Assembly: GCA_002781985.1 (NCBI GenBank)
Contig: PFGP01000107.1
Location: 20,011-53,602 of the forward strand
Direction: 5' to 3'
DNA: 33,592 nucleotides
From: Candidatus Taenaricola geysiri
Lineage (GTDB): Bacteria; Omnitrophota; Gorgyraeia; Taenaricolales; Taenaricolaceae
Shown here: one piece after another, positions 1 to 33,592 of the stretch
Layout of the letters: every line of letters begins with the position of its first letter
Position numbering within the stretch: the first letter of the stretch is position 1
Made by a program: the position numbers and the translations under genes
The notes under the pieces: generated by a model
Told to the model about the DNA's origin: nothing
Databases searched by the model: none
What the model saw: the letters and a program-made list of their open reading frames with translations, nothing else

Positions 1-34
1 CGGTACGGGTATGTATAGGATTCAGGGCAAATAA
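1..34 (+). CDS. 3' end of an upstream gene (possibly nadD), partial
   Basis: Frame from position 2 reads GTGMYRIQGK* with TAA at 32-34. nadD commonly precedes rsfS and often ends in a GLY-like motif, but 10 codons are too few to confirm. Confidence 0.25.
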   Translation, partial: GTGMYRIQGK

Positions 35-49
35 GCAGGGAGATTTACC

Positions 50-403
50 ATAACTTCAAGAAACAAAGCCATATTGATAGCAAGCGCCGCAAGGGCTAAA
101 AAGGCAGAGGGCGTTGTAGTCCTTGATATGCGCAAGGTTTGCAACTTTACAGACTTTTTTGTTATCTCAAGCGCCGCAAGTGACAGGAAGATCAGGACAA
201 TAGCCGATGCGATCGAGGATGCGTTATCTAAAAAAGGCCTCGGTTTGAAAAAAAAGGAAGGTTACAGAGAAGCTTCCTGGGTGCTTATAGACAGCGGTAA
301 TGTTATTGCCCATGTATTCAGTGACGATGCCAGGCAGTTTTACGCGCTGGAGCGCCTATGGTCAAAGGCCGCGAAGCTAAAAATACCGCGAAAAAAGAAA
401 TAA
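50..403 (+). CDS. rsfS: Ribosome silencing factor RsfS (Iojap/YbeB family)
   Basis: Motifs KKAEGVVVLDMR, FTDFFVISS, EG..WVLID.G.VI.HVF...R.FY.LERLW. The ORF track starts at TTG 74, but the frame extends to ATA 50, which has a GGGAG SD at 38-42. Confidence 0.95.
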   Translation: MTSRNKAILIASAARAKKAEGVVVLDMRKVCNFTDFFVISSAASDRKIRTIADAIEDALSKKGLGLKKKEGYREASWVLIDSGNVIAHVFSDDARQFYALERLWSKAAKLKIPRKKK

Positions 404-427
404 ATAAATCAGAGGTAAATGAAGACC

Positions 428-469
428 TGAGCGATTAATATGTTTTACCTTAATCGCTCATTTATTTTT
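428..469 (+). terminator. Intrinsic terminator-like hairpin between rsfS and argS
   Basis: TGAGCGATTAA (428-438) pairs with TTAATCGCTCA (450-460), a perfect 11-bp stem followed by TTTATTTTT. Confidence 0.65.
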
Positions 470-484
470 AAATTTAGATAAAAT

Positions 485-2155
485 ATGGATACGGATAAGC
501 TGTTAAAAAAAATAATATACGATGCATCCAGGAAGTTGTTTAAGGGCGTATCTATTACTGAGCAGAATATTATACTTCAAGCCCCCAAGCTGCCTGAGCA
601 TGGCCATATATCAACAAATATAGCTATGAGGGTTTCAAAGGCAGCCGGTATTTCCGGCATGGAAGCAGCCGGGAAAATAATAGGCGCTATACAGAGAAAT
701 ATTATAAAAACGCCGTTAAACGCGAAGATATCCCAGATATGCGCCAAAGAACCGGGTTTTATAAACTTTTTTTTTACGAATCTTGCCATTTATGACGTGC
801 TGGAGGATATAAATAAAAAAGGCGATATGTACGGCTCCTGCGACATGGGTAAAAATAGAAAGATTCAGATAGAATTTGTAAGCGCCAATCCTACCGGCCC
901 GTTAAGCGTAGCCCATGGCCGCCAGGCGGCTGTTGGCGATGCCCTGGGCAATATACTTGATTTTGCAGGATGGAAAGTGACCAGGGAATACTTCATAAAT
1001 GACCAGGGCAGGCAGATGGATATTTTAGGCGAATCCATACGCCAGCGATACCTTGAGTTTTTAGGGCAGAGTCATGAATTTCCCGAGGAGGGATATAAAG
1101 GCGAGTATATACGCGATATCGCCAAATTAGTAATGGATAAATATTCCGACAAATACATAAAGCCGGACGAGACTGCCAGGTCGTTTTTCAGGGATTACGG
1201 TTGCGAATTCATAATGAATGTTATAAAAAGCGAGCTTGAGGATTTTGGCGTTATCTTTGATGTCTGGACTTCACAGGCAAAACTTGTAAGTACAAGTAAA
1301 ATAGAAGGCGCCCTTAAAATTCTCAGGAAGAAAAAGTTTTTATACGAGTCCGAGGGCGCTGTATGGTTTAAATCAACGGCTTTCGGTGATGACAAGGACA
1401 GGGTTGTTATAAAAAGTGACGGTTCTTACACCTACCTTGCGCCTGACATAGCGTATCACCAGGACAAGTTCCAGCGCAAGTTTGATAAGGTTATAAATAT
1501 CTGGGGGCCTGACCATCACGGCTATATCCCCAGGATAACAGCTGCAGTGCAGGCGCTTGGATTTGCTAAAGATGCGATAACTGTTTTAATAGTGCAGCTT
1601 GCCACGTTATGGCGCGGCACTGAGCAAGTCCGCATGTCAACGCGCGCAGGCGAATTTGTAACGTTGCGGCAGGTAATGCAGGACACAGGAAAAGGCGCAG
1701 CAAGGTTTTTCTTTTTAGCCAGGAAGATATCAAGCCATCTTGATTTTGACATAGAGCTTGCAAAAAAACAGTCGCAGGAAAACCCTGTTTATTATGTTCA
1801 GTACGCGCATGCCAGGATATGCAATATAATAGAGCACGCAAATGCCGAAGGCCATAAAAATACAACAAATCCTGATTTTAAACTGCTCATTCAGCAGGAG
1901 GAACTTGATTTGATCAGGGAGCTTGGCGAATTTCCGTCGGTAATTGCCCTGTGCGCGCAAAGCCTTGAGCCATGCGGGCTTGTGTCTTACCTGCAGTCAA
2001 CGGCAAATAAATTCCATTCTTTTTATGACAAACACAGGGTTGTAAGCGATGATACAGAGCTGACCAAGGCGCGCCTTGCGCTGATTGCAGCTACTAAAAC
2101 AGTGTTATCTACCGCATTAAGGCTTCTCGGAGTTTCAGCGCCAATAAAGATGTAA
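485..2155 (+). CDS. argS: Arginine--tRNA ligase
   Basis: EFVSANPTGPLSVAHGR (HIGH-like motif), GDDKDRV, WGPDHHGY, RMSTRAG, NPVYYVQYAHARI and a C-terminal DALR domain ending GVSAPIKM. Confidence 0.98.
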   Translation: MDTDKLLKKIIYDASRKLFKGVSITEQNIILQAPKLPEHGHISTNIAMRVSKAAGISGMEAAGKIIGAIQRNIIKTPLNAKISQICAKEPGFINFFFTNLAIYDVLEDINKKGDMYGSCDMGKNRKIQIEFVSANPTGPLSVAHGRQAAVGDALGNILDFAGWKVTREYFINDQGRQMDILGESIRQRYLEFLGQSHEFPEEGYKGEYIRDIAKLVMDKYSDKYIKPDETARSFFRDYGCEFIMNVIKSELEDFGVIFDVWTSQAKLVSTSKIEGALKILRKKKFLYESEGAVWFKSTAFGDDKDRVVIKSDGSYTYLAPDIAYHQDKFQRKFDKVINIWGPDHHGYIPRITAAVQALGFAKDAITVLIVQLATLWRGTEQVRMSTRAGEFVTLRQVMQDTGKGAARFFFLARKISSHLDFDIELAKKQSQENPVYYVQYAHARICNIIEHANAEGHKNTTNPDFKLLIQQEELDLIRELGEFPSVIALCAQSLEPCGLVSYLQSTANKFHSFYDKHRVVSDDTELTKARLALIAATKTVLSTALRLLGVSAPIKM

Positions 2156-2158
2156 CCC

Positions 2159-4057
2159 ATGTTTGAATCCTTTAAAATCTATATAAATATTGAAATCTCT
2201 CCGTATGAATTAAGCAAAACCTTTGACCGCTACGGTTATAAGCGCCAGGAGCGCGTATCCGAGGAAGGCGATTTTGCGTCGCGCGGCGGCATACTTGATA
2301 TATTTATCGTTGGTTTTGATAACCCGGTGCGCATTGAGTTTGAGTCGGATAAGATAATCTCCATAAGAAGTTTTGATGTAGTTTACGGCGATTATACGGA
2401 TTACCATAATATGGTAATCCTTGTTTCTTTAAAGGGCACATCAAGGCGCCGTTTAAAAACAAGGATGGCTGATTTAGGCGAAGAGATTCCGATAAATAAT
2501 TTCGTTGATGTAGAGCCGGATGATTACGTGGTTCATGTTGAGTATGGGATAGGCGTTTATAAGGGCATTGAAAAGGTAAAGCTGGATAATAAGTATCATG
2601 ACAATATAGTAATAGAGTATGCGAATTCCGACAGGCTTTTTCTGCCTGTTAATGAAATACACCTGATACAGAAATATATAGGTTTTGAAGGAAGGCCGCC
2701 TAAGGTTTCCAGGCTTGGTTCAATGGTATGGAAAAGAGCCAAGCATGACACCAAAGAAGGCGTGCGTTCGCTTGCAAAAGAATTGCTTACTATACAGGCA
2801 AAAAGACAGGCGTTATCAGGTTTTAAATTTTCAAAAGATACCGAATGGCAGGCAGACCTTGAGGCTGATTTCATATTCAAGGAAACGCCGGATCAATTGC
2901 GCTGTATAAAAGAGCTTAAGAGCGACATGGAGTCTGAGCGGCCGATGGATCGGCTTTTATGCGGCGATGTGGGCTACGGAAAAACAGAAGTGGCTTTAAG
3001 AGCGGCATTTAAGGCTGTTATGGATAACAAGCAGGTAGCTATTTTAGTGCCCACCACAATACTTGCAGAACAGCATTATTTGACTTTTACCAGGCGCCTT
3101 GAAAAATTCGGCGTCTCTGTGCAGATGTTATCAAGGTTCAGGTCAACTGCAGAACAAAAAGAAATCCTAAAAGATGTTGCCGCAAGAGGTGTTGATATTA
3201 TTATCGGCACGCATAAACTTCTGTCTGATAATATGAAATTCAGGGATCTCGGGCTTGTTATTATTGACGAGGAGCAGCGTTTCGGGGTAAGGCATAAGGA
3301 AAAACTAAAAAAATTGCGTCATACAGTTGATGTGTTAACCATGACAGCAACTCCTATACCAAGGACATTATATATGTCGCTTATGGGCGCAAAGGATATG
3401 TCTATTTTAAATACGCCTCCTCCTGACCGGCAGCCGATTAAGACAAAGGTCTGCGCCTTTGACGATAATGTTATAAGACAGGCGATAAAAAGAGAGATTG
3501 ACAGAAAGGGCCAAGTATTTTTTATACATAACAGAATTGAAAATATAGACAAGGTTATGACGCATATAGCCAGGCTCGTTCCCCAGGCAAAAATAGCCCG
3601 GGCCCATGGCAGGATGTCAGCGCCTGAACTGGAAGAGGTTATGCTGGACTTTATTCACGGAAAGAAGAATGTGCTTGTCTCAACGAATATAATAGAGTCA
3701 GGTATAGATATACCCAACGCCAATACGATTCTGGTAAACCGCGCGGATACTTTCGGGCTTGCGGATTTATATCAGTTGCGCGGCAGGGTGGGCAGGTTTA
3801 AACAGGAGGCATGCGCGTATTTTCTTATTCCAAAAGGAGCTGTTCTTGACGCGCCTGCGAAAAAGCGCTTGCGCGCTGTCGCTAAATTCACTGCGCTAGG
3901 GAGCGGTTTTAAGATAGCCATGGAGGACCTGCAGCTTCGCGGCGCAGGCAACATATTGGGTTCGCAGCAGCACGGCTATGTATCAATGGTGGGTTTTGAC
4001 CTTTATTGCCGGCTTTTGCGCGAAGCAGTTTCAGAATGTGCTTGTGTTAAGCAGTGA
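2159..4057 (+). CDS. mfd: Transcription-repair coupling factor Mfd, compact 632-aa form
   Basis: UvrB-homology D2 segment (EGDFASRGGILDIF), CarD-like RID (DYVVHVEYGIGVY), GDVGYGKTEVA, DEEQRFG, TATPIPRT, QLRGRVGR and the TRG motif (DLQLRGAGNILG). Ends at GFDLYCRLLREAV with no D7 domain. Confidence 0.93.
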   Translation: MFESFKIYINIEISPYELSKTFDRYGYKRQERVSEEGDFASRGGILDIFIVGFDNPVRIEFESDKIISIRSFDVVYGDYTDYHNMVILVSLKGTSRRRLKTRMADLGEEIPINNFVDVEPDDYVVHVEYGIGVYKGIEKVKLDNKYHDNIVIEYANSDRLFLPVNEIHLIQKYIGFEGRPPKVSRLGSMVWKRAKHDTKEGVRSLAKELLTIQAKRQALSGFKFSKDTEWQADLEADFIFKETPDQLRCIKELKSDMESERPMDRLLCGDVGYGKTEVALRAAFKAVMDNKQVAILVPTTILAEQHYLTFTRRLEKFGVSVQMLSRFRSTAEQKEILKDVAARGVDIIIGTHKLLSDNMKFRDLGLVIIDEEQRFGVRHKEKLKKLRHTVDVLTMTATPIPRTLYMSLMGAKDMSILNTPPPDRQPIKTKVCAFDDNVIRQAIKREIDRKGQVFFIHNRIENIDKVMTHIARLVPQAKIARAHGRMSAPELEEVMLDFIHGKKNVLVSTNIIESGIDIPNANTILVNRADTFGLADLYQLRGRVGRFKQEACAYFLIPKGAVLDAPAKKRLRAVAKFTALGSGFKIAMEDLQLRGAGNILGSQQHGYVSMVGFDLYCRLLREAVSECACVKQ

Positions 4058-4070
4058 AACATGCTATAAT
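4042..4070 (+). promoter_or_regulatory. Putative sigma70 promoter for the PPIase genes
   Basis: TTGTGT(4042-4047)-17 nt-TATAAT(4065-4070) with an extended -10 TG; a GGAGG SD follows before ATG 4112. Confidence 0.65.
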
Positions 4071-4111
4071 TATCACTCAAATTTACCCCTAGAAAAATCG
4101 GAGGTTATTGC

Positions 4112-4951
4112 ATGAATAGAAATATAAGCATTGGTGTAGGTATTTTATTATGCTTGATTGCCATAGGGTGCAATCTTAAGCCGGGGGACAAGGTAATTGC
4201 CAGGGTAAACAACGAGGCGATAACAGAATCGGAATTTCAGGCCAGGATAAACCGCCTGCCGGCGTATTACCGCGCATTGGCAGTCGAGCAGAAGGAGAGG
4301 TTTTTAGACGAGATTATAAATGAAAAGCTTTTTTTGAAAGAGGCCTACAGGCTTCACGTTGACAGAAATAAAGAGGTGAAGGATCTTGTAGACGAGGCGC
4401 GCAAAAAGATAATAACCGCTAAATATATTGAAGACCAGATAAAGAAAAATACGAAAATAAGCAGCAAGGATATAGAGCAGTATTACGAACTTCACAAGAA
4501 GGAATTTGTCACGCTTGAACGCTACAGGGCCAGTCACATACTGGTCCTGACGCAGGATGAGGCCAAAAAGGTTTTGGTTCGCCTTAATAATGGCGAGGAT
4601 TTTTCAGCTGTAGCAAAAGAAGTCTCCATAGATCCATCCAAGACAAACGGCGGCGACCTCGGGTATTTTACAGAAGGCCAGATGATACCGGATTTTGAGG
4701 CTGCCTGCTTTAAGCTTGAGCCCGGCCAGACCAGCGATATTGTAAAAACACAGTTTGGTTACCACGTGATAAGGCTTACAGAAAAAATACCTGCGCACGA
4801 AAGGCCTTTAAACGAGGCCAGTGAACAGATAAAATCGCGCCTGATGGATGCAAAAAAGATCCAAAACCTGCAGGAGATAATAAAGGACCTGCGTTCAAGG
4901 GCAAAGATAACCGTATACAAGGAATCGTCAAATGACAAAGACAGCCAGTAG
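4112..4951 (+). CDS. Parvulin (PpiC-type) peptidyl-prolyl isomerase, PrsA-like lipoprotein
   Basis: Lipobox-like LIAIGC; RASHILV, GEDFSAVAKEVSID, GGDLGYF, MIPDFE and KTQFGYHVI motifs. Confidence 0.92.
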   Translation: MNRNISIGVGILLCLIAIGCNLKPGDKVIARVNNEAITESEFQARINRLPAYYRALAVEQKERFLDEIINEKLFLKEAYRLHVDRNKEVKDLVDEARKKIITAKYIEDQIKKNTKISSKDIEQYYELHKKEFVTLERYRASHILVLTQDEAKKVLVRLNNGEDFSAVAKEVSIDPSKTNGGDLGYFTEGQMIPDFEAACFKLEPGQTSDIVKTQFGYHVIRLTEKIPAHERPLNEASEQIKSRLMDAKKIQNLQEIIKDLRSRAKITVYKESSNDKDSQ

Positions 4952-5873
4952 AGCCGGATTTATTTTGGTTTTTTGTTTTTCTTTTTTGGCCCTGGCCGCG
5001 CCATATATATGTTTTGCTGAGGTGGTGGATAAGATAGCCGCAGTAGTCAATGACCAGACCATAACAGCTTCTGAGCTTGATGATGCAGCCAAGCCTATGG
5101 GCCAGCAAAAGGCCTCCAGCCAGGAGAGAAAAGAAGTGCTTGAGCGGCTAATTGAGGAAAAACTTATACTTCAGGAGGCCAAAAAGTTTAAAATGCCGGT
5201 TTCAAACGCAGAGATAGATGCTATGCTGAAACAGGTAAAATCAAAATTTCCGAATGAAAAGGCGTTTTATAAAGCCATGCAGGATCAGGGCCTGAACCTG
5301 TGGGAGCTGAAAAAGACGTATAAAGACCAGATTATGGTGAAAAAGATGGTAAGGCAGTATGTCAGGGAATACGCGAATATTACGCCTGTCCAGATAACAG
5401 AGTTTTATGATGCCCATATAGATGATTACAGCGTGCCGGACGCAGTGGACATATCGCAGATTTTGATAAAATATAAGCCAAACCATGAATCGCTAAAAAC
5501 TGAAAAAACGGCTTTGAAGATCGCGCAGATTCTTGATACCGGCGTTGATTTTGAATCTGTTGCCAGAAAATATTCCGAAGGCCCTAACAGGAAAAACAGC
5601 GGCCATATAGGGTTTGTAAATCGCGGGGATATGGCAAAAGAGATAGACGATGTGATTTCTAATATGAAGGAAGGCGAGATCTCAAAACCCATTAAACTTG
5701 CGGTTGGGTTTTCCATAATAAAGGTGAATTCAATAAGAAAAGAACAGCATATGCCCATTGAAGAGGTAAAAGGCGATATTGAAGACAGGCTCCTTGATGA
5801 AGCGGCAAAGAATGTGCTTGGTAAATGGGTCAAAGAGCTCAGGGAAAAGGCCTTTATATCCATAAAAGACTGA
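4932..5873 (+). CDS. SurA-like periplasmic chaperone/PPIase
   Basis: Signal peptide; SurA N-terminal VVDKIAAVVNDQTITASEL; a single parvulin domain (ISQILI, DFESVARKYS, GHIGFV); C-terminal WVKELREKAFI. Confidence 0.88.
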   Translation: MTKTASRAGFILVFCFSFLALAAPYICFAEVVDKIAAVVNDQTITASELDDAAKPMGQQKASSQERKEVLERLIEEKLILQEAKKFKMPVSNAEIDAMLKQVKSKFPNEKAFYKAMQDQGLNLWELKKTYKDQIMVKKMVRQYVREYANITPVQITEFYDAHIDDYSVPDAVDISQILIKYKPNHESLKTEKTALKIAQILDTGVDFESVARKYSEGPNRKNSGHIGFVNRGDMAKEIDDVISNMKEGEISKPIKLAVGFSIIKVNSIRKEQHMPIEEVKGDIEDRLLDEAAKNVLGKWVKELREKAFISIKD

Positions 5874-5879
5874 TATTCC

Positions 5880-5908
5880 TTGACGAGTAATGTTATTTAT
5901 GGTATTAT
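5880..5908 (+). promoter_or_regulatory. Putative sigma70 promoter for the minor-pilin cassette
   Basis: TTGACG(5880-5885)-17 nt-TATTAT(5903-5908) with an extended -10 TG; only 9 nt separate it from ATG 5918. Confidence 0.65.
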
Positions 5909-5917
5909 TATAACCCT

Positions 5918-6322
5918 ATGGTTAGCAGGCTTAAAGACAATATAAGCTTGACCCTTGTTGAAGTTCTGATAGCCATGCTTATTTTAAGCACTTCAGCGGC
6001 AGGTGTGCTGGGTTCTTTCTCATATGCGTTTAAGTTTATACTTCGCGCAGGCGCCAAGATAGAGGCAATGAACTATGGCCGCAAGGCCATGGAGGCATAC
6101 AGGGCGTTGACTTTAGTCAGCGCTTCTGATCCGAGGTTGAGCGATACACCGGCAGTCGGAGAGGATGTTAAAGGCAGCGCCAGTCCGAATTCAATCGATA
6201 CAGGCGATACCTGGTTTTCGCCTGATTACGGGTCAGATGTAAAGGTGATTATTGCGGATTGGGCTAATAATGGCGCAACAGGCAAGCAGATAAGCGTAAA
6301 GGTGGATTGGAATGCGCCTTAA
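5918..6322 (+). CDS. Type IV prepilin-like protein (PilV/GspI-like minor pilin)
   Basis: Class III signal ...KDNIS|LTLVEVLIAMLIL with Glu at +5 followed by a hydrophobic helix; C-terminal KQISVKVDW strand typical of PilV-like proteins. Confidence 0.75.
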   Translation: MVSRLKDNISLTLVEVLIAMLILSTSAAGVLGSFSYAFKFILRAGAKIEAMNYGRKAMEAYRALTLVSASDPRLSDTPAVGEDVKGSASPNSIDTGDTWFSPDYGSDVKVIIADWANNGATGKQISVKVDWNAP

Positions 6323-6851
6323 TAATAAGAGCGGCATGTCGCTTTTAGAGATTACAATAGCAACGCTTATATTAAGCGTTGTGCTTATTTCAGCAGGATC
6401 TATTTATATAGCAGGCATAAGGGAGTTTAACAGGTCAGTTGAAGAGGCAAGGGCGCAGGTTGAGGCCTCTTTCGCGCTGGATCATATATTTCTGAACCTT
6501 ATGGGAGCCAAAGATATTATAACGTTTAATCCCGACAATATAGTTGTTACTGTTTACGATACGGTTACCAGTTCTGATAAAAAAATAAAATATGCGTTAA
6601 GCAACGGTAATAAAATCAATTTTTATCCGCCTTATTCAGGCAGCCCGGGTACGCCTGAGGTTATAGCCAGCGCTGATAGCATAGATCTGACATTTGCCAG
6701 GCCATTATGGAGAGATTCTTTGAATCCTCCTCCGCCGGATGGCACAGGCACTTATGTTAATAATTATGTTACAATAAATATTACAGTAACCAAAGGTAGG
6801 ATGAGCAAGACATTCAGCACAGGTGTTACTTTAAGGGGCATGAACCCGTAA
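6312..6851 (+). CDS. Type IV prepilin-like protein (PilW/GspJ-like minor pilin)
   Basis: NNKSG|MSLLEITIATLIL with Gly at -1, Glu at +5, a hydrophobic helix and a beta-rich C-terminus. Confidence 0.8.
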   Translation: MRLNNKSGMSLLEITIATLILSVVLISAGSIYIAGIREFNRSVEEARAQVEASFALDHIFLNLMGAKDIITFNPDNIVVTVYDTVTSSDKKIKYALSNGNKINFYPPYSGSPGTPEVIASADSIDLTFARPLWRDSLNPPPPDGTGTYVNNYVTINITVTKGRMSKTFSTGVTLRGMNP

Positions 6852-6858
6852 AACAATT

Positions 6859-7140
6859 ATGAATAACAAGGGCACCGCACTTATAGTTACCATGATTTAT
6901 TTGATTATAATCACGATAATATGCGCCGCGGTTTTGAGTTTTAGTTCAGGGCATTATAGATTCGTAAGCCAGAGGGTTGATAAGTTTCAGAACCTTTATT
7001 ATTCGGAAGGCGGGCTTTACCTTGGTTTGACCGGCGCCAGGGGTATTTATTATATACAGCCCGGCGATGCAAATACGACAGTAAATGTTACAAGTTCAAG
7101 CGGTAATCCGCAAGCCAGGCGCGATTATACCGCGTTGTAA
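6859..7140 (+). CDS. Short PilX/GspK-like minor pilin
   Basis: MNNKG|TALIVTMIY lacks Glu+5, the PilX/GspK hallmark; the NLYYSEGGL segment resembles the PilX AxYxAEAGL motif; only 93 aa. Confidence 0.65.
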   Translation: MNNKGTALIVTMIYLIIITIICAAVLSFSSGHYRFVSQRVDKFQNLYYSEGGLYLGLTGARGIYYIQPGDANTTVNVTSSSGNPQARRDYTAL

Positions 7141-7151
7141 TATTTAAGAAA

Positions 7152-7192
7152 GGTCCTGTTTTTCTGCTCGCAATAACAGGAAAAACAGGATC
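7152..7192. terminator. Hairpin after the pilin cassette (possible terminator or stabiliser)
   Basis: TCCTGTTTTTC (7154-7164) pairs with GAAAAACAGGA (7180-7190); no clear downstream T-tract. Confidence 0.4.
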
Positions 7193-7224
7193 AAAATTTA
7201 CTTCGTAAATTTTGGAGGTATGAT

Positions 7225-8019
7225 ATGGTTAATGAGACATGCAAGATTCACCCGGATAAGGAAATAGTTGATGTTTGCGCGCATTGCGGTAAAAAGGTGT
7301 GCGCGTTGTGCGCAGCAACGCTTGCTGACAAGACGTATTGCCTTGAATGCATAAAACTTGTCGATGCCAATGCCCAGGGCCAGCCGAAAACAATTGAATG
7401 GGAAAACCGTTCAGAAATAGGCCTGTTAAAGGCGTTAATCGGCACATGGAAGCAGATTTTACTTCATCCTAAAAAGTTTTTTGCGTCAATGCCTACCAAA
7501 GCAGCTATAGGCAGCCCGCTTTTGTTTGCGCTTATATGCGGTTCGGCTGCGATAATAGCATCGGCTTTTGTGAACATGCTGGTAGTGCTTTCAGGCACAA
7601 CGTTGCCCAATGTGCCGCCGGGTTCAACGCTTCCGCCGAAAGCGGTTATGGTGGGAAGCTATGTAGTGTTGATGATAATATCGCCGTTATTGGTGGCCGC
7701 CGGTATTTTTGTTATATCGGCAGTGTACCATCTTATAGTCCTGATTTTCGGCGGCAAGGAAGGGTTCCGCGCGACATTTAGGGTTTTGAGTTATTCCAAT
7801 GCCCTTGCTATTTTTAATATCGTGCCTCTTGCCGGGCCGATTTTTGTTACCGTGTATTCGGTTATTCTTTTTGTTATAGGTTTTAAAAATGCCCATAAAA
7901 TGAATACTGCCAGGGCAGTCATGGTAGCGTTATTGCCTATGGTTATTTTGTTTGTTATAGGGTTTGCGGCTGCTTTTTATCTTGCAAGTCAGGGCGCGGC
8001 CCTTCAGGGAGGTAAATAG
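7225..8019 (+). CDS. B-box-type zinc finger fused to a Yip1-family multi-pass membrane domain
   Basis: N-terminal CKIH...CAHC...CALC...CLEC; [12 protein letters not shown] Yip1-like motif; about 5 TM segments; [17 protein letters not shown]; GGAGG SD. Confidence 0.75.
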
Positions 8020-8024
8020 CAATC

Positions 8025-8468
8025 ATGGCAAAAGCAAAGACGTATATACCCAAGAAAAAGGATATAAAACAAAAATGGTTTCTCGTTGACGCTAACGGCC
8101 GGGTCCTGGGAAGGCTTGCAACAAGGATTGCAAGTATATTAAGGGGCAAGCATAAAACTATTTTTACCCCTAATATGGATACAGGAGACGGCGTGATAGT
8201 TATAAACGCCGAAAAGATTATTGTAACCGGCAAGAAACTAAAGGTAAAAGAATATAAGAGATTTTCAGGCTATCCAGGCGGGCTTCATACAAGGACTTTA
8301 GAAGAGATGTTGAAAACAAAACCCGAAGAGGTAATAATGCATGCGGTAAAAGGCATGTTGCCAAAAGGGCCGCTGGGCAGGAATACTATAAAGAAATTAA
8401 AGGTCTATGCAGGCGATAAGCATGAACATGCGGCGCAAAAGCCTGAAATTTTAAAATTGGAGGAATAA
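8025..8468 (+). CDS. rplM: 50S ribosomal protein L13
   Basis: [53 protein letters not shown]. Confidence 0.99.
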
Positions 8469-8472
8469 TACA

Positions 8473-8868
8473 TTGAGCGAAGCGCCAAGTTATAACGCAA
8501 CCGGAAGAAGAAAAGAATCCACTGTAAGGGTAAAACTCACGCCCGGCACAGGAAAGATTATTATAAACGGCATGCCGGATGATAAATATCTTTTAAGAGA
8601 AACCTTAAGGATGATAATACGCCAGCCGCTTGAGGCAACAGGCATGGTTTCTAAATTTGATATCCATGCCATTGCCAACGGCGGAGGCATATCAGGCCAG
8701 GCAGGCGCCATAAAACACGGCATTTCAAGAGCGCTGGTGAAATCCGATATAGCGCTGAGGCCTATTTTAAAGAAAGGCGGTTTCTTGACTAGGGACCCGC
8801 GCGCAAAAGAGCGCAAGAAATACGGCCAGAAAGGCGCGCGTAAAAGGTTCCAGTGGACCAAGAGGTAA
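8473..8868 (+). CDS. rpsI: 30S ribosomal protein S9
   Basis: [46 protein letters not shown]; TTG start with GGAGG SD. Confidence 0.99.
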
Positions 8869-8883
8869 TATAAAAAGAATACG

Positions 8884-8929
8884 AAACCTACCTCTGGCCA
8901 GGGAAAAAAGAGGTAGGTTTTTTTATTTT
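8884..8929 (+). terminator. Intrinsic terminator after rpsI
   Basis: AAACCTACCTCT (8884-8895) pairs with AGAGGTAGGTTT (8909-8920), followed by TTTTATTTT. Confidence 0.8.
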
Positions 8930-8947
8930 AACTTAGGAGATTGTAAA

Positions 8948-9973
8948 TTGAAAAAGATAGCAGTAGTAGGCGCAACAGGATATGCCGGCGAAGAACTCAT
9001 AAAGATTTTATTAAAGCATCCTGCCTGCCAAATAACTTATATATGCGCCAAGATTGATAAGCCGCAAAAGTTCAGCGATATATTCTCCTGGGCCAAAGGC
9101 AGGCTTGATCTTGTTTGCGATAATCCTGATTTAAAGAAGCTAAATCAGAGCGCCGAAATCGTCTTTCTCGCGCTTCCTCATAGGACGTCTATGGAAATAG
9201 CCTCTGATATCTTAAAGGCAGGCAAAGTTGTTATTGATCTAAGCGCTGATTACAGGTTTAAGGATGTTGCGGAATATGAAAAATGGTATGTTGTAAAACA
9301 TAAGGATATGGCCAATTTAGATAAGGCTGTTTATGGGTTGCCTGAGCTTTATAAAGAAAAAATAAAAAATGCCAAATTGATAGCAAACCCGGGATGTTAT
9401 CCTACAGCGGCCATTTTATCGCTTGCGCCGCTGTTGAAAGAAAAGATATGCCAGGCAGAAGGTATAATAATTGATGCAAAAACCGGCTACAGCGGCGCAG
9501 GAAGAAAGCCTGGTAATGATCCTTTTATGAGCCAGATAAATGATAATCTCAAGGCATATAAGATAGATGCGCATCAGCATTCTCCTGAAATTGATCAGGA
9601 ATTATCAAATGTTGCAGGCGAAAGCGTGAAGGTTGTTTTTGTGCCGCATTTACTGCCGATAGAAAGAGGGATTTTAGAGACGATATATGTAAAAGCTAAA
9701 AGCGAAAAGCTAAAAGCGAAAAGTTTGATTGAATTATATAATAAATTTTACAAGGATGCGCCGTTTGTGAGAATAAAGAACGAAGACGAATTCCCGCAGC
9801 TTAGCGATGTGCAGAACACGAATTTCTGTGATATAGGCGTAAAGGTAAACAGTGACGGCAAATTTATTATTATTGTCTCTGCCATAGACAATCTTACCAA
9901 GGGCGCCGCAGGCCAGGCAGTGCAGAATATGAATATTGTATGCGGTTTTAACGAAACAGAAGGTTTATTATGA
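8948..9973 (+). CDS. argC: N-acetyl-gamma-glutamyl-phosphate reductase
   Basis: GATGYAG, FLALPH, IDLSADYR, IANPGCYPT, SGAGR, DNLTKGAAGQAVQNMN. Confidence 0.98.
   Translation: MKKIAVVGATGYAGEELIKILLKHPACQITYICAKIDKPQKFSDIFSWAKGRLDLVCDNPDLKKLNQSAEIVFLALPHRTSMEIASDILKAGKVVIDLSADYRFKDVAEYEKWYVVKHKDMANLDKAVYGLPELYKEKIKNAKLIANPGCYPTAAILSLAPLLKEKICQAEGIIIDAKTGYSGAGRKPGNDPFMSQINDNLKAYKIDAHQHSPEIDQELSNVAGESVKVVFVPHLLPIERGILETIYVKAKSEKLKAKSLIELYNKFYKDAPFVRIKNEDEFPQLSDVQNTNFCDIGVKVNSDGKFIIIVSAIDNLTKGAAGQAVQNMNIVCGFNETEGLL
9691..9725 (+). repeat. Five tandem heptamers inside argC
   Basis: AAAAGCT AAAAGCG AAAAGCT AAAAGCG AAAAGTT, encoding KAKSEKLKAKS. Confidence 0.85.
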
Positions 9974-11178
9974 AAATGATAAAAGGCGGTGTTTGCGCTC
10001 CCAAAGGGTTTTTGGCGTCAGGCATATATTCCGGTATTAAAAAAAATGCCTTCAGCAAGGACCTTGCCTTGATATTTTCCGAGGCGATATGCACAGCGGC
10101 CGGTGTTTTTACAACTAATAAGATAAGGGCGGCTTGTATAAAAATATCAGGGGTTCATTTAAAGAATAATAAAGCGCAGGCCATAATAGTCAATAGCGGC
10201 AACGCAAATTGCTGCACAGGTGAACAGGGTTTTAGAGACGCAGAGCAAACAGCAGAGGTTGTTGCTAGGGCCCTTGATCTGAAGGCTTCTCTTGTGCTGA
10301 TTTCTTCAACCGGCGTTATAGGTAAACTTATGCCTATGGCAAAACTCATAAATCATATTCCGGCTTTGGTTGAACAATTAAACACGAGAAAGAGCAGAAA
10401 TGCGGCAGAGGCTATAATGACTACAGACAAGGTTGTAAAAGAGGCCGCAATCAGTTTTAAAATTGGCGGCAGGAAAGTTACTATAGGAGCTATTGCAAAA
10501 GGTTCAGGCATGATTTATCCTAATATGGCTACCATGCTTGGTTTTGTAACTACTGATGTGGCTATAGACGTAGCCGCGCTAAAGGCCGCGCTTAAATGTT
10601 GCGTGAACAATACGTTTAACTGTATAAGCGTTGATGGCGACACAAGCACGAATGACATGGTTTTAATCCTGGCAAATGCAGCCGCAGGCAACAAAAGGAT
10701 TACGCTTAACGCAAAAGCGGATTTTGAAAAGTTCAAAAACGCCCTGATGCAGGTACTTTTATATCTGGCAAAGAAAATAGCGAAAGACGGCGAAGGCGCC
10801 ACAAAACTTATCCAGGTTTGCGTAAAAGGCGCTTTAAATGATAAAGACGCCAGGCGCGCTGCGGCAACTGTATGCAATTCCAATCTGGTTAAGACAGCTA
10901 TTTATGGTGAAGATGCCAATTGGGGCAGGATTGCCGCGGCTTTAGGCAGAAGCAAAGCGGCATTAAAAGAGGAAAAATTATCCATATATATTGACAGGGT
11001 TAAGATATTTTCAAAGGGCCTTCCTGCGGATGCCGATGAAGGCGCCTTGAAAAATATTTTATCAAAAGATGAGATTAAGATAACTGTTGATTTAGGGCTT
11101 GGCAAGGCAGGCATAACCATGTGGACCTGCGATTTATCCGAGGAGTATGTAAGGATAAACGCGAAGTACAGAACATGA
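9970..11178 (+). CDS. argJ: Glutamate N-acetyltransferase / ornithine acetyltransferase ArgJ
   Basis: GVFTTN, NSGNANC, SSTGVIG, KGSGMIYPNMATML, DGDTSTND, DGEGATK, WTCDLSEEYVRINAKY. Confidence 0.98.
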   Translation: MKMIKGGVCAPKGFLASGIYSGIKKNAFSKDLALIFSEAICTAAGVFTTNKIRAACIKISGVHLKNNKAQAIIVNSGNANCCTGEQGFRDAEQTAEVVARALDLKASLVLISSTGVIGKLMPMAKLINHIPALVEQLNTRKSRNAAEAIMTTDKVVKEAAISFKIGGRKVTIGAIAKGSGMIYPNMATMLGFVTTDVAIDVAALKAALKCCVNNTFNCISVDGDTSTNDMVLILANAAAGNKRITLNAKADFEKFKNALMQVLLYLAKKIAKDGEGATKLIQVCVKGALNDKDARRAAATVCNSNLVKTAIYGEDANWGRIAAALGRSKAALKEEKLSIYIDRVKIFSKGLPADADEGALKNILSKDEIKITVDLGLGKAGITMWTCDLSEEYVRINAKYRT

Positions 11179-12029
11179 AAGACAGTATTAAAAAAGCAGA
11201 CATATTAATAGAAGCCATCCCTTATATAAGAGCGTTTAAGGATAAGGTCGTTGTTATAAAATACGGCGGCAGCGCGATGGAGGACATTGCTTCAAGGCAG
11301 AGCCTTTTAAGGGACATCATCTTTATGAATGCCGTAGGGATTAAGCCTATCCTTATACACGGAGGCGGGCCTGCAATAAGCCATAAATTAAAACAGCTTG
11401 GGAAAAATGTCAAGTTTGTAAACGGTAAAAGGGTGACAGACGAGCATACCATAAAGATCGTTGACAGGGTGCTTTCGAAAATCAATAAACAGATAGCCCA
11501 GGAGATAATTGATTTGGGCGGCTCGGCAAAACGCCTTCTGGCCAAAGATAATAATCTGGTGCTTGCAAAATGCAAAAATTCCAAACTTGGTTTTGTCGGC
11601 ACGCCAGTTTCAATAAATACAAGATTTATAAACAGGGTGCTTAAAAAAGGTTTTATACCGGTTATCTCTTCTGTCGGCAGGGGCTATGCAGATAGAAGGT
11701 TATATAATATAAACGCCGATGATGTAGCTTCTTTTACGGCAAAATCACTAAAGGCTGAAAAATTTGTTTTATTTACAAATGTTGAAGGTATATTAAAGGA
11801 CAAGGCAGATCAGGCTTCGCTTTTGTCTACCATGAAGGCAAGTCAGGCCAGGCTTCTTATTGCTTCAGGCGTAATATCCGAAGGCATGATACCTAAGGTT
11901 CAGGCATGCGTTGATGCGTTAAAGGCAGGCGTGAAGAAGGCGCATATAATAGGCGCGTATGTGCCGCATTCTTTGCTTCTTGAGATTTTTACAAAAAAAG
12001 GCGCCGGAACTGAGATTACCAGAGAGTAA
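11175..12029 (+). CDS. argB: Acetylglutamate kinase
   Basis: IKYGGSAM, HGGGPAI, RVTD, YNINAD, GMIPKV, HSLLLEIFT. Start placed at the ATGA overlap with the argJ stop (11175), not at 11121. Confidence 0.97.
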   Translation: MKDSIKKADILIEAIPYIRAFKDKVVVIKYGGSAMEDIASRQSLLRDIIFMNAVGIKPILIHGGGPAISHKLKQLGKNVKFVNGKRVTDEHTIKIVDRVLSKINKQIAQEIIDLGGSAKRLLAKDNNLVLAKCKNSKLGFVGTPVSINTRFINRVLKKGFIPVISSVGRGYADRRLYNINADDVASFTAKSLKAEKFVLFTNVEGILKDKADQASLLSTMKASQARLLIASGVISEGMIPKVQACVDALKAGVKKAHIIGAYVPHSLLLEIFTKKGAGTEITRE

Positions 12030-12032
12030 AAA

Positions 12033-13232
12033 ATGGATACCAAAAATATTATATCAAAATACGAAAAGTTTGTGGCGCCCACATACACCAGGCTGCCGAT
12101 AATCCTTACAAAGGGCGAGGGTTCAAGGGTCTGGGATTCAGAAGGCGCTGAATATCTTGATTTTTTCCCGGGCTGGGCAGTAAGCGGCTTGGGCCATTGC
12201 CATCCGATGGTGGTTAGCGCCATAAAAAAACAAGCGGGCTCAATGCTTCACGTATCGAATAATTATTATAACCTGCTTCAGGGCGAGCTTGCAGCGAAGA
12301 TAGTTGAAAACTCTTTTGATTCAAAGGTGTTTTTTGCAAATTCCGGAGCTGAGGCAAACGAGGCGGCTATTAAGCTGGCAAGAAGGTATTTTCAGGTTGT
12401 AAAAAAAATAGACAAATACGAAATCATCACAATGCAGAATTCTTTTCACGGCAGGACGCTTACAACCATAACAGCGACTGCGCAGCCTAAATACCAGCAG
12501 GGGTTTGCGCCATTGCCCGGAGGTTTTAAATATGTGCCTTTTAATGATTTTAAGGCGCTTGAAGCCGCTATTACTGATAAAACCGCTGCTATAATGTTTG
12601 AATTGATACAAGGCGAGGGCGGTATAAATGTTGCGGATAAAGATTATGTTTTAAAAGTGAGAAAACTGTGCAATGAAAAAGATATCATATTAATAATCGA
12701 TGAAGTGCAGACAGGAATCGGCAGGACAGGCACTATGTTTGCCTTCAGCCAGTATGGCATTATACCTGATGTAATGACCCTGGCCAAATCTTTAGGCGGC
12801 GGTATGCCTATAGGCGCAACTGTTATAGCAAAAAAGTATTCTGATGTATTGCAGCCTGGCACGCATGCCTCGACTTTCGGCGGCAGCCCTATAGTTTGCG
12901 CCGCAGCGCTGGCTGTTTTTGAGGCAATAAAAAAAGAGAACCTGCTTTTAAATGTGAAAAAACAGGGCGATTATATTAAAGGCCTGCTTCTTGGCTTAAA
13001 GGATAAATATAAATTGATAAAAGAACTAAGAGGCCCGGGCCTGATGCTTGGAGTTGAGCTTAATATAGAGGGAAAGCAGATCGTGCGGGATTGTATGGCC
13101 ATGGGGCTTTTGATTAACTGCACTCATGATACGGTTTTAAGGATAATGCCTCCCTTGGGCGTTACTGCGAAAGAAATAGACAAAGCGATAAAAATATTAG
13201 ATGAAGTTTTTAAAAAGACAGAAAGAGCTTAA
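12033..13232 (+). CDS. argD: Acetylornithine aminotransferase (class III PLP enzyme)
   Basis: NSGAEANEAAIK, SFHGRT, ELIQGEGG, DEVQTG.GRTG, TLAKSLGGG, HASTFGG. Confidence 0.96.
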   Translation: MDTKNIISKYEKFVAPTYTRLPIILTKGEGSRVWDSEGAEYLDFFPGWAVSGLGHCHPMVVSAIKKQAGSMLHVSNNYYNLLQGELAAKIVENSFDSKVFFANSGAEANEAAIKLARRYFQVVKKIDKYEIITMQNSFHGRTLTTITATAQPKYQQGFAPLPGGFKYVPFNDFKALEAAITDKTAAIMFELIQGEGGINVADKDYVLKVRKLCNEKDIILIIDEVQTGIGRTGTMFAFSQYGIIPDVMTLAKSLGGGMPIGATVIAKKYSDVLQPGTHASTFGGSPIVCAAALAVFEAIKKENLLLNVKKQGDYIKGLLLGLKDKYKLIKELRGPGLMLGVELNIEGKQIVRDCMAMGLLINCTHDTVLRIMPPLGVTAKEIDKAIKILDEVFKKTERA

Positions 13233-13233
13233 C

Positions 13234-14154
13234 ATGAAGAAAGATTTGATATCAATAAAAGACCTTTCGGTAGACGAGATAAAGCATATACTTGCTGTGA
13301 CCGACAAGTTAAAGGTAAGCCCGAAGGATACGGGCACGCCTTTGGCAGGCAGGTCCATGGGAATGATTTTTCAGAAACCATCCAACAGGACAAGGGTTTC
13401 CTTTGAGGTGGGCATGGCGCAGCTTGGTGGGCATGCGATATATCTGGGGCCGGATACCATAAAATTGGGAGAGAGGGAAAAGACCTCTGATATTGCTAAT
13501 ACGCTTTCAAGATACCTGGATATCCTGGTGGCAAGGGTGTTTTCGCATTCAGATATAGTAGAGCTTGCAAAACATTCAACCATACCGGTTATAAACGGTT
13601 TAAGCGATACTGAACACCCATGCCAGGCGCTGGCTGATGTCTATACGATAAAAGAAAAGGCAGGCAGTTTTAAAGGCGTAAAGCTTGTTTTTATCGGAGA
13701 CGGCAATAATGTGCTGCATTCGCTTTTGTATGCGTGCGCCAAGCTTGGAATTAATTTTACCGTTGTGACGCCTAAAAATTATCAGCCCAACAGAGAGATT
13801 TACAACCAGGCGCTTTTGTTTACAAAGGATTCCGGGGCAAAATTAGAGCTTCTTAACGATCCGAAAGCAGCGGTTAAAGGAGCGGATTTCATATATACCG
13901 ATGTATGGGCAAGCATGGGCCAGGAGACTCAGGCAAAGAAAAAGAAAAAGGCGTTTAAGGGTTTTTGCGTAAACGATAGACTTGTTTTGCTTGCCAAACA
14001 GAATTGCAAGATAATGCATTGCCTTCCGGCTCACAGGGGCGAGGAGATTACAGACAGCGTTATAGACGGGCCGAATTCAATAGTTTTTGATGAAGCTGAA
14101 AACAGGCTGCATGTGCAAAAGGCTGTTTTGTTGTGGTTGTTGGGAGAGAAATAG
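13234..14154 (+). CDS. argF: Ornithine carbamoyltransferase
   Basis: KPSNRTRVSFE, HPCQALAD, GDGNNV, YTDVWASMG, HCLPAHRG, EAENRLH. The likely start is ATG 13234 (MKKDLISI). Confidence 0.97.
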   Translation: MKKDLISIKDLSVDEIKHILAVTDKLKVSPKDTGTPLAGRSMGMIFQKPSNRTRVSFEVGMAQLGGHAIYLGPDTIKLGEREKTSDIANTLSRYLDILVARVFSHSDIVELAKHSTIPVINGLSDTEHPCQALADVYTIKEKAGSFKGVKLVFIGDGNNVLHSLLYACAKLGINFTVVTPKNYQPNREIYNQALLFTKDSGAKLELLNDPKAAVKGADFIYTDVWASMGQETQAKKKKKAFKGFCVNDRLVLLAKQNCKIMHCLPAHRGEEITDSVIDGPNSIVFDEAENRLHVQKAVLLWLLGEK

Positions 14155-14158
14155 TTTA

Positions 14159-14221
14159 CCCCACACTTCCGTGTGGGGAATGTACTGTGTAGCGGCGGAT
14201 ACCACACGCGGAAGCGTGTGG
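14159..14221. repeat. Inverted pair of REP-like GC-rich hairpins
   Basis: CCCCACAC-TTCC-GTGTGGGG (14159-14178) and CCACACGC-GGAA-GCGTGTGG (14202-14221). Confidence 0.75.
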
Positions 14222-14232
14222 AGGAGGAGACC

Positions 14233-15414
14233 ATGAAAAAAATAATTTTAGCATATTCCGGCGGATTAGATACATCCTGCATAGTCAGGTGGCTTACTGA
14301 TAGGGGCTGGGATGTTGTGTGTTTTGTCGCTGATTTAGGCCAGGGGTTAGGTAAAGGCGAGAATTTTGCCAGGATAAAGCAAAGGGCAATCGCAGCCGGC
14401 GCATCCAGGGTTTACATCAAAGATTTAAAAGACGAATTTGTCAAAGATTTTGTTATGTCTGCGCTTAAGGCAAACGCAGTATATGAAGGAAAATATCTTT
14501 TAGCAACCGCTTTGGGCAGGCCTTTGATTGCAAAATATCTGGTTGATATCGCGCACAAAGAAAAAGCGACTGCCATTGCCCATGGTTGCACAGGCAAGGG
14601 TAATGACCAGGTGAGAATAGAGGTCACTGCAAATATCCTTGATCCGAAATTAGAGATTATAGCGCCTGTAAGGACCTGGGAGCTTAAGTCAAGGGAACAG
14701 GAAATAGATTATGCGATTAAGAAAAAAATTCCAATAGATGTCAGCAAGAAAAAGCCGTACAGTTTGGATAAAAATCTCTGGGGCGTATCTATTGAGTCAG
14801 GCATCTTAGAGGATCCGCAGAATGAGCCGCCTGAGGATTGTTATCAGTGGACTGTATCGCCCCAAAAGGCGCCTAATAAGGCAACTTATGCAGAGATAAC
14901 ATTTGAAAAAGGGGTGCCTAAAAAATTAGACGGCAAGGCATATACAGGCGTTAAACTTATTGACAAATTAAACGCATTAGGCGCAAAGAATGCAATAGGC
15001 AGGGTTGATTGCATAGAAAACAGGCTTGTGGGCATAAAATCAAGAGAGATTTATGAAGCGCCTGCGGCCACTATCCTTTATACAGCGCATAAGGAGCTTG
15101 AGGCGCTTGTTTTGGATAAAGATCTTGCGCACTACAAAGAAAGCAGGTCAGGCCTGTACGGCGAGCTTATTTATAACGGTTTGTGGTATTCTGATATGAG
15201 GATTGCCATAGATAAGTTTATTCAGCAGACTCAGAAAAGAGTTACAGGCATAATCAAGCTTAAGCTATATAAAGGTAATTGCGCTGTAGCATCTAGAAAA
15301 TCGCCCTATTCATTATACAAAAAGCGCCTTGCGACGTATTCCGAAGGCGATAAGTTCGATCAGAAACTGGCGGAAGGATTTATTAAAATATACGGTATGC
15401 CGTTTAAAAAATGA
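14233..15414 (+). CDS. argG: Argininosuccinate synthase
   Basis: LAYSGGLDTS, HGCTGKGNDQVR, ENRLVGIKSREIYEAP. Start at ATG 14233 after an AGGAGG SD. Confidence 0.98.
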   Translation: MKKIILAYSGGLDTSCIVRWLTDRGWDVVCFVADLGQGLGKGENFARIKQRAIAAGASRVYIKDLKDEFVKDFVMSALKANAVYEGKYLLATALGRPLIAKYLVDIAHKEKATAIAHGCTGKGNDQVRIEVTANILDPKLEIIAPVRTWELKSREQEIDYAIKKKIPIDVSKKKPYSLDKNLWGVSIESGILEDPQNEPPEDCYQWTVSPQKAPNKATYAEITFEKGVPKKLDGKAYTGVKLIDKLNALGAKNAIGRVDCIENRLVGIKSREIYEAPAATILYTAHKELEALVLDKDLAHYKESRSGLYGELIYNGLWYSDMRIAIDKFIQQTQKRVTGIIKLKLYKGNCAVASRKSPYSLYKKRLATYSEGDKFDQKLAEGFIKIYGMPFKK

Positions 15415-15422
15415 GGTAGAAT

Positions 15423-16613
15423 ATGACTAAAAAATTATGGGGTGGAAGGTTTACTAAAAACACAGACCCGTTTGTAGAGAAGTTTACAAGGAGCCTGCAT
15501 ACGGATATCGCGCTTTTTGAGTATGATGTAACAGCAAGCATAGCGCATGCGAAGATGCTTGGTAAATGCAAAGTCATACCAAAAAAAGACGCCCAAAAAA
15601 TAGTCAAAGGCCTTGTCAGCATATTAAACGAATTTGAAAAGGGCAAAACAAAAATAGATCAGTCAGCCGAGGATGTGCATACGCTTGTGCAGGCCTTACT
15701 TGAAAAGAAGATAGGCGCGCCTGCAAAAAAGCTTCACACAGCAAGATCCAGAAACGACCAGGTTTCAACAGACACAAGGATGTTTGCCAAGGATTATATA
15801 ATTGTTTTGATTGAAGTTGTAAAAGATTTACAGGCATCGCTTGACTCTGTTGCCAATAGGCACAAAACTGTATCAATGCCCGGTTATACGCATATGCAGC
15901 ATGCGCAGCCGGTTTTGTTTAAAAACTATACCGGAGCTTACAGGGAAATGTTTGAAAGGGATAAAGAAAGGCTTTCTGAAATATATAAAAGGATAGATAT
16001 TCTGCCCCTGGGAAGTTGCGCTTTAGCAGGCACAAGTTTGGCTATTGACAGAAAATTTGTTGCCAAAGAACTTGGGTTTTCAAAGGTTTCGCAGAATACA
16101 CTTGATGCTGTAAGCGACAGGGATTTTATAATAGAGATATTAAGCGCCGCAGCATTAACGGGTATGCACATGTCAAGGATATCAGAAGACCTTATTATCT
16201 GGTCCACATCAGAGTTTAATTTTGTGGATATCGACGAGGCATTCTGCACAGGCAGCTCCATTATGCCGCAGAAGAAAAATCCTGACGTACTTGAATTAAT
16301 CAGGGGTAACGCAGGCAGATTATACGCTAACCTTATGTCAATGCTGGTTACTATGAAGGGCCTGCCGCTTACATATAACAGGGATATGCAGCTTGATAAA
16401 GCGCCGCTTTTTGATTCATTAAACATAATTAAAGATCAGCTTGAAATTTTGTCAAAGCTTATCAGGACTATGAAGCTGAATAAGGCGGCCATAGACAGGC
16501 AATTGCAGGACCCGGGGTTGTATGCGACTTTAATGGCAGAAAGATTGGTAAAAAAAGGTGTATCGTTTAAGGATGCCCACAGAATAGTAGGAAAGAATTA
16601 TGCACGACTTTAA
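15423..16613 (+). CDS. argH: Argininosuccinate lyase, C-terminally shortened (396 aa)
   Basis: LWGGRF, HTARSRNDQ, PGYTHMQHAQP, GSSIMPQKKNPD, LPLTYNRDMQ; ends soon after FKDAHRIVG. Confidence 0.95.
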   Translation: MTKKLWGGRFTKNTDPFVEKFTRSLHTDIALFEYDVTASIAHAKMLGKCKVIPKKDAQKIVKGLVSILNEFEKGKTKIDQSAEDVHTLVQALLEKKIGAPAKKLHTARSRNDQVSTDTRMFAKDYIIVLIEVVKDLQASLDSVANRHKTVSMPGYTHMQHAQPVLFKNYTGAYREMFERDKERLSEIYKRIDILPLGSCALAGTSLAIDRKFVAKELGFSKVSQNTLDAVSDRDFIIEILSAAALTGMHMSRISEDLIIWSTSEFNFVDIDEAFCTGSSIMPQKKNPDVLELIRGNAGRLYANLMSMLVTMKGLPLTYNRDMQLDKAPLFDSLNIIKDQLEILSKLIRTMKLNKAAIDRQLQDPGLYATLMAERLVKKGVSFKDAHRIVGKNYARL

Positions 16614-17841
16614 ATTTAAAAATAAAAAGCTTTACTGTGAAAACATAGACGTTGAATATCTGGCAAGGCGTTTCGGCACCCCGCTTTATGTCTACAGCTA
16701 TAGCACCTTGATAAATCATTATCTTAAGTTAAAGGACGCGTTTAAGAGTATAAACCCGTTGATTTGTTATTCGGTAAAGGCCAATTCTAATATGGCGATA
16801 ATCGAATCGCTTATTAATAAGGGCGCAGGCCTTGATGTTGTCTCAGGCGGTGAGCTTTTCAGGGCGCTTAAGGCAGGATGTCCGGCTAATAGAATTGTTT
16901 ATGCGTCTGTCGGAAAGACCGATAACGAAATAAAAGAGGCGCTTAGCGCCGGAATCTTATTTTTCAATGTTGAATCTTTGCCTGAGCTTGAGAATATAAA
17001 CCGTATTGCCAGAAAACTTGATAAGGCCGCCAGGGTCGCGATAAGGATAAATCCTGACGTAGAGGCAAAGACGCATAAGTTTATTACAACAGGAAAGATA
17101 ACAAATAAGTTTGGCATAGATTTAAACAGCGCTTACAATATCCTTTTGATGCGTTCTAAGTTTTCCAATATAGATATATCCGGGCTGCATATTCATATAG
17201 GTTCACAGATAACCAACGGCGAGCCTTTTGTTGCCGCTATAACCAAGATTATAAAGTTTATAGGCCAGCTTAAGAAAAAAGGTATAGGGCTTGAATACCT
17301 TAATATAGGCGGCGGCCTGGGCATTGTGTATGATAAAGAAACGCCTCAGACAGCCATGAAGTTTGCCAAAAAGGCGCTGCCGCTTCTTAAGGCCACAGGT
17401 TTAAAGATTATTATGGAGCCGGGCAGGTTTATCGTCGGTAACGCAGGCATTATGGTTACAAAGGTTTTGTATGTCAAGCCAACGCCCAAGAAGAAGTTTA
17501 TAATAGTGGATGCAGGCATGAATGATCTGATACGCCCGGCATTATACGGGGCGTATCATCAAATTTTACCGCTTAGTTTGGTATCAGGTAGAAGAGAAAA
17601 GGTTGATGTAGTCGGGCCTATTTGTGAAAGCGGAGATTTTTTTGCCAAGGATAGAATTATGCCCAAGGTTTCAGAAGGAGATTATATAGCGGTAATGAGC
17701 GCAGGCGCCTATGGTTTTACCATGGCAAGTAATTATAACTCGCGGCGCAGGGCTTGCGAGATTCTTGTATCCGGAACCGATGTGTCTGTGATAAGAGACA
17801 GGGAGACTTACGGGGATTTGATTCGCAATGAAAAATATTAA
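16600..17841 (+). CDS. lysA: Diaminopimelate decarboxylase
   Basis: GTPLYVY, YSVKANS (PLP lysine), HIHIGSQI, EPGRFIVG, VGPICESGD, GAYG..MASNYN. Confidence 0.98.
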   Translation: MHDFKFKNKKLYCENIDVEYLARRFGTPLYVYSYSTLINHYLKLKDAFKSINPLICYSVKANSNMAIIESLINKGAGLDVVSGGELFRALKAGCPANRIVYASVGKTDNEIKEALSAGILFFNVESLPELENINRIARKLDKAARVAIRINPDVEAKTHKFITTGKITNKFGIDLNSAYNILLMRSKFSNIDISGLHIHIGSQITNGEPFVAAITKIIKFIGQLKKKGIGLEYLNIGGGLGIVYDKETPQTAMKFAKKALPLLKATGLKIIMEPGRFIVGNAGIMVTKVLYVKPTPKKKFIIVDAGMNDLIRPALYGAYHQILPLSLVSGRREKVDVVGPICESGDFFAKDRIMPKVSEGDYIAVMSAGAYGFTMASNYNSRRRACEILVSGTDVSVIRDRETYGDLIRNEKY

Positions 17842-18697
17842 GTTTACAAAGATGTCAGCTGCGGGCAATGACTTTGTTGTTGTAGAGGACAGCGATTTAT
17901 GCGGCCTTGCCGGCAAGATCTGCGACAGAAGATACGGCATTGGCGCAGACGGTATGTTGTTGCTTGAGAAAACCGCCAAGGCTGATATAAGGATGCGCAT
18001 ATTCAATCCCGACGGCAGCGAAGTTGATATGTGCGGTAACGGCGCGCGCTGCGCGGCAGTGTATTATACTTATATGCTATCAGCTATACGCTATCCGCTG
18101 ATCAAAATAGAAACCAAGGCCGGTATTTTAGAAGCAAAGATTGATGGCGACATGGTTAAGCTTAAAATGTCTGATCCGCACAGTATGAAATTGGATATTT
18201 CGCTCGTCATTGCGAGGAACGACGAGCGAAAGCGAGGAGTGACGAAGCAATCTCCTTGCTCAAAATCGGAGATTGCTTTGGGCACTTCGTGCCTTCGCAA
18301 TGACGTAATGGTCGTTAATTTTATTAATACAGGCGTGCCGCACGCTGTTATTTTCGTGGATGATCTGGAAAATATAGATGTTGATAAATTGGGCAGGGCA
18401 ATAAGAAACAGCGAGCGTTTTGCGCCAAAAGGCGCAAATGTCGATTTTGTCAAAGTGCTGGGTAAAGATAAAATCGCGGTCAGGACATACGAGCGCGGGG
18501 TTGAGGCAGAGACCTTGGCCTGCGGAACCGGATGCGTTGCAGCCGCGATACTCTCAGGCGCAGGCCGCAGTGTTGATGTAGTTACGCATGGAGGCGAAAT
18601 TTTAAAGGTGTGTTTCGAAAAAAAAGGCGCTAAGGTCAGTAATGTATGGCTTGAGGGAAGCGCGAAGATAGTATATAAAGGAAGGATGGAATTATGA
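17828..18697 (+). CDS. dapF: Diaminopimelate epimerase carrying repeat-derived in-frame segments
   Basis: GNDF, GIGADG, MCGNGARC, TGVPH, RTYERGVEAETLACGTG; both catalytic Cys residues are present. Confidence 0.97.
   Translation: MKNIKFTKMSAAGNDFVVVEDSDLCGLAGKICDRRYGIGADGMLLLEKTAKADIRMRIFNPDGSEVDMCGNGARCAAVYYTYMLSAIRYPLIKIETKAGILEAKIDGDMVKLKMSDPHSMKLDISLVIARNDERKRGVTKQSPCSKSEIALGTSCLRNDVMVVNFINTGVPHAVIFVDDLENIDVDKLGRAIRNSERFAPKGANVDFVKVLGKDKIAVRTYERGVEAETLACGTGCVAAAILSGAGRSVDVVTHGGEILKVCFEKKGAKVSNVWLEGSAKIVYKGRMEL
18076..18099 (-). repeat. Short heptamer array inside dapF
   Basis: GCTATCA GCTATAC GCTATCC GCT on the + strand; the reverse complement matches the heptamer family at 9691 and 33247. 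Confidence 0.6.
18205..18305. mobile_element. ~101-bp palindromic REP/RPE-like element lying in-frame inside dapF
   Basis: Terminal IR CGTCATTGCGA/TCGCAATGACG; inner stem AAGCAATCTCC (18245-18255)/GGAGATTGCTT (18268-18278); small hairpin GGCAC-TTC-GTGCC. Translates as VIARNDERKRGVTKQSPCSKSEIALGTSCLRND. Confidence 0.8.
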
Positions 18698-19578
18698 GTT
18701 TAAATCTAAAGGGTTCAATGGTAGCTTTGGTTACGCCTTTTAAGAATGATAAGGTTGATGAAGGAAAACTCAAGGAACTCGTAGAGTTTCATATAGAAAA
18801 TGGCACAAAAGCAGTGATTCCTTGCGGCACAACAGGCGAATCAGCGACTCTGTCGCTTGCAGAACACGACAGGGTTGTTGAAGTTGTTACCAAGATAGCC
18901 AAGAAGCGTATAACAGTCATCGCAGGCAGCGGTTCAAATAATACCAAAGAGGCGATACGGCTTACAAGGCACGCAAAGGATGTTGGAGCAGACGCAGCGC
19001 TTTTGATATCGCCTTATTACAACAGGCCCACGCAGCAAGGGCTGTATCTGCATTTTAAGGCAGTAGCAGATGCTGTTGATATACCTATTGTATTGTATAA
19101 TATTGCTTCGCGCACAGGCGTAAATATAGAGCCTGAGACCATAGCAGAACTGGCCAAGATAAAGAATATCGTTGGCGTAAAAGAGGCAAGCGGTAATCTG
19201 GATCAGATGTCGCGCATAGCGCAGCTGTGCGGTGATGAGTTTGCGCTTATTTCAGGCGATGACAGCCTGACCTTGCCTCTTATGGCAATAGGAGGCACAG
19301 GCGTAATATCTGTGGTTGCCAATATCGCGCCTAAGGATGTTGCAGACCTTGTTGATTCATTTTTAAAGGGCGACCTGCGCCATGCAAAGAAGATGCACTA
19401 TAAATTATTACCGTTGATTAAGGCGATGTTTATTGAAACAAATCCTATTCCGGTTAAAACCGCAATGGGTTTAATGGGAATGATAGAGCCAGGCCTTCGC
19501 CTTCCGATGTGCGATATGAAGCCGGAAAATCTGGCTAAGTTAAGAAAGGCGTTGAAAGACTACGGGTTATTGAAATGA
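18694..19578 (+). CDS. dapA: 4-hydroxy-tetrahydrodipicolinate synthase
   Basis: ALVTPF, CGTTGES, PYYNRP, LYNIASRTG, GVKEASG, SGDD, ETNPIPVK. Confidence 0.98.
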   Translation: MSLNLKGSMVALVTPFKNDKVDEGKLKELVEFHIENGTKAVIPCGTTGESATLSLAEHDRVVEVVTKIAKKRITVIAGSGSNNTKEAIRLTRHAKDVGADAALLISPYYNRPTQQGLYLHFKAVADAVDIPIVLYNIASRTGVNIEPETIAELAKIKNIVGVKEASGNLDQMSRIAQLCGDEFALISGDDSLTLPLMAIGGTGVISVVANIAPKDVADLVDSFLKGDLRHAKKMHYKLLPLIKAMFIETNPIPVKTAMGLMGMIEPGLRLPMCDMKPENLAKLRKALKDYGLLK

Positions 19579-20249
19579 TTAAATTAGCTATAAGCGGTTA
19601 CCAGGGTAAGATGGGCCAAAGAATAACAGCCCTTGCCGCAGAGGATAAGGAATTTAATATCACGGCTAAGATAGAGATGAATGATTCTATTGAGGCTGTA
19701 AAGGCAGCTGACGTATTGATAGAATTTACCTCGCCTGAGGCAACCATAGAGCATCTTAGGGCGTGCGCGAAACTTTCTAAGTCAATAGTTATCGGCACAA
19801 CCGGTTTGTCTGAAGCCCAGTTATCAGAGATTAAGCTGACTGCAAAGGCGGTACCTGTTGTTTATTCGCCTAATATGTCAGTAGGCGTTAATTGTCTTTT
19901 TGGCCTGGTGCGTTCAGCTGCGAAGAAGCTCGGGCTTGATTACGAGGTAAATATCGTCGAGGCCCATCATGCGCACAAGAAGGACTCGCCAAGCGGTACA
20001 GCAAAAAGATTAGCGCAGATCATAAAGGAATCAAGCGGCCGCGAGGTAAAGAATATAAACGCGATACGCGAGGGCGAGATAATCGGAGACCACAGGGTTA
20101 TTTTTGAAAGCAGTGTTGATAAAATAGAATTATTTCATACAGCAAAGACGCGCGATATATTTGTATTAGGAGCTTTAAGGGCAGCGAAATTTATCGTTGG
20201 TAAAAAACCCGGGTTATATTCAATGGAGGATGTTTTAGGTATAAAATGA
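19575..20249 (+). CDS. dapB: 4-hydroxy-tetrahydrodipicolinate reductase
   Basis: G..GKMG, VIGTTG, SPNMSVG, EAHHAHKKDSPSGTA, GLYSMEDVL. Confidence 0.97.
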   Translation: MIKLAISGYQGKMGQRITALAAEDKEFNITAKIEMNDSIEAVKAADVLIEFTSPEATIEHLRACAKLSKSIVIGTTGLSEAQLSEIKLTAKAVPVVYSPNMSVGVNCLFGLVRSAAKKLGLDYEVNIVEAHHAHKKDSPSGTAKRLAQIIKESSGREVKNINAIREGEIIGDHRVIFESSVDKIELFHTAKTRDIFVLGALRAAKFIVGKKPGLYSMEDVLGIK

Positions 20250-21412
20250 AGATAGATATTTCTAAGCGATTAAAGGATCTGCCGCCGTATTTATTTGCCG
20301 AGATTGACAAGGCAAAGAAAGACGCGATTGCACAGGGCAGGGATATTATCAATTTAGGCATAGGAGATCCTGATACGCCTACGCCGCAGCATATAGTGGA
20401 ATCTTTGTGTCAGGCTGCAAAGGATTCGAAGAATCATCACTATGCTTTAGATCAGGGGCTTGATTCTTTAAGGATAGCCATTTCAAAGTGGTGCGCCAGA
20501 AGGTTTGATATTGACTTAAACCCTGATACGCAGGTTTTGCCGCTTATAGGTTCCAAGGAGGGCATTGCGCATATTCCGATAGCCTTTTTGAACCCGGGCG
20601 ATGTGGTTTTGTATACAGAGCCGAATTATCCGCCTTATAAGACAGCGTCAATACTTAGTCTTGGCAAGCCTTACGCCTTGCCGCTTAAGGAGGAAAATGA
20701 TTTTTTTCCGCGTTTTGATAATATTCCCAGGGCTGTTTTAAAAAAGGCAAAGCTGCTTTTTATGAATTATCCGAATAATCCTACTGCGGCTATTGCAACC
20801 AAGAGTTTTTTAAGAAAGGTTGTTGATTTTGCCAGAAAGAACAATATAATCATTTGTGCTGATGCCGCGTATTCCGAGATAGCGTTTGATGATCATAAGC
20901 CGTTGAGCATATTTGAGATTCCCGGCGCTATGGATGTGGCTGTTGAGTTTCATTCCCTTTCAAAGACATATAATATGGCCGGTTGGCGCATTGGTTGGGC
21001 ATGCGGTAATGCGCAGATAGTGGCTGCGCTAGGCAAGGTAAAGACAAATATTGATTCAGGCATATTTAACGCCATACAATTAGCAGGCGTTACAGCATTA
21101 ACAGGGCCGCAGTATTGCATAAAAGAGGCAAATGAGGTCTACAGGCAGCGCCGCGATGCTTTAGTTGGCGGGCTTAATAAATTAGGATGGAAGGTTCCAA
21201 GTCCAAGGGCTACATTTTACGTGTGGACAAAGTTGCCTGCGGGCCATAAGGATTCAAGGGCATTTGCAAAGCTTTTGCTTGATAAGGCGGATATTGTGGT
21301 TACGCCAGGCGTGGGTTTTGGCGCAAGCGGCGAAGGCTACATCCGCATGGCGCTCACTGTCTCCAAGGAGCGCATTAAGGAAGCTGTTGACAGAATTAAA
21401 AAGGTTTTGTAG
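20246..21412 (+). CDS. dapL: LL-diaminopimelate aminotransferase (class I/II PLP enzyme)
   Basis: LPPYLFAEID, LGIGDPD, GSKEGIAH, NYPNNPT, EFHSLSKTYNMAGWRIG; located within the dap cluster. Confidence 0.85.
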   Translation: MKIDISKRLKDLPPYLFAEIDKAKKDAIAQGRDIINLGIGDPDTPTPQHIVESLCQAAKDSKNHHYALDQGLDSLRIAISKWCARRFDIDLNPDTQVLPLIGSKEGIAHIPIAFLNPGDVVLYTEPNYPPYKTASILSLGKPYALPLKEENDFFPRFDNIPRAVLKKAKLLFMNYPNNPTAAIATKSFLRKVVDFARKNNIIICADAAYSEIAFDDHKPLSIFEIPGAMDVAVEFHSLSKTYNMAGWRIGWACGNAQIVAALGKVKTNIDSGIFNAIQLAGVTALTGPQYCIKEANEVYRQRRDALVGGLNKLGWKVPSPRATFYVWTKLPAGHKDSRAFAKLLLDKADIVVTPGVGFGASGEGYIRMALTVSKERIKEAVDRIKKVL

Positions 21413-21813
21413 TGGTAACCGCATATATTGCATTCGGGTCTAATCTCAGCGACAGAAATAAAAACATACAAGATGCAATTTTGCTTTTAAAAACGCATCC
21501 GAAGATAAAAGTAATAAAAACTTCCTCTATAATAGAAACGGAGCCTGAGGGGGGCCTGAAGCAGGGCAAGTTTTTAAACGGCGCTGTGAAGATAGAAACA
21601 GATTTATCTGCCAGGCAACTTTTACAAGCCCTTCAAGATGTAGAAAATAAATTAGGCAGAGAGCGCGCTGTAAAAAACGGCCCGCGTACAATCGATCTTG
21701 ATATAATTTTTTACAACGATCAGACCATAAATGAACCTGATTTGATAATACCCCATCCAAGGTGGAGCCAGAGAAGTTTCGTTAAAGATCCAATTCAAGA
21801 AATATGCGAATAA
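21412..21813 (+). CDS. folK: 2-amino-4-hydroxy-6-hydroxymethyldihydropteridine diphosphokinase
   Basis: AYIAFGSNL, FLNGAV, GPRTIDLDI, LIIPHPR; GTG start overlapping the dapL stop. Confidence 0.95.
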   Translation: MVTAYIAFGSNLSDRNKNIQDAILLLKTHPKIKVIKTSSIIETEPEGGLKQGKFLNGAVKIETDLSARQLLQALQDVENKLGRERAVKNGPRTIDLDIIFYNDQTINEPDLIIPHPRWSQRSFVKDPIQEICE

Positions 21814-22649
21814 TCCGTTCAATTAAACAAATGCAGAAATTCGCCGCGCAAACTAAAAAATGCGGCAAGATAATCGGTTTTGTCCCGACCATGGGTTATC
21901 TGCACCAGGGGCATCTGTCGCTTGCGCGCCAGGCGAAAAAAGATGCAGATATTGTTATAATGAGTATCTTCGTAAATCCTGCCCAATTCGGGCCGAAGGA
22001 TGATTTTAAGAAATATCCTAGAAATCTAAAACAGGATTGCCGGCTCGCTAAGAAAGCAGGCGTTGATATCATATTTTATCCGGCCGCGAATGAAATGTAT
22101 CCTGAAAATTATCAAACTTGCGTCGAGGTTGTGGAATTATCAAAACCTCTTTGCGGCAGATCCAGGCCCGGGCATTTTAAGGGCGTGACAACGGTTGTTG
22201 TGAAATTATTCAATATCGTAAAGCCGGATATCGCTTATTTCGGGCAAAAGGATGCCCAACAGGCGGTAATAATAAAGCAGATGGTAAGCGACCTTAATAT
22301 GGATTTAAAAATAAAAGTGATGCCCATAATAAGGGAGCCGGGAGGCCTTGCAGCCAGTTCAAGAAACGCCTATTTCAGCTCGTCGCAGCGCAAAGATGCC
22401 CTCGTCTTAAAAAAAGCTTTACAAGAGGCGGTTCTTATGATAAAATCTGACGAGAAGTATGAGAAAAATATAATCAAAGCAATGAAGAATATTATTAACA
22501 GCGTTTCTTCCTCCATGATAGATTATATAGCGATAGCAGATGCCAAAACCCTAAAACCCGCAAAACATTTAAAAGGCGATATACTTATTGCCCTGGCTGT
22601 AAAAATAGGAAAAACAAGGTTAATAGACAATGTTCAGGTTCATATATAA
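21804..22649 (+). CDS. panC: Pantoate--beta-alanine ligase
   Basis: [47 protein letters not shown]. Confidence 0.98.
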
Positions 22650-22986
22650 ATCAAAAATACACAGGGCCACTGTAACAGAGGCCAATCTTGATTACGCCGG
22701 CAGCATTACAATAGATCAACGCCTGCTTAAGGCAGCTGATATATTTTCCAACGAAAGGGTGCAGGTAGTAAACGTTAATAACGGCACAAGGGTTGAGACC
22801 TATGCAATACCGGGTAAATCAGGCAGCGGTATTATTTGCATGAACGGAGCTGCGGCAAGATGGGCCCATAGGGGCGACAAGGTCATTATTATTTCTTATT
22901 GCCTGCTCGATACAAAAAATGCCAAGGAATATAAGCCAAAGGTTGTACACGTAGACGATAAAAACCGGATCAGCAAAAAGCTATGA
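22630..22986 (+). CDS. panD: Aspartate 1-decarboxylase (pyruvoyl-dependent)
   Basis: [13 protein letters not shown]|SITID self-cleavage site, ETYAI, NGAAAR. Confidence 0.98.
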
Positions 22987-23951
22987 ATATACACGATAAA
23001 GAAAAGAAATATATCGAGACCTTAAACAAAAAGATAGCAAAACTTAAAAAAGAGCGCAATGCCGTTATCATCGTGCATAATTATCAGCGTGACGAGATAC
23101 AGGACATAGCTGATATAAGCGGAGATTCGCTTGCGCTTTCAAAGGCCGCTGTACGCACAGACGCGGATGTGATTGTTTTCTGCGGTGTTTATTTTATGGC
23201 AGAGACAGCAGCGATTTTAAATCCCAATAAGACAGTGCTTTTACCTGTTTTTGAGGCAGGCTGCCCTTTGGCTGATATGGTAAATACCGAAAAACTCCTC
23301 GAAAAGCGTAAAGAATATCCTGACGTGGCTGTTGTATGTTATGTGAATTCATCGGCAACAGTAAAGGCGCAAAGCGACATATGCTGCACTTCAAGCAACG
23401 CCGTCAAGGTTGTAAAAGCGCTGTCAAATAAGCGCGTTATATTTATCCCTGATAAGAACCTGGGCAGGTATGTCCAGTCGCAGGTGCCTGATAAAGAAAT
23501 AATATTATGGGAAGGATTTTGTCCTACTCATATACGGCTGCAGGAGCAGGATGTTTTAAAAACAAAACAAGATCATCCAGAAGCCGAGTTTATAGCGCAT
23601 CCTGAGTGCCAGCCGCAGGTGCTAAATCTAGCCGACCATATTTGTTCAACAGGTGGGATGTTTACTTATGTTAAAAATTCTTCTGCCAATGAATTTATTA
23701 TAGGCACGGAAAACGGCATGCTTTATAAGTTAAGAAAAGAAAATCCGGATAAAAAGTTTTATTTGCCGACACAGCATCTGGTTTGCCCTTCCATGAAATT
23801 GACTACTTTGGGTTGGGTGGCCCATGCCTTGGAGGCAAACGAACATATAATTTCTGTACAGCCTGAAATCGCCCAAAAAGCGCTTAAATCTATTAAGAGG
23901 ATGCTTGAGGTTTCAGAAGAAAATCCTGTTGCGGCAATAGCAGGTTATTAA
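22983..23951 (+). CDS. nadA: Quinolinate synthase
   Basis: [54 protein letters not shown]. Confidence 0.98.
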
Positions 23952-24754
23952 TGAAAAAAACGAAGATTGGTATAGTTGGTTGCGGTACGATCGGGCTTGA
24001 GGTAGCAAAGGCAATAGAAACAAGGCTTAAGAATAAAGCTGTACTTGTTGCCATATCGGATATCGATGAAATAAAGATAGACAATCTTTTAAGTAAAATA
24101 AAGGCAAGGCCTGATGTTTGTTCATTGAAAGAGTTAATTAAAAAAAGCGATTTTGTGGTTGAAGCGGCATCTGCAGTTGTCTCAGCCGGTATCGCAAAAA
24201 AGGCGTTAGCAGCCAATAAAGACGTTTTAATAATGAGTGTCGGCGGGCTGCTAAATGTTTCAGATATATTTAATGCAGCGCAGAAAACCAAAGCCAGGTT
24301 GTATATACCCAGCGGCGCTTTGGCAGGATTGGATGCTTTAAAGAGCGCTGTAGCTTCGGGATTGCGAAAATTAACACTGACTACAAGAAAATCTCCAAGG
24401 TCCTTGGAAGGCGCGCCGTATCTCAAAGAAAATAATATAGATTTGTCGTCGACAAAACAAGAAAAAGTGATTTTTGAAGGGACAGCTGCGCAGGCAATAA
24501 AGGGTTTTCCTAAAAATGTAAACGTAGCAGTGGCGCTTAGCCTGATTTATCCATCGCTTAATGTAAAGATAATTGTTGTGCCGCAGCTTAAATCAAATAT
24601 TCATGAGATAGAGGCCGAAGGCGGATTCGGAAAAATGTTTACAAGGACCGAAAATATGCCAAGCCCCAATAATCCAAAAACAAGTTACCTGGCGGCATTA
24701 TCAGCGATAGCAACGTTGGAAGGCGCGCTTAGCAATGTTAAAATCGGAACGTAA
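23951..24754 (+). CDS. nadX: L-aspartate dehydrogenase
   Basis: GCGTIG, VEAAS, MSVGGL, PSGALAGLD, FPKNVNVA, NIHEI, NPKTSYLAALS. Confidence 0.95.
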   Translation: MKKTKIGIVGCGTIGLEVAKAIETRLKNKAVLVAISDIDEIKIDNLLSKIKARPDVCSLKELIKKSDFVVEAASAVVSAGIAKKALAANKDVLIMSVGGLLNVSDIFNAAQKTKARLYIPSGALAGLDALKSAVASGLRKLTLTTRKSPRSLEGAPYLKENNIDLSSTKQEKVIFEGTAAQAIKGFPKNVNVAVALSLIYPSLNVKIIVVPQLKSNIHEIEAEGGFGKMFTRTENMPSPNNPKTSYLAALSAIATLEGALSNVKIGT

Positions 24755-24795
24755 TAAATTTTCAAATATGAAAATTTAAAGGAGGTGATTTGAGG

Positions 24796-25041
24796 ATGGC
24801 ACAGAAAGTTGCAAAGGTAGGCGTTAAAAGGCAGAAGGGATTTCTGTATTTTATCGACAAGAAAGGCGATGTTTCCTGCGCAAAGATGTCCAGAGGTGCA
24901 AAAAAAGGCGGTAGCCCTAAAAAGGTGGCAAAGGTTGGCGTTGAGAAAAAGTCAGGATATCTTTATTTCGTTGATAAGCAGGGTGATGTTTCCTGCGCAA
25001 AGATGGTCCGTGGCGGAAAGAAAAAGAAAAAAAGAAAATAA
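24796..25041 (+). CDS. Small, highly basic protein with two 39-aa repeats (function unknown)
   Basis: Strong SD AAGGAGGTGA (24779-24788) 7 nt before ATG 24796; two copies of KVAKVGV...G(F/Y)LYF(I/V)DK.GDVSCAKM.RG; poly-Lys tail. Confidence 0.85.
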   Translation: MAQKVAKVGVKRQKGFLYFIDKKGDVSCAKMSRGAKKGGSPKKVAKVGVEKKSGYLYFVDKQGDVSCAKMVRGGKKKKKRK

Positions 25042-25055
25042 ATTTAAAATAAAAA

Positions 25056-25088
25056 GGGGACAGGCTTAAGATATTAAGGCCTGTCCCC
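25056..25088. terminator. GC-rich hairpin between the small basic gene and uvrA
   Basis: GGGGACAGGC (25056-25065) pairs with GCCTGTCCCC (25079-25088); an A-run lies upstream and the + strand T-tail is weak. Confidence 0.6.
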
Positions 25089-25098
25089 GTATTTACAT

Positions 25099-27876
25099 AT
25101 GAGCGATTATATTACAATAAAAGGCGCGAAAGAACACAATTTAAAGAATCTGAATTTACAGATTCCGCGCAATAAGCTTGTTGTTATTACCGGATTAAGC
25201 GGTTCAGGTAAATCTTCCCTTGCCTTTGATACCATATATGCTGAAGGCCAGCGCAGATATGTCGAGAGCCTGTCCGCGTACGCGAGGCAATTTTTAGAAC
25301 AACTGCAAAAACCGGATGTAGAGCACATAGAAGGTATCTCACCGGCGGTTTCCATTGAGCAGCGCGCAGCAGGCTCAAACCCCCGTTCAACGGTAGCCAC
25401 TCAAACAGAGATATATGACTATCTTAGATTGTTATTTGCGCGCATAGGCATCCCGCATTGTCCGAGGTGCGGCAGAAAAATTCAGGGCCAGTCATCTGAG
25501 CAGATAGTCAGGCAAGTCCTGACGTTTCCGCAAGGAAAAGAAATCATAACATTAGCGCCTTTAGTCAGGGGAAGAAAAGGCGAGCACGTGCAATTACTGC
25601 AAGATGTAAAAAAACAGGGTTTTGTGCGTGTGCGCGTCGACGGTAAAATGATAGACCTTTCCGGCAAGATTATACTCGATAAAAAGATAAAACATGACAT
25701 AGAGATTGTTATAGACAGGCTGGTAATCAAACCCGGCATAAAAAAGCGCCTTACTGAATCCGTTGAAACAGCGCTTAAGGTAGGATCCGGCCTTGTGATG
25801 ATAAATGACAGAAATATCTTATTCAGTCAGCAGCATGCTTGCCCCGAATGCGGCATAAGCCTTGAAGAGATAGAGCCGCGCGTATTTTCATTTAACAGCC
25901 CTTATGGCGCATGTCCTAAATGTAGCGGCCTTGGCACCAGGGTTGAAATGGATCCTGATCTTGTTGTGCCGGATAGGGATAAATCTTTAAGGCAAGGCGC
26001 CATAGCGCCATGGCATAAGACAGGCAAAAACATATTTTTATATTACCGCGGCATGTTAAATGAATTGGCCAACAGGCGTAATATAAATATGGATACGCCT
26101 TTTAAAAAATTAGAGCAGCGCGTAAGGGATTTGATACTTTATGGTTCTGATGACGAGATCTGGGGTAAGAAATATGAAGGCGTTATACCGAATTTAGAGC
26201 GCAGGTTTGTCCAGACAGACAGTGATTACATGCGTAATGAAATAAATAAGTATATGTCAACCTCGCCATGCGTTTCCTGCCGCGGGGCGCGGTTAAAGCC
26301 TGAGTCGCTTGCAGTAAAGATAGCCGATAAAAATATCCATGAACTAACGCAATTTTCAATAACTAAGGTAAAAGAGTTTTTTGCGGGCCTTAAATTAACA
26401 GAGACAGAAAAAACAATAAGCCGCCATATATTAAAAGAGATAAATGCGCGGCTTACATTCATGAATGATGTTGGCCTTGGTTATCTTACGCTTGATCGCA
26501 TAAGTTCAACGCTTTCAGGCGGCGAGGCGCAAAGGATACGCCTGGCAACCCAGATAGGCGCGGCTTTAGTGGGAGTTTTATATATTTTAGATGAACCTTC
26601 AATAGGCCTACACCAGAAAGATAATACAAAACTTTTGGATACATTAAAGGCCTTAAGGGATTTGGGCAATACCTTAATTGTCGTCGAGCATGACGAAGCT
26701 ACAATCCGCTCGGCAGACTATATTATAGACTTAGGCCCTGGCGCAGGCAAACATGGCGGCCACGTTGTCGCGCAGGGCAGTTTAAAAAATATTTTAAAAT
26801 CAAAAAGATCTCTTACAGCCAGATATTTAAATGGAAAGCTGCAGATACCTGTGCCAAAGAAAAGAAGAGAGCTCATAAAAGATAAATCCCTGATTATAAA
26901 AGGCGCGGCAGAACATAACTTAAAAAACATTGATGTAAAAATACCTCTCGGGCTTTTTGTTTGCGTAACAGGCGTTTCAGGCTCAGGAAAATCTACGTTA
27001 GTTGATGAAATTTTATACAGGGCGCTTGCAAAAAAATTATACAAGTCAAAGATAAAACCCGGAAAACATAAAGAGATCCAGGGCATTGAGAATATAGACA
27101 AGGTTATAGTGATAGATCAGTCGCCTATAGGCCGCACCCCGCGCTCAAACCCGGCGACATACACAGGCGCCTATTCGCAGATACGCGATTTATTCGCGAA
27201 GCTGCCTGAATCCCGGATACGCGGTTTTAAGCCGGGCAGGTTCAGTTTTAATGTTAAGGGCGGCCGTTGCGAGGCATGCCAGGGCGACGGAGTGAAAAGA
27301 ATAGAGATGCATTTTTTGCCGGATGTGTATGTTACCTGCGAGGTTTGCGCGGGTAAACGTTTCAGCGGCCAGACGCTGGAGGTAAAATACAAAGGCAAGT
27401 CGATTTCAGACGTTTTGGGTATGACCGTCGAGGAAGCGCTGAATTTATTTGAAAATATACCGCAGATAAAAGAGAAGTTTAAAACTCTGAATGATGTTGG
27501 CCTTGGGTATATTCAGCTCGGCCAATCAGCAACGACTTTATCAGGCGGCGAGGCGCAGCGCATAAAGCTGTCAACGGAACTGTCAAAACGCCAGACAGGA
27601 AAGACGTTTTACATTTTAGATGAACCGACAACAGGCCTGCATTTTGCGGATATCGACAGGCTGCTTTCTGTCCTGCACCGCTTAGTTGACGCAGGCAATA
27701 CGGTTTTAGTTATAGAGCACAATTTAGATGTAATTAAAACAGCAGACTATATTATTGACCTTGGCCCAGAGGGCGGGGACAAGGGCGGCCATATTATTGC
27801 TGAAGGAACGCCTGAGGACATAATCAAATCAAAATTTTCCTACACCGGCCAGTATCTTTTCAGGCATATTTCATAG
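25099..27876 (+). CDS. uvrA: Excinuclease ABC subunit A
   Basis: [23 protein letters not shown], two LSGGEAQRI signatures, GVSGSGKST and zinc-binding CxxC pairs. Confidence 0.99.
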
Positions 27877-27883
27877 ATTTTTC

Positions 27884-27912
27884 TTGCAAAAAATTGCCTT
27901 ATTTGGTAATAT
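27884..27912 (+). promoter_or_regulatory. Putative sigma70 promoter for the TPR-ExbBD operon
   Basis: TTGCAA(27884-27889)-17 nt-TAATAT(27907-27912) with an extended -10 TG. Confidence 0.5.
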
Positions 27913-27936
27913 AGCCTATATTAACAGGAATATATA

Positions 27937-30450
27937 ATGAGACTAACAATATTATTATATCTAATATTAATACATATATGGACCAATACATGCTATGCGT
28001 ATCAGTCTTTTGAAAAAGGCAGGGTGAATTTTAGTAAAGAATCCCAGGCTGTTACAGTCAAAGGTGAAGAGGAAAGCCTGGCATTGATAAAAAGACTGTT
28101 GAATGACAAGTTTTATGATGTAGCCATAAGTGAATGTGAGAATTTTTTGCGCAGGTATCCGTTAAGCGTTAATATAAGTCAGGCGCATGTTGTTTTAGGC
28201 CAATGCTATTATCAAAAAGGCAAATTCGCGCAGGCAATATACGAATTCAACACTGTTCTTGAGCGGCCTCAGGCAATACTTGACAGGGAAGACGCGCTTT
28301 ACTGGCTTGGCGAGACATATCTTAAGGCAGGCGATTTGGATAATTGTCTTAATAGTTTCGAGCAATTCATCCAGCAATATCCTGACAGCCGGTACATAGT
28401 GTTCGCTTATTATTCAAAGGGTTGGGCGCTGTTTAATGCGGGTAACTATGTTCAGGCAACAGAGGCCTTTGAAAAGATAGTTTACGATTTTAAAGACAAC
28501 AAACTTGCGCCAGAGGCTTTATTTAAGTCCGCCGAGTGCCTGTATAAAAATAACAGTTTTTTAAGGGCCTTGTCGCAACTGGGCGCGTTTCTGAATAGAT
28601 ATCCTACTTCTGAATTTGCGCCGGCCGCGTATTACTATCTGGGCCAGGTGCAGTATCAGCTCGGCAGGCTTGATGATGCAATAGAAAGTTTTGACAGGTC
28701 AATAGTCATATCCAAGAATCAGCAATACATGTCTCTTTCTTTGTACGCAAAGGCCATAACGTATATAAAATCAGGCGATATGAAAAAGGCATTAAAGTCG
28801 CTTGATGATTTTGACGAAAAATATTATTCGGAATTAATGGCTGATGAGGTTTTATACAGAAAGGCCCAGATATATCTGACGCAGAATGATTATATAAAGG
28901 CCATAGAAGATTTTGACCAGATTATAGACAGGTTCAGTAAAAGCCAGTGGCTTGACGATGCCTATCTGGGTAAGGCATCAGCGCTTTTTGACAGCGGTAA
29001 AAACGATTTAGCCCTGATATGGTACAAAAATCTTATAAAGGTTTTTCCGCAAAGCAAGCTTGCCCCCAAAGCATACTACGCCCTGGGAAATATTTACCAG
29101 GCGCAGGCTGAATACTCTGTCGCGTTTGATAATTTCAGGTTATCTTACGAAACCTCTGATGAAGACGATATCAAGGTAGGGGCTGTGCTTAAGATGGCTG
29201 ATACGCGTATGCTACAAAAGGATTATAAGGCAGCTACAGAGCTTTATGATATAGTCCTTAAAAAATATTCTGAAAACCGGATGATCGATTACGCCCAGTA
29301 TCAGCTTGGCGTTGCGCTGTATCAGATGAAAAATTACCGCGGGTCTATTTTGTCACTGCAGAGCATGATACTGAACTTTCACGATAGTAACCTGATCATA
29401 GAAGCTCAATATCAGCTGGGCCTTGCATATTTTAAGATAGGCGATTACGAAAAGGCAAGGTTTGAATTTTCCAAGGTGCTTAATTCTCAGGCAAAGCATC
29501 TTCATTTTGACGCGCTGCTTCAAACAGGCAATTCTTTTTATAATGATAAGCAGTTTGAGCAGGCGCTTGCCTCTTTTGAAAAGGTAATAAAAAATTATCC
29601 TGGCAGGCCTGATTTATGGAAGGCAAGGTATGAGATAGCATGGTGTTATTACCAGCTGGGAGCTGAAAAAAAGGCGCTTGAGGAATTTACGCTGCTTTTG
29701 GATAAATACCCTGATCTTGAAATCGCTCCGGATATTTCATTCTGGATAGGGCAGTATTTTTATAATCAGGATAAACTTGACAAGGCAAAGGAATATTTTT
29801 TGGGTGTAGTCGAGGGTTTTCCCAAAAGCGATGTCAGGGATCAGGCGTTATACTGGCTGGGCTGGACAAGCTATAAGGCAGCCGATTACAAAAACGCCAT
29901 AAATTGTTTCAAAAGAGTTTCTGTCGAATATCCTGACAGTAACCTTGCAAAAGAATCATTGCTTAATACCGGCCGCATACTAACCGAGCGCGCAGAATAT
30001 GATTCTGCTGTGGCTAAATTCGAAGAGTTGATTCAGAAATCCGAAAGTGGGGCGCTTAAGAAAGCAGCCTATATAAATATAGCTGAAATAATGCGCAGGC
30101 AGAAATTTTACGACAAGGCTATAGAAAATTACAGAAAGGCGCTGACGATAAGCGATAAACAGGCGGATGCGCAGATAAGGCTTGATATTGCTGAGTGCAT
30201 GGAAGCATTAGGCGATAAAAAAGCCGCGGCCAGCGAATACCTGGATATATCTTACGCGTATTCGTATGATTCTGCGATCATGTCAAAGGCGCTTGTAAAA
30301 GCGGCGGAATTATTTAGCGAAAATGGCCAGGCAGAGCCTGCGCGCAGGGCTTATGAGAAGATAGCGCAGTTAAATACAGAAGAGTCTAAACTAGCTCAGC
30401 AGAAATTTAAACAAATACCATTAAAACTGAATGAGGAGGTAGCGAGATGA
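27937..30450 (+). CDS. Exported multi-TPR protein (BamD/CpoB-type repeats)
   Basis: N-terminal signal peptide (..TCYA); recurring units (Y/F)P.S....A.Y..G..YY...Y..A...F along nearly all 837 aa. Confidence 0.9.
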   Translation: MRLTILLYLILIHIWTNTCYAYQSFEKGRVNFSKESQAVTVKGEEESLALIKRLLNDKFYDVAISECENFLRRYPLSVNISQAHVVLGQCYYQKGKFAQAIYEFNTVLERPQAILDREDALYWLGETYLKAGDLDNCLNSFEQFIQQYPDSRYIVFAYYSKGWALFNAGNYVQATEAFEKIVYDFKDNKLAPEALFKSAECLYKNNSFLRALSQLGAFLNRYPTSEFAPAAYYYLGQVQYQLGRLDDAIESFDRSIVISKNQQYMSLSLYAKAITYIKSGDMKKALKSLDDFDEKYYSELMADEVLYRKAQIYLTQNDYIKAIEDFDQIIDRFSKSQWLDDAYLGKASALFDSGKNDLALIWYKNLIKVFPQSKLAPKAYYALGNIYQAQAEYSVAFDNFRLSYETSDEDDIKVGAVLKMADTRMLQKDYKAATELYDIVLKKYSENRMIDYAQYQLGVALYQMKNYRGSILSLQSMILNFHDSNLIIEAQYQLGLAYFKIGDYEKARFEFSKVLNSQAKHLHFDALLQTGNSFYNDKQFEQALASFEKVIKNYPGRPDLWKARYEIAWCYYQLGAEKKALEEFTLLLDKYPDLEIAPDISFWIGQYFYNQDKLDKAKEYFLGVVEGFPKSDVRDQALYWLGWTSYKAADYKNAINCFKRVSVEYPDSNLAKESLLNTGRILTERAEYDSAVAKFEELIQKSESGALKKAAYINIAEIMRRQKFYDKAIENYRKALTISDKQADAQIRLDIAECMEALGDKKAAASEYLDISYAYSYDSAIMSKALVKAAELFSENGQAEPARRAYEKIAQLNTEESKLAQQKFKQIPLKLNEEVAR

Positions 30451-31064
30451 TTGATTGGGTTCAAAAAGGCGGTCCGGTAATGTATCCTATTATATTGTGT
30501 TCTATTCTGGCGTTTACAATTGTTATAGAGCGCCTTTATCATCTGCGCCGCGCAAAGATAGATACAAGAAAATTTATGGATGAAATAGCGAATATATTAA
30601 GACGTAATAAAATAATGGATGCGGTGGAACTTTGTGATAAGACCCCGGGGCCCATACCTTATATTCTTAAGGCCGGTATAATGAAACATGACAGGCCCAG
30701 GGCTGAAATAAAAGAGGCTATAGAAGACGCCGGGCTTTATGAGGTGCCGCGTCTTGAAAAAAACGTAACTGTCTTAGCTACAATAGCGCATATAGCGCCG
30801 TTGTTGGGATTATTGGGCACGGTTACAGGAATGGTAAGATGTTTTCAGACAATACAACAGAAATCAACGGCATTTCATCCTGTAAGCCCTGGTGATCTTG
30901 CAGGCGGTATATGGGAAGCCCTTATCACAACCGTAGCCGGTTTAAGTGTCGGTATACCTACATTGGTCGCTTATAATTATTTTGTCAATAGGATTAGTAA
31001 TTTCGTGTTGGACATGGAAAAGGCCGCGACTGATTTGGTGAATATGCTTACTCAGAAAAAATGA
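30447..31064 (+). CDS. MotA/TolQ/ExbB proton-channel protein
   Basis: GGPVMYPI...IER, APLLGLLGTVTGM, GIWEALITTVAGL; ATGA overlap with the TPR gene. Confidence 0.95.
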   Translation: MIDWVQKGGPVMYPIILCSILAFTIVIERLYHLRRAKIDTRKFMDEIANILRRNKIMDAVELCDKTPGPIPYILKAGIMKHDRPRAEIKEAIEDAGLYEVPRLEKNVTVLATIAHIAPLLGLLGTVTGMVRCFQTIQQKSTAFHPVSPGDLAGGIWEALITTVAGLSVGIPTLVAYNYFVNRISNFVLDMEKAATDLVNMLTQKK

Positions 31065-31095
31065 CGCCGGCTGATACAGCTAGAGGAGGCCAGTA

Positions 31096-31512
31096 ATGTA
31101 TTTTAAATCCGCAAGTAAACTACTAAGGCTGGAAAAAAATTCGTTTACAATTGATATAGCCCCGCTGATAGATGTGGTGTTTCAGCTTTTAATATTTTTT
31201 ATGCTCACGGCAAGCTTTATATTTCAACCCGGAATAAAGATTAACCTGCCCAAGGCTGTTACAAGTGAGGTACTGCACGAACAGAATGTTGTCCTGACAG
31301 TGACTTCTGAAAATCTTATATATATAGATGACAAGGCTGTTACATCAGTGGAATTAAACAGGAAATTGACAAAGGACATAACGTTATCCAAAAAACCGGT
31401 ACTTATAAAAGCCGACAGAAGGGCTTCTTTAGGCAGGGTGGTAGAGGTCTGGGATATATGCAGGGCCGCAGGTATTTCGCAGGTTAATATAGCGACAAAT
31501 TCCCAGGATTAA
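31096..31512 (+). CDS. ExbD/TolR biopolymer transporter
   Basis: IDIAPLIDVVFQLLIFFML containing the conserved Asp, INLPKA, VLIKAD. Confidence 0.95.
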   Translation: MYFKSASKLLRLEKNSFTIDIAPLIDVVFQLLIFFMLTASFIFQPGIKINLPKAVTSEVLHEQNVVLTVTSENLIYIDDKAVTSVELNRKLTKDITLSKKPVLIKADRRASLGRVVEVWDICRAAGISQVNIATNSQD

Positions 31513-31522
31513 GGCAAATGTT

Positions 31523-32197
31523 ATGTTCAGGGACAGGATTTTTAACATCTCTTTTATTATATCGTTTTCGTGGCATGTGTTTTGTATTTTTGCCTTTATA
31601 CTTGTAATAACTCCCGGAGGCCTTACTTTTAATAATTTTCCGCAGACATCTTTTTTGGGAGGCATACTTGAATCAGATATGTTCAGGCCGGATTATAGCA
31701 TGAAATCGTCTTTTATGATAACCCCTTACAAGGAGGATTTTGCCTCGCCGGGTGTTATTTTCGGCCGCAGCGATTATGATATAAATAAATATGTAATGGC
31801 TGACAGCGTTGCGGATAAAGAAGGTTTTTTGGATTTGCCCGGGCAAAAACAGATCCCGGATTTCGTTGTGGCTGCGGGCGGCTCTTTAGAGCCGGTTGCC
31901 AGCCAAAACCACGTCCTTGTTGCGGCCAGTGGTATTATTATTGAAGGCGCTTTGGCGGAAAGAAGAATTGTATATAATCCGCCTTTGGATGAAAAAAATA
32001 TGGTTGCTGATTTTAAGGCGCGCGTTTCAAAAAACGGCATGGTGCAGGGCGTTGAAAGGTTAAGCGCGAGCAGCTCTCTTAAAAATGATATTGCCGCTAT
32101 GAGATATGTAAGGGCGATTTTATTTGCGCCAGTAGACATGGATGCGCCGCAGGAAGGCATAGTCAGGCTCAGGTTTACACAAGATGATAAAGATTGA
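31523..32197 (+). CDS. Divergent TonB/TolA-like energy transducer
   Basis: N-terminal TM helix with SxxxH (SFSWH); the C-terminus VSKNGMVQGV..SASSS..NDIAAMRYVR..LFAP resembles the TonB CTD; no Pro-rich linker. Confidence 0.65.
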   Translation: MFRDRIFNISFIISFSWHVFCIFAFILVITPGGLTFNNFPQTSFLGGILESDMFRPDYSMKSSFMITPYKEDFASPGVIFGRSDYDINKYVMADSVADKEGFLDLPGQKQIPDFVVAAGGSLEPVASQNHVLVAASGIIIEGALAERRIVYNPPLDEKNMVADFKARVSKNGMVQGVERLSASSSLKNDIAAMRYVRAILFAPVDMDAPQEGIVRLRFTQDDKD

Positions 32198-32417
32198 TTT
32201 TGCGCTGGCAGTTTCTTTATATGTAACTTTTTTTTCGATAGGCGTTCTTTTTCTGTGGGTCTATTTGAACAGGAATAAATTTAAAATATATTCCTCAGAT
32301 GAGGTATATATGTGGCAATGCGATGTCTGCACATATGCTTATGTGGACAGTACGCATAAGGAAATTTCAGCCTGCCCTGTATGCGGCAGTTATAATAAGA
32401 GAGGAGTGAAAAAATGA
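32184..32417 (+). CDS. Small membrane protein with a Cys4 zinc-ribbon/rubredoxin-like domain
   Basis: One TM helix followed by WQCDVC...CPVCG; overlaps both neighbouring genes. Confidence 0.75.
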   Translation: MIKIDFALAVSLYVTFFSIGVLFLWVYLNRNKFKIYSSDEVYMWQCDVCTYAYVDSTHKEISACPVCGSYNKRGVKK

Positions 32418-32620
32418 TAACAGAGATAGGTATAGTGGCGGGAGATATATGGCATTACCTGGATTCAAAAAACGGCGAGGCAAATTTTTCAAGCTTGAAG
32501 TCAGGGGTGGACCAGCCTAAAGATTTGCTTCTTATGAGCCTGGGATGGCTTTCCAGGGAAGGTTATGTAGTTTTAGAACAGCTTCAAGGTGATGATTATA
32601 AAATAACATTAAGGAAGTAG
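32414..32620 (+). CDS. Small winged-helix protein (DUF2582-like)
   Basis: IGIVAGDIWHYL...MSLGWLSREG pattern; GAGGAG SD. Confidence 0.75.
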   Translation: MITEIGIVAGDIWHYLDSKNGEANFSSLKSGVDQPKDLLLMSLGWLSREGYVVLEQLQGDDYKITLRK

Positions 32621-32642
32621 TTAATTTGAAAGGAGAGGTTTT

Positions 32643-32909
32643 ATGGAGAAGAGGACGTTTGATGATGAGAAAGTCCCTATTATAGCTCCTCTTAAGGTGC
32701 TGGATCACTGTACGATCGGAAAAAGATTCGGCTGGTGGTCTGCTGTTACCTTAGTGGAGTCATGGGGCAGAAAACAGGTTTGCCTGTATCTATGGCAGAA
32801 GAAAGGCGAAAGGTGGGGCAGGAAACAAAAGTTCGCCATTCATAATCACGAAGAATGGGCCCTGATATCCGAAGCAGTTGAGGGGTTTATCAGCCAGTTA
32901 TCGTCATAG
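32643..32909 (+). CDS. Trp-rich hypothetical protein (possible PC4/YdbC-like fold)
   Basis: AGGAGAGG SD; predicted beta strands rich in Trp/Lys/Arg followed by a C-terminal helix EEWALISEAV. Confidence 0.7.
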   Translation: MEKRTFDDEKVPIIAPLKVLDHCTIGKRFGWWSAVTLVESWGRKQVCLYLWQKKGERWGRKQKFAIHNHEEWALISEAVEGFISQLSS

Positions 32910-32932
32910 AAACAATATAGAGTTTGCCAGGG

Positions 32933-33250
32933 ATGAAAAAATATATAGTTGTGTTTATAACCGCTTCCTGCCTTAAAGAGGCCAGGAAGATAGCGGATGC
33001 CTTGTTATCAAAAAGGCTTGTTGCGTGCGTAAATATTATAAAAGGCGTAGATTCTTTTTTTACCTGGAAGCGTAAAAAAGAACGCGCCAGAGAAATATTG
33101 TTAATAGCAAAAACAGAATTTTCAAAATTTGGTGAAGTTGAAAAACTCGTTAAAAGAAATCATTCCTACGAAACCCCCGAAATAATAGCAATCCCGATAG
33201 TAGCCGGCAGCAAGCAATATCTAAAATGGATAGAAGACTCAGTCAAGTAA
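32933..33250 (+). CDS. cutA: Divalent-cation tolerance protein CutA
   Basis: LVACVNI, SFFTW, LLIAKT, HSYETPEII, YLKWI; start at ATG 32933 (TTG 32924 is an alternative). Confidence 0.95.
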   Translation: MKKYIVVFITASCLKEARKIADALLSKRLVACVNIIKGVDSFFTWKRKKERAREILLIAKTEFSKFGEVEKLVKRNHSYETPEIIAIPIVAGSKQYLKWIEDSVK

Positions 33251-33592
33251 GCGTAAAGCGTATAGCGAAAAGCGCAAAGTTTAAGCGCAAAGTTAAAAAC
33301 GTTTTAAGTTTTAAATTTCAGTTTTGCGTTTTTCGCTTTGCATTTTGCGCTCTCTTTATATTATTTTTTATATCAGGTTGCGCCACGGTTTACAACTCTG
33401 CCACAGGCAGGCAGGAATACAGGTTTATAACTACTTCTGAAGAAGTTAAAATAGGCTCGGATATTGCCAGGCAGATAGAGGCAAGGTTTAAGGTTGTTAA
33501 TGACCCTATAAGACAGGGGCGTTTAAATTATATAGGCCAGCGTTTGTCAGTTGTCTGTGACCGCCAGGATTTGATTCATACATTTAAGATTG
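33226..33592 (+). CDS. Probable M48-family metalloprotease lipoprotein, partial (runs off the window)
   Basis: Open frame from ATG 33226 to the window end: ...LFFISGCATVYNSATGRQEYRFITTSEEVKIG...YIGQRL...DRQDL..TFKI, with a lipobox and an N-terminal pattern typical of M48 lipoproteins. HEXXH lies outside the window. Confidence 0.7.
   Translation, partial: MDRRLSQVSVKRIAKSAKFKRKVKNVLSFKFQFCVFRFAFCALFILFFISGCATVYNSATGRQEYRFITTSEEVKIGSDIARQIEARFKVVNDPIRQGRLNYIGQRLSVVCDRQDLIHTFKI
33247..33352. repeat. Quasi-palindromic heptamer-repeat element
   Basis: Left arm GTAAGCG TAAAGCG TATAGCG AAAAGCG CAAAGTT TAAGCG CAAAGTT; centre AAAAC|GTTTT (33296-33305); right arm TTTTGCG TTTTTCG CTTTGCA TTTTGCG, the reverse-complement type. 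Confidence 0.8.

Follow-up and report, generated by a model that had tools for sequence, protein, structure and literature searches.

In the Omnitrophota genomes that we searched, the transcription-repair coupling factor Mfd occurs as a short form that is real, intact and found across the phylum. It consists of the UvrB-homology domain D2, the RNA polymerase-binding domain RID, the translocase motor and the hook helices, with D1a, D1b, D3 and D7 missing. The representative studied here, 632 aa in length, is encoded in a 33,592-nucleotide stretch of Candidatus Taenaricola geysiri DNA (the window) and is the only Mfd of its genome. The short forms have a single origin, retain an intact motor and are under purifying selection in the relatives of this organism. 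We hold with moderate confidence that Mfd was cut down once, in an ancestor of the Omnitrophota, and that the product likely acts as a transcription-repair coupling factor without a clamp. As an architecture, it is a new variant of Mfd.

Results

Domain architecture of the short Mfd

A Pfam scan of the 632-aa protein returned UvrB_inter (residues 10-83), CarD_TRCF_RID (119-174), DEAD (243-404) and Helicase_C (442-547), with no match to TRCF (PF03461), the family of D7; an earlier note, made from the sequence alone, had anticipated exactly this set. The protein scores 880.7 bits with TIGR00580 (cut-off 800) and does not reach the NF007966 cut-off of 1329. On alignment, it covers E. coli Mfd stretches 141-197 and 454-985 and no others. 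The D2 fold, RID, relay helix, D5-D6, TRG and hook are common to the short form and to canonical Mfd (E. coli, 1148 aa; 2EYQ, 6X26), but without D1a, D1b, D3 and D7 of the eight-domain protein there is no D2-D7 clamp. Coordinates of all features are given in Table 1.

Table 1. Features of the short mfd, its neighbours and uvrA in the window
Feature	Positions	Strand	Basis
argS, upstream neighbour, same frame as mfd	485..2155	+	Pfam, flank reading
mfd, short Omnitrophota form, 632 aa	2159..4057	+	ORF, Pfam, TIGR00580, alignment to E. coli Mfd
D2, UvrB-homology / UvrA-interaction fold, aa 2-94	2162..2440	+	PF17757, structure model
Short basic D2-RID linker replacing D1b and D3, predicted flexible	2441..2494	+	model pLDDT, gap lengths
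RID (D4), RNA polymerase beta-binding domain, aa 119-174	2513..2680	+	PF02559, E 7.9e-17
Relay helix, aa 189-218, with W191 (= E. coli W550)	2723..2812	+	model, conservation
SF2 translocase D5 + D6; Walker A K275, DEEQ 370-373	2885..3799	+	PF00270, PF00271
TRG helical hairpin; R570, R594 (R594 = E. coli R953)	3851..3958	+	alignment, model, conservation
Hook helices, aa 602-630, with V611 (= E. coli I970)	3962..4048	+	alignment, model, conservation
Extended -10-like site TGCTATAAT, possible promoter of downstream genes	4062..4070	+	motif count
Two SurA/PPIC-type PPIase genes, usual downstream neighbours of mfd	4112..5873	+	Pfam, relatives' loci
uvrA, 925 aa, UvrB-binding domain aa 131-237, expected D2 partner	25099..27876	+	PF17760, E 1.9e-39

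The modelled D2 superimposes on E. coli Mfd 125-217 (2B2N; Z 18.1, rmsd 1.1, 92 residues aligned) and on the Mfd chain of the UvrA complex 4DFC (Z 14.8, rmsd 1.6, 85 aligned). The earlier note was right to place a D2 segment beside RID, motor and TRG, but this segment measures about 92 aa, not ~100, and is joined to RID via a linker of about 20 aa, not directly. The D2-RID gap is 15-27 aa in short forms versus 165-305 aa in full-length Mfd, and the linker has a pLDDT of about 50-66 in the D2+RID model. At the other end, 3-18 residues follow the hook in short forms, compared with 111-234 in full-length Mfd; because the two final helices are the hook helices, the protein ends where D7 would start.

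A model of the whole protein, built with 111 sequences, has a mean pLDDT of 80.8 and a pTM of 0.69, and its residues 75-632 match 6X26 457-990 (Z 50.4, rmsd 4.5, 520 aligned). In a separate model of residues 1-190 (pLDDT 81.9, pTM 0.57), D2 and RID are each well folded and their mutual placement is not fixed. RecG shares a related motor, the relay helix, TRG and a similar size (1GM5: Z 38.1, rmsd 4.1, 419 aligned). Unlike RecG, the 632-aa protein has RID and D2 and no wedge family in the Pfam scan; it misses all RecG cut-offs (best 414 bits versus 718), and a separate RecG-like gene is found on contig C77 of the source genome. Membership in the Mfd family is indicated by an RID ahead of the motor, a RecG-like SF2 motor with intact Walker A, DExx and TRG motifs, and a place in the tree among Mfd orthologues.

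Integrity of the reading frame

No stop codon interrupts the mfd frame. The argS gene ends with TAA at 2153-2155, followed by CCC and the mfd ATG, so that mfd starts 3 nt past the argS stop, as originally read. A 1191-aa open frame for the source genome proved to be argS and mfd read across this TAA and is not a fusion. Downstream, 54 nt separate the end of mfd from the start of the first PPIase gene at 4112. Profiles for D1a, D1b, D3 and D7, built from 120 full-length Mfd proteins, matched nothing in the three plus-strand frames of 1500-2250 and 3950-4700 (best E 0.049), which bears out the claim that no frameshifted remainder lies beside the gene. Contig X21 of another run (four runs) covers window positions 1900-4300 in one piece, with no indel and no joint.

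A promoter had also been proposed after mfd. The site TGCTATAAT is a perfect extended -10, of which the window holds 6 versus 2.7 expected, but a sigma-70 consensus scan of the window does not list it; a promoter here is plausible and unproven.

Distribution across the Omnitrophota

Among 301 genomes drawn across the Omnitrophota, 276 carry mfd above the family cut-off, and a search for D7 was negative in all 301; its control was positive in 10 of 14 reference genomes, and the same search found D7 in 119 of 121 Verrucomicrobiota genomes. The length of Mfd was 628-664 aa at each of 50 loci examined, made up of the 30 best-scoring of the phylum survey and 20 picked to include genomes outside the window's class. 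The contiguous D2-RID form recurs at ten more complete loci, of which nine belong to families that lie outside this class; four further mfd loci are cut by contig or locus ends. The 120 best homologues (sought in the range 347-1106 aa) measure 620-664 aa in 119 cases, the remaining one being a 521-aa piece, and all ten with a named taxon are Omnitrophota. In the genomes searched, the short form prevails throughout the lineage, and no close relative was seen to carry full-length Mfd.

A wider comparison covered 80 named loci from many phyla, the best 80 of 599 confirmed, drawn from more than 600 candidates. D7 is present in 72 of the 80; seven of the eight lacking it are labelled Omnitrophota and one Planctomycetales. 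This last locus (L114:1573-3474, labelled uncultured Planctomycetales) has a short mfd with two ORFs as long as PPIase genes behind it; because it nests inside the Omnitrophota clade, its record is probably mislabelled. Among the best 150 representatives, D2 and RID are contiguous in 20, all closest to the short family; four of these clusters bear a taxon name, in each case Omnitrophota. One 637-aa Atlas cluster has WOR-3 as its commonest taxon, on 4 records.

The missing domains were also sought as separate genes. Against all six frames of the source genome, the D1a, D1b, D3 and D7 profiles matched UvrB alone, with nothing for D7, and the D1a, D1b and D7 profiles found nothing at the 50 mfd loci. 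A split gene or a D7 or D1 acting in trans was considered and rejected, as neither the genome, the 301-genome D7 survey nor the 50 loci yielded a candidate; the partner subunit that the earlier note allowed for is thus not seen. The upstream neighbours of mfd vary among relatives and are ordinary genes (argS, secDF, an aminotransferase, a pseudouridine synthase). No published account of Mfd in Omnitrophota was found in a literature search that covered mostly papers open without subscription.

Origin and selection

A tree was built from the RID-to-hook core (82 rows, LG+G4, midpoint root), with 23 of the 80 named loci omitted because they were incomplete or redundant. The 23 short forms in it fall on one side of a branch with support 100/99. 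Together with a group of full-length Planctomycetota/Verrucomicrobiota Mfd (16 rows, four of them labelled otherwise or unlabelled), they form a larger group with support 97/97. Under the midpoint root, which is not independently fixed, this placement fits vertical descent and one loss in the ancestor of the phylum. An ancestral short form was suggested by a first tree, in which a RecG outgroup fell among the short forms. That tree is unreliable because RecG sits on a branch of 9.4 changes per site, and in the broader tree, from which RecG was omitted, the short clade sits amid full-length Mfd. Acquisition of D2 from UvrB, hinted at by TG in place of QRS, is unlikely as well, given that the rest of D2 follows the Mfd and not the UvrB pattern. 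At Verrucomicrobiota loci (L116-L186), the D2-RID stretch is mostly 165-206 aa, compared with 220-305 aa for the majority of other phyla; D1b/D3 may thus have been trimmed to some degree before the loss in Omnitrophota.

For 11 pairs of relatives, none of which includes the window's copy, dN/dS is 0.019-0.134 over the whole gene and 0.014-0.19 over D2 alone; ten of the 11 pairs have a dS above 1, and the sole unsaturated pair gives 0.045. D2 changes at up to about 2.4 times the rate of the motor. The end branch of the window's copy, at 0.25, is near the median of 0.22. In its relatives, mfd is therefore under purifying selection, and the idea of a naturally streamlined Mfd stands, with neither relaxed selection there nor a D7 anywhere in the survey.

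These data also bear on whether the 632-aa frame is a gene remnant in decay, an artefact of assembly or one half of a split gene with the remaining domains encoded at another place. The source genome (1.27 Mb, 96.6% complete) is in 152 contigs, which leaves room for one gene to have been missed. Nevertheless, genes of this length and with these ends, without D7, are found repeatedly across the phylum, an independent contig spans the gene, only UvrB answers to the D1a, D1b and D3 profiles in the source genome, and the dN/dS values are low. We regard such an origin as highly improbable; the phylum survey already refutes it, barring a D7 too divergent for both PF03461 and the D7 profile.

Conserved residues in the motor, hook-relay contact and D2

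Conservation was assessed in 177 short sequences (170 distinct D2 rows). The Walker A Lys and the Asp and Glu of the DE motif are invariant in all 177, and the TRG arginines are essentially so. The equivalent of E. coli W550 is Trp in 177/177, and that of I970 is Val, Ile or Leu in 176/177. The short Mfd reads AKE where the aligned Pseudomonas-type sequence reads IKE, a position that we take to be the RNA polymerase beta-subunit site. When the W550-I970 contact is broken in E. coli, Mfd displaces polymerase without RID contact (PMC3488230). Given this role, conservation of both residues argues that the short forms retain a second control node. With the relay helix and both hook helices in place, the constitutive activity that the earlier note considered possible stays conjectural.

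In D2, R42 and R58 correspond to E. coli R165 and R181, E62 occupies the position of F185, and F53 and H83 are lineage-specific. The R181 equivalent is Arg in every short form and the R165 equivalent in 140 of 177. By contrast, an aromatic residue occupies the F185 position in just 8 of 177, versus 13/13 Planctomycetota/Verrucomicrobiota and 55/56 other full-length Mfd, and the QRS motif that follows the last D2 hairpin is lost, two respects in which the short form also departs from canonical Mfd. The same position is aromatic in 25 of 31 Omnitrophota UvrB. In E. coli, a triple change of R165, R181 and F185, or loss of the UvrB-homology module, abolishes coupling (PMC3025350); this evidence comes from a triple mutant and from proteins retaining D1a and D1b. 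A D2 that recruits UvrA, as the earlier note had it, is in line with the UvrB-like fold and with R42 and R58, but with F185 gone lineage-wide and R165 incompletely kept, the case is weaker than was claimed.

The altered D2 face raises the possibility that the protein is a motor that clears stalled or roadblocked RNA polymerase and is uncoupled from repair, with D2 kept for stability or for another partner. Erosion of F185 and the acidic motif after it, mostly kept in UvrB of the same organisms, is in keeping with this, and natural repair-blind Mfds are reported for Buchnera, Wigglesworthia and the chloroplast (PMC3488230). Yet those proteins have lost D2 in settings that lack UvrABC, whereas here D2 is kept, its R181 equivalent is invariant, it is under purifying selection, and UvrABC is present. 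We consider an uncoupled motor fairly unlikely.

Two positions are conserved in the short forms only: residue 53 is aromatic in 177/177 (4/69 full-length Mfd), residue 83 is His in 159/177 (0/69), and UvrB has no such conserved residue at either. Autoinhibition might accordingly have been re-invented, with D2 docking on the motor or relay helix through these new residues, or with an unrelated protein masking D2 in trans, so that the protein on its own is inactive. According to Smith et al., cells are unlikely to contain an Mfd that is active all the time (PMC3488230). On the other hand, the D2-RID model (pTM 0.57) shows no fixed packing, no dedicated neighbour accompanies mfd, and Thermus thermophilus lives with an unclamped Mfd (PMC13453472). 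A renewed off-state strikes us as unlikely.

Excision-repair partners

The coupling reading calls on UvrA, UvrB and UvrC, and genes for all three are present in the source genome. UvrA of the window matches 4DFC chain B and 3FPN chain A. Across the phylum, uvrA was found in 30/30 genomes tested, uvrB in 282/301 and uvrC in 35 of 38 chosen genomes. Among 248 good genomes, mfd is also missing in 5 of the 7 without uvrB versus 3 of the 241 with it; this co-loss is a hint only, because it comes from five genomes in four families, and G003 and G295 keep mfd while uvrB was not found. In three genomes that are 92-96% complete (G083, G254 and G292), mfd, uvrB and uvrC are jointly missing; in three others (G081, G005 and G009), uvrB and uvrC are kept and mfd was not found.

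At 397 aa, UvrC of the source genome (L192:221-1414, G000 contig C120) is short as well. It carries GIY-YIG, UVR and RNase H domains; its match to TIGR00194 leaves out about 135 positions in the middle (233-369), and an HhH is lacking at its C-terminus. A split TIGR00194 match recurs in 35/35 relatives with uvrC (L193-L204 among them), and the HhH end is present in some only. In genomes outside the window's class (L102-L108), UvrA shows divergence in the C-terminal half of its UvrB-binding domain, which is a place to look for co-evolution with D2.

Comparison with engineered and natural Mfd variants

Removal of D7 or of the N-terminal module from E. coli Mfd (ΔD7, ΔBHM) derepresses the motor (PMC3025350), and MfdΔD7, which keeps D2, supports coupled repair in vitro and in vivo (Manelyte 2010, PMC3025350). 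As described, MfdΔD7 retains D1a, D1b and D3, and ΔBHM loses D2, whereas the Omnitrophota form is natural and phylum-wide. Among the E. coli constructs considered here, none keeps D2 alone or carries it alone on a tether. T. thermophilus Mfd needs no closed clamp to work and moves along naked DNA (Brugger 2026, PMC13453472; 13JQ, 6M6A); as far as that source describes it, this 978-aa protein has all domains and its clamp is open through disorder, whereas that of the Omnitrophota form is deleted. Truncated Mfd proteins of Buchnera, Wigglesworthia and Arabidopsis chloroplasts keep the hook-relay interface (PMC3488230, PMC13453472). On these accounts they have lost the UvrB-homology module and kept D7, and UvrABC is lacking. 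The Omnitrophota form is their mirror image, with D2 kept, D7 lost and UvrABC present.

Discussion

If the short Mfd is a clamp-less coupling factor, its cycle can be sketched by analogy with E. coli. RID would bind the beta subunit of RNA polymerase, and the motor would travel along upstream DNA and push the stalled polymerase off. D2, unmasked on its tether of ~20 residues, would then hand the site over to UvrA2B. Relative to wild-type E. coli Mfd, weaker restraint of the ATPase and translocase is predicted, and specificity for polymerase would rest on the kept hook-relay contact together with RID. The relay helix, which takes part in a topological wrap proposed for Mfd processivity (PMC7864632), is also kept in the short Mfd. 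D2 is the one N-terminal piece retained despite deletion of everything around it. In the most speculative step, loss of the F185 aromatic would lower the affinity of D2 for free UvrA and so might substitute for masking by D7.

More tentatively, the whole phylum may run transcription-coupled repair with a four-domain Mfd in which a weaker, retuned D2-UvrA interface takes the place of D7 masking, and excision repair may have been slimmed jointly, with an internally shortened UvrC. Were this so, D1a, D1b, D3 and D7 would be dispensable regulation, and a short-tethered D2 would suffice for hand-off to UvrA. In current structural models, D1-D3 and D7 have an elaborate part in keeping D2 hidden until the presence of a lesion is likely (PMC7864632). 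The clamp is believed to guard against futile ATP use, untimely removal of polymerase and trapping of UvrA. Having shed four of the eight domains long ago while keeping the gene under selection, the phylum provides a natural test of which parts are needed, and the 632-aa protein offers a ready-made minimal construct for structural and single-molecule studies. The finding is moderately surprising, given that engineered ΔD7 functions and that a natural Mfd with an open clamp was reported in 2026.

Other genes of the window drew attention in passing. Three short pilin-like genes at 5918-7140, with weak N-methylation and PilX matches, follow the two PPIases. Positions 8948-24754 hold a long same-strand run of genes for arginine, lysine/DAP, folate, pantothenate and NAD biosynthesis. 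Argininosuccinate lyase (15423-16613), at 396 aa, matches only positions 3-27 of a 69-position C-terminal Pfam domain and so may be C-terminally shortened.

Follow-up and report, generated by a model that had tools for sequence, protein, structure and literature searches.

The stretch of DNA analyzed here (the window; 33,592 nt of the genome of Candidatus Taenaricola geysiri) contains argC, dapF, the argF-argG intergenic region and a lipoprotein-like open reading frame (ORF) at its right end, all of which carry short repeats (Table 1). All five repeat features lie at the positions given in the original prediction, and the repeats are genuine. As was also predicted, the patches in argC, in dapF and at 33 kb belong to one loose heptamer family (the left arm at 33 kb mixes AGCGTAT and AGCGAAA), the intragenic repeats keep the reading frame in every case, and inspection of the window's ORF list revealed no transposase-like ORF. 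No Rfam family or tRNA was detected in the window. A single-copy, terminator-like hairpin at 8884-8923 was excluded from the repeat count. The 102-nt repeat at 24805-25023 proved to be an internal protein duplication and not a mobile repeat, and the uvrA repeats are likewise internal protein duplications.

Table 1. Repeats of the window and the genes that contain them
Feature	Position	Strand	Description
argC	8948..9973	+	Heptamer-array host; TIGR01850 above cut-off
Heptamer array in argC	9690..9723	+	AGCTAAA/AGCGAAA, 4.9 units, read as VKAKSEKLKAKS
Two REP-type hairpins between argF and argG	14158..14225	+	Stems 14159-14178 and 14202-14221
dapF	17828..18697	+	Host of two different repeats; TIGR00652 above cut-off
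Heptamer array in dapF	18071..18099	-	Minus-strand AGCGGAT/AGCGTAT/AGCTGAT/AGCATAT, read as MLSAIRYPL
CGTC-ended palindrome in dapF	18205..18305	.	101 nt; gene-less form of element at C3:577-968
Lipoprotein-like ORF	33226..33591	+	Cut by contig end; earlier called 'M48 gene'
Left heptamer arm	33249..33294	+	Purine-rich, read as K/R-rich stretch
Right inverted heptamer arm	33306..33351	-	

The source assembly (152 contigs) contains 35 period-7 arrays, against 3 to 8 in 10 synonymous-codon shuffles; such a control had been named beforehand as a possible refutation, and the repeats passed it. The two-unit AGC motif likewise occurs at 35 genomic loci, compared with 11 to 18 in shuffles. When periods 4 to 15 were scanned, clear enrichment besides 7 was seen only at the harmonic, 14. 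Almost all period-7 arrays are within ORFs, and the coding fraction by a crude ORF call is 0.97. Array density is low (35 per 1.27-Mb genome), and the units are degenerate, with several unit families per genome.

The argC array is 34 nt long but adds a net 3 nt relative to orthologs, and therefore about 10 codons have been replaced. In a predicted structure of ArgC (pLDDT about 90), strand 242-250 and helix 257-267 are joined by a loop, and the array would span the strand end, the loop and the helix start. The site had been described as a variable loop, a description at odds with the exactly 15 residues found between anchors in 34 of 38 array-free orthologs. Among 41 genomes, three different heptamer arrays occupy this loop, giving lengths of 16, 17 and 15 residues versus 15. 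Four further, closer relatives (58-75% identity) have other repeats at the same site: one has a palindrome, another an 8-mer-like repeat, and the remaining two have heptamers, decayed in one case and with a nested palindrome in the other. Palindromes at this site add 9 residues. Loops without arrays are A-rich.

Internal arrays in ortholog families (n = 25) have a median length of 30 nt and a median net change of +3 nt, where ancestral loop lengths are class medians and not true empty alleles. For the 14 strongest internal arrays, the medians are 31.5 nt and +6.75 nt, and by hand count 12 gain less than half their own length. In a hand-chosen set of 11 further source-genome arrays (10 of the 22 internal arrays plus queC), 6 are within 6 nt of their orthologs and 4 add 15 to 33 nt, one site being too variable to read. 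The queC array (score 15), one of these six length-neutral cases, may be due to chance. In QueA, an array stands in place of the TGGKVE hairpin. Plain insertions also occur, in pgm (+21 nt), uvrA (+42 nt) and tsaB (about +30 nt, read from an alignment with poor anchors). The sense strand is purine-rich in 19/22 internal arrays versus 3/8 N-terminal arrays. The same protein sites are reused by different units in independent lineages; the LysA loop, for example, has four different units in four genomes and a fifth in L251. Heptamer arrays are thus often nearly length-neutral and replace resident codons, a finding that is new here. The prediction spoke of new peptide segments; many heptamer arrays substitute codons rather than lengthen the protein by their full size. 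A literature search of main texts, covering few subscription journals, found neither codon replacement by heptamer arrays nor PF05635 cassettes outside rRNA; the supplements of PMC11893778, PMC3733652 and PMC6006769, outside that search, may list these variants.

The dapF heptamer array adds a net 6 nt relative to the ortholog median and leaves the same length as in the closest relative. According to the structural model, it would occupy the end of helix 70-84 and the next loop. The dapF gene of the closest relative shows possible array decay. The palindrome in dapF folds strongly (z of -6.2, with 0/200 shuffles folding equally well). It corresponds to residues 127-159, a net gain of 28 residues (84 of 101 nt added), and its segment is modeled with low pLDDT (52-56). 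Its ends are terminal inverted repeats, CGTCATTGCG, a classical MITE feature that single heptamer arms do not have. No consistent target-site duplication was seen at the flanks of six copies compared by eye, without a true empty site. Elsewhere in the genome, a GIY-YIG gene (C3:622-912) lies between palindrome halves, forming a hairpin-GIY-YIG-hairpin element (C3:577-968) with inverted CGTC-tagged hairpins on both flanks. The 96-aa, single-domain product matches PF01541 (E 1e-16), and its Y9, Y20 and E67, read from the sequence without alignment, are spaced as Y6, Y17 and E64 of SsnA. Inverted GTCAT ends are present for 10 of its 12 best homologs; a stricter motif was found in 0/18 weaker matches. 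No palindrome copy of the genome fits the degenerate SRM pattern as published; the pattern does match in L113 and L116. Judged by sequence, the dapF palindrome is a gene-less CGTC-REP/Ssn-type element, a published kind, and it may be nicked as single-stranded DNA by an Ssn-like GIY-YIG protein whose gene is enclosed by these half-elements.

The argF-argG hairpin pair (z of -4.6) has a second copy on contig C22. In relatives, a short Y1 transposase (PF01797) has the same hairpins within its own reading frame; this protein is present in 6/201 genomes, and the first hairpin is in frame in all six. The cognate Y1 protein had no match at E 1e-12 in the source assembly of 152 contigs, which contains six other Y1_Tnp genes. 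The pair probably consists of REPs left by this Y1 transposase. The palindrome and the REP pair are both new members of already published kinds.

The inverted heptamer pair at 33 kb (z of -2.6) lies in an ORF with a single in-frame standard start, which gives it a 25-nt overlap with the upstream gene. Its right arm is read as a hydrophobic F/C/A-rich stretch followed by a lipobox-like FISGC. Homologs of this ORF were found in 35/41 genomes. The truncated ORF has no Pfam or NCBIfam match, and its M48 label is that of the original prediction. The arm pair has the layout of a putative gene-less cassette.

Cassettes of this layout that do contain a gene point to a carrier for the heptamers. All five PF05635 (four-helix-bundle) genes of the source genome have period 7-10 arms (four on both sides, one cut by a contig end), and all five adjoin protein genes and not rRNA. 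In the DNA examined, arrays flank PF05635 genes on both sides in 53/69 cases versus 30/995 for control genes. The arms of a pair are inverted copies in 49/66 cases and direct copies in 3/66. The upstream neighbors (n = 77) fall into 63 families, and 75/77 are co-oriented. Among gene-less arrays, 27/182 have a 12-mer in common with an own-genome arm (permutations gave a mean of 6.1 and a maximum of 17, p 0.001), in a comparison that covered 86/128 listed genes and in which some matches are local, since many sampled loci surround those genes; the other 155/182 have no own-arm match. Array pairs share 12-mers in 9.1% of cases within a genome versus 0.8% between genomes. In the source genome, only 3/33 gene-less arrays match an own arm, and no four-helix-bundle arm matching the window's AGC family was found in the assembly. 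The number of PF05635 genes per genome was not significantly associated with that of coding arrays (Spearman 0.28, p 0.077; rank test p 0.063), and three arrays come from genomes without a PF05635 match. A common sequence grammar was not apparent, the information content of the units being no higher than that of shuffles. From the arm pairs and the shared 12-mers we infer that the heptamer arrays derive from four-helix-bundle cassettes, as arms that became detached. The four-helix-bundle protein of contig C4 matches 2gsc, a structure of five chains (E 1.8e-14). A correspondence of five units to five subunits was considered and is suggestive only: arms and arrays have a median of 31 nt, mostly 4 to 5 units, and the lower side of this range is set by the detector, which needs about 23 to 28 nt.

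The window contains three unrelated repeat systems, in frame or intergenic, and for each of them a candidate carrier lies elsewhere. The original prediction of a single spreading process therefore stands as to spread in trans but not as to a single process. Its description of the repeats as imported, trans-spread sources of new peptide segments is supported, and the mobilizer it left unnamed now has candidates in the GIY-YIG gene, the four-helix-bundle genes and the Y1 transposase family of relatives.

Whether the repeats still spread, as had been proposed, was addressed with contigs from sequencing runs. No empty alleles were found in contigs of four runs over window positions 8800-28700 or of four over contig C4, a comparison in which contigs drop rare variants, 23/24 listed runs may be those from which this DNA came, and the region compared does not extend to the 33.2-kb pair. 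One depth-2 contig joins the C4 arms across 18 other letters and cannot be placed at the C4 locus. Gene-less intergenic heptamer arrays occur at 1.2 per 100 kb in the source genome versus 93 per 100 kb in the sampled stretches of relatives, while internal arrays occur at 2.3 versus 1.7 per 100 kb. Given same-population contigs with repeats but no empty allele, degenerate units and scarce intergenic copies, the proposed present activity is not supported. A repeat that has replaced codons could no longer be deleted cleanly, so that copies in coding sequence would persist longer than those between genes; the window's heptamer family looks like such a relic.

The repeats pair with three small gene families, change gene length almost neutrally (the heptamers) and return to the same sites. 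An explanation with somewhat better than even prospects is that three repeat families spread in trans with small genes of their own, the heptamers overwriting about 10 codons through a recombination or repair step that would write the array in and remove a similar amount of DNA. The predicted ring protein may bind its own arms, with host enzymes doing the strand work, because no catalytic role is known for the four-helix-bundle protein. Only events that leave both frame and fold intact would survive selection, with purine-rich strands (K/R/S/Q/E) tolerated in surface segments and pyrimidine-rich strands (F/L/C/S) in signal peptides.

The rival that survives best, which we regard as unlikely but credible, is a stepwise route without any special overwriting step, in which an empty cassette, or an array of 21 or 42 nt, is inserted in frame and host codons are then deleted under selection for the former loop length. 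Each step could be viable, and the plain insertions at pgm, tsaB and uvrA, together with the palindromes that lengthen ArgC and DapF, resemble its first stage. It fits less well with three independent ArgC arrays that all end at 15 to 17 residues with 4 to 5 units kept and host residues gone, as slippage loss of a repeat should be easier than loss of unique host codons; the similar density of internal arrays in the source genome and its relatives also counts against it. A further reading is doubtful: one-step writing, new to bacteria and driven by four-helix-bundle cassettes, in which a five-subunit ring would hold an arm of 4 to 5 heptamers and overwrite about 30 bases of a gene with frame and length nearly unchanged. 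If true, loops and signal peptides of essential proteins would be rewritten repeatedly, and this process would have left the orphan heptamer repeats found in many phyla as its footprints.

Local polymerase slippage, by which arrays grow from chance seeds and four-helix-bundle genes simply happen to lie among them, is quite improbable. A polymerase preference for slips of 7 nt has been described (Mrazek et al. 2007, as summarized in PMC4679880), and the lack of a shared unit grammar, the A-rich array-free loops, the window's family without a carrier and the arrays in genomes without a PF05635 match are all compatible with it. However, unit sharing between unrelated genes is about 12 times greater within than between genomes, and inverted arm pairs around mobile genes, along with empty inverted pairs, had already weakened this rival. 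Slippage also adds length, and replacement of a conserved motif, as with TGGKVE in QueA, is not among its effects.

Homing by diversity-generating retroelements (DGRs) is an in-place replacement. A related retrohoming, with an Avd-like four-helix-bundle protein and a reverse transcriptase writing arm cDNA over the target, could likewise replace codons in place, and the source genome has one reverse transcriptase. The Avd match is weak (E 6.5e-6, 26 bits versus a cut-off of 80), and reverse transcriptases do not co-occur with the cassettes (10/31 genomes with a PF05635 gene versus 3/10 without); on these two grounds identity with DGR Avd was rejected. The array-rich genomes G006, G021, G026 and G040, whose assemblies are incomplete, had no reverse transcriptase match, and we consider retrohoming very improbable. 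Least probable is a host-selected signal, binding or uptake sites kept for function and spread by biased recombination like the DNA uptake sequences (DUS) of Neisseria, which are likewise found at permissive coding positions and are formed through recombination opposite unrelated sequence (PMC2397512): arrays do lie at tolerant sites of core genes, but their low density, the degenerate units, the several unit families in each genome, the rapid turnover seen at a single site and what may be decay in dapF of the closest relative speak against it.

In-frame repeats are usually regarded as additions to proteins. Heptamer arrays often substitute resident codons, in essential genes too, and sites reused with different repeats are natural replicate experiments on segments that tolerate wholesale sequence change. 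The arrays also offer a testable handle on two questions, the origin of bacterial heptamer repeats and the role of the PF05635 protein.

The cassettes resemble 23S rRNA intervening sequences (IVS; PF05635/TIGR02436), in which a four-helix-bundle ORF lies between complementary ends; in Coxiella, tandem heptamers precede the S23p ORF (PMC4990558; structure 2GSC). The cassettes described here differ in lying outside rRNA, between co-oriented operon genes and at many sites, and in having gene-less arms inside protein genes. The available text of PMC4990558 gives no mobility mechanism for the S23p IVS. Bacterial heptamer repeats resemble the arrays in their period of 7, their roughly four genome-specific units and their inverted pairing, but are mostly intergenic, and a carrier gene and codon replacement are absent from the available accounts (PMC4679880, PMC4692102). 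Neisserial DUS are also short motifs put into core genes by recombination; they are one 10-mer with thousands of copies and a known receptor, in contrast with the 30-nt arrays of many unit families found here (PMC2397512). The argF-argG pair recalls REP/RAYT systems (REPtrons), as relatives encode a Y1_Tnp HUH gene with cognate hairpins, and differs in that the cognate transposase was not found in the source genome. REPs inside the gene are described for TnpA-Y1 subclass 2.4, while the Y1 proteins here are short with the Y---Q motif given for IS200 subclass 1.1 (PMC6006769). Like Ssn elements and CGTC REPs, the C3 element has a stand-alone GIY-YIG gene (94-96 aa) between inverted CGTCAT-tagged hairpins (PMC11893778, PMC3733652). 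Its nuclease is putative, and the dapF-type variant does not match the SRM pattern; for Ssn nucleases with NTS/SRM hairpins, mobilization by Ssn is itself only hypothesized in the text available (PMC11893778). Head-to-head dimers and intragenic copies of CGTC REPs are known (PMC3733652). Rickettsia palindromic elements, of which RPE-4 and RPE-6 are CGTC repeats, also lie in frame in housekeeping genes; they are described as added peptides (PMC10969869, PMC3733652), whereas the heptamers form tandem arrays, lack a palindromic structure and often leave length almost unchanged.

The original prediction placed five repeat features in the window. All five were confirmed, all in frame (see the table), and so was an excess over codon-shuffled controls. 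The window lies on contig C108 of an assembly totaling 1.27 Mb in 152 contigs (96.6% complete). The genome contains 35 period-7 arrays versus 4 and 2 for two kinds of shuffle, and 10 synonymous-codon shuffles gave 3 to 8 arrays each. Apart from period 14, no other period was in clear excess in the genome-wide array search. By a crude ORF call, 22 of the 35 arrays are ORF internal, 8 are N-terminal, 2 are C-terminal, and 3 are intergenic. Comparisons were made with 40 relatives, one from each of 40 families; the window ArgC is 58% identical to that of its best named relative, an Omnitrophota genome. The single spreading process originally proposed resolves into three separate systems: the dapF palindrome, the argF-argG pair, and the heptamers. 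A fourth repeat family, of the GGTGCCAGGCACC type, has 24 matches in the assembly (contig C96 included), 10 of them within ORFs, and fills the ArgC loop of L251, the closest relative's locus.

Repeat features of the window and two further observations
Feature	Positions	Remarks
argC heptamer array	9690-9723	34 nt long; net gain only 3 nt
argF-argG hairpin pair	14158-14225	one additional genomic copy
dapF heptamer array	18071-18099	
dapF palindrome	18205-18305	101 nt; both ends CGTCATTGCG; net gain 84 nt; ~15 family loci in genome, ~5 within ORFs
Inverted heptamer arms	33249-33294, 33306-33351	
Mfd-like protein	2159-4057	only 632 aa; same short form at relatives' loci L251 and L253
Basic protein	24790-25041	83 aa; its halves resemble each other (102-nt direct repeat, 74%)

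The mobilizer had been called unknown; candidates can now be named, namely, PF05635 genes for the heptamers, a GIY-YIG gene for the palindrome, and, in relatives, Y1 transposases for the argF-argG pair. Each of the genome's five PF05635 (four-helix-bundle) genes has its own arms, with a period of 7, 8, or 9-10. We sampled 86 of the 128 listed matches, from 31 genomes, and 69 were near full length with both flanks. Arrays lay on both sides of 53 of these 69 genes versus 30 of 995 control genes. The arms were inverted copies in 49 of 66 cases, and 77 upstream neighbors, nearly always co-oriented, represented 63 different families. These inverted arms and varied, co-oriented neighbors indicate that the cassette is mobile and enters operons in sense. 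Of 182 arrays lacking the gene, 27 have a 12-mer in common with an arm from the same genome, more than expected by chance (at most 17 in permutations); some of these matches are local because loci were fetched around PF05635 genes. The PF05635 cassette is thus the likely carrier of the heptamers. Besides the local matches, three results count against this link: only 3 of 33 gene-less arrays in the window genome match its own arms, the window's AGC heptamer family matches none of them, and the per-genome correlation between PF05635 genes and arrays is not significant.

Additional 8-mer and 9/10-mer arms, of the cassette types on C144 and C1, lie on contigs C21, C144, C13, C77, C99, and C118; they are intergenic and often at contig ends, and further cassettes may be unassembled. 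A 1,508-aa ORF (C85:3476-7999) has intein-like segments bearing heptamer arrays and includes an in-frame empty inverted array pair. Upstream of argG in relative G034 (L175:116-400), ~280 nt of heptamer arrays of several unit types are stacked. Two armed four-helix-bundle genes (L213, G031:C8; L220, G037:C33) lie ≤3 kb from a reverse transcriptase gene, possibly a DGR context.

Arrays in genes changed length little: 25 internal arrays had a median length of 30 nt and a median net change of +3 nt (31.5 and +6.75 nt for the 14 strongest). At the ArgC site, the distance between anchors is 15 residues in 34 of 38 array-free orthologs. Three genomes carry arrays there, built from three different units and found in both orientations, with 16, 17, and 15 residues at the site. 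Four further metagenome relatives have other repeats there, three adding 9 residues and one, a decayed heptamer, adding 2. The repeat-derived ArgC peptide is modeled as normal structure (pLDDT, ~90). In the LysA loop, which is array free in the window, each of four genomes carries a different array, and the closest relative carries yet another, the fifth. At the dapF heptamer site, the closest relative has an equal-length segment whose residues are similar but show no clear periodicity; it may be an array copy that has decayed. A GC-rich palindrome (peptide CLAGRQ/LPARQAG) is nested in heptamer arrays at L142, L183 (dapF), and L255 (argC), i.e., repeats inserted into repeats.

These patterns favor, on sequence comparison, a reading in which the arrays are probably detached cassette arms: the arms would detach and be written into host genes, in a step that would remove roughly as much DNA as it adds. 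The main rival, insertion first and stepwise trimming later, appears rather unlikely. Eleven further arrays of the window genome, chosen by us in recognizable genes with 3 to 11 orthologs each, bear on both: 6 were within 6 nt of orthologs, 4 added 15 to 33 nt, and 1 was unreadable, so insertion and replacement each occur. The QueA array occupies the position of the orthologs' TGGKVE motif; that in queC may be chance. Writing by reverse transcriptase found no supporting evidence in a reverse transcriptase survey.

Of 22 internal arrays, 19 are purine rich on the sense strand and encode K/R/S/Q/E peptides, as against 3 of 8 N-terminal arrays, the remainder of which give hydrophobic stretches; we read this bias as a selection filter. 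Translated, an empty cassette gives a run of basic residues and then a hydrophobic run, the signal-peptide pattern also seen at 33249-33351. We infer that the start codon at 33226 of this lipoprotein-like ORF is in use; in 3 of 28 other homologs, the leader carries an array of its own. At the relatives' loci L314, L317, L321, L329, and L332, the open frame of the lipoprotein homolog is continuous with that of a Maf-like gene lying upstream.

For the dapF palindrome, the same two halves flank a 96-aa GIY-YIG ORF on contig C3. Inverted ends of this kind accompany 10 of the relatives' 12 best GIY-YIG homologs (one exception lacks the upstream end, and the other is cut by a contig end); a stricter end motif was found at none of 18 weaker matches. 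DapF has 21 residues at this site in 35 of 38 other rows versus 49 in the window, and one further genome carries an insert of another kind there. The palindrome-derived segment is poorly ordered in the structure model. A palindrome half at L232:14006-14040 recurs at ≥92% identity in dozens of contigs from each of four groundwater runs, with unrelated AT-rich flanks. A search of 201 genomes recovered the first argF-argG hairpin at 12 places, distributed over 8 of the genomes, and the reversed control at none. No cognate Y1 transposase was found in the window's assembly, and in the closest relative this gap is occupied by another repeat, of the CGTC type. Short Y1 transposases at L245 to L250 have an IS200-like Y---Q motif yet in-frame REP hairpins; that of L245 lies exactly between argG and argH, without terminal hairpins.

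The "active" spreading originally proposed found no support. No empty alleles of the argC, argF-argG, or dapF repeats, or of the C4 cassette, appeared in contigs from four runs; one run contributed a contig with 14 differences over 11.8 kb and the repeats still filled. That run contigs span the repeats argues against an assembly artifact, although most runs may be source material. Gene-less arrays number 93 per 100 kb in the relatives' sampled intergenic DNA versus 1.2 in the window genome; for internal arrays, the two densities are similar (1.7 and 2.3 per 100 kb, respectively). Most simply, the repeats expanded in the past, and their coding copies are now locked in.

The C3 arrangement resembles ssnA between NTS/SRM hairpins, where the Ssn protein cleaves single-stranded DNA beside the hairpin (PMC11893778). 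Since the dapF-palindrome variant departs from the SRM pattern as published, we call the element only "Ssn-like." Its layout also resembles CGTC REP dimers, of which intragenic copies are known (PMC3733652). In subclass 2.4, REPs within the transposase gene have been described (PMC6006769), and one rRNA intervening sequence has been reported to carry heptamers upstream of an ORF of the PF05635 type (PMC4990558). Measured codon replacement and site reuse are new here, with no precedent found in the literature searched; two of the three repeat systems belong to already published kinds.

Follow-up and report, generated by a model that had tools for sequence, protein, structure and literature searches.

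A head-out dimer of CGTC-tagged hairpin repeats lies in frame within the dapF gene of a groundwater Omnitrophota bacterium

The dapF locus and the architecture of its palindrome

Our analysis covered a window (i.e., the whole stretch of DNA, 33,592 nucleotides [nt]) from a groundwater Omnitrophota bacterium, in which the lysine-pathway gene dapF lies between lysA and dapA (Table 1). The dapF product matches TIGR00652 (E = 1.4e-68) as well as PF01678, and its gene is the sole dapF match in the genome. A sequence-only reading of this DNA had described a palindrome with 11-bp perfect terminal inverted repeats that sits in dapF and leaves the frame unbroken, and the sequence, the open reading frame (ORF), and folding z-scores all bear this out. 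More specifically, the 101-nt palindrome has ends that are perfect over 11 nt, and the dapF ORF runs through it with no stop. Its predicted folds are very stable, both as DNA (101 nt; -29.7 kcal/mol, z = -6.17) and as RNA (121 nt; -54 kcal/mol, z = -5.28), and in neither case was any of 200 shuffles as stable. A repeat search within the window found no second copy of the element.

Table 1. Positions of features in the window and, with genome and contig prefix, at the nuclease locus of the same genome
Feature	Positions	Strand	Remarks
lysA (diaminopimelate decarboxylase)	16600..17841	+	stop overlaps dapF start
dapF (diaminopimelate epimerase), 289 aa, host gene	17828..18697	+	alignment-invariant Cys69 and Cys232 present
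complete element: head-out (HH) dimer, two CGTC-tagged hairpin units	18205..18305	.	11-nt perfect termini
left terminal inverted repeat, 11 nt	18205..18215		CGTCATTGCGA
left hairpin unit	18205..18255	+	head CGTC, outer-stem half ATTGC, GAG, degenerate inner segment, CGAA, GCAAT, tail CTCC
spacer, 12 nt, between the two tails	18256..18267	.	TTGCTCAAAATC; loop of the long hairpin
right hairpin unit	18268..18305	-	minus-strand reading CGTCATTGCGAAGGCACGAAGTGCCCAAAGCAATCTCC; inner hairpin GGCAC/GTGCC intact
right terminal inverted repeat, 11 nt	18295..18305		TCGCAATGACG, exact reverse complement of the left repeat
dapA (4-hydroxy-tetrahydrodipicolinate synthase)	18694..19578	+	start overlaps dapF stop
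hairpin unit beside nuclease gene	G000:C3:577-620	+	
GIY-YIG nuclease gene, 96 aa	G000:C3:625-912		PF01541 over residues 6-79
hairpin unit beside nuclease gene	G000:C3:925-968	-	inverted relative to the first

The palindrome pairs two hairpin units of ~40 nt, with the plan CGTCATTGCGAG, a variable GC hairpin, and CGAAGCAATCTCC. Read along the strand, each unit begins with an unpaired CGTC head, followed by an outer stem of 5 bp (ATTGC/GCAAT), an internal loop rich in purines (GAG/CGAA), and a hypervariable GC hairpin, and it ends in an unpaired CTCC tail. The right dapF unit is near-identical to the right units of two other copies (G000:C21 and C86). The hairpin fold of the left dapF unit itself is gone (z = +0.70, DNA folding), such that the dapF copy may no longer serve as a substrate.

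The encoded segment within DapF

The same reading had credited the element with about 33 amino acids (aa), including two extra cysteines, at a site where DapF normally has a short loop, and we could confirm both points. The 99 nt at 18206-18304 correspond to DapF residues V127-D159 (VIARNDERKRGVTKQSPCSKSEIALGTSCLRND), after which the protein continues with VMVVNFINTGVPH, and the two cysteines are C144 and C155. Relative to orthologues, the net gain is 28 aa rather than 33 (64 versus 35-37 residues over the aligned stretch), indicating that about five turn residues were replaced by the element. A short turn without the insert is found at this site in 28 of 29 DapF orthologues in one set and 64 of 64 in another (the two sets may overlap), so that the segment is not one that orthologues share. 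No same-species empty-site allele of dapF was found, and the nearest genomes compared belong to another family; insertion into dapF is therefore inferred across large distances. At the same DapF site, one further genome (G037, locus L035) has a 17-aa insert with a small hairpin and GGAGATTG, and with no clear unit.

An AlphaFold2 model of DapF carrying the insert gave a mean pLDDT of 89.1, with values of 53-56 for residues 131-160, which lie between strands 118-127 and 160-167; the insert is most likely translated as a disordered surface loop. Because its length is a multiple of three and it is stop-free, the segment would be translated, as had been proposed. Of the three fates considered earlier, namely, a peptide that is tolerated, a structural role in the mRNA, and excision from the RNA, the first is favored but unproven. 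That the enzyme tolerates the loop is suggested by the single dapF gene, the lysA-dapF-dapA run with its overlaps, the retention of C69 and C232, the AlphaFold2 model, and metagenomic contigs.

Those contigs come from four aquifer or groundwater runs, and the insert is present in all four with 0 or 1 difference; one of the runs carries no flag marking it as a potential source of the DNA studied here. Repeats often break or chimerize metagenome assemblies, and several nuclease genes of the kind described below lie at contig ends; a misassembled repeat, or a dapF pseudogene, nevertheless deserves hardly any credence here, since contigs from the four separately assembled runs span gene plus insert (records of 1869, 12572, 10705, and 795 nt), and the only dapF of the genome has an unbroken ORF that retains the invariant residues. 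Contigs of the four runs contain no joint across the element, although contigs drop rare variants, so that rare empty-site alleles are possible. None of the sequencing runs listed as holding the locus is an RNA run.

With its inverted termini and strong hairpin, the element might also be removed before the protein is made, whether intron-like or by programmed DNA excision, leaving a mature DapF without the 33 residues. We consider this extremely unlikely. Taking out the 99 nt would give a beta-hairpin some five residues shorter than that of any orthologue, and four independent intragenic copies of the element keep frame and are stop-free, which removal would not require. In addition, there was no match to an intron or ribozyme family: six repeat loci scanned against Rfam (E <= 1) gave only two chance matches, far under their gathering scores (mir-787, 26.2 of 57 bits; ZNRD1-AS1_3, 21.4 of 60).

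The two extra cysteines, together with presence of the insert in the contigs of all four metagenomes, could instead suggest an adaptive role in DapF, for example as a new interaction surface or redox loop. This, too, is very improbable, because the peptide is the plain translation of the repeat consensus, as translations of the form VIAR..TKQS and ..LRND recur in other copies, the loop is predicted to be disordered, and no orthologue has the insert. A passenger peptide, rather than an adaptation, is the reading we prefer.

A repeat family linked to a GIY-YIG nuclease gene

The sequence-only reading had further anticipated a repeat family, akin to the Rickettsia palindromic elements (RPEs), that inserts in frame into proteins of this lineage, and further copies do exist. 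Across the 1.27-Mb genome we counted 19 hairpin units, distributed over 13 loci as five dimers, one pair around a GIY-YIG gene, and seven singles; the exact unit pattern has 12 matches in the genome versus 0 in the reversed control. Units range from 30 to 62 nt. Their heads, which are unpaired in folds, read CGTC (15/19), TGTC (3/19), or CGCC (1/19), and they point outward in all five dimers as well as in the gene-flanking pair, the two partner units being different from each other. The units are modular, since one right unit is combined with different left units at C21, C86, and C108. Four loci are intragenic and in frame, namely, dapF, coaX, trpE, and the bioD-bioA junction, and a fifth is ambiguous; in this small genome, about one-third of the loci with repeats are coding. 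Insertion positions correspond to a beta-hairpin turn in dapF, to hypervariable loops in coaX and trpE, and to the junction between bioD and bioA.

A nuclease or transposase gene flanked by copies, which had been put forward as a feature to look for, is also present, spanning G000:C3:577-968 (Table 1). The 96-aa product matches PF01541 (E = 1e-16) and has no other domain, and in a 25-row alignment Y9, Y20, and G22 are invariant, with R30, E67, and N86 nearly so. This is the only gene in the genome bracketed by units. Two other small GIY-YIG genes (on C93 and C54) were set aside, as they match the profile only over positions 3-81 and a reading of their 260-nt flanks showed no units. A sequence search of the PDB with the nuclease retrieved only the UvrC N-terminal domain (1yd6, E = 2.5e-4).

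The association between nuclease and repeat recurs across phyla. A unit lies within 150 nt of the nuclease homologue in 41 of 65 homologue loci, on both sides in 25 and head-out in 18, and unit density is 5.07 per kb near the homologue gene versus 0.23 per kb farther off; the reversed-sequence control at the same 65 loci gave one match near the gene and none farther away. Folding of the units is conserved through sequence change: among 560 pair cells of the outer stem, double changes were compensatory in 18 cases and non-complementary in 0, and the inner hairpins are nearly all different (87 distinct among 89 distinct units of <=50 nt). Another possibility is that the element is a classical MITE, i.e., an insertion-sequence deletion derivative that depends for its movement on a DDE or HUH transposase and not on the GIY-YIG protein. 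Terminal inverted repeats, a length of ~100 bp, and several copies would all suit such an origin, which we nonetheless regard as quite improbable, given that no common duplicated target flanks the 19 units, units occur singly and in exchangeable combinations, and it is the GIY-YIG gene alone that units bracket, in an arrangement that recurs in 41 of 65 loci across phyla.

In a survey of 121 genomes of the class, units were found in 46 (0 in all controls) and a close nuclease homologue in 27, the latter at E <= 1e-30, a cut-off set after viewing bimodal scores. Both were present in 22 genomes, the repeat only in 24, the nuclease only in 5, and neither in 70, counts among which related genomes are not independent. 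Thus, 24 of the 46 unit-bearing genomes are without a close nuclease homologue, including one that is 99% complete and carries 55 units.

Relation to known repeats and interpretation

The element belongs to a known class of repeats, the CGTC-tagged REPs and Ssn-related motifs (SRMs), and its novelty lies in the host and in a subtype of sequence to which the published motif is blind. Ssn nucleases and their NTS/SRM repeats were described by Chenal et al. (2025, Nat Commun 16:2388, PMC11893778). Our system resembles theirs in that (i) a single-domain GIY-YIG protein of ~94-96 aa lies between inverted, oriented hairpin repeats; (ii) the repeats are scattered genome-wide, and the association extends across phyla; (iii) the repeats start with CGTCAT and have the tail ATCTCC, which by eye fit the HGTCWY head and the RNCYNB tail of the published motif; and (iv) homologues of the Omnitrophota nuclease are flanked by matches to published SRM or NTS sequences. 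With regard to the last point, a Rickettsiaceae homologue (L108; 52% identity) has matches to the published SRM motif on both sides, SRM-motif matches occur within ~120 nt in 4 of 8 Sphingopyxis homologue loci, and an exact Neisseria NTS consensus lies 11 nt from another homologue (L211; 46% identity, E = 9e-29). Searches of two NTS-bearing Neisseria genomes (N. lactamica NS19 and N. mucosa), with the nuclease protein and with a 25-row profile, gave no match.

The two systems also differ. The Omnitrophota stem is split into 5 bp, a GAG/CGAA internal loop, and a variable hairpin, and the published motif, HGTCWYN(0-2)YYVSBRHN(0-5)WNVSBRGN(0-2)RNCYNB, matched 0 of the 19 units and only one site in the genome, versus three in the reversed control. 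Moreover, 4-5 of 13 loci are intragenic here, versus 2% of NTS in N. meningitidis 8013 (PMC11893778). The published motif under-counts the family, and it fails altogether to capture this subtype, which is conserved across Omnitrophota, Chloroflexota, Cyanobacteria, and Bacteroidota. A full-text search with three 10-mers of the unit matched 108 papers, and the 20 listed among them concerned primers or unrelated sequences; the 29 curated SRM sequences of PMC11893778 may contain the subtype.

CGTC-tagged REPs, comprising families CGTC-1 to -4 and including Neisseria dRS3, were described by Di Nocera et al. (2013, BMC Genomics 14:522, PMC3733652), who reported in-frame dimers coding for 20-30 aa and a predominance of HH dimers. 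The Omnitrophota units share with them the terminal CGTC (or TGTC) tag, for which the published description also admits CCTC, A-T pairs first in the stem (A-T, T-A), mostly HH dimers, heterodimers, and the occurrence of single units and dimers inside ORFs. In contrast, the stems described in that source are continuous over 8-9 bp with 4-5-nt loops, whereas ours combine 5 bp with an internal loop and, beyond it, a variable hairpin. As to the tail, it is unpaired but reads CTCC(TTG) here, versus a CCA consensus there. Omnitrophota were not sampled in that study, which found no dedicated enzyme.

The anticipated RPE-like character is borne out, with two corrections. ~100-bp palindromic repeats that lie in frame in housekeeping genes of a small genome and are read as extra loops resemble RPEs, a likeness that goes beyond analogy, as R. 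conorii RPE-6 and RPE-4 have been equated with CGTC-1 and CGTC-4 repeats, respectively (PMC3733652), although it is drawn from descriptions rather than sequences, and RPE-1 is longer and treated in that paper as a distinct element. The family is not, however, a new one, being already covered by PMC3733652 and PMC11893778. REP/REPIN-RAYT systems offer a further parallel, with hairpin repeats on either side of a gene for a small DNA enzyme specific to single strands and with gene-less inverted doublets dispersed genome-wide (PMC3337134, PMC11893778); they differ in having a GTAG tag and an HUH tyrosine transposase rather than a CGTC tag and a GIY-YIG nuclease. Population genetics supports the mobility of REPINs, whereas that of SRMs, so far without such support, is raised in PMC11893778 only as a hypothesis.

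Given its very stable predicted RNA structure, the element could instead act at the level of the mRNA: a long hairpin in a lysA-dapF-dapA transcript could pause ribosomes, set mRNA stability, or offer an RNase site, the peptide being a by-product. The overlapping genes suggest one transcript, and it has been argued that many REPs end up in transcripts, where they may function as RNA (PMC3733652). We consider this improbable, though less so than the other alternatives weighed above. The remaining in-frame copies are in the unrelated coaX, trpE, and bioD-bioA, with no common operon position; the oriented head and tail and the head-out pairs around a DNase gene fit a partner at the DNA level; Ssn showed no activity on RNA in PMC11893778; and no Rfam family matched.

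We therefore favor, with a probability of roughly 0.75 for the account as a whole, a head-out dimer of CGTC-REP/SRM units with a GIY-YIG cognate that is carried in DapF as a passenger loop. The element consists of two oriented DNA hairpin units, and its cognate protein would be the 96-aa nuclease encoded elsewhere in the genome between two inverted units. Judging from homology to the Ssn family, this enzyme would recognize the hairpin in single-stranded DNA and cleave immediately upstream of the head, and mobility of the units may be nuclease-driven. A nuclease-less dimer, comparable to a REPIN, would then have landed in the surface beta-hairpin turn of DapF, as the orthologues suggest, where the insert is presumably translated into a disordered loop of 33 aa without harm to the enzyme.

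The dapF copy provides a clear and well-controlled example, from an uncultured phylum, of a hairpin repeat that is linked to a nuclease and presumably translated as part of an essential enzyme. In the annotation of metagenome-assembled genomes, such repeats account for numerous unusual loops and short hypothetical ORFs that contain peptides like LLAMT or PRNDG. The locus was detected in at least 20 aquifer or groundwater runs (19 flagged as possible sources of this DNA, maybe from one campaign), and the population may be usable as a natural system for how SRM repeats spread.

A broader view, which we put forward tentatively and think more doubtful than probable, is that the bipartite ATTGCGAG...CGAAGCAAT hairpin marks a distinct SRM lineage of many phyla, missed by the published motif, which together with its GIY-YIG nuclease forms an actively moving, REPIN-like element, and that in-frame dimers and singles remodel proteins in streamlined genomes through added loops, the bioD-bioA fusion, and start codons derived from the head ATG. 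Because the repeat carries an ATG and its frames are largely free of stops, it can give rise to fusions and, possibly, to new starts; open frames per unit number 3.9 of 6, versus 3.0 in shuffles, a weak depletion of stops.

The dapF palindrome and its insertion site

The 101-bp palindrome that the sequence-only reading had placed in frame within dapF proved real: its left terminus, CGTCATTGCGA, returns as the exact reverse complement at its right terminus, and the ORF that contains it runs on with its reading frame intact. The element's 33 codons encode V127 to D159 (VIARNDERKRGVTKQSPCSKSEIALGTSCLRND) and are directly followed by VMVVNFINTGVPH. The host ORF is a diaminopimelate epimerase (TIGR00652, E 1.4e-68; PF01678), preceded by lysA and followed by dapA, with overlapping stops and starts. 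The fold of the element is far above chance expectation, both as RNA (121-nt region, -54 kcal/mol, z -5.28) and as DNA (101 nt, -29.7 kcal/mol, z -6.17), with 0/200 shuffles equally stable in each case. A stable RNA fold is also what an element working as mRNA structure would present, a reading that we consider unlikely.

Copies elsewhere in the genome show that the palindrome consists of two inverted units, for which the consensus is [C/T]GTC-ATTGC-GAG-[variable GC-rich hairpin]-CGAA-GCAAT-CTCC. In single-strand folds of well-preserved units, head and tail stay unpaired, and a 5-bp outer stem leads through an internal loop to an inner hairpin. In the dapF element the two tails are separated by a 12-nt spacer, and its right unit has almost the same sequence as its counterparts at contigs C21 and C86.

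Coordinates of the dapF element, related units and other repeats (C-numbers, contigs of the Taenaricola genome, G000)
Feature	Location	Strand	Remark
dapF ORF	window 17828..18697	+	289 aa
Left terminal repeat	window 18205-18215
Right terminal repeat	window 18295-18305
Element codons	window 18206-18304		33 codons
Left unit of dapF copy	window 18205-18255		degenerate inner part, own hairpin fold lost (z +0.70)
Right unit of dapF copy	window 18268-18305	-	standard unit fold kept
Head-out dimers	C4, C21, C86, C108 (dapF copy), C114
Gene-bracketing pair	C3:577-620, C3:925-968	+, -	margins to nuclease ORF 4 and 12 nt
Nuclease ORF	C3:625-912	-	96 aa
In-frame locus, dapF	C108
In-frame locus, type III pantothenate kinase (coaX)	C1		13 aa
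In-frame locus, anthranilate synthase component I (trpE)	C18		17 aa
In-frame locus, bioD/bioA junction	C152:4053-4088		12 aa, single open frame across both genes
Head ATG in frame with downstream ORF	C3:577-582, C114:5395-5405, C152:4078-4088
Second unit type	C1:24010-24075, C14:10255, C93:7410, C88
AT-rich imperfect palindrome	window 33240-33360		61-nt arms, 70% complementary
Direct repeats	window 24805-25023, 25117-27641

The site also occurs without the element. A first set comprised 29 DapF orthologues from 40 same-class genomes, of which a single one belongs to the same order and the rest are more distant; a short turn occupies the site in 28, and an unrelated 17-aa insert in the remaining one (genome G037). 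In a second set, which may share genomes with the first, 64/64 DapF ORFs upstream of dapA (from 80 loci mostly labelled Candidatus Omnitrophota) have 35-37 residues where Taenaricola DapF has 64, a net gain of 28 aa for the latter. About five turn residues of DapF give way to the element, whose terminal RND aligns with the usual N-x-R turn. The G037 insert (locus L035, contig C4; SLGFAERRAPRGEEEI) occupies the same beta-hairpin turn; its DNA holds a small hairpin and GGAGATTG, with no clear unit.

dapF is single-copy in the genome, and all alignment-invariant residues are kept, including C69 and C232, which we take to be the two catalytic cysteines. In four aquifer/groundwater runs, three of them possibly the source of the same DNA and one not so flagged, contigs span the gene with its insert at 0 or 1 difference, and an artefact or pseudogene is scarcely credible here. 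Further short contigs in these runs match parts of the unit alone, showing the repeat to be common in the communities sampled. An AlphaFold2 model (30 sequences; mean pLDDT 89.1, pTM 0.86) renders residues 131-160 mostly as coil with scores of 53-56, flanked by strands 118-127 and 160-167; that these residues form an adaptive DapF loop strikes us as very unlikely.

A repeat family with copies in reading frames

A repeat search of the window returned no second copy of the element. The genome comprises 1.27 Mb in 152 contigs and is 96.6% complete; searched loosely with two anchors, it yielded 47 matches, and its reversed sequence 21. Of the 47, 19 were taken as units (anchors near-exact, head and tail present), and the remaining 28 resemble control noise. 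The exact unit pattern matched 12 times and the full-palindrome pattern identified 4 dimers, each with 0 in the control. The 19 units are spread over 13 loci, i.e., five head-out dimers, seven singles and one gene-bracketing pair. As judged from ORF maps, translations, family searches and alignments, four loci lie in frame within recognisable genes, and the earlier proposal of a family inserting in frame like Rickettsia palindromic elements (RPEs) was right in kind. In coaX and trpE, alignments place the unit-coded residues in hypervariable loops where orthologue segments are of similar length. The C114 dimer, at the 5' end of a lipoprotein-like ORF without a family match, is ambiguous, with the protein starting either upstream of the element or at an ATG within its head. 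For the remaining eight loci, ORF length and translation alone point to positions outside any real-looking ORF.

These copies bear on whether the element might be removed before translation, which we regard as highly improbable: four independent intragenic copies keep the frame and are stop-free, and removal would leave DapF five turn residues short, both of which argue for translation.

In another same-class genome (G013, contig C38; locus L300), a full unit dimer (GTCATTGCGAG...CTCGCAATGACG) lies inside trpE, where about 25 residues are missing; it shares its variable loop with the single Taenaricola unit and appears to be a separate, independent insertion at this tolerant position. At C152, bioD (TIGR00347, residues 12-164) and bioA (TIGR00508, from residue 219) are joined in frame by a short single unit, which looks like a fusion linker because one open frame spans the two genes; the contig terminates within bioA. 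Where the head ATG (TCGCAATGACG) is in frame with a downstream ORF, the peptides begin MTDG..., MTISAFIISGC... and MTDYAAM..., and the repeat may be a donor of start codons. A second unit type follows the plan of the main one with a covarying outer stem, reading TGTCATCCTGAG or TGTCATTCTGAG on one side of a hairpin and CGAAGGATCT or CGAAGAATCT on the other; one such dimer lies directly upstream of coaX, and a partner gene for this type was not found.

Association of the repeat with a GIY-YIG nuclease gene

A nuclease gene flanked by copies, which the sequence-only reading had named as something to look for, was found at C3, where inverted units enclose an ORF consisting of one GIY-YIG domain (PF01541, E 1e-16), with 0 other close copies in the genome. 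Scanning one genome per species identified 65 homologue loci (32-71% identity), labelled Omnitrophota, Ignavibacteriota, Cyanobacteria, Atribacterota, Chloroflexota, Planctomycetota, Patescibacteria, WOR-3, Desulfobacterota, Bacteroidota, Rickettsiaceae and others. A dapF-type unit lies within 150 nt of the gene in 41/65 loci, with units on both sides in 25 and a head-out arrangement in 18. More specifically, unit density is 5.07 per kb near the gene (96 units/18,944 nt) and 0.23 per kb farther away (36 units/156,057 nt), the reversed-sequence control giving 1 and 0 matches, respectively. Gene-less dimers could also belong to a transposase-driven MITE, which, set beside this clustering at nuclease genes, we find quite improbable.

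The sequence of the unit varies and its structure is preserved. The 112 distinct units give 560 outer-stem pair cells, of which 526 show no change, 18 carry double changes that still pair (0 non-pairing), 6 carry one-sided changes that still pair, and 10 are broken. The 89 distinct units of up to 50 nt hold 87 distinct inner segments, with a mean z of -1.67 against shuffles; just 60% beat their own shuffle mean.

Across 121 genomes of the class, the Taenaricola genome included, 46 contain the exact unit pattern, with a maximum of 56 copies in one genome, and 0 contain the control pattern. Nuclease profile scores are bimodal; with the cut-off set at E <= 1e-30 after the scores were seen, full-length matches were obtained in 27 genomes. 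The association is clear yet incomplete (both, 22; repeat only, 24; nuclease only, 5; neither, 70), these counts including related genomes and hence not being independent. One 99%-complete genome has 55 units and 0 nuclease matches at E <= 1e-10. Since several nuclease genes lie a few hundred bases from contig ends, some absences may be assembly breaks.

Relation to published repeats

This kind of element is already published (PMC3733652, PMC11893778). Di Nocera et al. 2013 (PMC3733652) describe CGTC-tagged REPs with a terminal CGTC tag, A-T pairs opening the stem and short tails, whose dimers predominantly have the tags outside (HH) and which occur within ORFs, singly or as dimers, encoding 20-30 aa; CGTC-1 is Neisseria dRS3, CGTC-1 and CGTC-4 are RPE-6 and RPE-4 in R. 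conorii, and the same paper reports no dedicated enzyme. According to Chenal et al. 2025 (PMC11893778), ~94-aa single-domain GIY-YIG proteins (CDD cd10448) are encoded by genes with the Neisseria NTS (CGTCATTCCCGCGMAVGCGGGAATCYRG) or related motifs (SRM) at their flanks; these proteins cut single-stranded DNA strand-specifically beside a hairpin, leaving dsDNA and RNA uncut; the repeat-gene-repeat layout is likened there, as a hypothesis, to insertion sequences and REP/RAYT. Like NTS/SRM, Taenaricola units have a CGTCAT head and a tail of ATCYNB type; their head-out layout is that of CGTC REPs. In contrast, 4-5/13 loci are intragenic here versus 2% of NTS in N. meningitidis 8013 (PMC11893778).

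The published SRM search sequence matched 0/19 units, with one site genome-wide versus three in the reversed control, because the units have, in place of a continuous 8-9 bp stem, one of 5 bp followed by an internal loop and a variable hairpin; this architecture is outside the coverage of the current motif. In N. lactamica NS19 and N. mucosa genomes picked via NTS matches, neither the nuclease protein nor a 25-row profile gave a match, which may reflect strains without ssnA or a nuclease family too distant. Sphingopyxis witflariensis has nine nuclease matches (best E 2.9e-23), with published-SRM matches within ~120 nt at 4/8 loci. Of 120 exact-NTS loci, two hold a nuclease homologue; at locus L211 a homologue 46% identical lies 11 nt from an exact NTS. 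SRM matches also lie on either side of a homologue from Rickettsiaceae (52% identity), and the homologues at L091, L104, L105 and L107 have other CGTCAY-headed hairpins. These homologue-based links are good, if indirect. From them and the shared head, tail and layout, we file the element as a CGTC-REP/SRM class member, and its partner nuclease as a putative relative of SsnA/cd10448 proteins.

At roughly 75% probability for the joint reading, the nuclease would recognise the oriented hairpin on single-stranded DNA, gene-less head-out dimers would act like REPINs, and one such dimer would have inserted in a DapF surface turn, to be translated as a disordered loop. The data establish the anatomy, the copy family, the positions and the nuclease association; nuclease activity, spread and translation are inferred. 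New here are (i) the host phylum; (ii) a conserved repeat subtype escaping the published motif; (iii) the high coding fraction; and (iv) side effects, the bioD-bioA fusion among them.

The window also holds an AT-rich imperfect palindrome built of AAAGCG-type repeats, downstream of ORF 32924..33250. This palindrome, with partial copies at six other genome sites (E 1.7e-9 to 2.4e-4), represents a repeat family distinct from the dapF element. Elsewhere in the window, 102-nt direct repeats (74% identity, 117 nt apart) occur along with several pairs ~1026-1035 nt apart, the latter looking like internal duplication of a large gene.
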